From the NCBI GenBank assembly GCA_046563655.1, contig CM102285.1, forward strand, positions 7,192,001 to 7,256,000: 64,000 bases of DNA. The letters run 5' to 3'. Under the pieces are notes generated by a model that saw only the letters and a program-made list of their open reading frames with translations, did not search any database and was not told the origin of the DNA. Source of the stretch: Yuukianura sp. NJ FZ-2021. Taxonomy: Eukaryota. Positions 1 to 64,000 of this stretch are shown in pieces; within the stretch, counting starts at the first letter, position 1, and the number at the start of each line of letters is the position of its first letter. The translations under genes and the position numbers were made by a program.

Positions 1-285
1 AAATTTTGAAAAAAGTTGAAAATTTTGAAAAAAGTTGAAAATTTTGAAAAAAGTTCAAAATTTTGAAAAAAGTTCAAAATTTTGAAATAACTTCAACATT
101 TTGACAAAAAATGTTCAAAATTTTGAAAAAAAAGTTCAAAATTTTGAAAAAAGTTACAGTTTTTGGAAAAAGTTCGAAATTTTGGAGAAAGTTCAAAATT
201 TTGAAAAAAACTTCAAAATTTTGAAAAAATATGTTCAAAATTTTGAAACAAAGGTCGAAATTGTGAAAGAATAAAAATTTTGAAC
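1..285. repeat. Minisatellite, ~20-bp unit (AAAATTTTGAAAAAAGTTC), runs off the window start
   Basis: About 13 tandem copies of aaaattttgaaaaaagtt(c/g), degenerating toward ~285. Confidence 0.9.
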
Positions 286-1054
286 AATCTGTGGCAGGAA
301 AACCGCTTTACTGAAAAACGGTGACTTTTATTTTTGTGAACCGACTTTTTTGACAAGCCGCCATAATTCCTCATTTCCAGAGGGTCGTTTATAGCTTCTG
401 AGGGACAGTAAGTAAAGTATAAGTAAAGTATTTTTTATGAAAACTTTACCTCCACCTTGTACATCACTGTACATATTTGAGGAAATGTTTGTAACGTTTC
501 CTTTACGTTTCCGTTTGCACGATTGCGTGTTTCAGATTCCGTTTTTAGGCTGATTTGCAGTCAAAAATATGTCAAGTGACAAAGACAGTATGTTATGAAA
601 TTTTGAGTGTCATAAGCAGACCTGTGAGAAGAAAGGGGAATTTTTTTAAGGACTTATTTGTCTTTAATAAGTTTTAAAATCTTTAAAATGTTTTAAAAAC
701 TTTTTTCGCTCTTTTTTCTTTATCGAAAATCAGGTAAAAACTGGAAATTTGGGTCAACAAATGCAATCTGGTCAGAAATTTCTTCATTTTAGTCTTCTGG
801 AGACGCATGTCTACGACATGCTGAAGAAGACTTGATACGACTTTTCTGTCCGTCTGTCACATTTTTTAGGAAACTTTCCACTTAAACATAAGCCCCAACG
901 CAGTCGGGGGGTTATGTATGGCTCAAGTGTTTTTGGTAGGTCTGTATTCTACTAAAAATGTTATATTAACAACGTGAAAATTAGCGGCTACTTCCCGTTG
1001 CCGACTCTTCTGACTTAAATTTTTTTGACACCTCTGCATTGCACTCAAAATATT

Positions 1055-1450
1055 TTTAAACAACGAAGTTTTGATCTGTTCACTTTGTGACAGTATGTTT
1101 ATTTACGTTGTTAATTTGTCTTTTATTAGAGGGTAGAAATTCCAGCTTAAATTCATAATATGTAAACAACGCTTGACAGGGTGTAAATTTGCATTCATAA
1201 GAAATTTTATAATTTTGAATTTAAACAAACGATATTAGAGGCCTAACAATCAACGTTCCATTTTATTTAAACAACGAAGTTTTGACCTTGTTAGTTGCTG
1301 ACAGTATGTTTATTCACGTTGTTAATTTAAGCCTAGTTAGAGGGTAGAAATTCCAGCTTAAATCCGTAGTACGTAAGCAGCAAATGGGAGGGTTCAAATT
1401 TGCATTCATAAGAAATTTTTATGATTTTGATTTTAAAGAAACGATATTTG
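1055..1450. repeat. Two diverged tandem copies of a ~210-bp unit
   Basis: Blocks aaacaacgaagttttga, gacagtatgtttat, ttagagggtagaaattccagcttaaat and aaatttgcattcataagaaatttt each occur twice, ~210 bp apart. Confidence 0.8.
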
Positions 1451-1760
1451 ACCTCTACCCCACAACGTACAGTTTTGTGCATGATGCACACAATTGAAGG
1501 TTTGTGCAGGTTTGAGAACTACCTTGAGCATTGCCATGACAACATCGACAATACATTATGTGCATCTTCCTCAACAAATTAAGAACATCAATCAAGAACG
1601 ATATTCGACCCCTTCTCCTAAACATTCAATTTTGTGCATTTGGTGCACAACAAATTAACAACATCAATTCAGTGCAGATGTTGTCGGCCTCAAAACTTTA
1701 ACAAGATTTTCTTTCAATTTAAGGTGTGCGGACACCCTGGAAACTGGGGGTCAAAATGCC

Positions 1761-2073
1761 GCTGTAACACATGAAATGAAAAATGATCTGGGACACCGTA
1801 GAAAGGTCATACAATGACCCACAATATATCAAACTTTAGGAAAAGACTTGATCTAGTTTCTCGCTAAAAAAAAATTACAAAGTTTTGGTTCCATCTACGT
1901 AAATATGGAGGTGGAATGTTTGGGTCCATTTTTTTTACAGTTACAACTAAAACTTTGTAATTTTTTTTAGCGAGAAACTAGATCAAGTCTTTTCCTAAAG
2001 TTTGATACATTGTGGGTCACTGTATGACATTCCTACGCTGACCCAGACCGTTTTTCAATTTCAATGTCGCAGC
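1761..2073. mobile_element. MITE-like fold-back, ~130-bp inverted arms
   Basis: The arm at ~1761-1890 (…atcaaactttaggaaaagacttgatctagtttctcgctaaaaa…) is the reverse complement of ~1945-2073. Confidence 0.75.
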
Positions 2074-2613
2074 CTCAGAAAAATTGTTGACAAAACCCAG
2101 ACGACGGCAACCGAACTTGTGTCAGTATTTTGTTTGTTTGAAAGTGCATACTTTTTTTGATCATCTTTGCACTGATCCTTTTTCACCACTCACGAGGGTG
2201 TTTCTTTTTGTCGATGTCTGCATCTTTTACTAACTGCAAAAACTCGGTTATCGTGGTTACTAAATTTAACGATTATTGTTTATTAGACGCATAACACACG
2301 TCCTTAACTGTAAAATTGCCAAGACAATTTTGGTACAGCTCATGCACAAAGTAGGATCTCACATTCGCACTGAAAATTTTCAGTGACGTTTTAAAGCTTC
2401 AATTCTATGAAAACGGTTTCTCAGTTCGTCCACAGTTTTACGGTAGGCCGGTCTAATGTCGTATCAATTGTCAACTCCCTCCAGAAGACCTATGCTCAAC
2501 CCTTGAGCATCGCCCTACCTTGTTTTGTAAGTTTTTGACAATTGGGCGATAATTGCAAATTCAAAACGGTGGGGCGAAGCATTTAGTTCAAATTTTAAAA
2601 CATGTTCGTTGAG

Positions 2614-2795
2614 CATTATTGCTGGATATCCACTTTTTTGACGTTTCGTCCAGTGGATATCTACTGGATAATATATTTCATCCGGTTTTATCCGGAAGAA
2701 ATGGCTGGATAAAATAGATATACGTGGATACTTGCGGATACTTCCATTTCTTTTGATGCAGGTAGAAGAAATATTTTATCCATCCAGCAACATTG
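2614..2795. mobile_element. Decayed hAT-like MITE, same family as 55867-56143
   Basis: ttgctggatatccacttttttgacgtttcgtcca … tccagcaacattg matches the termini at 55867 and 56143. Confidence 0.65.
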
Positions 2796-5700
2796 TTGTT
2801 TAGGAACGAGAATTACGCTTACCTTCAGTATTTTTCCAATAACACAAACAAATCTTTTACTGTATTTAGTTGTTTTTAGGCTTTTGGAATTAATTTTTTG
2901 CCATTTTTAACAACTTTTTTCAAAACTTGTTTGAGCAGTTTTTAAGAAATTTTTAAGAACTTAAAATGAAGATTTTTAGAACTTTCTTTTCACAGGTCTG
3001 ATCATAATGCAACCAACACCACACTCAGAGACCATACTAGCACATCGAATAAATGTTAAAAAGGGATACTAAACGCGCTGTGTAACGTATTATCCCGACT
3101 GAAACAAACGTGTTGCAGTACTACAAAGTCATTCCACGCAACAGCATCGTCTACTGGACTCAATTCGAACAACGCTGCAAGATTTCTATATTCCCGAGTG
3201 AGTCAAACGTAATTTAGAAATTTTGGACATTGATGAATCACCTTCGTAGTTTCTTCACTAATTTGGAGCGCAAGAAAACTAATCTCTCCCTTGTGGATCT
3301 CTACACAAATACCGCCTTACGTTTGAATAATTTTTAGGAGAAACCGATATTAACATGTTCTTCACAATGGATCAAATTGCTTGCCTGCATCGCTACCCAA
3401 TGCCAAGACTCGTTCCCCGGTCAACTTGACCGCGGCAAGGCTAATACCATACTCAAGAATTAACCTCATATTCATATTCATCCAGCTCCACTCTATTGAT
3501 AAGAAGAAGGCAGTAGTACTAAATTTCTGAGCCTTCCTTGATATTATCAGCGACAAGATAAAGCTCATTTCCCCGCTGAAGAAAGCTGTAGAAAGTAGCG
3601 ATCTCTTGGGACTGATTGTGTTTTCTACTTCTTTGTGCCTAGGCAGGCTCCGTAATCGGTTGAGGTGCCCTTAAGGGCCCACAGGGCTCCTTGGATGATG
3701 ATCATCCAACTTTTGGAGAGTCCCTTGGAACGTACAGTGCACGAAAGCCGAGAAGCCCTCATCTTTAGAATTGCTTTCTCTACTTTCCCTCTTCAATCCT
3801 TCCCGCCTCCTTATCTCCAGGAATATAAAAATGAGCTTAAGGAGTAAACTGCTTCTTTCCAGTGAAGCTTAATTTACTCCCTGCCTTAGTAGTTTTCACT
3901 GCTACTTTCACTTTCGCGTCCTAAACTTAACTCGTTAAACAGTTAGTTCCCTTTGTTATTTATTCCAATACGACAAAACCCAAATCTTTTTCGAATATAT
4001 GTCTTTAACTGCTTCAATTTTATGCTCCAGAAAGGAGTTCCAGTTCCAGCGGAATCTGGTAATTCAAAATTCACTTTCACTTTGCTTTCATGTTTATATT
4101 TGGACAGTGAAACTGTGACGGGTACAGCGGAAATTGAACCGTGCCAAAAGCCTAAGAGCACTGGATCTTGTTTTCTTGAGAGTAAGTAAACAAACAAGGA
4201 AAAAGCGTGACGTGGACCTGTTATGGTTGCGAAAGCTTTGTGAGGGTGACATGACCTCGATTCCACGCTTTCACCTGGAGTGGCGCCAATATTTGAAAAA
4301 TGTAAAAATTTGCGCGGGTGAAAAGCAAAGCCAATCAACGCTCCGCCCTGAGCTCAGCTGTAAGCTACTGTAAGTCACCAACTTTTTTCTTCTGCGCTAA
4401 AATCTAAAACCTTAATCGCAAATGTAAGGTTCATGAACAAAGAAAATGCTATCACTCATAAATTTTTTCGGGAATCTGAAAAATTCGTGGATTAGACTCG
4501 CCCGGAGAATTTCATTCGATCTGTAAGGCTTCTGCTTGGAAACGTTTAACGGTGACACAAGAAAACTTCAAAGGAACCATTACCCGTGACAATAAATATA
4601 CAAAAGATACTTAGTTTCGGACATGACTTGAATTAAATTCAAAGTCCGATTCAGGCTCAAATCAGAATTTTAACTGAACCAATTTTACGTCAAAACATCT
4701 GAATCGCTTTATTTAAACATCGTTTTCTTTAGAGTAATTGGAATCAAGTAGTAACTTTAGTTAAGGAGACCTTAACTGCAAGTTAAATGCTGGTTTTATT
4801 TTAATGTTATGTTTGAATGGTTTTGTTGTTGGGTTGAGTATGGTTACCCTGAGGCTATTCTTTCTTCAATTTCCTCAGATCTAACGTGTTTTGAGAAGTA
4901 AACTCGGAAATAATTCTGCACTCAATCAAGCCTTTATTTCAGTCCCCCATTGTTCTCTGGCAATTTCTCGCACTCGCACACAGGACCCCCAGCAGAGATT
5001 AGAAAAGAAGCAGGGATTGGGCATTGGGAAAGTGCTAGAAGTTTCACCGGAAATGCAGTTGAGCCAAAGGTTTTGACTTTTGAACTCACAATGATATCGA
5101 CCGTTTGGTAATAAGTAAAAAAAAGTTAGGAAAAAATTTAGACAACTTACGGAACGGTTCTTCCGGAATCTGAAATGTGTTACATAGGTGCATCACGATT
5201 GGTAATTTTCTAATTTTGGACCAAAACACATCTGAAGCAAAATAGGCGATCTTAGTATTGATATGGCAACAAATTGTTAAAAAAGAAAATGAAAAATCCA
5301 CAATTTCGAATTGATTTTGTTTACGTGCCACCTTTTTCATCTAGCTGTAGATGTTTGACCTGTCAACCTCAATATCATCGGTCAAGATCAACTTCACGCT
5401 ACATTATTTCCGTTGGGGCTGAGGATTAATGCTTCCCTGTTGAGCGTGCCTTTTCACTTGTTCCTTGAATTTCTACAGAGGATTTCACTTTTCTTCATTA
5501 TCTACAACGGTATTAGCTAATGGTAGTGGTAGAGAAATATACCGTTTTTCAAAATGGCGGCCGCCCTTATCAGCAATTGCATATGCTCAAAACGTTTTTG
5601 CTCCCATATGACGTCATAACCCCCCCCCCCCACTTCCACACCCCCATACCCCCTATATTCTACTTTTCCCCCACATGACCCCCAAGTCACGTGCCCCCCC

Positions 5701-6848
5701 CTCCCCCAAACCACAAAGTTGGAATTTATTTTTAAAAAAATCTTTAAAAAAATAATTTTTTTAAAAAAAATCAATTTTTGAAAAAAAAAAAGACAATTTT
5801 TTCCTAAAATTTGGAAATTGCAAAATGTTTTGAAACTTGGAAAATGGAATGGCTGTTAAAACATTCAATTGGAAGTTGCCCCAGATGTCCCCAAATTTAA
5901 ATGTCAATGTCAATCTAATTTTTTCAAGGTCATGCGTGCCTTTTGCATTGGCATATGAATTTGTATCAAGGTCATGCGCGCCATTTACAATTTTGTGTAT
6001 ATTTTTCAAGGTGATTCCAATATTTTTTTCAAGGTCAAGCGAGCATTTTGAAATTGCCATGTACCGCGAGCCCTTTGCTGGGTTCCCGGGGTCACGAGGA
6101 TCAAGTACGGCGCAGGGGCAGTGTATTCGGCTCGTCAGAGGATTAGTGGGGTGCCATTCGGCCACTGCTAAAAGAAACCGAAAACCACTTCCGGTTAGCC
6201 TGCCAAAAGAAACCGCAAACCACTTCCGGTCAGTTTGCCCGTGCACATGCACGTACAATTCCATTTGAATTTTGAAAACAAACATCAAGGTCAAAGGTCA
6301 AAGCGAGTGACGCGTCTAGCAGTGACGCTTCACTGCTAGACACGTCACTCGCAATAGACTTGTCGCTACGTTCGGGGGCGTGGCTTGTCGGTCGACTCTT
6401 TGGCCAATCGGCGTTTATCATTTCAAAAGTGGGCGTGGCTTGAGGAAATGGAGCCATTTGATTGGTCCGCACCACTCCGGGGTGTGGCTACCTCTGGCCA
6501 ACGTCTCGCTCTTTCTTGTGAGTTCATAATTTGCCCTTGGTTGAATTCCAATAATGACAAATTATGAAATCAACCAAAGTCAGAAACACTCGGCCTTAGA
6601 ATTGAGCAGAGACCCATGGTTAATATGAGAGGAACCACTTTTGTTTGTGCCATTTTTTCGATTTCGTCATGAAAAATGCCCTTGACATTTTACCTAGCAC
6701 AGGAACGTAATTATTTTTGGAACCGGTGAAAACCCTTTGAAATTGGTGCAGTAGTCGTCGAGAGAACGGTGCTAATATTTTTCAGACATAGAGACAGAGA
6801 GACTGAAAGAATTATTATAAATTATCATCTAGTATTTAAAAATTATAC

Positions 6849-7491
6849 ATGAGTTACATAAGTAAGTATAAGCTATATACTTTTGTTTATCTGTGTCGCA
6901 TGCGGTATATTAAATTTGTTTGCCTTTCGAGTTTGAAACGTTTTCGATTCTCAACTTTACTGGTTGTCTTTTGTTTGGCTACGCGGAAGTCGCAGAGCAA
7001 TTATTCTTTTGATTTCATGGATGTTTTATTATCCTTGAGTTGTTCTCGTTACTTCCGCAATAACTTTTTTTTCAGTCTTGCTTCACACTCCGAGTGCAAC
7101 TCTTCAATTATATGCCCTCAATTTGGAAAGCGATCTTACGATGTGGATGTCCATATTTTTTCTCGCTACCATAGCTACAACCAACGATGGGGTCGCATGG
7201 AATCAGGTAATATAGTAATATTTTTGAGTATGTCAATCATTTTTCCTGTCGAATTTAAAGGTGCACGTGCCGCTATATATTGGTCAACCGCACTGCGCCG
7301 AGATTTTTTTGAGTTTCGATATCGTCATTGCTAACCTGCCTGACGTCTTTTCAAACATTCGAGGGACATCAACAAATGACATTATTCAGAATCAGATTGA
7401 CGGGTTGAAATTTAGTTACGAGGATCTTGAATTTGAAGCCTATTTCTGTCAAGACGGGTATGAGTTGAAAGGGTTTGGGCTGGAGTATTAA
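6849..7491 (+). pseudogene. Intron-containing gene or gene fragment of unknown function inside palindrome 1 (left copy)
   Basis: Exons 6849-6861, 7076-7206 and 7261-7491 join in frame through GTAAGT…TTTTTTCAG and GTAATA…TTTAAAG (124 aa). Includes a signal-like MWMSIFFLATIATT and a YFCQDGYELKG motif. Confidence 0.5.
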
Positions 7492-8217
7492 TTTGCACAA
7501 AAGCAAATATCGTTATTGATGCTTATTTTGAGTATGACGGCAAAAAGTGCGTGAAACGGGTAACAACTTGCTATAGTTAAGCTTGGCTAAGTTAGCAACT
7601 TAGCGAAGCTACGAACGAAGCAACGAATTCCTGGTGTTTACCTTCCGATGGCATACCCTGTATAATAAAGTCTACACATAAAATAGAATAATCTTTTTAC
7701 GAATTGTCATGAATGCAGTCCTAGTTCGCCGTGTAGTCTACGGAGGAATCGTATAGTTCGTCATAGTACGTTTCCATTTCACCAGTGTTATCCTCAATCA
7801 GCTTGGTTTCGCCGTCATAGTATGAGGGCAAAAAGTGCGTGAAACTGGTAACAACTTGCAAACAACAACCGTTAGAAACAATTTCCGAGGATGGCGAGGA
7901 AACCAAGCTGATTGAGGATAACACTGGTGAAATGGAAACGTACTATGACGAACTATACGATTCCTCCGTAGACTACACGGCGAACTAGGACTGCATTCAT
8001 GACAATTCGTAAAAAGATTATTCTATTTTATGTGTAGACTTTATTATACAGGGTATGCCATCGGAAGGTAAACACCAGGAATTCGTTGCTTCGTTCGTAG
8101 CTTCGCTAAGTTGCTAACTTAGCCAAGCTTAACTATAGCAAGTTGTTACCCGTTTCACGCACTTTTTGCCGTCATACTCAAAATAAGCATCAATAACGAT
8201 ATTTGCTTTTGTGCAAA

Positions 8218-8860
8218 TTAATACTCCAGCCCAAACCCTTTCAACTCATACCCGTCTTGACAGAAATAGGCTTCAAATTCAAGATCCTCGTAACTAAATT
8301 TCAACCCGTCAATCTGATTCTGAATAATGTCATTTGTTGATGTCCCTCGAATGTTTGAAAAGACGTCAGGCAGGTTAGCAATGACGATATCGAAATTCAA
8401 AAAAATCTCGGCGCAGTGCGGTTGACCAATATATAGCGGCACGTGCACCTTTAAATTCGACAGGAAAAATAATTGACATACTCAAAAATATTACTATATT
8501 ACCTGATTCCATGCGACCCCATCGTTGGTTGTAGCTATGGTAGCGAGAAAAAATATGGACATCCACATCGTAAGATCGCTTTCGAAATTGAGGGCATATA
8601 ATTGAAGAGTTGCACTCGGAGTGTGAAGCAAGACTGAAAAAAAAGTTATTGCGGAAGTAACGAGAACAACTCAAGGATAATAAAACATCCATGAAATCAA
8701 AAGAATAATTGCTCTGCGACTTCCGCGTAGCCAAACAAAAGACAACCAGTAAAGTTGAGAATCGAAAACGTTTCAAACTCGAAAGGCAAACAAATTTAAT
8801 ATACCGCATGCGACACAGATAAACAAAAGTATATAGCTTATACTTACTTATGTAACTCAT
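8218..8860 (-). pseudogene. Mirror copy of the gene fragment at 6849-7491
   Basis: Reverse-complement copy; the ORF track shows the same peptides with single-residue differences. Confidence 0.5.
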
Positions 8861-11800
8861 GTATAATTTTTAAATACTAGATGATAATTTATAATAATTC
8901 TATCAGTCTCTCTGTCTCTATGTCTGAAAAATATTAGCACCGTTCTCTCGACGACTACTGCACCAATTTCAAAGGGTTTTCACAGGTTCCAAAAATAATT
9001 ACGTTCCTGTGCTAGGTAAAATGTCAAGGGCATTTTTCATGACGAAATCGAAAAAATGGCACAAACAAAAGTGGTTCCTCTCATATTAACCATGGGTCTC
9101 TGCTCAATTCTAAGGCCGAGTGTTTCTGACTTTGGTTGATTTCATAATTTGTCTTTATTGGGATTCAACCAAGGGCAAATTATGAACTCACAAGAAAGAG
9201 CGAAAAAATTAGATTGACATTGACATTTAAATTTGGGGACATCTGGGGCAACTTCCCATTGAATGTTTTAACAGCCATTCCATTTTCCAAGTTTCAAAAC
9301 ATTTTTCAATTTCCAAATTTTAGGAAAAAATTGTCTTTTTTTCAAAAATTGATTTTTAAAAAAAAATGATTTTTTTAAAAATAAATTCCAACTTTGTGGT
9401 TTGGGGGAGGGGGGGGGCACGTGGGGGAAGAGGAGGATATAGGGGGAGGGATATATAGGGGGTATAGGGGGTGCGGAGCGGAAGTGGGGGGGGGTGATAA
9501 CGTCATATGGGAGCAAAAACGTTTTGAGCAGATGCAATTGCTGATAAGGGGGACGCCATTTTTAAAAACAGTATTTCTCTACCACTGCCATTACCTGGTA
9601 TTGTAAGCAATGTAAGAAAGTGATCCCTCAAGAAAACAATGGGGAAAAACTGACCTTTGACCCTTTACATACCCCACTCGTAGAAATAATTAACATTTTA
9701 TACAAATTGTGGCGAATGAACATCCAAACTTTCTTGTTGTTTTACGTGCTACGCTATTCTGCTTTGTCATCTCCTTTAAGTTTTTGAAAAGTAGATCGAC
9801 TTTTCAGTTCTGAAAAAGTTTTGGTTCAAAGTGAAATGTGAAAGACAGTTTCCCATTGGGCTGTGTAAAATCATTTGAATGTCGATTGTAATTTTTGTAT
9901 GAAGAGCAAGTGCAGCAAGAGCAGAAGCAGTAAAGGAAATGAGCCGTGGTTTGTAAAACTTTTACTCTTACAATTGAGCAAAATTTATGTTATTTCAGAT
10001 GTATCCATTTGAATAAAATGGCTCCCAGTTTCACTTTCAAAATTTTCTGCTCTTTTTATGAGCCGTTGTATCAGGGCATTTAACAATTCCCTACCATTGG
10101 TCTTTCCCTTGCCCAAACTGAGGAACTGACGTTCGGTAATGCTCGCAGTTTTTGACATCAATTTTAGTTTCAAAATAGAACCCTTGAAGTTTACTCCGAC
10201 AAGCGGTTGACAAAAAGCAGAATGTATTTTGTTTCATTTTCAAGAGAAGTTTTTGAGTTGACTGACACATGCACTTAATATGTGAATTTAGTTTACATGT
10301 GCACAACTAACCTAAAAATACTGGAACCAAATCTAAAAACAAAGTTTTTTAATATTGGACAAAGTTTTGTTGGGGTTGGACATAAACCCGAACTTTACCA
10401 TTTTTACAATTTGTTCTTAAAGGTTCCTTATTGAGTCTTTCCAATGTCCCCTCTTGATAAAATCTCCATGTAACTCATAAACGGTTTTTTACATGTTAGC
10501 TTAATATTTAAAGATGGGGACAGATACGACATTTTTATACTTCCGCAAGGGCTGATTCCTAGTGAAAGTTTGCTAGAAGTCAGTTTGCAAGGAAACAGCT
10601 AAACCAAAAATCCAATCTCTGAAGCTGTTGAGTTTTAGGACTCTAAGAACAAAATACGATTTAAGAGGCAGTAGGTTTCCGTCATAAAAATTGGTCAACC
10701 ATAAACGAAGCGAAAAAGAAAGCAGCCGTTGGAACAATTTTTTAGTCATTTGGATCCGAGCCATGGACCGATGCCATGGCACAGCGGTGGGCTTTCACTT
10801 TTACTTCCTCCCGCTGTCAACATTTTCAAACTTTGTAAAAAAAATGAAATTATTTAATTCTACAATTGAAACCCATCCTAAAACTTCAAAGTTTTGAGAA
10901 GGACTGTTCTTGGAACTTGAGTATGACGTAACCCTACTTTTGAATTCAAATTTTAAAAAGAGAATATAAAAACCTGCTGACAAGTTGGAATTTAATTTGG
11001 GAATGTTTTGTGCATCCCTTGTGGCATAGATTGCAGCAATCTGATTCCCTTCCTTTGACACTTTGTGGCAGAAAGTGTGCTACTCACCTAAAACTGAGGT
11101 TTTTGGTTTTATTTCCGATTTGAAGCTGTGGAATTTCAAGTTTCCCACGAAAGGTTCGATTCTGAAATGGCTGAAACTGTGTGGGCAACCACAACGTTTG
11201 AAACCGTTGCTGACGTTCGTTGTGGCTGGTCAGAAATTACAGCAATGGTTCCTTGTTCAAATTTTGAATTTCGTGGCGATGTGGAACGCTATTAAATTTT
11301 GAATGTTACGTGTTACATAACCTGAGGGACCATATTACCTATCAGCTTATAAAAAATTGCTCTTTTAAATGAAAGTCTTAAAGATGCAAACTTTCACTTC
11401 CTAAGATCACTGTCTTGCTTCTTAGACACATAGAAACCGTTGTTATAAAGATCAATGGAAGTGAAAAGAGAAAAGCTGTAATTGGTTCCCTTGAGATTAA
11501 TGACACAGGAACATCCAAGTTCTCAAGATTTCTAACGGAAGGTGATTCAGTTGTAATTGACCTCTGACCTGCATATCAGACTTCTTCCTACATAAATCCA
11601 ATACCAAGTCCAACGTTGCAGAAAACTTTTAGTTGCGAGACATATACGACTTTTGTGGAGTTCCAACTTGCCACGTTATACCGGCGTTTCAACCCAAAAG
11701 TTGGTGAAGTCGGAATGGGAACAATCGCCTTACTGCAGCAATCATATCAAAAAATTTAACATTTTCTCTTCTTTTTTAATTTTTCGACATTTTCCTGCCG

Positions 11801-13012
11801 AAGTTTGTTATTACTCATACTCCATCCGCACATTATGCTGCCAACAAATCACCATAAACCTGAATGTCGCTTGCATTTGGCGGCTGGCGGGCGCCCTGGG
11901 GCCACTATTCGCCATGTTTCCAGAGACTTGTGCCAAAACGGGCGCCCTTGTGGAGTTTCATCTTTGCCACCACGGTGGAATTGGAGTAGTTTCGAGCGAG
12001 ACCTATGAGCCGCGGTGTCTCATCAGCAAAAATTTAATAAGAACGGGGATGATACAGTTTCATGTGACTGAAGCGTCGTCCTTAAATGGAGAAACACTTT
12101 GCTCAAATTGTCCGACACTGACAATCCGGCTCTTCCAAATAAATTCTTGGGTCTCAGGCCTGTAAACTGACAGGAAAAACGTAGACAAAGTATAAAAAAA
12201 AGTCACCAGACGTAACTGAAGGAAAAACGCAAAAACAATGAAACAAGCTACGAGGCGAACCATTCTACCAACTGAAATCATAAATGTTGATTAGGTTACC
12301 ACCTTAGGTTGATTAGGTTAGATATGGAGAGTTAGCTCCACCTAGCATATTACGGTGTTGGAGTAAGTTCAAAAATCAAAGCGAGTATGAATTAGTCAAT
12401 AAATCATTCTGAACATCTGAACGTTTTAAGAGAACTTAGATTGTGCCCCCGATTTTTGCGTTCATATTTGGGTAGGTAATTTTGTAATCGAACTCAGAGT
12501 AATCGAAGCTCCAAGGGTTTACGATTACAAATTATAGATTAAAACTTTCAGATAAAAACCCAAAAATCCTTAAAATAATTCCGCTTGTAATAATTTTCAA
12601 TAATTTAGTTTCAGAAACCAGAATTTAAAATAAGACGAATTTTTTGGTCATTATATAGCACTTACGTTCCATGCGATCGTTAACGTCAAATTGACTTTTG
12701 CGGTATGTGTCCACTTATTTTCCCGCGAGTAAAGTAAACCCTGAGAACTGCAAAACCACATTTGCCTCCGTTTTGTGAAGGCAATTTTGTTGTCGTATTC
12801 GATAAAGCAAATGCCCTTGATGATACATCAGTTCGGATTAAATCAGTTTTTGATCGGCGGGTATACTTATCTGCGTCCATGTTGGAATTTATCAGAGAAT
12901 GTCATAAAGGCGAAACTTAAATAATTTAGAAAACTAAGAAATAAGTCAACAAGCGAGTTGAAGGTCAATGACTTTGCTTTGATTTTTGAATTTTCATAGA
13001 AATTTTCAATGT

Positions 13013-13509
13013 TGTAATGAAGTGGCCTTATTTTAGAAATGAAAGGTCAAGACACTACTGTTTTGTGTTTCTGCTTGGTGCAGAAGGAAAATAACTTTTA
13101 TTCAATTAAAGTTTAGTGAAAGGGGATTGACCTCGCAGGGTCAAGTTGGGTTGAACTCAGTCAGAGTTTGAGCAGAGTTCAGTTGGAATTGAAAGTTAGA
13201 AGAAGAATGAATGATGGAGGGCATTGGCAACTGCTCCTTTTATAGGGCCTTACGAGTACCAATGACCCCTTGACATTTAAATGAGGAGTAACTCGTAACT
13301 CCTCTGATGCTAATGAAAACAATGGCAATGAACTCAGTGAGTTCAAGAAACTGGATTTGAACTAGAAAAATCTATTTTTAGACTAAAAAGTAACTTTGTA
13401 CTTTAAGTTATGTGTTTTGTGCAAACACAGTTTGCACAAAGACAAAAGACAAGAGTTATGAAATGGAAATGATCTGTATTTAACAGGAGATTGACCTTAT
13501 ATCATTACA
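13013..13509 (-). repeat. 3' LTR (497 bp)
   Basis: Direct repeat of 19356-19851; TGTAATGA…TCATTACA inverted ends; minus-strand TATAAAA (13238-13244) and AATAAA (13097-13102). Confidence 0.97.
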
Positions 13510-14249
13510 GTCCTCCTTCGTTAGACGGAAGACTCTCCTGAGTTTTCTTAGGCTGAATGAGACATCGATTTGCTTTGTGACCCGGGAGGTTACAGATCCA
13601 GCAGTGACGTGGCCCGCGAGGTTTTGGTCTCGGCTTCGGGATCATCGCAGAAATTGTGGCCTTGATGTCCCGTGGGTCAGTGACGATGACAATTGGTCTG
13701 CCAGCGGAGCGTTGTTGTTGTTGTTCTTGTTGTTTTGGTCGTCTCAGCGGCGGCGGAAGTCCTGTGCTCATCCGAGCGTAGGTTCTCGGCTGACGTTCCA
13801 TTTGTCGGAGGTTTTGGAGCCGTTCCATTTGTCGGAGGTTTTGGAGAGGAGATTCGGACGTCATCGGCACGGGTCGTTGAACCTTCGGGATTCTCCATGC
13901 AGAAAAGTTGATTCCACCGTTTGGAGGGTTGTCGTTACGCAGTAACGGTACGGTTGGAGTCTCCGATGTTACGGAAGAAGTAGAATTGATGGTGATCGTT
14001 GGTGAAATGGCTCTCCGTTGAACTTGTAGGTTTTGGAATTGATCTAAAATAAAAAATAAAAGAATAATTAGAAAAATAAATATAATTTAAAAGTTGGGTA
14101 TGTTATGGGAATGGGGATGGACAGAAGATGTTGCATGAAGTCAAAGGTCGAAAGGTCATTGCACTTTACTTACCAGCGACTTCTTCGTCAACACGAAGCA
14201 ATGCTTCTTCTTGCTCGAGGTCCATGTCCTCAATATTCCCATTGGCCAT
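13505..14249 (-). CDS. Spliced ORF3 of the LTR element: 204-aa low-complexity protein with a C-terminal CCHC zinc knuckle
   Basis: Exon 14249-14174 (ATG; MANGNIEDMDLEQEEALL…), intron 14173-14044 (GTAAGT…CTAAT…TTTTATTTTAG), exon 14043-13505. The join is in frame. Motif CWICNLPGHKANRC. Confidence 0.7.
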
Positions 14250-17200
14250 AACGATCTGGTTGTCTCGTGGCTCGAGTTGACCTTCTGAGTTGTAGTGGTG
14301 ACGGTTGGTTGACCTCCGGTAGACTTTCGGACAGAGTTCCCTCGTCTTCGAGTTCTGATGCAGGACTGACAGGGTCACCGTCATCCTGACCTGTATTTAT
14401 AGGGGATCTGAACTGGTCACTACCACTGTCACTTGCACTATCCGAGTCAGTGCCACTGAACTTGTTTGAATGTGCCGATGAACTTTTATCTAATTTAGCA
14501 CTAGTTTGCGTAGCAGATGAACTTGAATTTGACCTGATTTGACTATTTGCACTTGAACTGATCTTTGCATGATCAGCTGTGTGATGTGAAGTGGAGGAGT
14601 GTGATTCAGCTACAGTTTGCACTTTCCTCCCCCTCCTTACTTTAGCACTAATGGGAGTTCCAGGGGACCCATTGTTGCCTTTTGGCTGAAGAATTGTCTT
14701 TCTCTGTTTGACATGATCAGTGAAGCTACTTTCGCTTTCACTGTCGGAGGAAGGCATAAACTGCGAGTTGTATCGCTCTATGTCCCTAACATGAACAATT
14801 ACCTTTTTAGAGCGACTATTCATTTTTTTGATTTCGTAATTAACATTACTAGTCTGCCTAATAATTTCATAAGGGCCGTCCTTTTGAGCAATCAATGCTT
14901 TTGAAAGGCCTTTCTTTAAAATTGGTTTTGATCTCAAAACCAAATCACCTACTTTAAATTGATGTTCTTTTCGAGTCTTATTGACTCGAACTTTATTTTT
15001 CTCATGATTTTTCCTGGAATTTAGTTGAGCTTTGTGCCAATCCTCTTTTAATTTTTCCAAATCATGTTCTTCATCAGAATCAAAGTTTGGAAGATCAAGG
15101 TCAATTGGCAAAGTAGCTTCTCTGCCAAATAGTAAATAAAATGGGGAATACTCGGTTGAACAGTGTTTTTGGACATTATAAGAAAATGTCGCTCTGTCCA
15201 AACACGAGTCCCAATTTTGCTGATTTTCCTGAACAGTTTTTGCAATACCCTTTTTAACTGTTTTATTACAGCGTTCCGTCATGCCATTTGCGGCTGGGTG
15301 ATACGGAGCTGTAAATCTAAGTTTAAAACTAAATTCCTTAGCACACGCTTTGACCAAATTGGAAGTGAATTGTCTTCCTCGATCAATCACAAATTCCTTT
15401 GGCAAGGAATGCTTGAAAATAATTTTGTTTTTAATGGCTTCCACGGTCGCTTCTGCTGTAGCTGCCGGAACTGCTAGTGTTTCAGCGTATCTAGTGAAAT
15501 GATCAATAAAAACAATTGCGTATTTGTTTCCTGATTCTGATTTCACAAAAGGGCCAATGTAGTCAATCCCTACTCTTTCGAAGGGTGTGCTGACCTCATC
15601 GAAGCTTTGCATAGGACCATATTCATGACCTACACGTTTCCTAAATTTTTGGCAAATTGGACAACCAAGAATGTATTTTCTTGTGTCCCTGTACATTCCT
15701 ACCCAATGGAAACGACTTCTTACTAAATCCCATGTTTTAGTAATCCCTGCGTGACCTGCTAGGTCACCAGCATGCAGAGAATCCAAAACAATTTTCCTAA
15801 GGCATTTTGGAAGTACGATTTTCCACTGATGTCCAGATGGCGCGAAATTTGGAAAAAGCAAAATTCCATCTTGTAAACTATAATGTTCCAATTGTTTAAC
15901 ATTAGGTTTAGGAATATTACTTATCCCTTTTTCTTCAGATTCAATGTACAAAATGATCGACTTAAGGAAATTGTCAGATCTTTGTTTGACTTTAATTTCA
16001 TTTTTTGAAAATAACTCAGGGACTCCATCCAGAACTAGGACTTCTGAGCTGTCCATGGTCTCTGGTGGGTCAACTGGGTATCTTGACAAGGGGTCAACGT
16101 CATTGGCTGTCCTCCCCGGTCTGTGGACAATAGTCATATCTTGATTTTGCAAGGTTATTGCCCACCTTGCAAGCCTACTATTCACGTCTTTGACAGAAAA
16201 CAGCCATTTAAGGGCGTTATGGTCAGTGTACACAGTATATTTAGTACCATAAATGTAAGGTCTAAATTTTTTGACTGCGTAAACAACTGCCAGGCATTCC
16301 TGTTCTGTCGCGGAATATTTTCGCTCTGCGTCCGTCATGCTTCGACTTGCATAAGAAATGACGCAAGGTTTTTCATTTTGTATTTGGACGAGGGTTGCCC
16401 CAAGCCCATACCCACTACTGTCACAATGTACTTCAGTAGGTACATTGTCCATGGGGTAAGCCAGGATTGGACTGTTAATTAAATAATTTTTTAAAGTCCG
16501 AAATGCTAAGTCCTGTTTTTCTCCCCATTCAAATTTCTGATTTTTCTTTAGTAGTGAATTGAGTGGAATTGCAATTCTACCGTAATTTTGAATGAATCTT
16601 CTGTAGTATCCACACATTCCCAAAAATGATTTCACATCCGTTTGATTTTTTGGAATTGGGAACTTTTCGATCGCAACTGTTTTGTTTGGGTCCACCTGAA
16701 TTCCATGTTCAGATATGACGTGGCCCAAATAGTTGAGTCTGTTGGTTCCAAACACACATTTACTCAATTTCAGGGTTAGACCGGCTTCTTTAAGTCGGTT
16801 TAGAACCGTAACCAGCCTATATTTGTGCTCGTCAAAGGTTCTACCCCAAATTACAAGGTCATCTAAGTACACAAGTACAATGTTCCATTTCAAATTGAGT
16901 AAAACCAAGTCCATTAAGTATTGGAAGCTTGATGGAGCATTGCATAAACCCATAGGCAACCTTTTGAACTGGAATAACCCATCAGGAGTAATAAACGCAG
17001 TTTTTTCTTTGTCTTTTGGATCCATTTCAATTTGATAGAATCCAGACAATAGATCTAAAACTGTGAAATATTTGGCTCCAGAGAGTCTGTCCAAGGCGTC
17101 ATCCATTCTAGGCAATGGATATGAGTTTTTCTTGGTAATTGCATTAAGTTTCCTATAGTCAATGACCAGTCTTGAACTACCGTCCTTTTTAGGTACCAGT

Positions 17201-18465
17201 ATGACAGGAGACGACCAAGGGGAAATGGATTCCTCAATGATCTCACTTTCCAGTAACTTGTTTATTTTTTCCTTAATTTTACTCCTTTGAGGGTACGAGA
17301 CCCTGTAGGGATGACTACGTATAGGTTGACTTTCGCCTGTGTCAATTTTATGACGAACTAGGCTAGTTTTTCCTAAATCCGTTTCATCCTCAGCAAAGAG
17401 CATAGGAAATTGGTTAATTACTTTTGTCATTTCAGTCTTTTCATCGTTTGTCAGGTTGTCTCCTAACTTTGGGGTGAAGTTCCCTAACGTGCCTTCTTCT
17501 GTTTTGATGGTCTCGCCATCTTCAGTAAGATAGTACAAGTTTTTATTAGGAGGACAAATTTCACCATAACAAATTGTTGTGCCTTTTGCTAAGGTCACAG
17601 CAAAGTTATTTAAATTGGTGAGCCATATTTCGGTACGGCTGTCCCTGACTGTCGAGTAGACATACGGTTGGAGTAAGGCATGAGTCTCATTAAGTTTCTT
17701 GTTTGGATTTAAAATAACTGATCCAGAAATGATGAAATCAGACTCAACTGTAATTCTTGAACACTTTTTTGGTTCCAGTCGGACTGTTTTTGTCAAATTG
17801 AATTTGTTTAACTGAGGCTCATTTTCCTCAGCCTTGGGCAAATCCAATGGTGACTCTTCATCAATTATTGGAAATTTGTTTTTGTCCATGTTTCTTGTAG
17901 TCCAATCAGTCCCTAACAGCATTTGGGGTTTTAATCCCACCATTATATGGAATCCCCAGACAGTGAGTACATGGTTGTGGTAGAACCGTAGTTCAACAAT
18001 TTCATCAACCGCTGTTACACTGTTTGCTGTGTTGACCATGATTGGGCAAATCTTGTACCTCTTATGAATGAATTCTTTTAATTCATTCAACCGTTCTAAG
18101 CCAATGCTGCTGAAGTTGGCACCTTCATCGACTTGAACTCTATACGTTTTGTTACCAAACAAAAGTTCAGTAAAGACTTTTGGCCCATACCTCCATTTTC
18201 TGAAAGGTACAGGAACTGTTATCCCTTCAACTGAAGTTTCAGGGATCGAGTCGGATGCTACATTAATTGAATTAATTGAATTCAAATTTTTCTTTACTTT
18301 ACTAGCGTATGTTTCACTAGTAGTTTGTTTATTTTTGTTTTCTGAAAAATTTTTATTTTCAGTAGTGAGGGCATTTTGCCCTTGCTTGCATTTGTTTACT
18401 TTTTGTAAAGAGAAGTTATACGCTGTTTTTATTTGTGGGTGAGCGTAAGCACCCGATTCATTTAG
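14230..18465 (-). CDS. pol: Pol polyprotein (aspartic protease, dUTPase-like linker, RT, RNase H, integrase), likely expressed by -1 frameshift from gag
   Basis: Frame is open from the gag stop to 14230. Motifs VDEGA, SPWSSPVILVPKKDG, YLDD, CDSSGYGLGA, YTDH, H-H-C-C zinc finger, DYIGPF…D…E and GPY. Confidence 0.95.
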   Translation of the reverse strand, partial: LNESGAYAHPQIKTAYNFSLQKVNKCKQGQNALTTENKNFSENKNKQTTSETYASKVKKNLNSINSINVASDSIPETSVEGITVPVPFRKWRYGPKVFTELLFGNKTYRVQVDEGANFSSIGLERLNELKEFIHKRYKICPIMVNTANSVTAVDEIVELRFYHNHVLTVWGFHIMVGLKPQMLLGTDWTTRNMDKNKFPIIDEESPLDLPKAEENEPQLNKFNLTKTVRLEPKKCSRITVESDFIISGSVILNPNKKLNETHALLQPYVYSTVRDSRTEIWLTNLNNFAVTLAKGTTICYGEICPPNKNLYYLTEDGETIKTEEGTLGNFTPKLGDNLTNDEKTEMTKVINQFPMLFAEDETDLGKTSLVRHKIDTGESQPIRSHPYRVSYPQRSKIKEKINKLLESEIIEESISPWSSPVILVPKKDGSSRLVIDYRKLNAITKKNSYPLPRMDDALDRLSGAKYFTVLDLLSGFYQIEMDPKDKEKTAFITPDGLFQFKRLPMGLCNAPSSFQYLMDLVLLNLKWNIVLVYLDDLVIWGRTFDEHKYRLVTVLNRLKEAGLTLKLSKCVFGTNRLNYLGHVISEHGIQVDPNKTVAIEKFPIPKNQTDVKSFLGMCGYYRRFIQNYGRIAIPLNSLLKKNQKFEWGEKQDLAFRTLKNYLINSPILAYPMDNVPTEVHCDSSGYGLGATLVQIQNEKPCVISYASRSMTDAERKYSATEQECLAVVYAVKKFRPYIYGTKYTVYTDHNALKWLFSVKDVNSRLARWAITLQNQDMTIVHRPGRTANDVDPLSRYPVDPPETMDSSEVLVLDGVPELFSKNEIKVKQRSDNFLKSIILYIESEEKGISNIPKPNVKQLEHYSLQDGILLFPNFAPSGHQWKIVLPKCLRKIVLDSLHAGDLAGHAGITKTWDLVRSRFHWVGMYRDTRKYILGCPICQKFRKRVGHEYGPMQSFDEVSTPFERVGIDYIGPFVKSESGNKYAIVFIDHFTRYAETLAVPAATAEATVEAIKNKIIFKHSLPKEFVIDRGRQFTSNLVKACAKEFSFKLRFTAPYHPAANGMTERCNKTVKKGIAKTVQENQQNWDSCLDRATFSYNVQKHCSTEYSPFYLLFGREATLPIDLDLPNFDSDEEHDLEKLKEDWHKAQLNSRKNHEKNKVRVNKTRKEHQFKVGDLVLRSKPILKKGLSKALIAQKDGPYEIIRQTSNVNYEIKKMNSRSKKVIVHVRDIERYNSQFMPSSDSESESSFTDHVKQRKTILQPKGNNGSPGTPISAKVRRGRKVQTVAESHSSTSHHTADHAKISSSANSQIRSNSSSSATQTSAKLDKSSSAHSNKFSGTDSDSASDSGSDQFRSPINTGQDDGDPVSPASELEDEGTLSESLPEVNQPSPLQLRRSTRATRQPDRYGQWEY

Positions 18466-18471
18466 TTTTTT
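18437..18471 (-). promoter_or_regulatory. Programmed -1 ribosomal frameshift signal
   Basis: Heptamer A AAA AAC (18471-18465) lies immediately before the gag TAA; hairpin GGGTG-N8-CACCC starts 10 nt downstream; the -1 frame is open into pol. Confidence 0.8.
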
Positions 18472-19340
18472 GTAGTTTTAATTGTTTCAGTGACTTCTAC
18501 ATTGTCAACTGAAGTAAAAGAAGTGCTTCCAGATTTGTTACCATCTTTGTGCCAACAGTCATCGTACACGTGACCTGGCTTTTTACAACCTGTGCAGAAC
18601 TTTCGTTTCTTTTGTTCAAAGTTTCTGCCAGTTTCTGTTGCAGAGGTAAGAGTAGAAGACTCTTTTTGCTTATTTGCATTTGTATTTTCTGCAGGTGATT
18701 TGAATTTGACCTGCGAATTTTGACCTTTTTTGTCATTGTTGAAGTTAGGCTTTTCTAACTTCCTAAGTTTTTGTAAAAACTCGGCTGGAGTTTTGGGGTC
18801 AATCAAGGTCATCATGTTTTTTACAGAATATGGGAGACCTTTGATTAATTTTTCAACTTGTTTTTCTTCTGACATGTCTGGGTCAATGACCGACAGGCAT
18901 GCCAGTTTCTTGGCGACATACTCAGAATGTGAGTCGCAAGTTTGTAGAAAAATAGTTTTCAGTTTCCTCTTTGCGTCAGATTTGACCTGTTCGGGGTCAT
19001 AGAATGACCTGATCGCAATTTTTAACTCTTGCCATTTGGAATTGGCATTTGCAGGGGTCAAATCCCTGATAATTTTTGTTTGTGACCATCGCCACCATTC
19101 TAGTGCTTCACCTTCCATCAAAAGATGGAAGTTTAGGATCAGCGAATTGCTGTCCAGAGCACCCGATGCAATTAGAGCATCGCACCTTAAGGTCAACAGG
19201 TCAACGTTCGTCTTGCCATCAAAAAGAGGCACCGAACGTACCACAGCCTTTAGGTCAAATGGTTTGGTCAACGCCTGTGCGGACCCGTTAGGAGTAGGCA
19301 AAGGAATTGAGGTAGAGGTCGAGGTCATGTTTTGGTTCAT
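18462..19340 (-). CDS. gag: Gag (capsid-like region plus CCHC knuckle)
   Basis: VPLFDG, LMEGEALEWW and LIKGLP capsid-type motifs; CTGCKKPGHVYDDC; first ATG at 19340. Confidence 0.92.
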   Translation of the reverse strand: MNQNMTSTSTSIPLPTPNGSAQALTKPFDLKAVVRSVPLFDGKTNVDLLTLRCDALIASGALDSNSLILNFHLLMEGEALEWWRWSQTKIIRDLTPANANSKWQELKIAIRSFYDPEQVKSDAKRKLKTIFLQTCDSHSEYVAKKLACLSVIDPDMSEEKQVEKLIKGLPYSVKNMMTLIDPKTPAEFLQKLRKLEKPNFNNDKKGQNSQVKFKSPAENTNANKQKESSTLTSATETGRNFEQKKRKFCTGCKKPGHVYDDCWHKDGNKSGSTSFTSVDNVEVTETIKTTKN

Positions 19341-19355
19341 AGGCTCGTCCACTAT

Positions 19356-19851
19356 TGTAATGAAGTGGCCTTATTTTAGAAATGAAAGGTCAAGACACTA
19401 CTGTTTTGTGTTTCTGCTTGGTGCAGAAGGAAAATAACTTTTATTCAATTAAAGTTTAGTGAAAGGGGATTGACCTCGCAGGGTCAAGTTGGGTTGAACT
19501 CAGTCAGAGTTTGAGCAGAGTTCTGGTAGGTTTTAAAGATTGAAAGTGAATGATGATGGAGGGCATTGGCAACTGCTCCTTTTATAGGGCCTTACGAGTA
19601 CCAATGACCCCTTGACATTTAAATGAGGAGTAACTCGTAACTCCTCTGATGCTAATGAAAACAATGGCAATGAACTCAGTGAGTTCAAGAAACTGGATTT
19701 GAACTAGAAAAATCTATTTTTAGAGTAAAAAGTAACTTTGTACTTTAAGTTATGTGTTTTGTGCAAACACAGTTTGCACAAAGACAAAAGACAAAAGTTA
19801 TGAAATGGAAATGATCTGTATTTAACAGGAGATTGACCTTATTTCATTACA
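19356..19851 (-). repeat. 5' LTR (496 bp)
   Basis: Direct repeat of 13013-13509. Confidence 0.97.
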
Positions 19852-22800
19852 ATGTGAAAAAAGTTGACCTTAAGCAAACCCTTTTGGCATTCCAACACTA
19901 AACTATGCTTTAAAATGGAGACAAGAAAATGGCGCGCTTTTGCATGTGCTGTGCGTAACTCCAGACTTGACTTAGGCAAGTGGAAAGTGGTTGAACTTTC
20001 TTTACAAGCAATTAAGCAGTTACTTCACACTTTCCCTCCCACTCCAAATTCAAAATGCCTCCCGCGAAATTAAGATGCCAAAAGCCCAAGTTTCGTAACA
20101 CATTTCACCAAGTTTTACAAGAATTAGGGTGAAATGTAACCCTAGATTGAACCGAACGAAATACTAACGTTAACAAATAAGGTAGAAAGGGAAAGTTGAA
20201 AACTTCACCTCAATTTCCTTCACCCAAAAAGACCAAAGTTTTCACGGAGGTATAGCCGTTCGAGTTAATTGGAAATGAGACTTTTCTAATCATGTTACCA
20301 CATTACTCACCTTACAAACTCGAGTCCTCGTACTATGCCCGAGGGCGTAGAATCTAAAACCAGGATTAGTAAAGATACAAGATTAGTTATTCTGTAATTC
20401 AGTTAACCTTAAGTTTGAGGTTAGGTTAGATTAATTTGCGGAAATGGATAACAAGGGATGAGGGAAAGCCACAAGGGTAATTTCGGCAGGCACCTTGATT
20501 AATTTCTGCGGTTTTAACTTTCGGAGTTGCTTGTATCTTATGTGGTTTAAGTGCCGTATCCTTAAGTGCTTTCTCTACTTTTACTTTTACCGCAAAAATT
20601 TAGGAGCGTGTAGCGTAGCATCAATTTTTGAGCTCAGCTTCAGCGCAGCTCCGTCCTAAAAAAAAATATAAACTAGCTCCAGCAATAACTAAAAATTGTT
20701 CTCTTAGGCCCTACAAAAAGCCCCTTCCAAGTACAAAATATGATTCATAAATATTATAGGTCACTATATAGAATACAACCACTAACTAGAATGACTTCCT
20801 TTCATTATCATTTATACAATCTCGAGATTTTATTTCCCGAAGTTTTGAACTTCTAAAGCTTGGAAAACTTCTCTATGGTCAAATAAACCTTAATTAAAAC
20901 CGAACTAGATATTTGCCGATTTCACTTTCGTGTCGCAAAAAGCTCAACTTCAACTTTTAGTTGTTAGAATTTATCGAAGTTAGGCAGTAAGAAATGAGTT
21001 GCGTTTGTAGCCACCTCACTTTCCATTTCAAAATAAATCAAATGACATTGTAAACTCCGCACAAAAATTGCAAAAGTATAGCTTAAGATTAAAATACAAT
21101 TGCTATTTTTACCCATTTTTATTCGAATAATACCATAGCTCGGACAAAACTAACATGCACTTCTTCTTTTACTTGTATTAGTCTTCAAACATACTACGTT
21201 TCCATTTATGACTCCGGTCCCTCCATTCCCAACTTTCGCCCATTTCCTTCACAATCTTTAGTCCACATCTCCCGTCGTCCGTTGCATTTTCTCTACTTTC
21301 TTCTTGCAAGAACAAAGTTGGTTTCTTGGCTCTTCCAAAAAACAGTGAAGAATTTAGCCAACCCTGAAAGAACAAAATTTTGGATTTGGACGTTTGGCCT
21401 GATCTGATAGGAAGGAAGTCTCCTTGAAGCCAAGATCCTTCGTAATTCGGCACGGAAGATAATGTATGACCACTCCTCTTGGCACGGAGCCATGTTCCTT
21501 CAAAATTCAAATCTTGACTCTCTTTTTTCTCTTGCACAAGACTTTCTTTCAAGGAATCCTAACAAAAGTTAAGCTCTTCTGGCCCGAAGTGTCTTGAGCT
21601 TGCTTGACATTTTTAGACTCGAAAGCGAAGGATGTGACGTAGGGAGTAAAAGCCTTTGCTCGAAAAGTAAAACTTTCAATTCAACTAATAAAAAAGTATG
21701 GGAAAACAGTCAATTTCTTTTCACAAAACTTGCACACTAAAAAATTTTAATAATTGACTAATTTTCGAGCCATTTTCGGGGACATCTCTTTGCCTCGTTT
21801 TACGGAATAGTATTTTGGTTCTAAGACGATTTTTTCTATCACAAAAACCAGCATTATTGAGTAATGAAAACGAATGGCGAGAAATTTTTCTCCATGAAAA
21901 CAGTCTTCTTGACTTTTGTGAGCGGAAAACGGAACGAGACGGAGAATGCTGTGAAAGCATCTGGTATTACATTAACTGAACAAGGGCAAAGTACATTTGA
22001 CCAGTCCACCTAAAAACCATTTCCACAAAATTTATAACCCTCATCCTCCTTTCGTACCCAACTGAACTTCACCTCCCAAGCTAAACATGAAAATCGCATT
22101 TGCGTCTCCCGTTTTTTTTTTAATTCCTACTGGTACGTCGTTACTTAAAAAAAGTGTATCAGCATAAATTCTGTCAACTCCACGATTTAAAATTTTCATA
22201 AATTCCATCCCAAAAACTTGCAATTCACCTCACTAAGTACTTGTGTCCTTAGGTGCCTTTAATCGCTTGACGTACTGTTCAACAACTTTACCTCCACAAT
22301 GTTTCCGTCTCGTATACTGTTTTGTTCAATTTTTTCCAAATTGGCATTAATTTCACTCCTGGAAAATTAAATGGGATGAGAAATGACGAAGAGGAAGGAG
22401 TAGAAAAGAGAGACGAGACGAAACGTGCTTTCCCCAGAGAAATCAAAAATGAGAAAGCTTCTTCCTTTTCTTTTTTATTTTTTTAAGGTTGCCATTTTTT
22501 GGAAAAAAAAGTGTTTAATATGCAACTTAGTTTTTCGCCAGCAAGTAGTAGTGAGTGTCCCTAATGTTCAAAATGTTTGGAAAATAAAATAAAAGAGAAA
22601 GCGAGATGCCCCTTCGCGCTGGCATCAACTTGCCTTGTTTTCAACGTCCGTCACGGGCACAGTGCTTATGGTTGTGTACAAAAAATTTGCATCATAAAAC
22701 GCATAGGCAAAGAACAGCGTCCATATTAGCATAAGGATAATATGCGTCCCCTGTTTCACATTCTTTTCAAAAAAATAAACTTTTTTAAAAATGGAAGAAA

Positions 22801-25479
22801 GCATCCAATTTATTCCTTATTTCCAACTTGGAATTATTAATACTACGCGTCTCCCGGGAGTTCGTGGAGATTCTATTGCTTCCCTTCCTTTCTCTATGGA
22901 GTTCAATCCCGATGACATTTTGCCTGAAAAGTTGAGAATCGCAATAGAAGTATGCATAACTTGTAATGATTGAAATTTAAATGATATGACATCGGAAAAA
23001 TGAAAGAAATCAGGAGCCTTCTCGTCTGCTTTTCAAAAATGAGAACGTTCGAGGCAACATTTCTTCAAGATAATGCAGCCCTTGCACTTATCAGGACAAA
23101 ACAGGCCGAGTTCAAGAATTCGCTTTACCAAACCGCTTTTAACATGTTTGAATATTTTTTTGTTTTTAAGTTGTTTTGAATTCTAGTCTAATGTTAAAAA
23201 CTCCTGCATATGTAGCTTGGGTTTTTGGAACAAATGTTTCCGTATTGTCAAGCAAAAGTATGCAGGAGCCAATTTTGCTCATTTTCCTTTGAGAAAAGAA
23301 GAGTCAAGATCGAGAGAATGTAAACTTTTCTCCAACTGTACCTGTCCCACTGTCTTTTTTATTTAATGAAGCTGTTGAAAAATGGGCTTGTCGAGTTTGC
23401 CATTTTTCGAAAAAAGAAATCTAAAAAAACTGGCGTCCTTGTTCTTTTCAATTTTCTAAAAATGAAAACTTTCTTCCTTCTGCTTGGTTGCTTTCCACTT
23501 GAACGTTCTAAAAGTTTCTATTTCATACAGGATGGGTTTTATATTTGTTTACCCACTTTTCACTTCCTCTCACTCTTCTCATTTAAAACGCATGCGAGAC
23601 TTTCCTTTCCTTTCACTTGGGTAAACAAATATAAAACCCACCCTGTACTTCTTCCAACACCTTAACATGGTGGAAAGCATTCCTTCATGCTGTTCTACTA
23701 ACCTAAACAAAAGTATTTCGCAATATGTTGTCATAACTAACTTACGCCGTATTCTTCCACCTAGAAATTATCAAGTCGTACGTGCCGGCCCGTTCATCAG
23801 TTTCACCTCTGAGAGTTCGCCGTGGTTAATCTCAGCTCTAAACAGAGACTTGCTAATTAATTGCAAATTTTTTGACTAATTGTTCGTGTGGAAACAAATT
23901 TTTTGAAATGGGGGAATGTGTAGGATAAACGATAGTCATTTGTAGAATAAGCGGAAGGTGTAAATCTTTCTCTCGGAGCCCGGAAGATTCTCTCCTGTTT
24001 ACTTTATTAGCAATAGTCTCAAAAGAACACACTCGGTTTTCAGCAGTTCAGCAAACAGAAGTTCATGGTTTTTTCTATTGCACCAGGAACATACAGAGTA
24101 AAAGGAAACGAGTTTTCCATGGAGCGGAACACTGTGGAGTCAGAAGGAGACGTGTTTTCAACGGTGTGCTTTGTACCACTAAAAGAGAAGTGAAAAGTGA
24201 AAGCACGGACCGTAAATCAAATCATGTCTCATCACACAAAGAATCCGCTATCCCCTTCATTTTCTGCTACTTTCACCGCCACTTCCACTTTCAATCCTCA
24301 TTTGGGATGTAATCATTGGAAGTTCTGGATGCCCTACCAGGGACTTCCAGAAATTACATATAGTGGTTAGGCCAAGCATCATCCATAGTCAGTTTTTACG
24401 ATTCCAAGGCACGCAGAGGTTTCTTTTCACCATTTCTTGGCACCCACATGGTTTTTGCTCACTCAGCATCACTAACGCATGGATGACCGAAAACTCATGT
24501 TGACGTTATGTCCTGGACTTCTTTGCTCGTCGACCACTGACCGACCGGTTTAAGCCAGGAACTACCATGAGTTCGAAATTCCGATCCAGGCGGTGCAAGG
24601 CTTACACGTTTGTTTGTAATAATCTCAATTCTCATACTTTTGAATTTAAAGATTGTCAGGTTAGATTAGGGAGGATACTCCATCGAGGAAGTCCTTCTAT
24701 GCAATGGAGTTAGTTTGTCAGCCAGTAGGAGGGGAGTTAAAATGTACAACGCCCATGTCCATAAATTCCAAAGTGGCTACGTTTCTTTACACTATTTCCT
24801 CCTTGTTTCATTTCGTAAAAAACATGAAAATCTTGTTTGAACAATGAACAAAGAATCACCAGTTTCCTACTTGTTGTTTCCCTCTTGTTCTACACACTTT
24901 TGCTTTTCGTTTCCCAACAAACACACCACACCCAAATATTTCCACTGTAGCATTAAAGTAAGTTGCATGTCTGGAATCAATTACGAAATAAGTTCCTAAA
25001 CTCCCTTCAAGGTTCTTGTGACACTCCCCAACGACGCCGTTAATTTTGCTAATTTCAAGTTGATTGGTTTTAGAGGAGTTAACACAACACAGTTCGTGTG
25101 AAATAGAAAACTGACAAAAGCAAAAGAAGTGCTGTAAAAAAAACGTGAGTTGTTTTTATTTGGTTCGAAAAGCAGTAGGAAATTAAAACAATTGGGTCGA
25201 AACTTATTATTTTATTAAACTTTGGTTTCTCGAAACTACAGCGATGGTCGCATTATAAATTATAATGGTGTAGTGTAATCCTTTCAAACTATGCGTATAC
25301 GGTTTATTCAACAAAAGGATGAGCAAAGAAATTAGTCTTTTGGAAGTAGAATGTATTTTGGGATGGTACTGTAAAGTACGTTGACGTTGACCTGCATCCC
25401 ACGCCGAGCAAGGGTCAACCACAACGTCGTAACCTAACAGAGTTTGGTAGGTTAGGTTAAGTAAACGTAAAATTCCAAA

Positions 25480-28052
25480 TTAAACTTTCTTGGAAGTAAT
25501 CCAAGTGTAGAGGGAGAGTAGAACAAGGTAGCCGCTCGCTTCAGCTTTCGTACCTAGAAACAGGAAAACTAATTAGACACGGCATTCAAAAAAGTCTTAT
25601 AGTTAAAATCCAACATAATCCTGAACTTAGGATGCACCGATTTTGGAGAAAAAAAATGTATTTTGTTCAAAAATAAAAACATATTTAAAAAAATTGCTGT
25701 TCTGTTTGCTTAAAAAATTTTGCTTGACTATATTTTTTGAAACTTTACATATACATTTTCCAGGAGACTTAAAATTTTGAGATATTGTTCAATTTCAAAT
25801 ATGCCATGCGCAAAGCTAAGAGAGTTACTCCATAAATGTGTAAAGTTTAAAAATGAGGTTAATTTACCTATTACTTATCTAATGTTTCAACGACTGAAAA
25901 GTATTGAATTATTCTATTTAAGTCTTGTTAGTATTATAAAGGTGGAAAACCTTACTACTTGAATTCGGTTTTTGAGTATATCCGATCCCAGTAAAAGTGT
26001 CTGGATAATTCTGGTGCTTGATTGTAACCTCCGTTGAGTACACTTTGGTCAGGTTACCCACCTTGGCTGAGCATTTGACCTTGATGGCCCCTTGACGAAA
26101 GTGTTCGTTCCTCACCGTAAACTTTAAACCCAGCGTTGAAGTGTAAAGTTCCATTAACTCATCGTTACGTACCCAGTTGTCACGCTCTGGAACATAAGTT
26201 ATCACTTCTGGACTATTAACCTACAAAATAAGAACGATTCCAAAATCATTAATTAGTTTAAAAACGTGAGGTTAGGAAAATTTTCGTTAGGCTACAATTT
26301 TGTTTAATATTCTTTGCTGGGTTAAGAACGGATTTTTTTAAACTGATCCTTGCCACGTAGACACACGGAAGGAAGGAAGCAATTGCGTGCCCTGCTAACT
26401 TCAGCCAACCAAGCATCGTAGCCACGTACAAGATTCGTGAAGTTTTTTTCTTGAACTTCAATACACATGCTTCTTCCTCTTTTCAAAAAACAGAGTGTAA
26501 AGTATAACTAAATTATTTTCAAAAAAAGGGAACCGCATGGCTCCATACACCAAAAAAATTGGAAACTTCATAAACGTGATTGCTACTTTCAAATCTTTTG
26601 GGATCGCGCTGCTTCGTTGAAGAAGCAAAGGCGGTAAGGGGAAAGTTCTTAGAAACTTTGAAGTGGTTAGCTGAGATGATGCGAAGGACGTGTTATACCT
26701 TGTGGCTGTTGATATAGAAAGTAAGTGTAGCGGGAGGACTACTTCTGAAAGACGTGCAATTCCCACTGATTGTTTCACCCATTCGAACGGTCGACGGAAT
26801 ATTGTTGAGGCGTGGGGTCTCCGGATACGGTGGAACTGAAATTTTGTTAATTAAAACCAACAAAATTACATTTAAAAATGGGCCAAAAATGGTTAAAATG
26901 AAGCTAACCAACGATTGTTAGATTGCCATCTCTAGACAAAGTACGATAGGAAGGGCGTTCTGCTGAGACTTCGCATTTGTAGTTCCCACTCGACTGGATT
27001 GTCAGATTAGTAAGAGTTATTCTATTCATTGTGGCGTTACTCTAGAAGATAACATCAGGTCAGGTAAATGTCAAAGACGAATGACTATGCAGTTATGTTA
27101 AATTAGTTCTACCTGGACGAATACTCCTGGGACTTGGAAACGCTGGCTGGGGAGTGCTCTGTTGGGAGAGTAGCTGAAGAACTCGTAGTCATCTTTGTAC
27201 CATTTGACGGACAGCAGTTGGTCAGCTTCAATATCAAAGTCACATCGCAGTGTCACCGACTCCCCGAATACTCCAGTCAGGGGAACAACTACTTCCTCCA
27301 GCCGAAGACCAAGTACAAACACCTCTGTAATTTATAATTCAAAGTTTTGCAGAAAAAAAAACCGGATTAATTTTAACGTTGTATTTGAAAACGAAGACTG
27401 GAAAATTCACAATCTTTCAATGTCGAATCCTCACTTATGTTGATTTTTTTTTTCAAGTTTTTGCGATTATATAAAATATTTTCGACGTTGGATGAATTCA
27501 GTATTCGAAGTTGCAAAAAATTTACCTTTGTTTGCTTTCGCTTCCACTCTAATTAAAAATCAGACTCAAACGCCCGCCTTTTCGTGCCCATTCAATTTCA
27601 AGCTACAACTTCCTATTAGTTGCTGGTTCAATGATCCTAAGGATATTTGGTCCGAAGTAGTAGTTTCATCCAACACGGCACATTGCCTATGACTTAGCCA
27701 GTATGAAGTTGTAGGATAAGAAATAGGCGTGAAAATTATGAAGATTAATGGGAGTGGCGCATGGTGAAAGTAAAGAAATTGGCTGTTCTTGGAGTAACTC
27801 CAAACGGCCATTTCAGCTTGTACCCACAAATTTAAGCGTTATCTTCTTATAATTGCAACGTAGGTATGACCTTTACAAGCAATCAATTCCAAAGTTCAAA
27901 TTAAGAGTTTCAGTTTTACCAACAAACATCTAATACGCTGTTAAACGTTGATTGCCTTAGATTGACTTGCAATTTTAGAGTAAAACCTTACCGTTCAATA
28001 AAAAGTAAATAAAAAGGCCCCCGGATCTGCTCAAATAGGTATTCATATTCAT
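25480..28052 (-). CDS. Beaten-path (Beat)-like immunoglobulin-superfamily protein A, 6 coding exons, ~293 aa
   Basis: Exons 28052-27992, 27324-27113, 27041-26909, 26835-26699, 26220-25956 and 25553-25480 join in frame with GT-AG. Motifs VTLRCDFD, SVKWYKDDYEFFSYSP, SGNYKCEVSAE, GNCTSFRSSPPATLTFYIN and VKCSA; hydrophobic N- and C-termini. Confidence 0.85.
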
Positions 28053-29432
28053 CTGCAAATCTGATTTCTTTAGGAAAAAAAACTTAGGCGTTTGCACTGG
28101 TTTTATGTTCAAAATATTGAAATCAGACTACACGTGAAGACCTTAGTTCAGCGGAGTGGGTGACTTGATGAATTGTTTTGAGCTTTTCACTGAATATTTT
28201 TCTTCATGGGTTCTTTCACTGTACAACGTTTTTTCTAATTAATTTTAGGAGTGACTCCAGTACCTTTGTTTAACTTGAAGCCAAGTTTTTAAAATTCACT
28301 GTGGAGTCCGAATGGAACTCAAATACAATTCAGCTAAGTTCACTCAAATCCTCGAATTTTTCAACCACGACACACGACTCGTGCATCACGAATCGTACGC
28401 TTAACACGAATCGAAGAACGTTTTTTCAATGCTCATAGTCTGCAACCAGAAAAAAACGTCTGCGGTTTCGCAAATGTTTGACAAAAGTCAAAAATTTAAA
28501 CTTTCACGGTCTGCATAACGGAACTTTGGTTTTGTGACAAGCTGTAAAACTTGTGGCTCCAGTCGTCTGAAAAGCAGAATTGACACTGACTTTGGAAGTG
28601 ATCAACTTTCACTTCGAAATCCCCTTCTCTTTGCGATCCTGGAACGTGTGCGTGGCTGCGAGAATCCAGATTTTATTTCCACTAGATTTAGAAAGCGACG
28701 CTGGATTCCCTAGCAGCGGATCCCAGCGTCTCCCTGCTTGCTCTCTTAACAGCCTTTGCTTCCACCGCCAACATTCAAACCCGCCGCGTTTCTGCTGAAC
28801 TTTCTCTGGCTCCAGTTCGAGTGCACTGCTGGAGCGCAGACAAAAGTCGTTGCTGGAGAAAGCACTTGTGCCCTGAGAAGTAATGAGGAGAAAGTTGCCA
28901 AGTCCGCGGAATTTTCTGCCCATTGCCTCATTCCAGCCAATTTGAAATTTCGCGCGCAATATGATTATGCTTGGAAGTGTGAGTTAACATGATATATATA
29001 TATATTTTTTTTTTAAATCTAACCGATGAAAAACTGAACTTGGTGTTTCGAAGCTGCTTGAAAAGCTAAAATTAATGAAAACGTTGTGACGGAATTTCTT
29101 AAAACTTTGGTGCCGATTACATTTTCTGTACGGAGTTTCATCGAGTGGATAATGTTACAACACAGGGGAAATTAAATTATCCACGGTTTTCAAGAAACAA
29201 TGCTCTTTCTTTCTTTTCTGATTTTTAAATTTTTGTGGCTGTGGTTAGTAGTGGGTTTCAGCTAAACTAATTTCATTAGTCCGTGCGGAGAGCGTCGTTC
29301 GTCACTAACTCTTGGCAGAACTGTTCCTTCTGCTTTCACTGAGACAACTGAACAGAATCAGCTCATGGGTAGTAGTCCCACTGTCTCTCAATTCGTTTTG
29401 CAACATTTTACTACTGGAAGAATTAAATTAAG

Positions 29433-31844
29433 TATGGTGGCCCCAGAGTGCCAATGCTGTTTTTCTCATTTTGTAATTCAAAAAGCATTTTCAAATGCAT
29501 TTTCAATTGCATTTCATTTTAAAAAGCATTTTCAAATGCATTTTCAATTGCATTTCATTTTAAAAAGCATTTTCAAAAGCATTTTCAATTGCATTTCATT
29601 TTAAAAAGCATTTTCAAATGCATTTTCATTTGCATTTCATTTTAAAAAGCATTTTCAATTGCATTTCATTTCAAAAAGCATTTTCAATTGCATTTCGTTT
29701 CAAAAACCATTCTCAATTGCATTTCATTTCAAAAAGCATTTTCAATTGCATTTCAATTTCAATTTCAAAATGAAAATGCACTTGGCCCTTCTGGGCTCCT
29801 AATTCAAATTCAATTTGAAAATGAAAATGCATTTGGCCCTTCTGGGCTCCTTATTCAAAAAGTGCGCCTCCTTCATACCATGTGACTTTTTTGTGTCTGA
29901 AAGTGGAAAAGTCTTGAGTTCCTATAGACATCACTAGTGCCAGTTCACAAATGGGCACAAATGCCAAATCTCAAATTATCGAATGTTTTGTTAATTTTAA
30001 GTTTGTATTCTAATTATCTATTCATTTAAATATTAATTTAAATTTTTCATTTCCATATTAATATATTCTACGGTGGTGATTGACGTTCTACTGTAATGTT
30101 TCGATTGAGTTGATCGTGTAATTTACACATGGTTACTGAAATGTCATAAATCTCTACATTGTAATAAGAATTCATAATTAAATTTATTGTAAACTCATTC
30201 CGAAGCGCAAATTCATTTGTTTTTAATTGGCCTTTGACTGCGTTTAGAAAGTCCAACGGACGTAGCTAGGACATTGAGCATATGAAAAGATACTAATTCT
30301 CAAAGCTAACGATTTCTCAAAAACGAAAGGTCAGAATTTGATGACGTGATGCAGGGGCAGTGTTGGCTTATTGTAGTACCTACACAATAAATTTCAGCTT
30401 TCCGACATCTCAACTCTAATTTTCCGATAAAGTGAAATCCTCCTGCAGGAAAACTTAGGTTATTTTGTTTTAGTCAACCCTAATCTTACTTGCCTACCCT
30501 AGCTAAACGAAAACTCAGATTTTCATGTAACTTTAGGGGTATAATTATTAAAGTGCTTAGAGTATCCCCTTTAATTTACAGCTTCGCCACAAGTCGGTTT
30601 CTTGGTGAAATGTTGGTGGAGATAGTGAGTCGACGATGGACTTCGTTAAGATAATAATTCTCAAAGTTAACCGTCGTCGTCTCGTCGACTCACTATCTCC
30701 ACCAACATTTCACCAAGAAACCGACTTGTGGCGAAGCTGTAAATTAAAGGGGATACTCTAAGCACTTTAATAATTATACCCCTAAAGTTACATGAAAATC
30801 TGAGTTTTCGTTTAGCTAGGGTAGGCAAGTAAGATTAGGGTTGACTAAAACAAAATAACCTAAGTTATCCTGCAGGAGGATTTCACTTTATCGGAAAATT
30901 AGAGTTGAGATGTCGGAAAGCTGAAATTTATTGTGTAGGTACTACAATAAGCCAACACTGCCCCTGCATCACGTCATCAAATTCTGACCTTTCGTTTTTG
31001 AGAAATCGTTAGCTTTGAGAATTAGTATCTTTTCATATGCTCAATGTCCTAGCTACGTCCGTTGGACTTTCTAAACGCAGTCAAAGGCCAATTAAAAACA
31101 AATGAATTTGCGCTTCGGAATGAGTTTACAATAAATTTAATTATGAATTTTTATTACAATGTAGAGATTTATGACATTTCAGTAACCATGTGTAAATAAC
31201 ACGATCAACTCAATCGAAACATTACAGTAGAACGTCAATCACCACCGTAGAATATATTAATATGGAAATGAAAAATTTAAATTAATATTTAAATGAATAG
31301 ATAATTAGAATACAAACTTAAAATTAACAAAACATTCGATAATTTGAGATTTGGCATTTGTGCCCATTTGTGAACTGGCACTAGTGATGTCTATAGGAAC
31401 TCAAGACTTTTCCACTTTCAGACACAAAAAAGTCACATGGTATGAAGGAGGCGCACTTTTTGAATAAGGAGCCCAGAAGGGCCAAATGCATTTTCATTTT
31501 CAAATTGAATTTGAATTAGGAGCCCAGAAGGGCCAAGTGCATTTTCATTTTGAAATAGAAATTGAAATGCAATTGAAAATGCTTTTTGAAATGAAATGCA
31601 ATTGAGAATGGTTTTTGAAACGAAATGCAATTGAAAATGCTTTTTGAAATGAAATGCAATTGAAAATGCTTTTTAAAATGAAATGCAATTGAAAATGCTT
31701 TTGAAAATGCTTTTCAAAATGAAATGCAATTGAAAATGCTTTTGAAAATGCTTTTCAAAATGAAATGCAATTGAAAATGCATTTGAAAATGCTTTTTGAA
31801 TTACAAAATGAGAAAAACAGCATTGGCACTCTGGGGCCACCATA
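29433..31844. mobile_element. Fold-back/palindromic element 2 (2.4 kb) with modular tandem repeats in its arms
   Basis: 29433-30636 is the reverse complement of 30682-31844 (45-nt loop). Termini TATGGTGG…CCACCATA; ATTAAG on both flanks. Arms carry arrays of TTTTCAATTGCATTTCATTTTAAAAAGCA, with ~41 bp more on the left. Confidence 0.93.
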
Positions 31845-33036
31845 ATTAAGTTTTTAATCAAATTCAAGATGTTTCTAATTTATTCCTTTGCTCTTCCTCC
31901 AATTTCTTGCCAAAACACTTTTGAGCAACTTCCATCACAGAATTCTGCTGAGAGTTCCCGCACTTCCCTTAAAATCCTGTTAAAGCTAATCCAACTTCAT
32001 AGTTTCCACAACATTAGAAATATACCAAATTATCAATAAAAAAAAATATAGTAAATTTTGGAGCCACTACACTTGTTCAAATTGACCTGTTCAATTATGG
32101 AAGGAAATAATACTTTCAGTGTATTGATATAAGGAAATACAGGGGTACTCAAAAGATTCCTTCGCACTTGTTTTGAAGTAAAATATTTTGTTATTGTAAA
32201 ATCCACAGGCAATTTCACTGATTATAGTTTGTCTCTTTTTAGAAGACACTTTTTGTTTTCGTCGTTTTTTCGCTTCCATTGCGACGCTTATGGAAGAACT
32301 CAGTTTTTCAAACACACTTTCTCCATTAGGTTTGTACACAAAATTTCAAAAAATTCATAATTCCTATGTTAAGAAGGAATAAGACATGGCAACGGTGGGT
32401 CTCGTTTTGCCTCAAATTAATTAATTTCAGGCTTAATAAGTCGTCACAGGAATGACCTAGAAATTTGTACAATAGCTCTAAAAATTCCTTGATATTCGCA
32501 GAATAATTATTAGGGCTCAGAATTTGACTTTTAGCAGCTGAATGATACTAAAAATCCGATACAAAGGTTCAATTTTGTATAAGTATTGTATGACACAAAA
32601 AATTTGGAAATTGGCCCCTAACTGTTATGCGCCATGGTCTTCCGAATTTTTAGACACCTTAAACGCATTTTTAGGTCTTATAAAAAAAAAGTTATAAGAC
32701 AAAACAGATGTAATTCTGACATTATTCAATAATTTGCAAATATCGGCACCGAAATCAACCGTCTCCATGGGCACAAGGTTGTTGTTGAGTCCCAGGTTGT
32801 TTGAATTCCTATCCTGCGAAAAACTTTGGTTTGTCAATCATTGGAAACAGTGCAAGTTTGAGCAGTGATTTTGCTTTGTTACTAATGACAATGGCTGACA
32901 CCAAATCGTAAACAAACGCTGCCTCTTACCCGTCCTTAACGGTCCATAAGGCGACTGGAATTGTTTTCAAATTTGAAAAGTGTCTTCTAATAAAAAGAGA
33001 CAAACTATAATAAAATAATTATTTTACACTTTATAG

Positions 33037-36000
33037 TTTTTTTTTTTTTTTTTTTTTTTAAATTTGAACAAATTCAATATTTTTAATTGACAGAACTGAA
33101 AAAACTTACACCTGCCAGAGGCAGGTTGAGGTATTTAAAGACGTATTGAAAAAATTTTTAAATCATATAAATTTCGTAGAGTTCTTTTCCTGACGGTAGG
33201 GTACCCAATATAGAAGTGGCATTTCCTCTTTGGATGGCAAGGCTAATTCGTTGAAAGAGGAAGGATGTTGCTCGATTGTCACCGGTGGCTTCTGAGAGGC
33301 GATGTCCAATGGAATTGAGTAGACGTCGGCCTTCTTCCCCGTAGACTCCAGTTGTCTCGACTGCAATGATGGAAACAATAAATCGATGATCAAGGTCACG
33401 GTAGAGGTCATGCTTATGGATTTCAGCAACGGCAGCAGGATGACCGAGAACGGAGGATGATGTTGCTAGGTAGGACGCAGCGAAGGTGTCACGGCAGGTA
33501 AAGTCCCAGGCAAGGGAGCGACCGGACTTCCAAGGAATGAGAGTGATTCCATCAGGTCGCTTTCCATCAGTTCTGGAACAGCCGGAAGGTTCTTTCATAC
33601 ATGGTATTCCACTTGTTTGAAGCGATCTTGAAATGATGTCGTTTACAGCGGCGTGTCTTGAATGTCTGCCTGCACTTCTCGTACAGCTTAGGCCGTGCAA
33701 GCCGTTGCTTGATACCAAAGTTCCGCATGGACATCGATGAGGTTGGCAAATTTCGGTGCCTAGCCGCAATCCACAAGAAATTCTGAAGGTTTGGTCTGAA
33801 AGGAGCGTCCCAAGAGGCGAAGATGGAATAGCCAGTAGCCAATCTCCAGAATGAGGGGCGGCTGAAGCAAGCAGTCGTGCTTTATCGATGAGAGTGGTTG
33901 ATTTCTCCAGCAGGTTGGAGTAGATTTTTTCGAAGATCTGAATTTCCCAGAGTTTTTGTATTTTTCCATCTTGCGGCGTTATGAAGTCCAAATTTGACCA
34001 ACTGAGGGAAGCAAGGTCCACTGACTTATCGAAAGGCGAAAGATGTGGTGGAAGGAAGGTAGAAATTAGTTCGGCACAACTATAGACTGAAGCCAAAAAG
34101 GAAAATGTAGCACAGTCCGTCGCGTGGCGAATGCCTAAACCCCTTGATTCACAGGCAAAGAAGACTGCAACCATGCTTCTTCATTCAAACTTGAGTTCAG
34201 GATGGATTCCAACACGGTGCGTAAAGCTGAGTCGTAAGCTTGTAGGAGGTCAGGTTCGAGGAATGCAGGAGAACATCTGACAAAGTACAGAAGTCTTGGT
34301 GTTGAAATTGATGCCCTAAGTAGAAAAAACGCTACATGGGCTGGCAGGCAAGAGAGTCTTGATGAAAGTCTGTTGAAGTCATCAGTTTTGTATTTGAGGA
34401 TACGACGTGAAGATTCTTTGAACAGAGGCGCTCCCAACAGTTCCGTTTGTTCTTTCTCGGGGAAGACGAACTCCGGCGAAATCGATTTGAAGGAGTTTGT
34501 GATTAACTTTTGTTCAGACTGGTCGGCAGACAGAATGATTACTTCGCATTTCTTCATGTTCAAATGCAGACCAAAAGAACTGGCACTAGATTGGATGGTT
34601 ATGAGGTTTTTGAGCACAACATCTGGAGAGTCGCCAATTGTCGCGTCGTCTAAGTACCACGAATTGAATTCGGTCGTTAGGGATGCGGCTAGTGGGTGAA
34701 TTGTTAGTGCGAAAAGTGCAGGACCCAATGGGCAACCTTGTTGGACTCCTAACTTGGACTTGATGCAGCTAGAGTTGTAGAAGAGGTCTGATTCGAACGA
34801 GTATGCTTGAGAGACGAAATTGAAGATTTCTGGTAGATGAGTTTTCACAGCATTCAGCATTTGATCTCTTCTGATAAGATTAAAGGCGTTTCGAAAATCC
34901 AACTTCAGAAGAACCTTGGGAGAGGCGTGATTGGCGTTGCAGAAGATCCTGGCAGCGTGAGCCACGGCTTCGGCTCCGTTCTTGACGCCGACGCCTGTTT
35001 GAATTGGATGTAGGATGGACGAAATGGCGTTCATTGAGCGCGACAGGATTAGCTTCGACACTAGGCGTCTCCAGGTGAGGCCGATTGCAATTGGCCGGAT
35101 TCCACCTTTTTTCTTCTGAATCGCAATAAGGGAAGCACCGAAGAACACAGGCCGGATGTCGACAGGAAGAGAATCATTAGCGATGAGATTGCACAGCTTG
35201 GAAATTGAAGATAGCAGCGCTAAACCTGCATCTCCTGATGATTTTGATGTAAGTTCTTTTAGTATTTGAGGACGAAGCGAGTCAAGGCCACCGGAAGAAC
35301 CATTTGGGAATGAAGAGATAGATTTCAGGATGTCACTTTCTTCGAAAATGATGTTTGTTGGAGAAGGTGGGTCTGGCATGACGGTTGGTAGAGGATGAGC
35401 CGGGTGTAACTCGTGGAGGGCTTCAATAGTGGAGGAGTCATCCGATGCCAAACAGTCATCAGAACAGAGAACTCGAATGGATCCACGAATGTCGCCGTCC
35501 GCTAGTTTAGATTGAACAAGTTTGGAACAATTCCAGTGTTGGGATGATGGCAAGTAGCGGGGGAGATTATGAGTTGATGGTGAGTTGAAGAACGTAGACG
35601 ATGAGGAGGAGAAGCGGTTGACATTTGACTTCACCCATTTGGTCAGATTTGGAACAGGGTCTTCTTTTTTCGGAAGATGTAGTGCTGCATATGGAAAACA
35701 GAAAAGCCTTTCCCACGATTCCGAGGAGTTCTCGGTAACGACTTGTTCTATGACGGCGGAGAGTGTGGATGCCACAACTTGTCTAGCTCCCTTGGGGATG
35801 TGTTTGAGAATTTGAATTGATTTTTTCAAAAGTGCGAGTCGTGAACCAATAGTAAGATCCGGAGATGATGATTGAGCAGTGGGGTCCAAAAATGTAATCC
35901 CAAGATACGATTGTTCAATGTGTTTCCGTCCGCTCGCCCTTGTTTTGGTGATATTTGGAAATATCTTCAAAAGTTTTGAACCCATGGTTGTGTCAGCTAG

Positions 36001-36730
36001 TGGTTTGATATGAATTGATGCACAAAAGCGGTGGTATTTGTCTTTAAATTCCTGCTTTTTCATCAAACCACCGGAGACAAGGCGGATATTGTTTGAGATC
36101 CAGTCGTCACTTAGTTTGGAAATTACAGATTTGCTTCGATTCTCGGAAGTAGAAGTACGATTGGAGAATGTCTGATGTCTGGCTGAATCGTCAACTCCCA
36201 ATCCGCAGTCATCTAATGATGACCCGATTCCGGGAATCTCCACGATTGTAATGTCACGGATCGATGTTTCTGGGTCGTTTTGAACGACATTGGGATCAGA
36301 CGAACAGTCAAAAGTAAAGTTGGTTTGAGAGTCTTGATTCGGATGAATGTTTGAACTGAAGTTTTCCATTCTCTCACTTGTTGTTGTTGTCAAGGTTATG
36401 CGAATGATAATTGTGAATTCGGAATTTTTCGAAGAAAAATTAGTGAAGGCCCAATGTTGTCCAGGAGATAAGCAATTGATGATTTGTTTGTTTGAGTTAT
36501 GATGTCTTGAGAGCGAATTTTGGAGTCAGAATTTCAGGACTTTGGTTGACGAAAGTGGGCCAGTTGACAAGTGTCCGGTTGTAAAATGCATGTAGAAGCA
36601 CATCAAAGGATGCGCGACAATGAGATGAACAATCTGATATGAAAATGATGGACTTTTGTACTAAATTCACTCAGAAAACAATCAAAAACTCGGGAGCGAA
36701 TTTTTGCGTGTCAACAGATTGTTTTTTCTA
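33037..36730 (-). mobile_element. CRE-like non-LTR retrotransposon (RT plus restriction-like endonuclease), apparently full length
   Basis: Poly(A) tail seen as T23 at 33037-33059; TSD candidate TATAGTTT at 33032 and 36731; single long ORF with RT and RLE. Confidence 0.9.
33158..36369 (-). CDS. Non-LTR ORF: RFX-like winged helix, RT, CCHC finger and PD-(D/E)xK endonuclease; one frameshift at ~34140
   Basis: Motifs IRPIAIG, KLDFRNAFN, GVQQGCPLGPALF, WYLDD, CPCG…HGLSC, RHAAVND, KRPDG…AWDFT and AVETTG. The conserved LP…GGLG is broken by a G4 run where G5 would restore the frame. Confidence 0.9.
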
Positions 36731-38324
36731 TATAGTTTATTGTCTGTGTCATTTGTCAGTGAGGAACTGTTTAATTTAAAGAAAATTTGAAATTTAAAGA
36801 ATTTAAAGAAAATGGCTAATGAATGATTCAATTGTTATTTTAGTTAGTTATTATTGCTTACAATAATAGCTAACTTACTTTGTTTAAATTCTCACTTTTA
36901 GAAATCACACATATTACACTATGAATTACTCAGTTCCTTCTGCAACTCTAACACAAATTCGTTGCAGCGGATGTTGTTTTCTGTTTGTAATCCATTTAGA
37001 AATGGTACTACGCATGGATGATTCAAATTGCGTCATGACCTTAGCTGTTATATTATATGTGACATTGGCTTCGCGTATTCACGACAAGCTCAAGTAGTTA
37101 TTCTTGAAAGAATGTCACAAGCGGGACAAAGCTGTCAAGTTCCTGGACAGAGAGAAATATCCTCCGTAGTGTTTTTGTCTTGAATTTTGATCAGTGAAAT
37201 GATCTTGTCGCAGAGGTCATTTTCCTCTAGCTCTTTGATATTTCCCCCGAGGCTATTTACTACTTAGGCAGTCAGCCTATCATATCCACTGTCGCTTAAA
37301 TATAGCGTAACTTTCACATGGAAACTAACGTAACACAATCCTCCCAAATTTACACATTCACATCGCTTCCAACAACTAAAACCTAACTTTCCAGTGCTCT
37401 TTATTGAAGTTTGACCACTGAAATCATTCTCAAAGCTACGGTATTAGTACCTGTTTATTAAGGACGCCCAACAAGAGTTAATGGTCAAATTCAGTAACCA
37501 AGACAACCGATACTTGTGCATCTAATAAAAGTTGCAAACATCGGCAAAGAGAAGCTGCCTCGTTACTGGTGAAAAACTATTATCCTAAAGATGAGTACCA
37601 TATTTTACGTACTTTATCAACATTTGTTTTTATAGAAAGATGATTTATTTGTCAAAGTTTTAGAGTAACGACAAACTAATTTTCAAAACTGGTGATACAG
37701 AGATAAGATTATTTTTGTATCACTGTTTTCAAAATCTTCAACTTGATTCTTGTTTTTACCACTCGTGTGCTTTACCTTATAAACATTCACACTTGGATTC
37801 TTGAAGGAATTTGGCGCTATTTATTAGATAAGCTCACTGAGTACAAATGACGGGGAACGTTTTGCGCACGGCGAGTTCACATTAGGTATAGACAATTTTT
37901 TTTTGCAAAGAAGTTAATTTAAAATTTGATGGGATAAATTTAAAATTGGATTGGATAAATTCTCAACCCTATATTGATATTGTTTGATGAAAAACTTTTC
38001 AAACTTCGTATTTTAGAAACAGAAGAAAGTATTAACTTTCACTTTCTCCATACGCTAACTATGCAGGAAAGATGGGATCGAGCTCATCTTCTCACTTTGT
38101 TTAGGTTTTGGAAAGTTGTCGAGAAGTTAAGTGGGAAAGCGAAAAGAAAGGTTTTGAAAGCGATTAATCACTTTCAGCATTAGTTTCCTCATGTTCACAG
38201 TCTCTAGCGCTCATGCCTAGAGACAGCGGATAAGTGATTTTTAAAGTCCCACAACTGAACTTTCTCCGGTCACGGAGTCACATCCTCATCTACTGAACCG
38301 CCGTCTCCTATTAGCTCTAAACAC

Positions 38325-38485
38325 ACTAGACGGAACCCGTGATGTTTACACATCACGATGACATGAAGGAAGGATGATTTTGAACATTTTGTCAAAAATC
38401 CGCTAGCTTTTTCGTTTGACCCGAGGTATGACCTAGTGCTTAAAGGTAATTTCGTGATGCGTAAACATCACGGGTTCCGTCTAGT
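38325..38485. repeat. 161-bp inverted repeat whose 34-bp arms each resemble a Helitron 3' end
   Basis: ACTAGACGGAACCCGTGATGTTTACACATCACGA and TCGTGATGCGTAAACATCACGGGTTCCGTCTAGT; each arm is a hairpin followed by CTAG|T. Confidence 0.75.
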
Positions 38486-40804
38486 TGAATCGAAAATGTA
38501 TTGCAAAGGCTGGGGGGGCAAGCCCCCCCAGACCCCCCCCCCTTCTTTTGGTTTCTGAGTTGAGATGGAATTTGTGGAAGTCTGTGCTTGGAGAAGTAGT
38601 AATGTAAAAGGGACACCCCAGAATCGTTCCACTCTTCTAAGCAGAGAGTTTTTTGCACATATAGTTTGCATTAGCATGGGTTTTCCAATTGTGACGGAGG
38701 GACACTCGTCAATTAGAGTATGATTTTCACAATTTCAAAATAACTCAAACTTTTTTTAATAAAGAAAAACTTCAACTCATGTCCTCAAAACGCCCAATAT
38801 TCAACACCCCTGTATCATCAATCCCACAGATTTTTGAAATGAAACAAACCAGTTGTTATTTATTGTCGTGTTTTATTTTGTACTTTGGTAAGCTGTCCAG
38901 TATTTAAAATCAAAATCTTCTTGAACATCATAAAGATACGTAAACATGAAGCAGAACCTATGTAACACTTTACATGTTCCAGCGCCTTTCAGGCGCGGGA
39001 GACCAGGGTAGAGAGTTGATTAGATGTCAGAGTGATTGATAGGTCGATGGAATTTCAACTCCCTCATCATCACCTCTACCCGAAAACATAAAAGTTTCCC
39101 ACCGCACTAGGGGAACGAAAGGGACATGCAATTTTCTTAGTATTGTTACGTAGTATTGAGAGCAAACATTTAAAAAAGTACTACTTTTCTCCACTCGGTA
39201 CGTTACTTTCTCCTGCAACCATTGTTCACTTTACGCAAGAAAGTTTCATTTCATTGCGAACCATTTCGGTTATGTTCTTTTGGAACCTACAGACAGAAAC
39301 AGTTTGTGTTAAAACATCATCATGGTTTGCGTTTTCATCATCATAGTAACACTTTGTACCTACGCTTAGTACTATTCCGCCGCCAAGGAAGCGTGTCACA
39401 GTCAAATAAAACCGCGTACAAAAAGGAGAAGCTTTGAAGTATCACTGAAATTTGTCTGCCTTTTCCCAGAAAGCTTTGCTACTGCTGGGTAGTAACTTTC
39501 ACTTTTAAAAAAGGCTCAAACTTCGAAAATCTCCATCCACTGCATACTCCCCTAAATGCATGTAAATTTTCGGCGGAAAAATGGAGATTCGGAATGTGCT
39601 GATGGGCCTTTGAAGGAAAGTGTGCCGCCGGTTTCGTAGGTTTTCAGGAGGACAGAATAAGAAAGTGATGGAAAACATGTTTTTTTGTTCAAAATTTAAT
39701 GGAAACAGCCTTCTTCTTCATCGTTTGTATGGCTAAACGTCTGTGCTGGTTCCTTCCAATTTTTGGTTTGTGGGGCTCTTTTACCGGATTGTATTATTGC
39801 TCCTTTTCAGTATCAAGCGAAAGGAGCAATAACACAAAATAGCGGAGTAGTTGCAGTTTCAATATTGCCCTGTGACATGACATATTAAATCCTTCATTTT
39901 ATGCTTCCATCTCCCCATTGTCTCCGGAACAATAGGAACATATTGTATGGAGGACTTCTTCCTCCTGAACAATGAATCGTTTCTGCCAATCCAAATAGTC
40001 TGCCCCTCACTTCACTCCATGAAGAAAGCCGACAAGCCGAGGCATGTGTTGTTATAGGGGTGGCGTGCATCGTTCTATCAAAAAAAAAAAGAAAGATTTA
40101 TGAGTAGCAATATTTGCAATAATTTATGTGAAGCTTGAAACGAGTTGGGCTTATTACAAAATCGTAACCGAAGTACACAAAACATAATTCGAACCCACTA
40201 AAGCCAGCAGGTTTATTTGGGGAGTTCTGGTTTGATTGAATTAACATTAGGCTAAAGAATTAACTCCAAAAGTATAATCAGAAAACGAATGCTTTGTGTG
40301 TTATCTCTCGAGGCTAACTAGTGGCGTCGGTTTTAATTTAGCAATTTTGTTCTTTCTTTCTCCCTTTGAATCACAGGTTTAGTAAGGAACGATTTCTCCA
40401 TAACTAGACGAAAAGAATCCAGTTCCGATTTCATGTTCAAAGGAAATCATAGACTAACATAAGTTCTCTCTCCTTTTAAAGTTTCATGATTTATTTTTTA
40501 TTGAATTATTAACTTTTATTTCAACCAAAAATACATACTTAATGTTCAACTAATCAATCCAATGTATGTTGATATAATTCTCCTTAACATTAATGGGTGG
40601 CGTAATAACACCTGTTTCTTTTCGGTTTTCCAAAACAAAATGTTAATTTGCATTTCAGGATATCATAACTATATCACTCTACAGAAATTCTAAAATTTTT
40701 AGATGGAATTGGAACCATAAACTGTAATTTTCGTGAATTAATTGGCGCCAATTGCACACAATTTTTTGTTATTTTTATTTTTTGGTAAACATTTATTGGA
40801 GGTA

Positions 40805-41300
40805 TTATTAAGTAGCGAATGTGTGAGTTACTTTATGGTTTTCCACGAGTGTCTGTCTGTCCGTCAGTCTGCTGGTCTAGCTAGCTCTGGAACCACTGGA
40901 CAGATTTTCAATATGTCTTCGCAGATGAACTTCACATGGTCCAGGTATGATTAATCGGTTTCGGGGATCGGACAACTTCCGGGGCAAAGGTCAAGGTCAA
41001 GTACTGTTTTGGCGGAATTCGAAAAAATGACCTCCACCAAAGCTGTTCATCTCCTTGAGCTGAACAACTTTTGGATATGTGACCTTGACCTTTAACCTAT
41101 GGTTCTGGAGATATAGTAAACGTTGGACGTTGTAAAATTTCGTACCTAACCATGCTACGCGCGCCTATACCTCCGGTACCACTCCACCGATTTCCACTCC
41201 GTCTTCATAGATGAACTCCACACGGTGTGGGGGGGTGATTAATCTGTTTCCTGTTTGACCGGAAGTGGACAGCTTCCGGGTTGTGCCCTCGTTTTAATTT
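40805..41300 (+). mobile_element. Helentron/DINE-1-like non-autonomous element (boundaries approximate)
   Basis: GTCTGTCTGTCCGTC microsatellite, then blocks shared with 62300-62600 (actggac, cttccggg…aaggtcaaggtcaa, gttcatctc…aacaactttt). Confidence 0.6.
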
Positions 41301-43953
41301 GCTCCTTATTTATGGCGTTTACAACGATTTAATATGTAACCTGTTAAGGAATAGTAAATGGCTCTCACGGAACCTTGTAATCAATCGACGGAGATTGTAC
41401 TACAGGGTATGTTGACATCAGACTTCGCGGTAGGTTTACCGCACCCAGCGCACCTACCATTTAACAATTCAGGGTATCCGGGTAGGCTAAATTGCCATTA
41501 GCTTAAAATGAGTAATCACACAACGACTAGCTGTATCTAACTGAATAACACACCCTTAGTATCACTTGAGTTTTGTTTGAATGACTTCAAACATGAAGGA
41601 TAGCTTAGGTTGAGTTGAGATATCCGTGACAAGTTTAAACTCCAACTGCTTACTTTAATACACAAGCGCTCAGATGCTTGAAAATGATTCATTCAAGAAA
41701 GATGCAGAATTATAAGTTTTTCTATTTTACAGCTATGACGGTAGAAACAGATCGCCCGAAGAGAAGGAAATTTGTTTCCTTGAAAGTATCGTTTTCCTCT
41801 AACACGTCTCTTTAACAAAATTAGGTTCTGCATCTCTTCCCTTCTTTGACTTAAATTACAAAAAAAGACTAACTAATACGAAGCATATCCGGAGGGAGCG
41901 GGAGCTTTCCTTTAAATTTGGAGTGGAGATGGTGAACTTCCGCACAAGTCTATTTCAAGCAACGTAGAGTTGAATCGGAAGTTTACTTCTAGTCCGGAAC
42001 AGCCTCAAGTCTTTCACATAAGTGAGCAATTTCTGTGAACAAAGCAAAATGTTACATTTTCTTCAACAGGCTTTTGCCTAACTATGTAACAGAGCAATTT
42101 TGAACAAACCAGAATTAAACTAATTGCGATTTTCCACGAACATACCCTAGATTTTATAATAAGAATGCAATTTTAAGCTCATTTAAAAATGAGGCTTGTC
42201 AAAGTCAAATTAACACGCAATTTGGCAAATTGCTCTACAAACATGTTTCGGGGAAAAGAGGAAAGAATTGACATCGATTGAGACACGCTGTCGGTTTGGT
42301 TGAGGCACCAAAAGGCGTCACGCTCTTCTGAAACCTCGTTTGACTTTTGGTTCGCTGCGATTCCAGACATTTTGTCGCTTCACTTGGTGTCAAACAGCAA
42401 TTTCAGCGTTGTTGGTGCAGTGGAGACACAGAGAAAGGAGTGAAAGCGGGAAAGAGGAAACTGAGGAAATAAAGATATACACACATTTCAGGTTTTGAAG
42501 TCATTGCCTAATGTACCGACCCGAATGCAGTTCATTTCTGTTTCCCATTTTTCAATTTTCCAATCTTAACTTTTATGTTTTTCCCTTTCTGGCAAATGTT
42601 CCTCATTGCCTAAAACTAAACTGAATTCAATTAAACTAAAGTTAAAGTTAACTAAAGTTAAATAAAAGCGAACTAAAACTGAAGTAAGCTGAACCTAAAC
42701 CATAGTTATATTCCAAATCACAAAATGATTCGGATTGTGCAGAAATTAAATCTGAAAATGGATCCTTCTGAATCTCGCGAATGCTTCTTACGTATCGTAA
42801 ATTACGTGATGCATCAACCTTGCTTGGATTTCTGCCTGTATGATGGGCGATGGACCGTCCGCGGCAATTCCGTGGGAATTCTCTTTCAACGAATACACAT
42901 GTGTTTGGCCCATTTCCATAACGCGCCACGGGGAACAAGAGATGTTCACTATTGAATATCATCTTAATTGGTCAACTCCTTCCGGATCAAAGTTTATTAA
43001 CTTTATTGACCTTTTCGGAATGTTTCCACAAGGCGCACTACAGTTTCCCGTGGTCCACGACGGTTCTCCTCAGTCCACTGCGGCTCACATTTGCACTATT
43101 TATCACCATTCCGGTTTTATTTTGTTAGGGTAGGTTCTAATTCATAATCCATCTGCATATTTTAACACCTAACACACCTTTTGACCTTATGACAACTTAC
43201 GCACTAAACTTAAACTCAACGCAGTGTAGCTTAACAACTGTTTTGTCGAGCGCAAAAATACGTTTGTAAGGATAGCTTGTCATTACACCCAACTTCAATT
43301 TGATGGACATTGAATAAGATGAATTTTTGAGGAGCCCTTGGGGTATGGTCCTTCTACCAACCAATTTTGTCGTTTGCTTTTACCCGCTTTCTCTACGTTT
43401 TCAGCTGGGGAATTCTCATGCGCTTTCTTCTATCTTCTTCCGTTTTTTGATGGTGCGGAACACAGCAGAAGTCACTTGGTTTTCCATTGCCTCAGCATCA
43501 GTACAACACAATCCACAAGATCCATCGGACCGAATCCTCCGGACAGAACGCGTGCTCACAGTGAAAGCAGTTGCGATCAGGAAGTCGAAGTGGATGGTCG
43601 CTTGTGGTCGTCAGGAATTTATATTCAAAATTTGACTTTGACACAAAGTACAGTTTGGTGACAATAATCAAGAGTTGTTGAAAGAAAAATAAAAAAGCAC
43701 ACTTTGAAAAGGAAATAAAATTGAAAGTTCATTTTATAATACTTTAAAGTCATAAGATAATTATTGTGGGTTGACATTAGCAAGTCGCAACTGTCTTTAC
43801 CATTGGTAAAGACAACTACTGGCTGTCTGAATAATTGGTGCGTCACTTGGGGCTCGGAGTGGAAAACTCCGCCCAATAAGATACATTGGCGAAAGAATTA
43901 CCAGCTAAGAAAGAATTATTTGAAATTTGTACGACGAGAACAGTAAGAAAATC

Positions 43954-46569
43954 ATGAAATCAGCATTGGAAGTTCTTGCAGTTTTTGTTGTATCTTGGCG
44001 ATTTCAATTTCGTAAGTGAATTGATAATTTCGGTTATGGTTATACTTTACTCTATACTTACTTGTAGCACGTTTTCTTAGCTTATTAACCTAAAGGTTCG
44101 GTACCCAAACCTAACCTAACGCCTTTTTCGCTTCCGATTTTGAAAGCAACTGGACTTGGATTGAGTGTACGGAACGTGACAATTCCGAGGTACGGGATGA
44201 TGGGCGGTTCGGCGTTGCTGAGCTGTGAATTTTCTCTACTACCCTCCGACAAACTTCTATTTCTGAAGTGGTACAAAAATGGCGAAGAATTTTACCGTTT
44301 CACTCCAGCATCAGACCAGCCAATCCTGACGTTCCCAGCAGAAGGAGTCGTTGTTGAAGTGAGTAAAGACAGTGAAGGCTTATTACAAAAGACGAGTGAG
44401 ACAGATATACTTTACAAACAGCAGAAAGGAGAAAGTTCAAAGGTTCTGCTTTTATTTTACCCCCGCTTTCCTCAATAGGTAGTCTCCATCTAAAACCTAA
44501 CAATTTCTAGCTTAAAACAACCTCACCATAGCCGACTCTATTTCTCCTCACATAATATAACGGGAAAAAGAAGGGAAAATAACAAAGTAAAGACATCTCT
44601 GTCAAGTGGTGACGGTGAGTGAAAGGGGAATTGCCACCTTCACTTCAACTGCTTTCTTTTCCCTCTATTTCAGCTTCATTTATACACACAAAGTATGGAT
44701 AGGGTAAACCAGAAAATAAAGGGGGTGTTGCGTTAGGCTAGCTTCAGGTCGGTTTGGTTAGTCTTTATTAAATAACTTTTTCTATGTCCCGTTTCAGTTG
44801 TCAAGGTCTAATTTCAATCAATTAGTTCTGAGGAACTTGACACTAAGTACTGGCGGTTTGTACAAGTGTGAAGCCATGGCGGAGGGAACTTTTCAGGCAC
44901 CATATGGCACGGGGTTAATGACCATAATTGGTAAGAAGTGGCCTTTGATCCTTCACTTATTGAACAGACTTGTATATTTTATAACAATCCCTTTGCTATA
45001 TTACGCAAAAACAGCACCCCCTGAAACGATTCCAGCGATTGTCGGAGTTCCTCCACTTGTGAGTGTCGGAGATCGAGTCGTAGGAACTTGTACGTCTTAT
45101 AGAAGCAAACCAGCCGCAGCACTCACACTCTACGTCGACGGTGTGGCCGTAAGACTTTAATTTTTCCTAAAGTTAACCTAACATGCGATTTATGTTTTAC
45201 ATGTTAACTTGCGTGAACTTAGCATTGAGTCATTAGAATGTGAAATTTTTTATAACTTCCGTTGCCGAATAATTTTCGTAAATATTATCACTCGTGCATA
45301 GACGTGGATTAACTTGACCGGAAAACGCTTGCGATATACGGTAATAATAATCATCCTCTAAACTGATTTCCGTTGTTCCTTGCTAATCTGTATCAAATTA
45401 CATGAAAACCCATGCTTACATGATGTGATTTTACCTGGCGGACATAGCGACGTACAAAAACATTAATGTAGACAAACATTCTTTTGATTTTTTCGCAACC
45501 AAGTTATTTGGAAAAAATTAAACTTCCCAGTAATTAGAAACTTTAGGTCATTTCCACTTGTAATTGCTCTTTTTCGTTCAGTTGAAAGAACCAAAATTGC
45601 TTTGAAATAAGTTCTCAGATTCCGCGTCCCTCGTGGGACTGCTAGGGGAGACATGGAGATCCCAAGATCATTTATCAAGAGAAAACTACCGAGAAAAATG
45701 GAAAGCGCCGGGTTTTGCTGTGTGGGGAGCAACTAGATTGGTTACAGAAACGCCACTGGGGCACTGGTTTCAGTCTCACGTCCACTTTCTCCATTTCCTT
45801 GGACTGGACGCAAGAAGACGGAGAAGTGGATCAGCAGAGAAAAGATTAGGAAGAAGACATAAAAAGTTTAATCTTAAAACCCCGTGAATTCTGTGTGCGG
45901 CGATTTTAAAAGAAATAGGGGCATGGAAGTGGAGGGTCAAAGTCAAAGTGAAAAAAACCCAAGAAATGGCTTAAAAGTTCATCGTAATTATCTTGCCCTC
46001 TGCTTGCGCACATTCAAAATTTGAAAACAGCTGGGAAATCTGAGAAATGTAATTGAGCATTTCAGTACCGTATGATTAAAGCGTGAAGTGGTTTGGATTG
46101 TGTGCTTATGTAGAAACAATAGCAGTAGCCCTTTTAAAATGTTTTTTTTTGTGCAATTTACAATTGATGGTTAATTTTAGTTGGAGCACGCAGACTTTAA
46201 CGAATCTGAACCAATACTGGAACCAAACGGTTTGGAAACTTCTGTATTGGAGTTCAATTTTGTGGCGGAAAGACATCATTTTAAGAAGGGTTTTATGGAC
46301 CTGCGTTGTACAGCAACAATCCTCAACCTGTATTGGGTAAACAGTCTCAACGTGTCGGAGATCAACGTCAATGCTCAACCTTCTCACACTGGACGAACTT
46401 TCCTGCCTTCATCTGCTGGTAAACTTTGGAATTTTTTCTATTGGGTAAAGAGTTAAATCTCATTTTTGTTTTTGTTTCAGTGTCCGTCCTGACTCCTGCA
46501 CAAAGGTTCTTGATGCTATCAACGATTCTGTTCGAATTGATTTGGGAAACCGAAGTGATGACAACTTAA
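43954..46569 (+). CDS. Beaten-path (Beat)-like immunoglobulin-superfamily protein B, 6 coding exons, ~287 aa
   Basis: Exons 43954-44011, 44147-44358, 44798-44930, 45015-45148, 46181-46418 and 46481-46569 join in frame with GT-AG. Motifs ALLSCEF, LKWYKNGEEFYRFTP, GLYKCEA, GTCTSYRSKPAAALTLYVDG and LRCTATI. Confidence 0.87.
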
Positions 46570-46812
46570 ACCATACATCATTTCAATCAAAATATTACGA
46601 AAATAAATGTTGTGTTTTTGTAATATTTGAATTGATAAACTCCCTATATTATTATCTAGCCTACGCTACTTTATGCATTTTATACTTTATCCTTTTTTAC
46701 TTTCTCATTGAGCGCTCTCGACCATACGTTTCCTTTTTGTAGTCATTCGACGTAGAAGTGGTAGCCTGCCCAGGCGGGCTCATCCCGCGAGGGATTTTTG
46801 AAGTAAATGTAA

Positions 46813-47401
46813 AGAAAGATAAATACAAAATCGTACTCTTACAAAAGCGTAAAATTTACAAAAGCTACTTTACAAATTCGTAACCTTCAAAAGAGTATTC
46901 CTACAAAATCTTATTCATACAAAAGCGGATCCTTACAAAAGAGTTTGTGGCTCAATAATTTTTTTTGATCTTTCTCACAAGTAATTTTGTGATTTTGTTA
47001 GCAGAAAAATTTTCAGCAATAATTTTGGCTAGGATTAAGTTAGGTTGGCTGCACTTTTGGTTTTTGGAATTTTGCTTAGCTTACATAGGATAGGTTAGTT
47101 TAAAGTACATTTCGGTCAAGTTAGGCCAGGTTAGCTTGCTATTAGTATACGTTTTGGTGAGGTTATCTTTTTATTTTTAGTTATAGGTTGAGCTAAAAGT
47201 GTGGTATAGTTAGGCTTGCACATTTATCTGTTTTTGTAGGAATCCTGTGTTGTAAGAATACGATTTTGTAAGATTCCGCTTTTGTAAATGTACGATTTTT
47301 GTAGGTATACTGTTTTGAAGGTTACGAGTTTGTGAAGTAACTTTTGTAAATTTTACGCTTTAGTAAAAGTACGATTTTGTATGCGTGCTTTTGTCGGGGA
47401 G
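46813..47401. mobile_element. MITE with ~120-bp diverged TIRs built from TACAAAA subrepeats (possibly Mutator-like)
   Basis: atacaaaatcgtac…aaagcgtaaaatttacaaaag…cgtaaccttcaaaa is mirrored at ~47290-47385; flanks taaatgtaa / ttaatgtaa resemble a 9-bp TSD; left tip eroded. Confidence 0.65.
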
Positions 47402-47787
47402 TTAATGTAACGTAAACAACATTCAGATGCAGTGCAAAATTTTGGCAGCGAGGAAAGGCTTTTTAGAAGAAATTTTATGATTTAGCGCTTCCAACCATAA
47501 CCTAATGGGAGCTCTCTTTTGTTCTGTTGCCAAAGCTATTTACACGTATAACCTCTGACTCCTGCATTTTGTTTGTTCCCTTGTTTGCAGTGTTGTCAGC
47601 AGCCCCGCCCTACTACTGGGGACGTTGATGGGGATTCTTGTTGTTTTCCCCACCTTCGGGGGTGGGGATTTTGGTATGATGGGATTTCGCTCTTTCTAAC
47701 GAAAAAAAATGAGTTTTTTTTGGTTTGCAGTATAATAACTCGTATATAATGGCATCTTAAATGCTGCGCTGAATATTATATACTATA

Positions 47788-48944
47788 CAAGGTATGATAC
47801 CCGCTTGTGAAAGCGGGGCTAGCTTTTGTGGTAGTGTATACGAACACACATAGAAAAACGTATCACTTTTGGGGACCCGCTACCCATTTGAGATACATGC
47901 TGACCCGCTTGGACTATTTTTATGAAAATATCCTACCCTACCCTTCCCTACCCTTTGCCCAGGCGGAAGTCCCTTAAAACTACCCGTCCGTCCAATTAAT
48001 GTTTAACATGTAGAGACAACAATTTACGGTGGAACTTAGTTCTTTTTGGTGCCAAAGGTCACGGAATTAACGCGCCAGACGTCAACCGAGTCAATTTGAC
48101 CCCCCCTTTCGAATGAAATATCACAGGCCAATGTTTGTGTGTACTTCTTATGGGGTCACCGCCATAGATCAAAGGTCAAAGGTCACAGATCAATCTCATA
48201 TATCAATAGACTGTAGTTGACTGAACCTCCCCTTTCGAACAATGTATCACATGCCTATGTTCAGCTTAATTATATATGAGGTCACCGCTTTGGGTCAAGG
48301 GTCATAAGTCTCAACTTAATGTGTTATATGACATTCTACTCTGGACCTTCCCTCTCGAACAACGTATCGCATGCCTCTGTTCAGCTTAATTCTTTGAGGT
48401 CGCCACTCTGGGTCAAGGGTCAAATGTCACAGGTCAATGTGTCATACATCAATCGACTAAACTGGACCTCCTCTTTCGAATGATATATTGCATGTCTGGG
48501 TTTGGTTTAATTCTATGTGAGGTCACCGCTCTGGGTCAAGGGTCAAAGGTCATAGATCATCGTGCCATACGTCAATCAACTCCTTTCAACCTCCCCGTTC
48601 GAATGATATATCACATGCCTATGTTCGGCTTAATTCTATGTCAAGTCACCGCTCTGGGTCAAAGGTCAAAGGTCACAGGTCAATGTGTCATACATCAATC
48701 GACTGCATTTGACCTCTGCTTTCGAATGACATGTCACTTGCCTGTGTTTGGTATGATTTTATGAGGTCATCGCGCTAGGTCAAGGGTCAAAGGTCACAGG
48801 TCAAGATGTCACATAGCCTATGCTCTTCGGGGTGACCTCACGAAGAAAAGGACACCTCATTTGTCCAAATCGGTCCAGTAGTTTCGGAGGAGTAGTGGAA
48901 CACACACACACAGATAAACAGGGTTTCGATTTTATATAAGTAGA
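47788..48944 (-). mobile_element. Non-autonomous Helitron with an internal six-unit ~122-bp tandem array
   Basis: Minus strand begins A|TCTACTTATATAAAA and ends with hairpin CCCGCTT…AAGCGGG then CTTG|T; (TG)n near the 5' end; repeat units with TCGAA at ~48109, 48235, 48355, 48476, 48599 and 48722. Confidence 0.85.
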
Positions 48945-51900
48945 TATAATTTGTCAAACGTATTATAAATATTGTATTATATATTATAAATAGTTTGCAT
49001 ATTATATTACATTTCAGACATTATAAATATCATTATTACTTATATTTTGACAGTGTATATAATTTATAATATTTTATAATATGATAAATTGTAAGTAATA
49101 TATATCAAATAATCAACGCCGGAATTAAGTTAAAGTTTCAAGATGAAGGTTATGAACAAAGAACAAAACAGGGAACGTGTGAGAATCCTCCGGACAGAGC
49201 TGCACTAAATTTTGGGTTTGCGCAGACGCTCCGCGTGCGCTGTACAAAACATCGCCAGAAATCCGAAAATTTCCAAATCCACGGGGAATCATCCAATCCG
49301 CGGAGATAAACGAACACGGCCTGTTAGGCTAACCCGCTGGATTTTTATTCGAACGGTATTTGGACCTTATTCTTTGTTATCTGGTGTCCAACCTCCTCAA
49401 AAGTAACGTTATTAATGTTGTCCACTGCACCATGGTTCCAAGCTTGTGTAAAACGAAATTTTGTTAATTATTTCTCAACAGGTTATACAATTCCTCCTAT
49501 TACTATTCCTATTAAAAATTGTTTGCTTTGCATTTATGCTCCGATTTTTTGACTTCAGGCGTTGTAAAGTAGTAAACATTGGTAGCCCGAATATTAGTTT
49601 TTTTAAGGGGTGCAACATGTCCACGGCATTTGAATAAATGAAGAGACACCAAAAGTAGGAAGGAGCTTTCTCAGTCGCAGTTTGAATGACTTGGACAAAA
49701 ATGAAAAACTCAACTGGAAACGCAGAGAAGGCTAAGAAAAAGCGCGCTCCTACAAAATTATTGAATCAGTACAAGCAGTTCCGCGTTCCGCTTTCACTGT
49801 AACGTAGACCTAGTTTTCTTCGTCCTCGCATCAGAATTTGAGGAGCCCTTGAGTTTACAGACCCCGCCATATTATAAAAGTTTGAATTTGCATTTGGAAT
49901 AAAAAATGAATTTGAGTAACAGTGGAACTGAATTCAAGTCAAGTTCTACTTTCTTTTCCTTTTTCTTGAGAACTAGAGAGAGAGACAGAACATGCATTTC
50001 AAATGACCAAGAGATCTCAAGGGACGGTGGAAGCTTTTGTAAAGGCCCGCATACTCCACAATGTCTCTTGAAATTTAACTCAACCGAAGAAAGGAATCGC
50101 TTCAAGCTAAAATGAAAGTTGTCGAACCTTAAGGCTACTGAGAAAGTTCGACGTTCAGTGTCTGCGGCAATTAGGATTTTTGTTCCAACCCCATGATGAG
50201 ATTCCCACATGGCGGCAAAGATAGGAATAGCACACTGAGGCTTTAACTCCAAATGATCACCGTTTCAAGTTACATAAAAGGTAAAAACTTTGGAGCATAA
50301 GGTACTGTACTTTTTTGTTTTCTTTTTATTTTTTGTTTTTGTTTTGGAATCCATCCTCTATTGTACAGAATAATTTGATAATGATGCAGGAGGCAGGAGA
50401 AAGCACTTAGATCTGGTTTCTCGCAATATCTCGCTGCAGCTATGCTAAAGCTGTTAGTTATGCTTTCTTCGCTGCTGCTCAATCGCCAGAAGCGTAACTC
50501 AAATTATGTAAAATCCAGAGGAAGTAAGTGGTCCCTCCTCAAAACCAAGAAGTTCTGTTTCTCCTTTCTTCTTAATTTCCCTAGGAGCAGCAGCTTCCCA
50601 GCATTTGAGTCTTAACTTTCGCCAGAGTGAGCAATTATTCATAACGGAAGAAACATTCTGATTCCGGTTCCCATTTGCATTTAGGTGCTTGTGTCCCCTC
50701 GGACCTTGCGGGCACAGCAAAAGATCAGCAATAATCCTGGTAGGTACAATAAGCACCGAATTCCCGCAGGCTAAAGTCTGCCTGCATACATTTCCCTCAG
50801 AAACAGACACCCAAATTTTCAAACCATGGAGTGACAAAAACGTTGTGATTAAGTTTTAGAACTCAATTTTACGTGTGAAATAATGTATACCTTTAAATAA
50901 GTTTGACATAACTATACTCTATACTGTAGTCAATGCAATTCTCATGGGTGACACGTTAGTGTGTCCGCTAAGGCCGAAATGTTAAAGAACAGCTTTGATA
51001 ATTCAACTTACCCTTTGTAACGTTTCTAGAGCAACAATAAACTGGAAGTTCTTCGGGAAAAATTGGCAATAACATCAATAATGTCTGCGAATTGCAGATT
51101 ACTGTACGAGGACCCGAAGATAAGTCGTATCGTTAGGTCTAACAGCAAGTAGACATTGTGTGGGGAAGGAAGACGTCGTGTGACTAGGCCAGTCACACGG
51201 AGGAAGCAAAGTCTGGTTGTGTAACCATGGTGCAGTGGTCAACACTGCCAACCTTACTTTTGCTTCCTCACAATTGACTGATCGCATTTGATCTTGAGAG
51301 AGGCAATTCGACTTGTGTATTGTACAGCGGCATCCTCCAGAACTTTCGTTGCCTGTCTCCTAGAATGTACCTTCTAGTTCGTAATTCGAGAAGAAGGTAA
51401 GAGGTCACCCTTCCCCGGTGAACAGGTCATAATAGCCAAGAAATCAGACGAAGTGGTCACAGTGACTGCTTTACGATTATGAGAACGGAGCAACATAGGG
51501 AGCGGACTACAGCATAAATGCATGGGGAAAGCGGGGAAGAGAAAGTGAGTCAATTGCCTCCATTGACTTGGAATTTATTCTCAGAATCAATTGAGTGTAA
51601 GGGGAAAATATCCCTTACAGTCTCTTCGCACTGCCAAAAAGATGTCTGGAAAAGGAGAGAAATTCTTCCTCCGAAAGGTTTAGGTTGCGTAATGTCCTAA
51701 ACTATCACTTTCACTAAAAAACGTACAAAAGTTCGAGGAAAGACAATCAAAAGATTTGAACGTTCAATAACCATTCTTCTGTATGTCGTTTTTGAAATTC
51801 AAAAATTCATGCTTGGCTCCAGAGATTTTTAAATCTAAAGACACATATGTGTTGTATTTTGTTTTCGTCAATTTGCATAAATTGCCAGAAATTCGGAAAT

Positions 51901-52909
51901 GAATAAAATATATCCAAAAAGATGAGCGCCTAAAGCAACTGTTTTTGGAAAAATAGTTAAAAATTTTTTTTCATAAATAAAAGCGGGAAAAAAGATGTGG
52001 TGTATATTTAAATTATTTTGAACCTTATGCAAAAAAGGAGAGAAAAATGTTATGATAGGCCTGGGACTAATTCGAACATCCTGCCGAAGTGTTATTTCTC
52101 AACTGGTGAGAGGATATGAAAAGAAATCAGAGGGAACCCGAGAGAGGACTTTCTACACAAAAGTGAAAGTGATGGCAAAGAGCATGAATAATGATGAGGA
52201 AAGCGAGAGCCTTCTTCATATGCTTTCTGCTCATTCGTAGCCTCTTCTGGTAAAAGCTTTTTAGGTTTTTATGGACTTGGCATTTAACCACAAATGCCAA
52301 AATCCCTCATTTGAAAAACTTGCAAAGACCTTAATCAGAAGCAGCAGTTTACCGAGTTGAAAAACGAACGTAGCAGCGAAACCCCCCAGAGAGTAACAGC
52401 TTTGAAGTAGCATATTCAAATAAGCTATTTGAATGTTCAAATAGCTTAACAGTAAACGCCGCTAAAACCCTGCCGAAAGTCAATCTCCGGACAGCTTTCA
52501 ATCATATTCCAAATTAACCTAACCCACTACCCCGTGCTTTGACCTTTTGACAGAATCAGAAGCACGCCATATAATCTTTTCTAGTTTACCACATTTACAT
52601 TTCGTTCAACTTCTATCGTATTCTTCCGTTGCAATTTGGAATTAGTTTAAGTAATTAAATACTAACGCTGTTTAGTAAGAAATGCCTGGGGTTGAACTAC
52701 TTCGTCTGTTTTGCTATAACCATTTTCCACAAGCATGACCGAATTTCCAAATGAGTCCATTCTAGGCTTCTGTAGGGGAATTGAATAGAAAATTAGATTG
52801 AGATAGGTTTGAGATATTTGAGAAAATTAGATTGAGGTTTAGAATTTAGAATTCAAGCCGAAACCAATGCAATCCAAAAAATTTTTATCTCGAACATATC
52901 CGATACCAA

Positions 52910-53869
52910 CATAGAGTAACCATGACGATTCGATTTTTTAGAGTGGACATAAGGCATTTTTTCAACAAAATTTTTGAAACAAATTAAAAGAGGTTAAAAG
53001 AGGTAAAAAACCGCTTTCATCCGAAGTTTAAGCAAGGTCCACACAAGAAATGAAATTAAGATTTTCAGTCTTCAAAATTTCCAAAATTATGAATAAAATT
53101 GCGAAAAGCAGGGGTTTTGAGACAAAATATCCGCCCATATCTGTCACGATACAACTGGTGATTAGTAGTATGCCCAGAAGAGGTGTCAGCAACCCAACAC
53201 TTCGTCCTCCTGCTAAAATTGCTTTCGAAAAAGTTAAATTAAAGTTTTCCTAGCTTACTTTGCTTCACTTGGTCATTAGACAATACTGTAAGATTAGGTT
53301 TCATTACATAGCCAAACAGGAAACCATTAAGCTAAACCCAAGTACTACAGTAATGGCCTTATCTTAGAAACTCCTCTGATTGGCTCTTCTCATTTCTCTC
53401 CTCCCACGGTTACCGTAAAACTTCTAGTAATGTGCAAAACTCTTACATTGAGTTGAGTTTTGACAATTTCTCTTCTCGCCTTCCCTCCATAAGTTGGAAG
53501 CTGGCGGTATAAGAGGAGGGAGAAAGAGGGATAGCGTGGTTTCTAACATAGGGCCATTTACGTATTCGTAACACGTAACAAAACTATAATTTTCAGAGGT
53601 CAGTAATGCTAGATCCAGAGTATTTCCGATTCGCGAATTTAAACTCTCCTGTGAAATAAATTCTCCATTAATTCTAAAAGTTTTAAGTAGTTTATGGTAA
53701 TGGTAAAATGGTACCTGCAATTCATCGTTTGTGTGAACCTAGCTTAAACTTGAGATGAAAACGTTTTTTTTTTCGCTTTAGAAATGTTTCAAAAATTTTG
53801 TTGAAAAAATGCCTTATGTCCACTCTAGTTAAAAGAAAAAAAAAATCGAATCGTCATGGTTACTCTATG
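52910..53869. mobile_element. Non-autonomous P-element-like TIR transposon
   Basis: TIR CATAGAGTAACCATGACGATTCGATTTTTT… (~70 bp, with an insertion on the right); perfect 8-bp TSD GATACCAA at 52902 and 53870. Confidence 0.88.
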
Positions 53870-55462
53870 GATACCAATCAGAGACCGAGACGAGACCAAA
53901 CCGAAGAGGTGAAAACTATAGGTCTATTGGTTGAGTGATTTATTTATCATACCTGCAAGCCTTGTCATCCTGCAACCAGGTAGTTACACCATGGCTTATT
54001 AAGTTAAGTGTTATGTAAATCAAAATTAATTTCTAACAGAGTGAACTATTGTAAATAAAAAGAAAAACTATTGAGGGAAATATTGTACTTGCCTCGAATA
54101 GACTGAATTGAGCATTGAGCTACCGTAAAGCTTGTAATAAATGCCATGGTGTTCATTTAAATTCTCAACTTTTAACCCCAGCGTTTGGTAGAGACCGGCG
54201 TTTATTAGAAGCTTTACAATATTATACTATAATATATTATAAACTAAGGGTTGAACCAAAGTTCACAGTTATTAAAGATTAAGGGAAGGAATAAAACTAT
54301 CGTTCGATTTTCCATTTTGCGCGGAAGCAAATTTATAATGTTAAAGGAATTCAATTCACTTGTCGCTAACATTATAGCACTTCTTGCTAACCATAGTGCA
54401 GGTTTCTGTACGTTTGGTTTTGAATTACAACCAAAATCAGTAGTACTAATGGAGAATCGATTCTGGCCTTAAAAGTATGGATTTTGTTTCCTGAAATATA
54501 CCAAATTTTGACATAGACTATCGTATTTACCCTATTTCAGGGCGTATAACTCGTGGGATATCTGGTATATTCTGGCCCAGCATGAGGGCCAAAAAAATTT
54601 CTTCCACATTTGTTGTTTTATTCTATCGGTCTAATACTGTAAAACTAGCCAAACGCTCTTCATCCTCCTAGAATTCAGTGTGATTCGCCAGAGCCCCGAT
54701 AATCCCCAAATCTCCGGGAACTATGGGTTAACCCCAATTCCCCGAGGGAATCTTCAACTCCCTGGGGAAACGCCAACACTACTTAAATTGTGACCAGGAC
54801 GATTGAGCGGGTCTGGAGCGGAGCCACAACAAGCTTTGTTGCGCAAAGCTTGTCTTATATATATAACACATTTTATTCTTGGGTGCGAGTATACGCGAGT
54901 GTGGGCTACGCCGTGAAATAGGGTACTTTTAGGTGCGAATAGTATTTCTTACACACCAAACAATGATAGCTGCACGTTAGGATACGCTGCGTTATGCTGT
55001 GTTTAAAGCCTTTTGAAATAACTACGGCAATTTCGAAAACGGTATTTTTCCATCGACCACTTTTCAACTTGACCGCGTTGGCACCCATCCGTTTACGTCA
55101 CGGTGTAACGCTTATGGTTTGGCCGGAGTGACATACAGTCGAAATCGTGACGTGCTTTTTTTATAACATCATTGCAAAGTTTTAGAACTGTACGATGTTG
55201 GGCTGAGTGAGTATTTAATATATTTTCTCAAATTATTTCACAAAAGTTTATTTCATTGTACTGGTATATAAGTATAAATATACCACCAGTATGTCAAATT
55301 CAGTATCTCAAATTCATTCATGAAATAACTCTACCTCCGAATCTCTTAAGTTAGTAATATCGACCTCCCGCGTGGTGGTTCAATAATGTTTCCAGGTCGT
55401 CCGACCAAATATGCATTCAGTGGTAGGGTCCAAATCTGTTTACCTCCAGCCCCCTGCAATCA

Positions 55463-56574
55463 TATGGAGGGAGTTGGGTGACAAAATTATTTTTAAGTTT
55501 CGCGCGTTAAAACATGTTCCGCCAATTAAAAACTAACGTTTTCGCGTATTACTTTAATGCGCGAAAACTTTTTTTAATTGCAGTAATTTTAAATTGCAGA
55601 AAAATTTTAACGCGCGAAAAAGTTTAAGCGTACGTTAACGGAACGTACGCTTAGGAAACGTACGCTTAGGGAACGTACGCTTAGAAAACTTACGCTTTAG
55701 AATGCATGTCCAATAGAAATAACATTGCCAGAACTGATCAGAATTAGTATTCTGTAAATTATTATTTATTGTCTATTATTATTTATTATTTATTATCTAT
55801 TGTAAACTATAAAACACTTCTTTTCTCATATGCTTTGTAAGGTTTTCAAAAATGTGTAGCCTCATCCAGTGTTGCTGGATATCCACTTTTTCGACATTTC
55901 GTCCACGGCTGGATATCCACAGGAAGAAATGGACGAATCCAAAGGGGTGGAGCTTTGCCCGCGTGGTTTGAAATACTTAAATCCAAAAAACTTAAGAAAT
56001 TCAAAATACCGTACAAAAACAAAGGAAATGTCGTTTTTGAGTTTTAAATAAATACTTAATTTTAGCAATAAAAGAAACTCCTTTTGATCTTTTTTGTCCA
56101 GCCGTGGACGAAATGTCAAAAAAGTGGATATCCAGCAACACTGGATGAGGCTACACATTTTTGAAAACCTTACAAAGCATATGAGAAAAGAAGTGTTTTA
56201 TAGTTTACAATAGATAATAAATAATAAATAATAATAGACAATAAATAATAATTTACAGAATACTAATTCTGATCAGTTCTGGCAATGTTATTTCTATTGG
56301 ACATGCATTCTAAAGCGTAAGTTTTCTAAGCGTACGTTCCCTAAGCGTACGTTTCCTAAGCGTACGTTCCTAAGCGTACGTTCCTAAGCGTACGTTCCGT
56401 TAACGTACGCTTAGACTTTTTCGCGCGTTAAAATTTTTCTGCAATTTAAAATTACTGCAATTAAAAAAGTTTTCGCGCATTAAAGTAATACGCGAAAACG
56501 TTAGTTTTTAATTGGCGGAACATGTTTTAACGCGCGAAACTTAAAAATAATTTTGTCACCCAACTCCCTCCATA
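55463..56574. mobile_element. Fold-back/palindromic element 3 (1.1 kb)
   Basis: 55463-55913 is the reverse complement of 56097-56574. Termini TATGGAGG…CCTCCATA; CAATCA on both flanks. Arms differ mainly in copy number of the ~14-bp AACGTACGCTTAGG unit. Confidence 0.93.
55867..56143. mobile_element. hAT-like MITE at the centre of palindrome 3
   Basis: CAGTGTTGCTGGATATCCAC…GTGGATATCCAGCAACACTG; a related copy lies at 2614-2795. Confidence 0.7.
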
Positions 56575-56613
56575 CAATCAGCACCATTAGCAACGAACGC
56601 AATTTTTTGTTTG

Positions 56614-56754
56614 TGACGTCACCAGCTGAAAAAATACCGTAATCGTGATATTTTAACCCGCTGGCATCTATGTAAACAAAATGCGGTTTGCGGGTTTCTA
56701 TAGGACACCATCATTAATACGCGGAATTCCGGTATTTTTCAGCAGGTGACGTCA
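56614..56754. repeat. Small inverted repeat (MITE remnant)
   Basis: TGACGTCACCAGCTGAAAAAATACCG / CGGTATTTTTCAGCAGGTGACGTCA. Confidence 0.6.
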
Positions 56755-57019
56755 TTTTTTTTTCCACATGGCAATCAAACAAACTTTCTATCCGCACTAC
56801 CTAGTAGTATTCTATTTACATTGGTCCGGAGGTAGGGCGTTGTGATACAAACCATTCCAGAATATGATACTCCAGGTCAGTGAATACCAAAATATTATGT
56901 CCTACTTGACGTTAGGCAAAAGCGTTTGGAAAAACGAGCATGTTTTACATCCTTAATGGGGCTTCACGCAAGAACAGGTCATTTTTCCGAAATGTGCGGG
57001 AAAATTACTTTAGTGAGAT

Positions 57020-59860
57020 ATGAGACGTCCCCGCGAAACTTCAAGTTTACACTTAAGTTTCGAATTTTCGAGGCCTTATTAGACGTCAATGGGGAAGTTA
57101 GTACCTAAGTTAGTAAGTTAGTAACATGATGGAACGTTGTAGAATTTTAAACTTTAAAGCTAAAGTTTAACCAAAATGTGTCGAGAAAATGTAAGCACTA
57201 AAACATGGCTCCGCTTAGCAACGGCTAATGAGAAGTTCAAAGTTCCGGAGATTCGACTGTATTTAAAGCTGATTTGTTCCGAACAATGCACAGTGCTGTA
57301 ATTCGACTTGAAGTTCGCTTCAGTGAGAAGATGAGCTGTTGTAAATAATGTTGTAAAAGCATTAGAATGAGAGCAAGAGATCCCCTCCAAGAATCAAATT
57401 CACACTCAAGCATCGAAATTTTTACGCCTTATTAGACGTCAATGGGGAAGTTAGTAACTTGATCGAACGTTGTAGAATTTTAAACTTAAAGCTAAAGTTT
57501 AACCGAAATGTGTCGAAAAAAAATGAGCACTAAAGTCACTAAATGAGCACTAAACTCAGGGTCCGCTTAGCAACGGGTAATGAAAAGTTCAAATTTCCGC
57601 GGATTCGACAGAATTTAAAGCAGATTTGTTCCCAACTAGGCGCAGTGCTGTATTTCGGCTGAAAGTTAAATTCAGTGAGAAGATGAGTTGTTGTACATAA
57701 TGTTGTTAAAGGAGTAGAATGAGAAGAAAAGGTCCCCGCCAAAGGTCAAATTCACACTCAAGTTTCGAAATTTTGAGGACTTATTAGACGTCAATGGGGA
57801 AGTGAATAGCTTTATGGAACGTAGTATAATTTCAAACTTAAAGCAAAAGTTTAATGTATTACTGCTAAAACTTGGCTTCAGCGACAACACGAACTCTTGT
57901 ACATACTAATTATATAATGGTGTAAGTGATTAAACGAGAATTAGACCTCCCGTCCAAAGTTCTAATTTAATGCGAAACTTTGAGGGCTTACTAGACATCA
58001 ACGGGAAAATGAATAAGCGTATGGAGCGTTGTAGGATTTTAACCTTAAAGCTAAAGTTTAACGAAAATGCGTCGGAGAACAAAACATCGTCAAGCTTACC
58101 AACAGCTAACACAAATGTCGAAACTTCCACTTGTTCCGCCCAGTTTAAACCCGATTTACTCTGAAGAGTGATCGTAATGTATTCCTGCTGAAACTTGGTT
58201 TCAGTGACAACATGAACTCTTGTAGATAATAATGTAAATATTAGAACCTAAGTAAGACGTCCCCGCGCAACTGAAAGTTTGCACTCAAGGGCCGGAATTT
58301 GGAGGCCTTATTAGACTTCTACGGGGAAGTTCATCCCTCTCTGTCACGTTGTAGAATGTTCAACTTGAAGCTAAAGTTTAACGAAAGTGTGTCGAAAATG
58401 CATGATCAAAACAACGTTCCTGTAAACATCATATACTGCACAGGTTCAAGATTTCACTGAAATCATTTTGTTTAGCGGCAAAACAATCCTGAACTAAGCT
58501 CAGCGATGTATTTAGGCTGGAAATTGGCTTCAGTTAGAAAATGAACTCTTGTACATAATTACATAATGATGTAAGAGTTTAAACGAGAACTAAACCTCCT
58601 TTCCAAAGTTCTAATTTAGTGCCAAAATTTTGAGGGTTTACTAGACATCAATGGGAAAATGAATATGTGTATGGAACGTTGCAGGATTTTAAACTTAAAG
58701 CTAAAGTTTAACGAAAATGCGTCGGAGAACAAAACATCGTCAAGCTTACCAACAGCTAACAGAAATGTCGAAACTTCCACTTGCTCCGCCCAGTTTAAAC
58801 CCGATTTACTCTGAAGAGTGATCGTAATGTATTCGTAAACTTGGTTTCTGTGACAACATGAGCTCTTGTACATAATTACATAATGATGCAAGATTTTAAA
58901 CGAGAACTAGATCTCCCCGGCGAAGCTCTAAATTAGTGTCAAAATTTTGAGGGCTTACTAGACATCAATGAAGAAGTGAATAGCTTTGTGAAACGTTGTA
59001 GAATTTTAAATTTAAAGCAAAAGTTTGTCAAAAAGCTGTCGAAAAAGTTTGAGTATTATAATATCGTATAGCTTAGCAACAGGTAAATGTTAATAGCTAA
59101 AGTCTCACGTATCGAACCGTGTTTTAAGCCGATTTGTCCCGAACAATGGTCGGTAATGTAATTAGGCTAAAAATTTGTAATTAGGCTAAAAATTTGTTTC
59201 AGTGCAAACAGAAACTCTGCTACATAATGATGTAAGTTGTTATCCTTGAACTAGACCCCCTTGCCGAAGTTCTAATTTATTGCCAAAATTTGGAGGGCTT
59301 ACTTGACACCAACGGGAGGTCCATAGCTTTATAGAAAGTTGTAGAGTTTTAAACTTAAAGCTAAAGGTGAACACAAGGACACGCCTGAGTAATAAAACAT
59401 CGCAACGCTGCTAAACAACATCTAACTGAAGTATGTAAAGTTCCACGTATTCAACCGCATTTAAAGCCGATATGTTCTGAACAATCGTCGGTAATGTGTT
59501 TCGGCTGAACCTTGGCTTCAGTGACAACATGAACTCTTGTACTAATTATATAAACGTGTAAGTGATTAAACGAAAATTAGACCTCCCGTTCAAAATTCTA
59601 ATTTAGTGCCAAAATTTTGAGGGGTTACTAGACATCAATGGGAAAATGAATGTGTATGGAACGCTGCAGGATTTTAAACTTAAAGCTAACGAAAATTTAA
59701 CGAAAATGCGTCGGAGAACAAAACATCGTCAAGCTTCGAAAGTTCCACTTGTCACCCAGTGTTTGAAGCGGATTTACTCTGGAGAGTGATCGTAATGTAT
59801 TAATGCTGAAACATGGCTTCAGTGACAACATGAACTCTTGTACATAATTACATAATGATG
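57020..59860. repeat. Diverged satellite array, ~9 units mostly of ~320-355 bp
   Basis: Recurring blocks ttattagacgtcaatggggaag, tttaaacttaaagctaaagtttaac and tcagtgacaacatgaactcttgtacataat; anchors at ~57076, 57429, 57781, 57988, 58308, 58638, 58955, 59299 and 59625. Confidence 0.88.
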
Positions 59861-59937
59861 TCTTGTTTCTTGTAAGTTTTTTGAAACAAGGATTTGAAAA
59901 AAAAACGGAAATTAAAATTTTGAAATAATTTTTTCAG

Positions 59938-62900
59938 TTAGCCATAAGTTTGGATACGGATTGATGGATGCTGGAGCAATGGTGGACTTGGCATCAACAT
60001 GGAGTGCAGTACCACCACAACATATTTGTAAATCACGAGAAATTCGTGAGGATCGTGAAATTCCTGGAGCACATTTGGGAAAAGTCAAAGTTTTCATGGA
60101 TGTTGACGGTTGCGCTGGAAGTAATTCCGAAATCCGGTTCCTGGAACACGTTCAATGCAAAATCTCACTTCCATTTTTGCCGCGTGGGAACCTTCGTATC
60201 CAACTAACGTCACCGATGGGCACAACTTCTGTTTTACTTTTTGAGAGACCAAGAGATGTCTCCAGTTCGAACTTTGATGACTGGCCGTTTCTCTCCGTCC
60301 ACTTTTGGGGAGAGCAGGCTCATGGACGCTGGACTCTGGAGATTATCAATTCTGGATCCAGAAGAATCAACCAATCAGGAATACTTAAGAAATGGCAACT
60401 CATTTTGTATGGGACAGACGTCAATCCAGTAAGAGTTCGTACTCGGTCTCTTCAAAATCCACAGTTTCCGCCGCCTCCTTTGCCGTCTAACTTGCCGCCC
60501 TACCCACCTCGTCGGCCGAACGTTCAACCCCTGGTCCAACCTCAGCAACAACAACAACAACAATTCCGCCATCCACAACCAGTCGTAACCAGACAATACA
60601 TTCCACAGGAATTCTTGTATCCAGGAGCCTCTGAGCAAATGACACTGATTTGTCCATTTGTGTCAACTCTTGTCCAGAAGGTTACTATGGTAACAGCACA
60701 GACCAAAAGGAATGCCGAACTTGTCCATCAAAATGTAAAGCTTGTCAGAACAGTACAACTTGTACTGCTTGTGAACATAACTTTGTCCTGCTGGAGAGAG
60801 GTTGCGTTCCAAATTGTCCAGAAGGATATTTTGAATCAGATGGGTCATGCGCAGTTTGCCAATCGCTGAGTTGTGCTGCTTGTACTGAAAAAACTTGTGT
60901 AGCCTGTAAAAGTCAAATGGTTTTGCATAATGGAGAATGTTTGCCGCATTGTCCAGGAGGATTCAGACCAACGGCGACGAGAGAGTGTGCGCAGTGTCCG
61001 TCAGGATGCCAGTCATGTGATGAAAATAGGTGCCTCAAATGCTTTGATGGGTTTGCTTTTGGAGAGGATGGAGTCTGTATAGATGAAAACCCGGTAAGTG
61101 TAAGCTGTAAGTTCAAAAATTCCAAAAAAGGGTTTGGATTTTGAAACTGTCATTTTGGTTTTTAGGTGTGTCCAACTGGTCTGTACTTGGACAACGCCAC
61201 GAATCAATGTATGGGTTGTGGTGACGCTGGATGTATTCAATGTGACGGAGCCAATCGCTGCTTGGAGTGTGCAGAAGGTCTGTTTCTAGAAAACGGAGTC
61301 TGCGTCGAGCGGTGTTCAGATGGATTCTACTCTGGGTACAACGGAAAACATTGTTTTAATTGCCCTAGCTTGTGCACCAGTTGCATCTCTGCAGAACAAT
61401 GTACAGAATGTGGTTCTGATGCATTGCTCCAAAGTGCATCATGTCTTCCTCATTGTTTAGCAGGGTAAGGAAGCTACAATTTCTTCAAAATTTTGAAACA
61501 ATTTTCAAAACGAATTTGTTGAAATCACTTTCCTTGAAATTCTAGATTTTACAATGAAAAGGGAGTTTGTCGCCCATGTTCTTCCGGATGCCAGACTTGT
61601 GTAGCTTTTGGAGACACGGAGTGTATCACTTGTAACCAAGGTTACGAGTACACCAGAGGCGGTGGGTGTAGCCCCATAGGAGCAAGTTTTGGTGCTGTTC
61701 AAGACACCTTCCAGGCCCGAGTTGGAGCGAGTCAAGAGCTGAACTTCTGTGGTGCTGGATATTGGTTGAACAGCATTACAAATGAATGTCTACCGTGTCA
61801 TCGAAGTTGTTCCAATTGCACAGGTATGTAGTAATGCAGTTTTCGAATTTTTAAAAAAAATTTCAAACCATAATGCTTTTTTCTTTATAAAGGAGGAAAT
61901 TCATATGACTGTAAAACATGTGTACGGCCCTTGCGATATGATCGCTCAAGCAGTAGTTGCGTTCAGTGTTGTCAACATGCTAACGAAGATGAAGACTGCT
62001 GTCACTGTGATGACTTGGACAGACCTTATCCTAGTGAAGAGACACCTCTTACAAGAGGATTCGATGGTATTTGTCAATAGTTTTCAAAAATTGCTTACTT
62101 TGAAATTGATTTTTTTTTTCGAATTTTGGCTCTAGGTGAATGTCATTCTGTGAAACGAAGAGTTTCTGGAGCGGACGTGCGGGAATCCAGTTCAATGGAA
62201 TCCAATTCGGCTTTTCTTGGGTTATTAATAGCGAAAGCTATTAATAATCTGATTTGCTAAAGAATAAAAAATAAAAGTTTACTTTTTCAAATCTGATTCA
62301 TGTCTGCCTGTCTGTCTGTCTGTCCGTCTGTCCGTCTGTCCAGCTCAATTATCTCAGAAACTACTGGACGGATTTGATTCCGGTTTTCTCCTATCAACAC
62401 CTCATGACCCCAACCTGGTCACTATTGAATATTATCCTGGTAGGTCAACTCCTTCCGGGTGCAAGGTCAAGGTCAACCGGTTCCATCCCCGGTAACCCGG
62501 AAAACGACCTCTACAAAAGTTGTTCATCTCGTCGAGACTAACAACTTTTGTTTATATCAAATGACCCCAAGTGACCTACTTCCGGGTCAAAGCTCAACTT
62601 TTTTTCAAATTAACTTCCTCCTAGCTGGGAAGCGGGGAGGAGCCCACCCCACAGCGCCGGGTGACCCACCCTCGCACCCACGGGTGACCCACACACACCC
62701 CCGGGGAAACCTTCCCCATACCCCGGGGGAACCCACGCCCTTCCCCCGGGGAACCCACGCCCTTCCCCCGGGGAACCAACTAACCCTCCCGGGGAACACA
62801 CCCTCTCTTGTCCAGGGAACCCACCCCACTCGCCCTTGGGGGAGTAGAAGTTTAGTTACCTTCAACAAATACCGCCTTATCGCTTGAGCTATTTCTTATG

Positions 62901-63226
62901 CGCGGTTTACAACCGGTTTATTTTGTATATCAATGATGTCGGTCATTGCAGTTTTTATTGTCGTCGTGCATCAGCGACGACGCAGGAGAATAGCTACCTC
63001 TTCAGTTGGTTACATTGGAAAGGAAGATGTTGATTTCAAGTGCAGAAAAGTTCCAGAGAGCTGGAGAAAGTATGATGCATTGTACACACCAGTGAGTCTA
63101 AGTCCCTGTGACGATGATGATGAAGATGACATTAGGACGAGTTTAGTTGAAAAATGTTCACAAAGTTTTAATCCAGACGATGAAAACAAAAGGAAAGCAG
63201 TGAAGCCTCTAGTTTTAAAAACCTGA
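59938..63226 (+). pseudogene. Fur2: Furin-like proprotein convertase 2, 3' part (end of catalytic domain, P domain, Cys-rich repeats, TM, tail); disrupted as assembled
   Basis: Motifs SHKFGYGLMDAGAMV, FLEHVQC, RGNLRIQLTSPMGT, WPFLSVHFWGE and WQLILYGT; furin-like Cys repeats. Exons 59938-61093, 61166-61464, 61546-61823, 61893-62066 and 62136-63226. Frame change at ~60633-60650 and a 696-bp insertion in the last exon. Confidence 0.85.
62225..62920 (+). mobile_element. Helentron/DINE-1-like element inserted in the furin TM-coding exon
   Basis: 5' hairpin TTATTAATAGC-GAAA-GCTATTAATAA, (GTCT/GTCC)n microsatellite, GC-rich ~22-bp internal repeats, 3' GCTATT plus stem-loop CGGTT-TAC-AACCG; TTATT at both junctions. 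Confidence 0.82.
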
Positions 63227-64000
63227 TTGATTTTTGCTTAACATTACGTAGACTTTTTCAATCAATTGACGAGACATAGAATCATCAACATTTTTGTTAC
63301 TCGTTTTGCTCTTGTGAATACTCGTACACCATTTTAGTTTAATTTAGTTTTTTGAAAATTAACCTGTACAATTAGATGTATATTTTTAGCCAATTAAGGA
63401 AGAATTGACACTGCGGGTTGAAAAACGACCAAAACGCACGAAAAAGAATGTTTTATGATTTAGTTGTATGGAGATAATGTTCCTTTCATGCTGAGCGTGG
63501 AGTTAATTTTTAACTGTAATTAGCAATTAAGTAAGTGCTAACTTTTCTGCGCAGAATCGCTAGAAATTATGAGTTAGTTTTCTAAAGTTTCGAGTAGCCT
63601 CCCCTGAGAAATGTGTTATGTCATGTCGCTAGTTTTTGAATTTGGAAGTGATTTGAGTTCCACGAGTCAACAGAATTCTAATTTTAAGAGATTTAGTACT
63701 TCAGAGGTTAAAATTAAAATTAACATTGTTTTAAAAAACAAATACTATTCTAAACAACAAGGGTGATCTTTGCATTACGTTAAATATAACTACTATATAG
63801 TCATAAGTAGTACGATTTAAAATGTAAGCTGGTTAAAATGGATGTGTAAAGGTATAATGTAGGAAGGACTGACTCCAAAGTGTTACTGGAGCGTTATGTT
63901 AAAATTTAAAATTTAACTTTTAAAAAGAAATGCAATTTACTAACATTAGTTTTTTTTTGAACAATCAAATCCAGTGAACAATTCGACACGCAAAGGCTGA

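Follow-up and report, generated by a model that had tools for sequence, protein, structure and literature searches.

Foldback transposons such as Drosophila FB, Tetris and Galileo-like long-TIR elements consist almost entirely of two long inverted arms around a small unique middle; in the account of PMC4079207, their outer arms carry short tandem repeats and they have no coding capacity. The hairpin-RNA (hpRNA) loci of Drosophila (Nmy/Tmy, hp-CG4068 and the de novo loci of D. simulans) are long inverted repeats of an arthropod host that can fold within one transcript, and they are defined by RNA evidence, namely Dicer-2-dependent siRNAs, a primary transcript and a complementary target. As PMC10317233 describes them, inverted duplication is a known route to such loci, Dicer-2-dependent 21-nt siRNAs are one of their features, and de novo hpRNAs start as inverted repeats of target-gene fragments and may contain transposon sequence. 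Gene-conversion palindromes, known from primate sex chromosomes and from gene blocks of Folsomia candida, consist of two arms that are over 99% identical to each other and flank a short unique spacer (as given in PMC5490193). Finally, in the descriptions of PMC7467729 and PMC11724301, break repair can produce foldback inversions by way of hairpins as well as short inverted insertions copied from a template, with junction microhomology and short spacers.

The locus analysed here, termed E1, lies in a 64-kb window (the whole stretch of DNA that was analysed). It is a real palindrome of the genome, spans about 4.1 kb (5454/5515 to 9596/9653) and has the following parts.

5454..5514, no strand: outermost and most diverged left-arm zone, pairing with 9603-9653 at a substitution rate of 0.189
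5515..5925, no strand: left outer arm, with ATGG-type terminal motifs, C-rich 8-9-nt repeats and A/T-rich 17-19-nt tandem repeats
5926..6505, plus strand: left-only 580-bp segment, GC 49.8%, rich in repeated motifs
6506..7810, no strand: left inner arm, with 7 substitutions and 0 indels against 7899-9203
7531..7571, plus strand: 41-nt segment m of the left arm, reverse complement at 8138-8178
7811..7898, no strand: loop of 88 nt in three parts (7811-7818, 7819-7859 and 7860-7898)
7899..9203, no strand: right inner arm, from the arm alignment
9204..9596, no strand: right outer arm, without a counterpart of the 580-bp segment
9603..9653, no strand: outermost diverged right-arm zone, from the alignment with the left zone

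The inner arms were found as the original prediction had described them, with 7 of 1305 positions mismatched, no indels and an 88-nt loop between them. The mismatches lie at 6547, 6555, 6725, 6807, 7125, 7238 and 7313 (left coordinates), and none of the seven falls in the stretch 7314-7810. The predicted limits of the palindrome, 6506..9203 (2.7 kb), apply to this inner part and not to the full extent; the inverted repeat really runs from about 5454 to about 9653. The outer arms (5454-5925 against 9204-9653) are about 83% identical, with indels confined to low-complexity runs of the alignment, and a 141-nt part of the left outer arm is 99% paired. From edge to centre, the arm-to-arm substitution rate was 0.189, 0.111, 0.060, 0.097, 0.015, 0.014, 0.0087 and 0, a drop in divergence from about 19% to 0%. 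The inner arms resemble those of gene-conversion palindromes, with an identity above 99% and a unique spacer between them, and the identity pattern suggests continuing homogenisation. However, E1 is kilobases long, where those palindromes span tens of kilobases to megabases, its arms hold no recognisable genes, and its edges are graded and fuzzy rather than sharp.

The centre of the palindrome is itself composite. The loop opens with GCCGTCAT (7811-7818), which repeats the tail of reverse-complemented m exactly, and this 8-mer occurs just twice on the plus strand of the whole window. The second part, 7819-7859 (m'), is a 95% direct copy of m, and the remaining 39 nt (7860-7898) continue into the right arm. 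An 8-nt remnant beside a copy of a 41-nt arm segment is a pattern like that of templated or fold-back repair. E1 shares with the break-repair products of PMC7467729 and PMC11724301 the junction microhomology, the short spacer and the apparently templated centre, but those products, as described there, are new events in yeast and cancer genomes, whereas E1 is a fixed germline structure with older outer arms.

Two further near-perfect palindromes were found in the window.

29433-31844: foldback transposon E2, with 1.2-kb arms, 7 substitutions and a 45-nt loop
55463-56574: foldback transposon E3, with 450-nt arms, 2 substitutions and a 183-nt loop

Each is flanked by a perfect 6-bp target duplication (ATTAAG for E2 and CAATCA for E3), and their ATGG-type ends, TATGGTGG / TATGGAGG, match at 40 of 40 positions. 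Arm divergence is similar, about 0.5%, in all three palindromes. With two clean foldback transposons so close, the fallback offered in the original prediction, that the locus is mobile-element cargo, fits its context. E1 shows the foldback build: most of the element consists of long inverted arms around a short middle domain, the arms are internally repetitive, and Pfam, HMMER, word-index and ESM Atlas searches recognised no conserved coding capacity, as in a non-autonomous element. E2 has stronger arrays than the outer-arm tandem repeats of E1 (units of 8, 9, 12 and 17-19 nt at 5625-5846 and 9281-9472), and neither E2 nor E3 has internal sequence in common with E1. Unlike the arms of foldback transposons, the inner arms of E1 are unique sequence rather than repeats. 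No second copy was seen within the 64-kb window; of two metagenome scans, the first gave 0 matches and the second a single 21-nt chance match. No DNA transposase was present in the 42 of 61 window open frames of at least 95 codons that were scanned.

Artefacts of assembly or chimeric reads, among them fold-back reads and amplification chimeras, are known to take the form of near-perfect palindromes with short loops, and three such palindromes within one window could raise that suspicion. An artefact is very improbable here. The palindrome is internal and lies between two different unique flanks; there are 7 substitutions between its arms; a one-sided 580-bp segment and outer arms of graded divergence belong to it; and the other two palindromes have perfect target-site duplications, which artefacts do not make.

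A candidate target-site duplication was also found at the ends of E1.

5509..5514, plus strand: GGTATT, left copy, 6/6 match with 9597-9602
9597..9602, plus strand: GGTATT, right copy, 6/6 match with 5509-5514

Among 237 symmetric positions tested, GGTATT was the sole non-palindromic perfect match, for which we calculate a chance of about 0.06. TAATGGTAGTGG and AATGGCGG are present near the ends of the E1 arms, and ATGG.G is invariant across the six aligned termini of E1, E2 and E3. A further likeness to foldback transposons is that sibling elements of the region have end motifs and, with the candidate in E1, a target-duplication length in common. That length differs somewhat from described systems. 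The target duplications of Galileo and FB are 7-9 bp; the candidate in E1 is 6 bp, against 8-10 bp in Tetris as reported in PMC4079207. In addition, the inverted repeat extends outside the GGTATT pair, which is not predicted by simple insertion: the outermost zones (5454-5514 and 9603-9653) align with a local score of 16 against a shuffle mean of 9.6, and 0.45% of 2000 shuffles reach 16. The ends of E1 are also the least conserved part of its arms. The reverse holds for an active transposon, and also for E2 and E3.

We consider it about an even chance (roughly 50%) that E1 is a foldback-type, non-coding inverted-repeat element, derived from a transposon and rebuilt or homogenised from its centre. 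The seed would most likely have been a non-autonomous DNA transposon of the kind seen twice more in the window. The inner 2.7 kb may then have been rebuilt or homogenised outward, starting at the centre, either through break repair on a hairpin (fold-back repair) or through gene conversion between the arms. The gene-like signals of the arms (TATAAA, consensus splice sites, MWMSIFFLATIATT, AATAAA and a 164-codon frame) count against a non-coding foldback element and would suit an orphan gene. The frames are as follows.

6849..7491, plus strand: three-exon model, with its mirror copy at 8218-8860 (minus strand)
6840..7334, plus strand: open frame of 164 codons without splicing, in a different reading frame from the exon model, with its mirror copy at 8375-8869 (minus strand)
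7821..7988, plus strand: 55-codon open frame running from m' into the right arm and ending in an acidic tail

The exons proposed earlier (6849-6861, 7076-7206 and 7261-7491) do join in frame through GT donors and AG acceptors, giving 375 nt with no internal stop, and the mirrored copy is also open, with 2 residues different. As evidence of a gene, the model did not exceed chance: among 2000 first-order Markov shuffles of the arm, 44% hold an open frame of at least 87 codons. The unusual frame is the 164-codon one, whose length was reached by 0.35% of shuffles; neither it nor the 55-codon frame has a family or a homologue. The captured gene with a parental copy that had been proposed found no support at the protein level, as no homologue of any arm reading frame was recovered from Pfam, a 1.84-billion-protein HMMER search, two word-index searches or the ESM Atlas. 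This absence is weak evidence, because the proteome of the species itself appears to be absent from the libraries (the best furin match is just 71% identical). The suggested likeness to a Sushi/CCP module covers just 11-17 residues, YFCQDGYELKG with its flank. Pfam Sushi (PF00084) gave no match at E<=1 for the exons or at E<=10 for 30- and 38-residue pieces, and no single frame holds a complete module, which needs four cysteines and the conserved tryptophan; the next cysteines lie in another frame. The arm open frames are best read as chance frames or relics, and not as a recognisable captured gene.

The same frames bear on a second origin, in which unique DNA with a small orphan gene underwent a local, non-transposon inverted duplication and arm-to-arm gene conversion would have kept the copies alike, as it does in gene palindromes of greater size. 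The copies would lie tail to tail, each with a TATA box, two introns, a signal peptide and a poly(A) signal. In both arms there are indeed a TATAAA (6816), the GT/AG exon model, an alternative start (ATG at 7141) giving the signal-peptide-like MWMSIFFLATIATT, and an AATAAA (7664). The lack of another copy in the window and an identity gradient that gene conversion could give are consistent with such an origin, as are the junction microhomology and templated centre, features of replication- or repair-based inverted duplication in the account of PMC7467729. Palindromic gene blocks are moreover recorded in the springtail F. candida, 11 palindromes in the report of PMC5490193, but these are described there as multi-gene blocks and not as units of 2.7 kb. 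No frame of E1 has a homologue, the exon model is no better than chance, both arm differences within the spliced coding frame change a residue, and the neighbourhood contains two undoubted foldback transposons built in the same way. We regard this origin, including its two-gene layout, as possible but unlikely.

The remaining question concerns RNA. The original prediction held that read-through would give more than 1 kb of dsRNA, and the duplex structure is supported: the 1305-nt arms with 7 mismatches form a long inverted repeat able to fold into an extended hairpin, and for the central 900 nt a single hairpin is predicted, with -778.6 kcal/mol (z = -70.8), far beyond chance. Promoter read-through of the element would yield a perfect 1.3-kb hairpin RNA, a natural Dicer substrate. 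If the locus is transcribed, this potential would be a property of the structure rather than a demonstrated function.

The left-only segment 5926-6505 was likewise as predicted, with the right arm joining directly at 9203/9204 and holding no counterpart. Its GC content is in the top 0.9% of 580-bp windows. It holds four copies of TCAAGGTCA (one counted at the boundary), two of GGGCGTGGC, a 35-nt tandem repeat in two copies with ACTTCCGG, and a 50-nt hairpin at 6303-6352. No target duplication flanks it, and the junction microhomology is 2 nt. It may be a later insertion, or the right arm may have suffered a deletion, the junction being joined through these 2 nt.

A functional hpRNA locus, compatible with either a foldback element or an inverted duplication as its origin, would use the 580-bp segment as a promoter and the 1.3-kb hairpin as a source of Dicer-2 siRNAs that silence a parental gene. 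The perfect predicted hairpin, the one-sided, GC-rich and motif-dense segment adjoining the left arm, and the host are in keeping with it. The host is an arthropod, judging from its furin-2, whose best matches are springtail proteins (Orchesella cincta, 71%; F. candida, 62%). The origin of Drosophila de novo hpRNAs as inverted repeats of target-gene fragments, as set out in PMC10317233, also agrees. Compared with the Drosophila loci, however, the arms of E1 are longer and contain non-exonic sequence (an apparent promoter, intron and flank, not just a gene fragment), and protein-level searches recovered no parental or target homologue, with the caveat that the libraries seem to lack the proteome of the species itself. 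Since the two other near-perfect palindromes of the window are plain transposons, palindromy here needs no RNA function. We judge a functional hpRNA locus improbable. A more specific version is slightly less probable still: a young springtail hpRNA locus with a promoter-like 580-bp insertion, a hairpin derived from a lineage-specific secreted-protein gene and siRNAs against that gene family. The smooth divergence gradient would then arise because repeated breaks at the centre, followed by fold-back repair, renew the palindrome from the centre outward.

As it stands, the locus is one more foldback-type palindrome in a repeat-rich arthropod stretch, and such structures are known. The window hints at a transposon family whose members are near-perfect palindromes, have TATGG-type ends and make 6-bp target duplications. 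The slope of divergence from about 19% to 0%, together with the templated centre, would be a natural trace of homogenisation that spread from the centre outward. Small RNAs from the palindrome, if there were any, would extend hpRNA biology beyond flies.

Base-by-base alignment confirmed the inner palindrome of the original prediction: across 1305 positions its arms differ by 7 substitutions without any indel, and the loop between them is 88 nt long, as predicted. The hairpin of the central 900 nt had a folding energy of -778.6 kcal/mol, compared with -211 in shuffles (z = -70.8). The inverted repeat proved larger than the 6506-9203 reported: an adjoining block paired at 99%, and, when gaps were allowed in poly-C and A/T runs, the outer pairing (83% across 481 aligned columns) reached roughly 5454 on the left and 9653 on the right. 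The 580-bp piece described as present on the left arm only was indeed without a partner on the right arm, where 9203 adjoins 9204. Word sampling gave five DNA contig runs from two studies that shared 21-62% of the sampled words; no RNA run was among those listed, which does not bear on expression, and the word shares were not used as support.

Parts of the palindrome
5454-9653 (approximate ends), whole inverted repeat
5785-5925 and 9202-9342, block pairing at 99%
5926-6505, 580-bp piece of the left arm
6506-7810 and 7899-9203, inner arms
7811-7898, 88-nt loop

The substitution rate between the arms was compared in eight zones; it was highest at the edges, at about 19%, and dropped almost steadily to 0 at the centre.

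Arm-to-arm substitution rate by zone (left-arm coordinates, edge to centre)
5454-5514, 0.189
5515-5552, 0.111
5553-5620, 0.060
5621-5700, 0.097
5701-5784, 0.015
5785-5925, 0.014
6506-7313, 0.0087 (7/808)
7314-7810, adjoining the loop, 0 (0/497)

Even ageing of the arms would be expected after one duplication or insertion; therefore, identity has been kept or re-made from the centre outward. No simple one-step origin accounts for the fall in divergence over 5454-9653.

The loop itself was non-random. Positions 7819-7859 (m') are a 95% direct copy of the 41-nt arm segment 7531-7571 (m), and the 8 nt preceding m', GCCGTCAT, are the tail of reverse-complemented m; the plus strand of the entire window has just two occurrences of this 8-mer. 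Because of this copy and the 8-nt remnant, the centre looks like either an older symmetry axis, at which reverse-complemented m abutted m and about 70 nt have been lost from one side, or a templated insertion. Either would be a mark of hairpin or fold-back break repair, events of which are described in PMC7467729 and PMC11724301.

The original prediction placed a captured gene of three exons (6849-6861, 7076-7206 and 7261-7491) in the arms. The exons do splice in frame, giving 375 nt with no internal stops, donors GTAAGT and GTAATA and acceptors CAG and AAG, and the mirrored copy is likewise open, with two residues different. Nevertheless, the exon model is no evidence of coding, since 44% of 2000 Markov-shuffled arms also reached an open frame of 87 codons. 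The statistically odd frame was a separate, unspliced one of 164 codons at 6840-7334, a length reached by 0.35% of shuffles. Gene-like signals were present in both arms, namely TATAAA at 6816, AATAAA at 7664 and a signal-peptide-like stretch, MWMSIFFLATIATT, that starts with the ATG at 7141. Nothing near cut-off came back from Pfam for the exon pieces, for the open frames of 162 and 55 residues or for those within the 580-bp piece. An exhaustive HMMER search with exon 3 against 1.84 billion representatives yielded seven proteins at E<=0.001 (four multi-Sushi, two LRR and one bacterial Ig-like), each matched via 5-10 short repeated stretches; they were rejected as homologues, being motif sums over these stretches. 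The proposed Sushi likeness was reduced to YFCQDGYELKG and a few flanking residues, 11-17 positions matched once per Sushi unit of the best HMMER protein. The word-index search gave no match for the 162-residue frame or for the shorter one of 55 residues, which extends from m' into the right arm, and the ESM Atlas gave no usable match (recognition 1587 and 1025, best score 0.80). A recognisable captured gene was thus not recovered: neither frame had a family or relative in Pfam, HMMER (with exon 3), word-index or ESM Atlas searches, for which the libraries probably lack the species' own proteome, the best named furin relative being at 71%.

The locus had also been proposed to produce hairpin RNA and siRNAs against a parental gene. 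Passages of PMC10317233 give Dicer-2-dependent siRNAs, a primary transcript and a complementary target as the defining evidence for such loci. No Rfam family matched at gathering scores in the whole window, and at E<=1 the interval 5400-9700 had just generic long-hairpin matches far under their cut-offs, such as MIR5380 (52 versus 150 bits); a tRNA scan found none. We consider a functional hairpin-RNA locus improbable; it would be compatible with a transposon or a local-duplication origin.

The window is animal DNA. Its content includes exons of a furin-like protease 2, alongside a gypsy-type LTR retroelement and a non-LTR reverse transcriptase. The best named matches of the furin-like protease were from two springtails, Orchesella cincta (71%) and Folsomia candida (62%), followed by many insects; therefore, the host is a hexapod, probably a springtail.

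Other features of the window
12993-19851, minus strand, complete-looking gypsy-type LTR retroelement; LTRs 12993-13509 and 19336-19851, 91-99% alike; one gag frame, and one pol frame of 1415 codons carrying RT, RNase H and integrase
33161-36525, minus strand, non-LTR retroelement with an RVT_1 domain and a weak N-terminal RFX DNA-binding match
57000-59850, satellite-like array whose units, about 320-350 bp long, are diverged; immediately upstream of the furin exons
59916-61465, exons of a furin-like protease 2 gene, with a P domain and cysteine-rich furin repeats

The palindrome might instead be a local inverted duplication of an orphan gene, which we regard as rather unlikely. F. candida is reported in PMC5490193 to carry 11 gene-block palindromes, but these are much larger in scale.

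A whole-window repeat scan disclosed two additional near-perfect palindromes, E2 and E3.

Sibling palindromes
E2, 29433-31844, 2412 bp; 1.2-kb arms, 7 substitutions, 45-nt loop
E3, 55463-56574, 1112 bp; 450-nt arms, 2 substitutions, 183-nt loop

The arms of E2 differ by one indel of 41 nt within a tandem array, and tandem units of 12/17/29 nt make up the outer arms. E2 has ends that start with TATGGTGGCCCC and a perfect 6-bp target duplication, ATTAAG, on its flanks. E3 has one 1-nt and one 28-nt arm indel, subterminal tandem repeats of the CGTACGCTTAG type and ends that begin TATGGAGGGAG, and its perfect 6-bp target duplication is CAATCA. In each of E2 and E3 the two ends match one another at 40 of 40 positions; they begin TATGGTGG and TATGGAGG. 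Given these ends and the perfect 6-bp direct repeats, E2 and E3 are true transposon insertions, and they match the foldback build described in a portion of PMC4079207. TATGG.GG ends and a 6-bp duplication are common to both; no superfamily was assigned. Their arm divergence, about 0.4-0.6%, is akin to that of the inner arms at 6506-7810 and 7899-9203. Two smaller inverted-repeat elements, at 46823-47382 and 1761-2073, could also be MITE- or foldback-like; the arms are 86 nt long at 92% in one, which has tandem units of about 20 nt, and 113 nt long at 87% in the other.

The outer arms of the larger palindrome were checked at 237 symmetric positions for direct repeats flanking it. Five of the six perfect matches are palindromic words (CAATTG, GCAATTGC, AACGTT, AAACGTTT and CATATG), which are uninformative because such words match automatically inside an inverted repeat. 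On the same ground, a "duplication" composed of AATGGCGG and TTTCAA-TTTAAA was rejected. The sole true direct repeat was GGTATT (5509-5514 and 9597-9602), of 6 bp like the E2 and E3 duplications, with a chance probability of about 0.06 by our own arithmetic. Taken as boundaries, its two copies would enclose an element spanning 5515-9596, whose ends read AGCTAATGGTAGTGG and AGGTAATGGCAGTGG; 38 nt inward there is another ATGG-type motif, AATGGCGG, and ATGG.G is invariant across the six aligned termini. Against membership of the E2/E3 type, the inverted repeat outside GGTATT is still significant (0.45% of 2000 shuffles reach its score) and divergence within the arms is highest at the ends. The internal sequence, moreover, is without similarity to that of E2 or E3. 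No second copy of the element was found in the window, and of metagenome scans with two 20-mers, the first gave no match and the second one contig with 21 nt in common, as by chance. Among 61 open frames of at least 95 codons, 42 were scanned and no transposase was detected in them, gypsy, non-LTR reverse transcriptase and furin domains alone being seen; the other 19 frames lie in the element (6), overlap the two retroelements (9) or fall in the furin region (4).

The putatively promoter-like 580-bp piece has a junction ambiguity of 2 nt (TC/GA), assignable to either side, and a GC content of 49.8%, in the top 0.9% of 580-bp windows. It contains four copies of TCAAGGTCA, one of them at the boundary, two of GGGCGTGGC, a 35-nt tandem pair that includes ACTTCCGG, and a 50-nt hairpin at 6303-6352. 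TCAAGGTCA is enriched window-wide, with 11 copies against 0.68 expected. Elsewhere, a repeat pair about 72% alike (40850-41250 and 62300-62700) starts with a (GTCT)n run and carries ACTTCCGG, with AAGGTCAAGGTCA after it, both also present in the 580-bp piece; kinship was rejected, as short motifs alone are in common. Helitron ends follow the TC...CTRR rule, which the ends of the piece misfit, and a Helitron source was likewise rejected.

That the palindrome was created by assembly is very unlikely, because it is internal, its flanks are unique and different on each side, its arms differ by substitutions and by 580 extra bases on one of them, its outer arms are graded in divergence, and its siblings E2 and E3 bear target duplications. 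The reading that we prefer, at a probability of about 0.5, is that of a foldback-type, transposon-derived, non-coding palindrome, the inner part of which would have been renewed outward from its centre, through either gene conversion or fold-back repair; the one-sided 580-bp indel would have come later.

Follow-up and report, generated by a model that had tools for sequence, protein, structure and literature searches.

An intact Ty3/gypsy (Metaviridae) LTR retrotransposon in the window (the whole 64,000-nucleotide stretch of DNA that was analysed) probably carries a real accessory gene, ORF3, located after pol and before the 3' LTR. From the sequence, we put the probability that ORF3 truly is an accessory gene belonging to one clade of invertebrate Ty3/gypsy elements at roughly 60%, and the gene can be compared with CERV of the Caenorhabditis elegans element Cer1. 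Because the gene is split, ORF finders and TE annotators miss it. We infer that it is transcribed from an internal TATA box, spliced, translated and functional.

The element and its third reading frame

The element occupies 19851-13013 (6839 nt) on the minus strand, on which all of its features given below are read, and is flanked by the target-site duplication ACAT (19855-19852 and 13012-13009). The 5' LTR (19356..19851, 496 nt, TG..CA ends) contains a TATA box, CCCTATAAA, at about 19589-19581 and an AATAAA at 19445-19440. Its alignment with the 3' LTR (13013..13509, 497 nt) is identical in 482 of 497 columns. A putative primer-binding site, TGGACGAGCC (19342..19351), assigned by position only, lies a few bases past the 5' LTR. 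The putative polypurine tract, GAAGGAGGA (13511..13519), is recognized by its position adjoining the 3' LTR and falls within the end of ORF3. gag (18462..19340) starts 16 nt past the 5' LTR, matches Retrotrans_gag (PF03732, E 1.9e-8) and has a single CX2CX4HX4C knuckle of its own in translation. pol (14230..18477), in the -1 frame relative to gag, encodes a protease region, reverse transcriptase, RNase H, integrase and a Ser-rich tail. Its Pfam matches are RVT_1 (364-524), RT_RNaseH (616-714), Integrase_H2C2 (826-883) and rve (902-997); a Pfam protease domain was not matched in this pol, and relatives have PF13975 or PF00077.

The pol frame closes with a TGA at 14232-14230, after a C-terminal RRSTRxxRxPxRY-like motif. 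The closest pol relatives are P0009, P0013, P0014, P0016 and P0017. Among the eight relatives listed the motif is present in six (P0009, P0014, P0016, P0017, P0030 and P0033) and missing from P0013, which ends DDDEEISAH, and P0032. As judged from these sequences the pol stop is genuine. Since the end of pol matches those of most of these relatives, ORF3 is a separate frame, and the comparison supports the third gene, distinct from pol, that the preliminary description had claimed. A frameshifted extension of pol was rejected as an explanation of ORF3 because the stop follows this common motif.

ORF3 opens at an ATG at 14249-14247 that overlaps the last codons of pol. Exon 1 (14174..14249, 76 nt) encodes an acidic stretch of 25 residues and ends with the first base of the next codon. 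Exon 2 (13505..14043, 539 nt including the stop) encodes a Pro/Gln/Arg-rich middle and a basic C-terminal third, its 178-codon frame closing with a basic CCHC knuckle. The exons join in frame, 76 + 539 = 615 nt giving 204 codons and a stop, with the end EGGL*. In translation the N-terminus is acidic; the net charge is -9 over the first 30 residues and +13 over the C-terminal third. The duplicated LQNLRQMER is an in-frame 27-nt tandem repeat (13846-13793), a length that keeps the reading frame. The knuckle, CWICNLPGHKANRC (13562..13603, residues 147-160 of the exon 2 product), has the nucleocapsid-type (NC-type) spacing CX2CX4HX4C and basic flanks. The frame then spans the polypurine tract and stops at 13507-13505, in the first bases of the 3' LTR. 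Every sequence detail of the preliminary description, these and those of the intron given below, is correct on the minus strand. Its view that the product is not env is supported as well: the 204-aa protein has a maximal 19-residue Kyte-Doolittle mean of 0.82, with neither a transmembrane segment nor a signal peptide, and the lack of a hydrophobic segment sets it apart from an env of the errantivirus or retrovirus type.

In a phmmer search, residues 140-177 of the exon 2 product align to multi-knuckle proteins (E 2.7e-6 and 5.8e-6). With Pfam at E<=10, neither the exon 2 product nor gag's own knuckle matched a family; the HMMER filters discard weak single-knuckle matches. An AlphaFold2 model of the exon 2 product alone has a mean pLDDT of 55.2 and two short helices.

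The length of ORF3 exceeds chance only modestly. When the 720-nt post-pol region is dinucleotide-shuffled, 15 of 2000 shuffles have an open frame as long as the observed one, and for exon 2 the count is 44 of 2000; long open frames are fairly likely because of the low T content. Of the six frames, the annotated one scores best in codon usage, yet at +0.02 per codon versus +0.19 for pol windows this usage is nearly neutral. An antisense gene at 13484-13945 on the plus strand, open for 153 codons, was rejected; it has no GT-AG signals and a lower codon-usage score.

Such values would also be seen if the post-pol region were a decaying fragment, e.g., a template-switched piece of nucleocapsid sequence that is open since the strand is T-poor, with the GTAAGT, the pyrimidine-AG and the TATA box all coincidental. 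The frame length, reached by 0.75-2.2% of the shuffles, the open opposite strand, the near-neutral codon usage and the low-confidence structure model (mean pLDDT 55) are all compatible with decay. However, an intact CX2CX4HX4C motif with basic flanks sits in the one long frame. The splice signals make a stronger case for the gene than ORF length does.

Splice signals and a candidate internal promoter

The predicted intron (14044..14173, 130 nt) has the signals that had been attributed to it: a GTAAGT donor, a CTAAT at 14071-14067, about 24 nt ahead of the AG, and a T-rich tract ending in a TAG acceptor. Its GC content is 0.292, versus 0.487 in exon 1, 0.514 in exon 2 and 0.39 in pol. GTRAGT occurs just once on the 6839-nt sense strand, at the 14173 donor, and among the 180 YAG sites there the acceptor at 14044 ranks first, with 18 of 21 pyrimidines (runner-up, 16). 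A GT site at 14802 ties with the donor on a 9-position consensus count. With cut-offs for "strong" sites that were chosen after seeing the ORF3 site, the whole window has six strong donor/acceptor pairs over both strands, the ORF3 pair being the sole one on the minus strand. Related loci totalling 2,488,158 nt contain 101 such pairs, a background of 4.06 per 100 kb per strand. A strong pair is also found in 2 of 36 related post-pol regions, as the decaying-fragment explanation would allow.

Elsewhere in the window, an intron of a furin-like host gene (61095-61165, 71 nt) is of the same GTAAGT...T-rich-TAG style. A snoRNA or other structured element in the ORF3 intron was rejected because the intron region folds no better than its shuffles (z -0.52); Rfam gave no match at E<=1 across 12900-19900.

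TATAAA occurs three times on the sense strand of the element, at 19586, 14401 and 13244, and only 14401 is outside the LTRs. This internal TATA box (14396..14404), a candidate ORF3 promoter, precedes the ORF3 ATG by about 150 nt and shares its CCCTATAAA context with the LTR promoter. The ATGs within 14410-14240 are at 14384, 14249 and 14242, and the first one past the expected start site near 14372 is the ORF3 ATG. Within 14410-13000 the only AATAAA is at 13102, in the 3' LTR. The leader spliced from the 5' LTR that had been suggested for ORF3 finds no support: the sense strand has no second consensus donor and the gag ATG is only 16 nt past the LTR. From the sequence, the internal TATA box is the better candidate for ORF3 expression.

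A transcript would initiate at the TATA box in the low-constraint Ser-rich tail of pol and have an ATG-free leader of about 120 nt ahead of the ATG that overlaps the pol stop. The 130-nt spliceosomal intron would be excised, with exon 2 running across the polypurine tract, and the RNA would be polyadenylated via the LTR poly(A) signal.

The arrangement of these signals bears on the coincidence that a relic would entail. In an element of 6.8 kb, a unique donor, the top acceptor and a unique internal TATA box fall in the correct order over about 360 nt, and splicing would connect exon 2 in frame with an ATG at the stop of pol. In addition, the only other clade member that is readable past pol has a knuckle ORF at the same place (see below). 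Decay of a once-acquired fragment is considered unlikely.

Relatives, other copies and homologue searches

In a quick maximum-likelihood tree the element falls within a seven-row pol clade (SH-aLRT 100). Post-pol DNA is readable for two of the seven rows, the window element and L001, and both of these have a CCHC ORF that starts at or over the stop of pol, lies before the 3' LTR and contains at least one CCHC knuckle. The L001 ORF3 is an unspliced frame of 118 codons with an ATG overlapping the pol stop and two CCHC knuckles, and it matches Pfam zf-CCHC (PF00098) with 27.5 bits versus a cut-off of 20.8. The pol of L001 is 44-47% identical to that of the window element. L001 has neither the intron nor an internal TATA, so that these two features are so far seen in the window element alone. 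Of the 38 relatives whose pol stop was located, two have a knuckle motif within 1.2 kb past it, L001 and L132, the latter with a lone motif in a 51-codon frame. Post-pol ORFs of a different size, 455-502 codons, are found in L015, L017 and L020, with a hydrophobic start in L015 and L020.

A pairwise BLASTP alignment of the two ORF3 products covers 56 residues including the knuckle (E 8e-4). For the whole pre-knuckle part, 398 of 5000 shuffles score as high; for the last 50 residues, a region chosen post hoc, 36 of 5000 do. Similarity outside the knuckle is, as far as these alignments indicate, not significant.

The comparison with L001 also bears on whether exon 1 belongs to the gene. If it does not, ORF3 would be real but consist of exon 2 alone, expressed from an internal Met, or after a weak donor far upstream had been spliced to 14044. 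The acceptor at 14044 outranks all others on the strand, and the first in-frame Met of exon 2, residue 60, would give about 119 aa, like the 118 of L001 in size and layout. Similarity of exon 1 to L001 is not significant, 2998 of 5000 shuffles scoring as high, and the ORF3s of LTR elements are typically made from spliced subgenomic RNAs, according to passages of one study of such elements (PMC5408684). However, the sense strand has no further GTRAGT, and an early-gag GTACGT at 19241, the sole site checked by hand, would join out of frame. The only consensus donor is instead placed exactly for an in-frame join to the ATG at the stop of pol, and ORF3s that begin at or over the pol stop occur in the relatives L001, L006, L015 and L020. 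A gene without exon 1 is considered improbable, and the two-exon structure is preferred.

A number of searches for the exon 2 product were made, none of which returned a relative. A word-index search gave 108 candidates, none at E<=0.01. An exhaustive phmmer search of 1.84 billion representatives gave four hits at E<=0.001, all to generic CCHC or low-complexity proteins. Metagenome contigs gave 594 pattern matches but no relative. A separate scan of viral contigs, made with the pol alignment, gave 39 pattern matches and likewise no relative. For the exon 2 product, a tblastn search of 157 loci found nothing below E 0.08; none of five MAG genomes with related elements contained the product; and the best score in the ESM Atlas, 0.88, was below the 0.9 lead level. 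The L001 ORF3 has only three homologues, near-identical proteins, of which P0130 and P0131 diverge ahead of the knuckles. The lack of a homologue of ORF3 in these searches is also compatible with a relic.

Another origin to be considered is a piece of a host CCHC gene transduced with its own promoter and intron by capture at the DNA level, a passenger with no role in the element. The GC content of exon 2 (0.514, versus 0.39 in pol), the TATA box and host-style intron of its own, and the lack of homology to other retroelement proteins are in keeping with this. But no host homologue was found in the window or among the 1.84 billion representatives, and the frame is tightly fitted between the pol stop and the LTR, overlapping both. 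Furthermore, L001 is diverged in pol and yet has this slot filled by a knuckle ORF, which argues for an old, element-borne gene. Host capture is the least likely of these explanations, with only a slim chance of being correct, and an accessory gene of the element itself is favored.

Other copies were compared over 12900-16900 using contigs of four DNA runs (two samples from two studies). In these DNA contigs the element is multi-copy in two organisms. Contigs of the second organism cover 13128-13912 with 4 differences and 14004-15129 with 31, both with no gaps; they span the ORF3 region, so that the region belongs to the family. No intron-less copy, with a 14173/14044 joint, was present among the 11 joints listed from the four runs. 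The comparison totals at least 832 letter differences and at least 39 indels. Among those listed, there is one ORF3 substitution, at the third codon position at 13997, and it is synonymous.

Possible role and known systems

The 204-aa product would be mostly disordered, with an acidic N-terminus and a basic C-terminal third carrying one nucleocapsid-type CCHC knuckle. The knuckle, together with its basic flanks, may be a binding site for the element's RNA or for single-stranded nucleic acid, with the acidic end recruiting a host factor. The protein could act on unspliced genomic RNA, affecting its export, stability or packaging in the manner of CERV and Rev, or on transcription of the element in the manner of Tas. 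A role in Rev/Rec-like export, packaging or silencing suppression, as the preliminary description proposed, may be envisaged. More broadly, it is possible, though doubtful, that the clade has independently evolved a regulation in the style of complex retroviruses: an NC-derived knuckle protein made from its own spliced mRNA, with an internal promoter in the pol tail, would control either, in Rev/CERV-like fashion, the unspliced genomic RNA or, in Tas-like fashion, the LTR promoter. With such regulation, failure of spliced genome-length RNA to propagate would explain why the intron persists, and the intron-less ORF3 of L001 could be a reverse-transcribed spliced RNA in a sister lineage.

Understanding of the accessory non-env genes of LTR retrotransposons is only starting. 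The knuckle of ORF3 resembles the NC domain of retroviral and retrotransposon Gag, including that of the element's own gag, in its CX2CX4HX4C spacing, PGH core and basic flanks, but it is in a separate post-pol gene, an extra copy of the motif beside gag's own. Family-specific non-env ORFs downstream of pol are described in parts of reports on bdelloid rotifer LTR retrotransposons (Rodriguez et al. 2017, PMC5408684) and plant LTR retrotransposons (PMC7264820). The rotifer ORF3 types, however, are env-like, GDSL esterase, DEDDy exonuclease, coiled-coil and TM proteins. The available portion of the rotifer study (PMC5408684) does not use the terms CCHC, zinc knuckle or intron, and that of the plant study (PMC7264820) uses neither zinc nor CCHC. 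Legume Ogre elements are LTR retrotransposons that likewise keep a real intron in their genomic copies, but there, in the extract of PMC6317226, the intron splits gag-protease from RT-RH-IN in the polyprotein, whereas here it is inside a post-pol accessory gene.

The tas/bet genes of foamy viruses are also accessory regulatory genes at the 3' end, expressed as spliced mRNAs mainly from a second promoter inside the coding region, according to excerpts of two sources (PMC8670036, PMC13220597). Foamy viruses are vertebrate Retroviridae with an env. The internal promoter of ORF3 is only predicted from sequence. Tas is a DNA-binding transactivator that is not known to have a CCHC knuckle. We know of only one accessory gene of this kind, CERV of Cer1 (2023), for which a Rev-like function has been shown.

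In the sections of Sun et al. 2023 (PMC10309623) that describe it, CERV of this C. elegans Ty3/gypsy element is translated from a spliced mRNA; the splice signals used are ordinary ones of the host, kept in the genomic RNA, and CERV is needed for export of the unspliced genomic RNA, the function that the preliminary description proposed for ORF3 and that ORF3 may share. CERV also has a Cys-rich putative zinc-binding loop that contacts RNA (PMC10309623). It differs from ORF3 in several respects in the same sections (PMC10309623): it has 517 aa and five exons, three of them shared with the gag frame, versus 204 aa and two local exons; its Cys loop is of the C4 type in a globular domain, versus an NC-type CCHC knuckle in a mostly disordered protein; and an internal promoter is not described there. 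It is lineage-specific, with no homologues outside nematodes (PMC10309623). No similarity to CERV is seen among the four phmmer hits of ORF3 at E<=0.001 in the 1.84 billion representatives. If the proposed regulation is true, a 204-aa protein and a 130-nt intron would offer a compact system for studying intron retention through reverse transcription. ORF3 would then be a second, unrelated solution beside CERV: a small protein with an NC-type knuckle, encoded by a gene that has an intron and perhaps a promoter to itself. It would support the repeated evolution of regulated handling of unspliced genomic RNA in Metaviridae.

Element and anatomy of ORF3

An intact Ty3/gypsy LTR retrotransposon occupies 19851-13013 on the minus strand. 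Its LTRs (19851-19356 and 13509-13013) start with TG and end with CA, are identical in 482 of 497 aligned columns, and are flanked on both sides by the 4-bp duplication ACAT. Each carries an AATAAA and a TATA box in the context CCCTATAAA. The gag gene (19340-18462) has a Retrotrans_gag match and its own CX2CX4HX4C knuckle; pol, open from 18477 to 14230 in the -1 frame relative to gag, encodes domains for RT, RNase H and integrase plus a long Ser-rich tail. That the host is an animal is suggested by a proprotein convertase gene and a possible Ig-domain gene in the window (both below) and by the closest named relatives of pol, which come from arachnids. The family is multi-copy in contigs of two organisms assembled from public DNA runs, and no second copy lies within the 64-kb window. 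In one of these runs (X2, organism B), position 16848 is linked back to 13974 by a contig of depth ~153, and contigs over 14004-16900 are about ten times deeper than the 13128-13912 contig, contig depth not being equivalent to copy number. The join and the depths would be consistent with head-to-tail amplification, in organism B, of an internal 2.9-kb segment running from RT/RNase H into ORF3 exon 2 (its initial 70 nt).

Two other loci in the window were noted. A 796-codon frame (34138-36525, minus; neighboring frame 33161-34180), probably a non-LTR element, matches the RVT_1 reverse transcriptase (E 6.5e-21) and pairs it, unusually, with a borderline RFX DNA-binding domain match (27.3 bits against a cut-off of 27). 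The open frames at 44089-45160 (+), with consensus splice sites (donor 44359; acceptors 44478, 44673 and 44797), resemble on translation a split Ig-type domain (LSCEF...WYKNGEEFYRF then LxLxNLTLSTGGLYKCEA) and look like a host gene.

ORF3 lies in the stretch from pol to the 3' LTR, also on the minus strand. The ATG of exon 1 (14249-14174, 76 nt) overlaps the pol stop; a predicted 130-nt intron (14173-14044) runs from GTAAGT through CTAAT to a T-tract ending in TAG; and exon 2 (14043-13505, 539 nt) crosses the polypurine tract, the frame stopping three bases inside the 3' LTR. Joining the exons gives 204 codons plus the stop. The Pro/Arg/Gln-rich, 204-aa product is acidic at its N-terminus, includes a 27-nt duplication that keeps the frame, and carries a basic CCHC knuckle, with a net charge of -9 over residues 1-30, +5 over 31-110 and +13 over 111-204. 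AlphaFold2 modeled the exon 2 part with low confidence (mean pLDDT 55) as two short helices, one of them covering the duplicated LQNLRQMER. Such properties are typical of a disordered protein that binds nucleic acid and has an acidic effector end. The coordinates, frames and motifs of the preliminary description were all correct when re-read on the minus strand, as was its claim that the gene is not env: hydropathy over 19 residues peaks at 0.82, and since there is no hydrophobic segment the product is not an envelope protein.

ORF3 was also considered as an extension of pol. This was rejected; the frame differs and pol ends at a C-terminal motif common to its relatives. Pol terminates in an RRSTRxxRxPxRY-like sequence in six of eight listed relatives (P0009, P0014, P0016, P0017, P0030 and P0033), and the ends of P0013 and P0032 are different. 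Across the C-termini compared, which also took in window 14233-14290 and the pols of two contig loci, L001 and L006, most end in this short, basic motif. A highly variable Ser-rich tail precedes it.

Open frame, splice signals and relatives

The open frame by itself is weak evidence. Dinucleotide shuffling gave equally long frames in 15 of 2000 cases for the 720-nt post-pol region and in 44 of 2000 for exon 2. The sense strand is T-poor here, and the opposite strand has a 153-codon open frame. The annotated frame has the best codon-usage score of the six, yet it is near zero (+0.02 per codon versus +0.19 for pol windows).

The splice signals are stronger evidence. The only GTRAGT on the 6839-nt sense strand is at 14173, a donor that shares first place with 14802 among 332 GT sites by nine-position consensus count. 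The acceptor at 14044 ranks first among 180 YAG sites, with 18 of 21 pyrimidines (runner-up, 16). The two are correctly ordered, 130 nt apart, within the post-pol spacer, and join in frame. Over both strands of the window only six comparable pairs occur, and no other is on the minus strand. Related loci totaling 2.49 Mb show 4.06 pairs per 100 kb per strand, so that ~0.03 are expected per 720-nt region; of 36 related post-pol regions, 2 have a pair. Because the thresholds were set once the site was known, all of these signal figures are indicative rather than formal probabilities. In two other relatives, L012 (4282-4550) and L120 (13809-14065), a consensus donor with a strong acceptor after it lies no more than 1 kb past pol. 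The intron has a GC content of 0.292 versus 0.487 and 0.514 for the exons, and the same GTAAGT ... T-rich-TAG style appears in a clear 71-nt intron (61095-61165) of a host proprotein convertase gene. That gene (59916-61465, +, probably extending further) encodes a P-domain and furin-like Cys-rich repeats, with an open, Pro/Gln-rich segment between them, possibly coding, possibly an intron.

Besides protein relatives of pol, 157 related loci were collected from metagenome contigs and from MAG contigs that were mis-binned. Eukaryotic Ty3/gypsy pol genes turn up in many MAGs labeled bacterial or archaeal (L079-L157), in some cases on contigs between hundreds of kb and 2.5 Mb long, which points to mis-binned eukaryotic DNA. 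In a quick, preliminary maximum-likelihood pol tree (23 rows, SH-aLRT support only), the window element pairs with P0009 within a seven-row clade of support 100 that also contains P0017, P0013, P0014, P0016 and L001. Post-pol DNA was compared for two of these seven, the window element and L001. The latter has a 118-codon ORF (3712-4068), whose ATG overlaps the pol stop (3723-3725), with two CCHC knuckles above the Pfam threshold; it precedes a purine tract and a TGTAAC resembling the window LTR start. The pol stop was located in 38 loci; of these, only L001 and L132 have a knuckle motif within the next 1.2 kb, and the L132 match, alone in a 51-codon frame, is taken for chance. The 128-codon post-pol ORF of L006 has no knuckle. 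Longer post-pol ORFs, of 455-502 codons, are found in more distant relatives from metagenome contigs (L015, 6515-8008; L020, 4341-5846; L017, 6011-7375). In L015 and L020 the ORF begins at the pol stop or overlaps it and is env-like, given a hydrophobic N-terminus and many Cys and N-x-S/T sites.

No homologue of the exon 2 product beyond the knuckle was found in protein databases, metagenome contigs, the 157 loci, MAG genomes or the ESM Atlas. Pairwise alignment and shuffles did not demonstrate homology between the window and L001 ORFs outside the knuckle, and neither an ORF3-type intron nor an internal TATA was found in L001. Comparative support is therefore positional and comes from one relative.

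Candidate internal promoter and proposed mode of action

The sense strand contains three TATAAA sequences: one in each LTR promoter and one at 14401. The last, a predicted promoter within the Ser-rich pol tail (14396-14404, minus), shares the nine-base LTR-box context CCCTATAAA; the ORF3 ATG follows ~150 nt downstream of it. The only ATGs within 14410-14240 are at 14384, 14249 and 14242. That at 14384, 12 nt past the box, precedes the expected transcription start, and thus the ORF3 ATG, with G at both -3 and +4, would be the first of the transcript. The only AATAAA downstream is that of the LTR, at 13102. Judged from its signals, the region has the layout of a small, complete gene, with TATA, leader, ATG, intron, knuckle exon, stop and poly(A) signal, and we infer that the internal box may act as a promoter.

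A subgenomic transcript would start near 14372, be spliced once and be polyadenylated in the 3' LTR; with the intron retained, the exon 1 frame reaches a stop after 27 codons. The knuckle, together with its basic flanks, would bind element RNA and the acidic N-terminus would engage a host factor, so that unspliced genomic RNA is exported, stabilized or packaged, or the LTR is activated. Since genomic RNA contains the same intron, it must largely escape splicing, or the spliced form fails to propagate. The predicted exon junction is 56 nt downstream of the pol stop and far downstream of the gag stop. Given junction-dependent mRNA surveillance, one may speculate that this position could mark spliced genome-length RNA for decay.

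The best reading is that ORF3 is a real, intron-containing accessory gene, with a probability of roughly 60%. The separate frame, the lack of a hydrophobic segment and the splice signals support the third, non-env knuckle gene of the preliminary description; the regulatory function it proposed we can only infer.

Comparison with known systems

No description of a post-pol zinc-knuckle ORF was found in the literature searched, most subscription journals lying outside the search. Non-env ORF3s are known from bdelloid rotifer (PMC5408684) and plant (PMC7264820) elements, and neither source mentions a CCHC ORF3. Ogre elements retain a partially spliced intron (PMC6317226); it lies within the polyprotein, unlike the predicted ORF3 intron, which follows pol. 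Foamy viruses produce tas/bet from an internal promoter via spliced mRNAs (PMC8670036, PMC13220597). The closest analogue of ORF3 is CERV, the accessory protein of the C. elegans Ty3/gypsy element Cer1 (PMC10309623), although the two differ in size, exon structure and Cys motif.

Follow-up and report, generated by a model that had tools for sequence, protein, structure and literature searches.

Does this locus hold a new kind of foldback transposon? The initial annotation of the window, that is, of the whole 64,000-nt stretch analysed, described two giant palindromes, elements 2 and 3, with TATGG…CCATA ends and 6-bp TSDs, and proposed that they form a possibly uncatalogued group moved by a single transposase for which a short terminal motif suffices. 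We therefore asked whether the palindromes are transposon insertions, whether their ends belong to a described superfamily, and how their foldback shape compares with that of known elements.

Results

Two palindromic elements with 6-bp TSDs

The window was scanned with 11-mer seeds for inverted pairs lying at most 8 kb apart, which gave 559 candidates, and those with a perfect TIR of at least 12 nt and a TSD of at least 4 bp were kept. The output was eight rows: element 2 (TIR of 88 nt), element 3 (TIR of 112 nt), four low-complexity rows at 54–148, a weak one at 10561–11398 with a 4-bp TSD, and an unrelated element of 960 bp whose TSD measures 8 bp. Both direct reading and this strict scan place elements 2 and 3 between perfect 6-bp TSDs; in the coordinates that follow, only the 21-nt ends are assigned a strand.

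Element 2 (29433–31844, 2412 bp) reads TATGGTGG…CCACCATA, with TATGG…CCATA tips, between two copies of ATTAAG (29427–29432 and 31845–31850). Its arms align with 1158 matches, seven mismatches (99.4% identity) and a single 41-nt gap, and are separated by a unique centre of ~45 nt (30637–30681). The left arm contains a subterminal tandem array (29480–29767) of 6.9 copies of a 41-nt unit with GCATTTTCA-type sub-motifs, and the right arm an array (31551–31797) of 5.9 copies, one unit below the left. The ORFs scanned inside the element gave no Pfam match. The 8-bp TSD AATTAAGT, which had been offered as another way of parsing element 2, is indeed present in its sequence, but this parse fails for element 3.

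Element 3 (55463–56574, 1112 bp) reads TATGGAGG…CCTCCATA, again with TATGG…CCATA tips, between two copies of CAATCA (55457–55462 and 56575–56580). Its inner arms are identical over 274 nt (100%) and flank a unique centre of 183 nt (55914–56096). A 15-nt unit with a CGTACGCTTAG core is repeated 4.6 times in the left arm (55629–55697) and 5.7 times in the right one (56313–56396), where the array exceeds its counterpart by 28 nt. The near-total palindromy of both elements and the arm-to-arm difference in repeat copy number, as first described, are borne out.

In public reads, word depth over element 3 is far above that of its flanks: in run X1 the bins of the element give 12,566–59,258, compared with 151 and 120 in the neighbouring bins, these being summed word depths and not copy numbers. 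A raised summed depth, which again is not a copy number, is found over element 3 in four public runs from two studies. A 188-nt contig of the element 3 arm, with two differences, occurs under a second organism label (X4). Read contigs from X1–X3 that cover 55029/55035–55449 end 13 nt short of element 3, with 37, 8 and 10 unaligned letters respectively, and the 15 joints listed, out of 54 in public reads, include none that would mark an empty site of element 3.

The bare pattern of TATGG…CCATA flanked by equal 6-mers is within chance when taken alone, as two pairs were observed while shuffled windows gave a mean of 0.51 and a maximum of four (200 shuffles). The elements are judged real because their TIRs are long and perfect. 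Their common ends and 6-bp TSDs support the initial view of both as insertions of transposons from one group.

The two elements were also said to lack any similarity beyond their first ~8 nt. This holds for the arms as a whole, since blastn of element 2 against element 3 (word 9, E ≤ 1e-3) gave no cross-match, but not for the tips, where the elements agree at 13 of the outermost 21 positions, a pattern consistent with the IS3EU end consensus described below. Elements 2 and 3 differ in their subterminal repeat arrays, which have no motif in common.

The ends of elements 2 and 3 fit the IS3EU/GingerRoot superfamily

IS3EU elements have TA..TA termini and TSDs that are usually of 6 bp, according to the account given in PMC10045372. 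For GingerRoot, the figures on termini in PMC6839031 are 5′-TA…TA-3′ ends in 72 of 77 elements, TSDs of 6 bp as the rule (the exceptions being five of 7 bp and one of 8 bp) and TIRs of 100–150 bp. Section 3.1.3 of PMC12730594 reports 6-bp TSDs and TAYGG..CCRTA termini for rust-fungal IS3EU. Elements 2 and 3 have all these features: 6-bp TSDs (ATTAAG and CAATCA, both perfect), TA…TA termini lying directly against the TSD, TATGG…CCATA tips that conform to the fungal TAYGG..CCRTA, and TIRs that are perfect over 88 and 112 nt and continue over nearly the whole element, compared with >30 bp in the superfamily and 100–150 bp in GingerRoot. Reading the tips as retrovirus-like TG…CA with two extra bases was rejected, since TA directly abuts the TSD in the integrated copies.

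The likeness goes beyond the first five nucleotides. In Table S1 of PMC12730594, 26 of the 27 IS3EU consensus sequences begin with TAYGG; 14 start with TATGGAG, of which 12 start with TATGGAGG, the first 8 nt of element 3, and one starts with TACGGTGG, which resembles element 2. The Melampsora and Tuber rows of the same table depart from the consensus past TAYGG. From 14 of the first 15 fungal (rust) rows, one being left out for an indel, we built a 21-nt end consensus. With the ends in the window already known to us when it was built, this consensus matched the window six times at ≤3 mismatches, compared with 1.84 ± 1.29 expected, and none of 100 shuffles reached six. Four of the six coincide precisely with the two inward-facing ends of each element and have three mismatches apiece: 29433–29453 (+ strand) and 31824–31844 (− strand) for element 2, and 55463–55483 (+ strand) and 56554–56574 (− strand) for element 3. 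Given TATGG, the fit of positions 6–21 to this consensus, which is rust-fungal and not animal, has p = 0.0027 per element. All four ends of the two elements therefore resemble those of elements encoding the IS3EU transposase over their first 21 nt. Exact scans of public viral, metagenome and prokaryote genome contigs with the 20–22-nt ends gave no match.

Genes and other elements of the window

Pfam was searched first with nine long ORFs and afterwards with 93 of the 127 stop-to-stop ORFs that reach 75 aa; the 34 excluded ORFs mirror the other arm of element 1 or overlap already identified genes. The only matches among the scanned ORFs are Ty3/gypsy domains, an RT, convertase and Ig exons, and a 53-aa IS110-type fragment. 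The sole rve domain is part of a Ty3/gypsy element, and the scanned ORFs contain no IS3EU-type transposase or autonomous copy, no hAT transposase or hAT domain and no Polinton gene. For the convertase exon, every named relative is an insect. The element with an 8-bp TSD is of the cut-and-paste kind and is polymorphic in public reads, which indicates that cut-and-paste elements were recently active here.

Another element, element 1 (5515–9596), ends in AGCTAATGG…CCATTACCT (AG…CT) and has a 6-bp TSD of its own, GGTATT. It had been thought to begin like the other two, with TAATGG; this motif is present, but lies 3 nt inside the real end, which starts AG. Of these three elements only element 1 starts AG, as Polintons do. 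Its 164-aa ORF (6840–7331) was dropped as a candidate gene, the translation being of low complexity and without a Pfam match.

Discussion

We put at about 80% the probability that elements 2 and 3 belong, as non-autonomous copies, to two different IS3EU/GingerRoot families, each copy consisting of a single end region duplicated in inverted orientation. They look like new members of a known superfamily, not like a new group. The suggestion of a possibly uncatalogued group fails, because the ends match those described for IS3EU/GingerRoot (a 6-bp TSD with TA…TA, and TAYGG..CCRTA), and a match to the ends of a described family is what the initial annotation had itself named as fatal to its proposal. 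The accompanying idea of one transposase that recognizes a short motif is weakened because the conserved end measures ~21 nt rather than 5, and because the subterminal arrays of elements 2 and 3 have no common motif. Judging from these sequences, a single transposase probably does not serve both elements, and we read them as two families instead.

Elements 2 and 3 share with IS3EU/GingerRoot (2019 GingerRoot; Kojima, 2023, 2025) the 6-bp TSD, the TA…TA tips, TAYGG..CCRTA and TIRs longer than 30 bp, as well as subterminal short repeats, which the fungal consensus sequences show too, the existence of non-autonomous derivatives, internal tandem repeats and an occurrence in arthropods. Arthropod records of IS3EU comprise a beetle, IS3EU-1_TC of Tribolium, and Bemisia, and tandem repeats within IS3EU-derived elements have also been reported. 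Unlike GingerRoot, with its TIRs of 100–150 bp, elements 2 and 3 are almost wholly palindromic, with arms of ~1200 and ~450 bp respectively; also unlike IS3EU/GingerRoot, they contain no coding sequence, nor is a transposase linked to them in the window. We found no description of a foldback shape for IS3EU/GingerRoot in the literature examined.

In shape, elements 2 and 3 resemble the Foldback-type elements (Drosophila FB, Tetris and Galileo), which likewise lack an ORF and combine very long TIRs, tandemly repeated internal sequence and a small central domain. Foldback elements of Mutator or P type have TSDs of 7–10 bp (Galileo 7 bp, FB 9 bp), while those of elements 2 and 3 measure 6 bp. Tetris has been assigned to Mutator and has TSDs of 8–10 bp; elements 2 and 3 combine 6-bp TSDs with TATGG tips.

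The usual hAT tip is YARNG, to which TATGG does not conform. Elements 2 and 3 could nevertheless be non-autonomous hATs that a hAT transposase moves and that belong to a subgroup with 6-bp TSDs (hAT6 or hATx); hAT6 families with such TSDs do exist, as mentioned in PMC12730594 with reference to Repbase Reports 2007, and a polymorphic cut-and-paste element with an 8-bp TSD lies in the same window. However, the TSD is where the likeness to hAT6, so far as these sources describe it, is found, and the tips fit IS3EU: they conform to TAYGG..CCRTA, the 21-nt IS3EU consensus matches exactly these four ends, and the ORFs scanned in the window encode no hAT transposase. We regard a hAT origin as unlikely.

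Two further explanations are less probable still, and about equally so. According to the first, elements 2 and 3 represent a truly uncatalogued foldback superfamily whose likeness to IS3EU ends is convergent. In its favour, no transposase is tied to either element, and the one paper found to mention both IS3EU and foldback uses the two words without relation to each other; convergence, however, would have to account for both published diagnostic features of IS3EU and for the fit to a 21-nt end consensus derived from fungi (p ~0.0027 per element given TATGG). According to the second, the elements are deletion derivatives of Polinton/Maverick inserted by a Polinton integrase. Polintons do share 6-bp TSDs and long TIRs with them, as stated in the descriptions in PMC10045372 and PMC6839031, and have an integrase of a related clade, and element 1, which lies in this window too, combines an AG start with a 6-bp TSD. 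Against this, the tips that PMC6839031 gives for Polintons are 5′-AG…TC-3′, whereas elements 2 and 3 start with TA; Polintons are self-synthesizing elements of 15–20 kb, and no Polinton gene was found among the scanned ORFs of the window. Least probable of all is that the palindromes are non-mobile local inverted duplications, made by replication or repair and placed by chance between short direct repeats: arms that are 99–100% identical would suit a very recent duplication and the bare tip and 6-mer pattern occurs ~0.5 times per shuffled window, but two independent palindromes have the same 5-nt tips, perfect 6-bp flanks and a fit to a foreign 21-nt end consensus, and word depth over element 3 is raised in four runs from two studies.

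Taking elements 2 and 3 as IS3EU/GingerRoot derivatives, a plausible scheme for their mobility is as follows. An IS3EU transposase whose gene lies elsewhere in the genome, presumably a DDE enzyme of the retroviral-integrase/IS3/IS481 kind, would mobilize them in trans by binding the conserved ~21-bp end TAYGGNGG…G.CA, which is inverted at both tips. The ends would be joined to the target at positions staggered by 6 bp, and repair of the stagger would produce the duplications ATTAAG and CAATCA. The foldback shape would result from reduction of each element to one end region duplicated in inverted orientation, perhaps by template switching or hairpin copying. The family-specific subterminal arrays, made of GCATTTTCA-type units in element 2 and of CGCGAAAA and the 15-nt CGTACGCTTAG unit in element 3, may act as additional family-specific binding sites or may be satellite-like expansions, and the whole-unit differences between arms (41 and 28 nt) are attributed to later slippage.

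A bolder proposal, which we consider improbable although less so than any of the alternatives above, is that elements 2 and 3 are the first described foldback-shaped IS3EU/GingerRoot derivatives, that the 21-bp tip has been kept from rust fungi to an arthropod-like animal, and that the palindrome may be a direct by-product of IS3-like strand copying and not of ordinary gap repair. If this were true, conservation of the tip would imply either an unusually constrained contact between transposase and end or transfer between kingdoms.

In conclusion, our analysis removes the claim of a new transposon group, and IS3EU/GingerRoot is the annotation that should be given to elements that combine a 6-bp TSD with TATGG…CCATA ends. 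The ~21-nt end motif that elements 2 and 3 have in common with fungal families is a specific pattern with which non-autonomous IS3EU elements can be searched for and annotated. Because the copies are young, with arms 99–100% identical, and a still-polymorphic element with an 8-bp TSD lies nearby, they suggest where an active IS3EU transposase might be sought, and their foldback shape would add another superfamily to those that produce such forms.

Structure of elements 2 and 3

Element 2 (29433-31844, 2412 bp) runs from TATGGTGG to CCACCATA between two copies of ATTAAG, and element 3 (55463-56574, 1112 bp) from TATGGAGG to CCTCCATA between two copies of CAATCA; on re-reading the sequence, the tips, TSDs and limits described for both in the initial annotation proved exact. 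A scan of inverted 11-mer pairs at most 8 kb apart, grown outward to the final complementary base, gave 559 candidates. Filtering for perfect TIRs of 12 nt or more flanked by TSDs of 4 bp or more left 8 of them: element 2, whose perfect TIR measures 88 nt, element 3, with one of 112 nt, an unrelated element of 960 bp (52910-53869, TSD of 8 bp), a weak candidate at 10561-11398 (TSD of 4 bp) and four low-complexity rows at 54-148. Between the two halves of element 2, which flank a centre of ~45 nt, the alignment has 1158 matches and 7 mismatches and is broken by a single 41-nt gap, and this gap is exactly one unit of a 41-nt tandem array (6.9 copies on the left, 5.9 on the right). The arms of element 3, separated by 183 nt, comprise an outer segment of 112 nt and an inner segment of 274 nt, both 100% identical, and a 15-nt array that has 4.6 copies on the left versus 5.7 on the right and differs in length by 28 nt. 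These arm alignments bear out the description of both elements as almost entirely palindromic, and the tandem repeats in the arms do vary in copy number, as had been remarked. Taken by itself, TATGG…CCATA between identical 6-mers is no rarity (mean of 0.51 per shuffled window in 200 shuffles, maximum 4, versus 2 observed); what goes beyond chance is that both observed pairs also tip the perfect 88- and 112-nt inverted repeats.

The ends of elements 2 and 3 match IS3EU/GingerRoot

IS3EU elements have TA..TA termini and usually make TSDs of 6 bp (PMC10045372). GingerRoot elements have 5'-TA…TA-3' ends in 72 of 77 intact copies (Cerbin et al. 2019, PMC6839031). Their TSDs are of 6 bp, with five 7-bp exceptions and one of 8 bp, their TIRs measure 100-150 bp, they frequently carry gene fragments, and relatives are reported from coral, oyster, fish and the whitefly Bemisia (PMC6839031). 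The signature of fungal IS3EU is TAYGG..CCRTA ends with 6-bp TSDs (PMC12730594), which the TATGG…CCATA of elements 2 and 3 fits exactly. Among the 27 IS3EU consensus starts in Table S1 of Kojima 2025 (PMC12730594), 26 begin with TAYGG and one with TACAG; 14 begin with TATGGAG, 12 of them with TATGGAGG, the first eight letters of element 3, and one row starts with TACGGTGG, near the start of element 2. Reiterated subterminal motifs are found within the first ~250 nt of the fungal consensus sequences in the same table.

A position-wise IUPAC consensus of 21 nt was derived from 14 rows (the first 15 of Table S1 minus one with a 1-nt indel), and was written before the last 12 rows were read, yet after the ends in the window were known. 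With at most 3 mismatches, it hits the window 6 times (1.84 +/- 1.29 expected), a number reached in 0 of 100 dinucleotide shuffles. Four of these hits fall exactly on the four tips of the two elements, facing inward, with 3 mismatches each; the other two (52754-52774 and 61568-61588) lack the TAYGG start and are at chance level. For an end that already has TATGG, a fit this good at positions 6-21 has a probability of 0.0027 per element and ~7.5e-6 for both. Because the Melampsora and Tuber rows of Table S1 depart from the consensus past TAYGG, the 21-nt likeness is, judging from these ends, to Puccinia families and not to IS3EU as a whole. The initial annotation had taken the two elements for a possibly uncatalogued group, unless their ends matched a family already described; ends and 6-bp TSDs do match the described IS3EU/GingerRoot superfamily and, as far as sequence can tell, elements 2 and 3 are of an already known kind.

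TATGG does not satisfy the hAT tip rule. That elements 2 and 3 are hAT6-type elements, which likewise make 6-bp TSDs (PMC12730594), appears very unlikely to us. More improbable still is a Polinton derivation, which accounts for TSDs of 6 bp but not for the tips, AG in Polintons (PMC6839031) versus TA in elements 2 and 3. An entirely new superfamily is no more plausible than the latter, as it needs convergence on TSD length plus the 21-nt end.

Elements 2 and 3 gave no cross-hit to each other (blastn, word size 9, E<=1e-3). GCATTTTCA has 24 copies in element 2 and 0 in element 3, CGCGAAAA (6 copies) and CGTACGCTTAG (9 copies) occur in element 3 only, and none of the three has a copy in the rest of the window. 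The absence of arm similarity past ~8 nt that had been noted is therefore what blastn finds, but it slightly understates the likeness, since 13/21 of the first 21 nt are identical. As the subterminal arrays are wholly different, we think it more likely that the two elements use two related transposase partners than a single shared one.

Sequencing reads over element 3

Contigs of four public runs from two studies (X1-X4) were aligned to 50001-60000 with a minimum likeness of 85. In X1, word depth is 12,965, 59,258, 12,566 and 18,450 in the four element 3 bins, and 151 (55011-55344) and 120 (57015-57348) in the adjoining bins. In X4, which has a different organism label, the element 3 bins have 92, 1112, 142 and 387 versus 5.5 and 1.7 in the adjoining ones, and a 188-nt contig matches the arm (55482-55669) with 2 differences. 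Since summed word depth is not copy number, these values mean only that there are many occurrences of the element 3 sequence, or many contigs with it. The idea that elements 2 and 3 are immobile local palindromes is the least credible of all, as it leaves unexplained both this raised depth and the presence, twice, of the same foreign end signature. At 55494, within the perfect TIR, the window has T whereas nearly all the depth is A in all four runs (X1: 21,607/22,459); the family majority thus differs from this copy, which is a minority variant.

The peak bin is due to a short repeat of much higher abundance, which lies in the centre of element 3 (55867-55937 and 56105-56143, starting with CAGTGTTGCTGGATATCCAC). 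Contigs from all four runs stop at this repeat, each run having 20-44 loose ends at 55867, 56105 or 56143, and a 40-nt core of the repeat is found again at 2619-2668. The flanks of the repeat are inverted copies (…GCCTCATC / CAGTG… and …CACTG / GATGAGGC…), not the direct duplication expected from a later insertion. Word depth is also very high in the right flank of element 3 (56581-57014; 19,561 in X1), so that element 3 seems to lie beside or inside another repeat.

No empty-site joint spanning element 3 was found among the 15 of 54 joints listed for the four runs over 50001-60000. The positive control for this joint-based method is the 960-bp non-autonomous element at 52910-53869 (tips CATAGAGTAACC…, perfect TIR of 30 nt, 8-bp TSD GATACCAA at 52902-52909 and 53870-53877). 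All four runs contain its precise empty site (joint from 52901 to 53870, 968 nt skipped, 8 letters fitting either side), which makes it an insertion polymorphism.

Element 1 and other features of the window

Element 1 (5515-9596, 4082 bp) has TIRs of ~410 nt with 82-83% identity, ends AGCTAATGG… and …CCATTACCT (AG…CT) that pair at 24 of the first 25 positions, and a perfect 6-bp TSD, GGTATT (probability 0.0005 that 6-mers at one fixed offset agree). It had been said to begin similarly to elements 2 and 3. TAATGG is indeed present, but 3 nt inside the true end, so that TA does not adjoin the TSD, and the 21-nt IS3EU pattern has no match at the element 1 end with up to 3 mismatches. Element 1 is not of the TATGG kind; it starts with AG, as reported for Polintons (PMC6839031). 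It contains an asymmetrically placed inner palindrome (6506-9203) with arms of 1313 nt at 99%.

The DNA of the window is eukaryotic. It carries Ig-domain exons, a proprotein-convertase gene whose named relatives are insects only (~45-75% identity), a Ty3/gypsy element and a second reverse-transcriptase ORF. The Ty3/gypsy element (14233-19370, minus strand) has a pol frame of 1415 aa without interruption, covering RT, RNase H and integrase, and a gag frame of 302 aa, and may be young. Retroelement frames of 340 and 796 aa lie at 33161-36525 (minus strand), the latter of which encodes a reverse-transcriptase domain and also weakly matches an RFX DNA-binding domain (E=5.8e-6). A short ORF at 45606-45884 (plus strand) matches Pfam Transposase_20 (IS110/IS116/IS902) over 53 residues (E=1.4e-5, 25.8 bits versus a cut-off of 21.3), which is odd in an animal-like genome; the neighbouring ORFs yielded no companion domain.

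A proposed model for elements 2 and 3

The IS3EU/GingerRoot transposase belongs to the DDE enzymes of the IS3/IS481/retroviral-integrase type (PMC10045372, PMC6839031). Enzymes of this type attach the ends of an element to target phosphates that lie a few bp apart, and gap repair then produces the TSD (PMC10045372). Elements 2 and 3 both have the superfamily tips and a 6-bp stagger. We propose that a transposase encoded elsewhere would bind the conserved ~21-bp end, and that the family-specific subterminal arrays may serve as extra binding sites. Each palindrome could stem from a single end region that repair or replication copied back onto itself, by template switch or through a hairpin; from then on the arms would have come to differ solely by slippage in the arrays. 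The inverted flanks of the element 3 central repeat agree with such a copy-back origin. Neither these families nor foldback-shaped IS3EU elements were found in the papers searched, one of which contains both 'IS3EU' and 'foldback', in unrelated contexts. The foldback shape is thought to have had independent origins in several superfamilies, and its occurrence in IS3EU is therefore unsurprising.

Follow-up and report, generated by a model that had tools for sequence, protein, structure and literature searches.

An RFX-type winged-helix domain in the N-terminal slot of an RLE-type LINE with dispersed insertion

The window, i.e. the whole 64-kb stretch of DNA analysed here, carries a full-length RLE-type non-LTR retrotransposon on its minus strand, and also a Gypsy-type element, exons of a furin-like convertase and inverted tandem arrays:

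33037-36730, minus strand: full-length RLE-type non-LTR retrotransposon, ~3.7 kb (near-identical copies, mapped ends)
36731-36738, minus strand: target-site duplication, 5' copy, 8 bp, AAACTATA
33032-33039, minus strand: target-site duplication, 3' copy, its A's merging with the tail
36370-36728, minus strand: 5' UTR, with a 5'-terminal block kept across subfamilies
36386-36399, minus strand: X-box-like 14-mer, 30 bases upstream of the first ATG, a candidate site
34138-36369, minus strand: ORF from the first ATG to the frameshift, with disordered N-terminus, RFX domain, helical extension and reverse transcriptase (RT)
35893-36105, minus strand: RFX-type winged-helix DNA-binding domain (Pfam, phmmer, AlphaFold, Foldseek, VIA-align)
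34435-35121, minus strand: RT domain (Pfam RVT_1), with YLDD at 34645-34656
34139-34143, minus strand: frameshift within a G run (translation; read contigs compared)
33683-33733, minus strand: CCHC zinc knuckle, CPC...H...C (translation)
33158-33600, minus strand: region with RPDG...WD, which we take to be the restriction-like endonuclease (RLE) motif; stop at 33158-33160 (translation)
33110-33126, minus strand: 3' UTR hairpin, stem 7 bp, loop 3 nt (folding, relatives)
33037-33059, minus strand: poly(A) tail, 23 A
12993-19851, minus strand: full-length Gypsy-type LTR retrotransposon
59916-61144, plus strand: furin-like proprotein convertase, exons with P-domain and cysteine-rich repeats
29480-31797: ~1.6 kb enclosed by a long inverted pair of tandem arrays (41/29-bp and 51-bp)

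The Gypsy-type element has a gag (18462-19370) overlapping a 1415-codon pol (14230-18477; RT, RNase H, integrase), and its terminal repeats of ~517 bases are 91-99% alike. A second inverted array pair, similar to the one listed, stands at 55629-56409, and both pairs are possibly foldback transposons.

The window copy of the LINE is 99.1-99.5% identical to three other copies (L022, L024 and L028) over 3.4-3.7 kb. Its first in-frame ATG is located at 36369 (minus strand), and its ORF is split, as a 1-base shortfall at ~34140 shifts the CCHC knuckle and the endonuclease to the next frame. This frameshift is missing from the contigs of 4/4 sequencing runs, which represent at most two samples and in which near-identical copies are merged, and it is either private to the window copy or an assembly error. 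The endonuclease region gives no Pfam match. In the intact sister P0005, RT, CCHC knuckle and RLE are complete in one ORF, and the family displays poly(A) or A-rich tails, 5' truncations and target-site duplications, all hallmarks of target-primed reverse transcription (TPRT). The RLE-type LINE recognized by the first-pass annotation is thus borne out by the domains of P0005, by their fold match to R2 proteins and by the TPRT hallmarks. The 3' UTR hairpin (folding z -2.0) is likely to be the RNA recognition element, and the tails that follow it vary between near-identical copies. The palindrome in the 3' UTR was also considered as an X-box of the element's own and rejected, as both its arms changed together in family L065, it is missing in several subfamilies and many RFX-free relatives have an analogous pre-tail hairpin.

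The RFX DNA-binding domain corresponds to residues 141-211 of a 796-codon frame (34138-36525, minus strand), in which RVT_1 occupies residues 469-697 (E 6.5e-21). The match of the whole frame to PF02257 (RFX_DNA_binding) reaches 27.3 bits (E 5.8e-6) for a Pfam cut-off of 27, a 97-aa piece alone scores 32.3 bits (E 1.5e-7), also above the cut-off, and sister copies attain up to 50 bits. RFX5 (8zjr) is the sole significant PDB sequence match by phmmer (E 8.6e-6), the one other having an E of 1.6. The AlphaFold model of the domain, whose input alignment included two host RFX rows, has a pLDDT of 85, and its sole Foldseek matches at E<=0.001 are 8zjr and 1dp7. Aligned by VIA-align, it gives Z 13.0 with RFX5 (rmsd 1.9, 80 aligned) and Z 11.4 with RFX1 (rmsd 2.1, 75 aligned), followed by the origin-binding domain of phage P4 (Z 8.2, rmsd 2.7, 78 aligned), whereas ASFV PrimPol reaches Z 5.7. 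A full-length model made without host RFX rows contains the same secondary-structure elements, at residues 76-160, with residues 1-79 disordered. A winged-helix domain of RFX type, fused in frame with the RT of an RLE-type LINE, is thereby confirmed at the level of profiles and predicted structures. The RFX pattern had been proposed in the first pass, with structure prediction as a check; profile, phmmer, Foldseek and both alignments agree with it. The accompanying suggestion of a D5-primase winged helix turns out to be the weaker one, given the lower Z scores of P4 and ASFV PrimPol and the lack of a D5 match in Pfam at E<=1. The statement that the N-terminus holds no C2H2 finger is likewise upheld: neither C2H2 nor D5 families appear at E<=1 in the whole frame, and no Pfam match corresponds to the N-terminal C2H2 plus Myb typical of the R2 clade. 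One weak zf-FCS match (E 0.13) lies at residues 331-361.

A search of the genome with the domain gives 38 matches among 40 candidates, and RFX, RT and RLE stand in that order in 34/34 stretches covering these 38 matches. Uninterrupted ORFs of 1079-1431 codons are present in 15/42 rows, overlapping stretches counting some copies twice. With the PF02257 profile, 43 matches are obtained over the genome, 39 of them borne by elements (on many contigs, in several subfamilies) and 4 at three host RFX loci; a further 14 RT matches that lack RFX are fragments or truncated at the 5' end. The RFX domains differ across subfamilies (42-100% identity), and family L065/L066 carries a PHD domain and then RFX, the window copy's family being without PHD. 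Subfamilies L034-L036 and L042-L053 include long variable Ser/Ala-rich peptide repeats, of up to ~480 residues, upstream of the RFX domain and after a conserved basic start like MPQRKLKNRSKMK.

Outside this genome, RFX is above the cut-off in 4 and below it in 2 of the 47 relatives scanned, and the remaining ones have C2H2, PHD or OTU in the N-terminal slot. A precomputed RFX domain is found in 5/59 profile-search matches, including OXA58286.1 of Folsomia candida and CAL8107905.1 of Orchesella dallaii, whose database names are R2DM-type Pol or unnamed protein, and our own RFX profile adds two further proteins and the metagenome locus L089. The closest named relatives are springtail proteins. 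As in the window family, RFX directly precedes the same RT body in both OXA58286.1 and CAL8107905.1 (45% and 38% identity), whereas a PHD finger, absent from the window family, precedes RFX in the springtail proteins. The RFX acquisition is common to a lineage reaching springtails and not special to the window copy. No relatives of the element were found in viral contigs, RFX is present in 0/18 loci from the search of other genomes' contigs, and a search of the ESM Atlas gave no usable match. Other additions to the same RT body are an N-terminal OTU protease in P0018 (by Pfam) and P0183 (by eye) and a C-terminal UCH deubiquitinase domain in P0025, P0030-P0032, P0048 and P0054. RLE-type LINE proteins also occur within contigs of 0.16-2.6 Mb labelled bacterial (L229, L236, L237, L238 and L240), and these matches likely reflect eukaryotic contamination of the bins.

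The fusion could be an artefact or a dead passenger, i.e. an exon of host RFX picked up accidentally or joined to the element by mis-assembly. The frameshift of the window copy and a whole-frame PF02257 match barely over the cut-off speak for it, but this explanation is refuted by the 39 element-borne matches on many contigs, by read-derived contigs that cross both the RFX domain and RT, by the same fusion in the Folsomia and Orchesella proteins and by purifying selection on the domain; we consider it extremely improbable. Indeed, pN/pS of the RFX domain is 0.15-0.32 in 7/8 pairs and 0 in the eighth, a near-identical pair, whereas it is 0.69-1.49 in the 60 residues upstream of RFX and 0.10-0.19 in RT, values that indicate purifying selection on the domain.

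Trees were computed from the RT-bearing body only, with the N-terminus excluded and rows not covering the body left out. In the first one (79 rows), a branch with a support of 91 unites 15 RFX rows with a single C2H2 row. In the second one (71 rows), a quick LG+G4 tree with midpoint rooting that retains 22 of the first tree's 64 non-RFX rows, 20 RFX rows belong to a branch of 25 rows (SH-aLRT 92), itself nested in a group that carries mostly C2H2. RFX rows are thus placed among C2H2-bearing relatives, in keeping with the domain acquisition put forward in the first pass. The N-terminal domain states of the second tree need 3 changes, for which one RFX gain followed by swaps back to C2H2 would be the simplest reading. 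A host RFX gene would have been captured once in an ancestor, initially as PHD plus RFX, with PHD later lost in most families of this genome; however, the three changes also allow several captures or swaps back to C2H2.

Nine DNA-contact residues of RFX1 are given in the accessible text of PMC12311785. By this list, the window copy is identical at 2/9 (equivalents of R58 and R62), or at 3 if K counts for R, and the 15 main-family rows retain 2-4 of 9, compared with 9 in host RFX. R58 and R62 are kept in 15/15 of these rows, and the net charge of the domain is +5 to +8. P0015 retains 6 of the nine contacts, in line with a host RFX gene as the source of the domain. An intron-split host RFX gene at G000:C3:10709639-10709911 (L083), with exons RFX5/7-like by eye, represents a candidate donor class.

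Target preference was derived from target-site duplications. Duplications of at least 8 bases were called in 27/34 copies of a first set (139/1122 in a mismatched-pair control), and removal of the doubtful call L052 leaves 26 sites; a held-out set of 39 truncated copies, with duplications in 26, provides 26 further sites, hence 52 pooled. The duplications span 8-15 bp, and the 52 reconstructed sites are all different. In the first 26 sites, positions -4 and -3 favour A and position +3 favours a pyrimidine, and the held-out 26 have A at -4 in 19/26, A at -3 in 18/26 and a pyrimidine at +3 in 22/26 (p 1e-4 to 6e-4). Among the pooled sites, positions -4, -3, 0 and +3 alone exceed the null, which describes a weak AT-rich preference, AAAN|AAWT, of ~3.7 bits (uncorrected) and at the nick only. 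The A-richness beside the nick may come in part from pairing of the poly(A) tail and from duplication calling. No position from -40 to -10 or from +10 to +45 relative to the left edge exceeds the null in the 52 sites, these being pooled over subfamilies with differing RFX domains, so that family-specific motifs could be masked. The fingers of R2Bm read a target motif at -34 to -22 according to the portion available of PMC10499050, and this zone shows no upstream motif in the 52 sites. No fixed offset of an X-box half-site emerges from the 52 sites, and half-sites within 60 bases of 26 sites number 4 vs 4.5 and 3 vs 4.3 expected. The purine at -32 noted among the first 26 sites failed replication (13/26 in the held-out set). 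The family is a dispersed inserter without site specificity, because the 52 sites show the nick preference only, with neither an upstream motif nor an X-box at a fixed offset. The new target specificity suggested as possible in the first pass is accordingly not supported by these sites.

Tandem repeats flank the insertions in 12/35 cases vs 12/160 controls (p 1e-4), the controls being from large contigs only. Three insertions from three subfamilies (L028, L031 and L076) share one orientation and fall inside a ~45-base stretch of a common 155-bp satellite unit, and five others (L032, L035, L069, L074 and L075) are located within or next to another repeat family that they share, 4 of 5 in one orientation. 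In many copies, for example L024, L039, L065 and L066, as many as 36 additional bases, frequently partial repeats of the target, separate the 5' duplication from the start of the element. Tandem copies on C4 and C17 were considered as site-specific arrays and rejected in favour of a single 5'-truncated insertion into a satellite that was then amplified at the DNA level. There (G000:C4:9.088-9.109 Mb and G000:C17:8-33 kb; L021-L027), a ~120-130-bp satellite holds the copy, and the tandem units of 3.7-4.4 kb include one with an open 1160-codon frame and others with frameshifts. L042/L043 (G000:C10:772-779 kb) is a tandem full-length pair with ~140 bases of duplicated target in between, ending in an X-box-like 14-mer that adjoins the 5' junction.

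We regard it as fairly probable that the RFX domain is a loose grip on target DNA that replaces the finger and Myb of R2, while the endonuclease and tail pairing choose the AT-rich nick site. The loose grip is favoured because the insertions are spread over many unrelated AT-rich targets and do not fall on the usual sites of RFX. In R2Bm, the same N-terminal slot contains N-ZnF and Myb, which bind the target DNA on the upstream side of the nick (PMC10499050). The RFX domain would hold double-stranded target DNA with low specificity, its wing arginines (equivalents of RFX1 R58 and R62) still touching DNA and the other X-box contacts having drifted. The endonuclease would then pick a short AT-rich nick site, and TPRT would proceed by analogy with R2, the 3' hairpin acting as a putative RNA handle. 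However, a loose grip leaves the repeat-family hot spots and the 14-mer at the start codon unexplained.

The domain might instead bias insertions towards repeats that contain an X-box or towards nucleosomal DNA while leaving the precise site variable, which seems to us quite improbable. Eight insertions (5/43 in the first set, 3/39 in the held-out one) are clustered in a single orientation over a ~240-base span of one 1-kb repeat family, some copies of which contain the X-box-like 14-mer. A first look at the genome yields 438 candidates for this repeat family, which has a copy at 785-1568 of the window and shows what appear to be hallmarks of a DINE-1/HINE element. The clustering has p 7e-4 if the repeat takes up 0.45% of the genome, but p 0.04 if its local share is 2%; the repeat makes up 6.5% of the first-set flank DNA, and survival in repeat-rich regions may explain much. 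The nick-site matrix was rejected as the cause of the orientation bias (2.2 vs 1.7, background 1.5). Within 500 bases of insertions, 14-mers with up to 3 mismatches number 6 vs 1.9 expected in each set (p ~0.013 each), the first-set count being 8 raw minus one duplicate and minus one within a neighbouring element copy. Nevertheless, most insertions have none, the distances range from 27 to ~450 bases on either side, and the excess is not significant without the hot-spot repeat (7 vs 3.5, p 0.07), nor is there clear enrichment for looser X-box patterns (1 vs 1.75, 10 vs 6.4 and 9 vs 5.4). The nucleosomal variant draws on RFX5, the closest PDB sequence to the domain, which binds and loosens nucleosomes according to the text available of PMC12311785.

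The 14-mer beside the start codon could point to self-regulation, by binding of the element's own RFX domain or of host RFX; the protein might tune its own transcription or, as a variant, hold the 5' end of the new cDNA during second-strand synthesis. This too we judge unlikely. The 14-mer, placed at -30 to -6 relative to the first ATG, can be aligned in 11/11 subfamily representatives, varying mostly at degenerate positions, and ranks third in conservation among the blocks of the 5' UTR (0.70 vs a mean of 0.55). Scored against what we take to be the strict X-box consensus, it is exact in 7/11 and within one mismatch in 10/11, shuffles being as good in at most 1/300 for the exact ones, whereas the 24 RFX-free relatives include 1 exact and 3 within one mismatch. 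Against self-regulation, the 11 sites are one homologous site and not independent events, L089 has no site with up to 1 mismatch in its first 700 bases, and L065/L066, outside the scored set, have at best a 2-mismatch look-alike by eye. In the available text of PMC2375033, the published consensus is RYYNYY N1-3 RRNRAC, which 7/11 match, the window copy not being among them, and which 7-13% of shuffles match; an X-box upstream of an ATG is not predictive alone by the same text. A decayed Met-Ala-Thr start-codon context would also explain the 14-mer, because its central triplet (ATG, ATA or TTG) shares the reading frame of the ORF in 10/11 and a Met-Ala-Thr start occurs in two outside relatives, L104 (without RFX) and L089. 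Another possibility, a rather doubtful one, is that the RFX domain was captured together with its own site, so that it both binds the start-codon 14-mer, for self-regulation or for capture of the 5' end, and tilts insertion to X-box repeats. If true, the LINE protein would at the same time be a transcription factor for its own element.

R2-type proteins are under development for gene insertion, and N-terminal fingers set much of their target choice. The N-terminal slot is exchangeable in nature, with an RFX transcription-factor fold here and C2H2, PHD or OTU in relatives, and a living lineage with intact copies offers natural test cases for slot swaps. An N-terminal domain swap need not confer site specificity. 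For annotation, 39/43 of the genome's RFX profile matches belong to retrotransposons and not to transcription factors. N-terminal variation of RLE elements is known, with 1-3 fingers, proteases and RNase H (PMC4640811, PMC13580325, PMC7650587), and RFX goes unmentioned in the accessible portions of these three papers. An RFX-LINE fusion was not found in our searches of the open literature; Repbase, subscription journals or survey supplements (Fell et al. 2025) may record it.

Among known systems, the CRE clade (SLACS, CZAR, CRE1/2 and animal CRE-like elements) shares with the element one ORF encoding both RT and RLE, as well as poly(A) and target-site duplications and, with its family, variable internal repeats in the N-terminal part, as far as described in the accessible text of PMC12278014. 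Most of the CRE elements described carry 1-2 zinc fingers, whereas the element's family is without N-terminal zinc fingers, and trypanosomatid CRE elements target spliced-leader genes, whereas the element is found at 52 different sites with no fixed site in a repeated gene. The CRE label is plausible for the element, the comparison being by description and the trees containing no named CRE references. RFX factors (RFX1 1dp7, RFX5 8zjr and the three host loci) have the winged helix in common with the element by profile and fold, including core W, Y, P, G and F and the wing arginines. Identity to them is 16-27%, 2/9 DNA-contact residues are kept, and the element domain, unlike these factors, is fused to RT and has no dimerisation domain by Pfam. 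R2 proteins (R2Tg 9nl3/9dou, R2Pm 9nl2, R2Bm 8gh6) are the best Foldseek matches of the full-length P0005 model (E 4e-21 to 1e-18; 13-15% identity), and they share with the element one ORF, an N-terminal DNA-binding module, RT, thumb/linker, CCHC knuckle and RLE. The module consists of C2H2 finger(s) plus Myb in R2, whereas it is an RFX winged helix in the element, and R2 uses one 28S rDNA site, whereas the element is found at dispersed AT-rich sites with 8-15-bp duplications.
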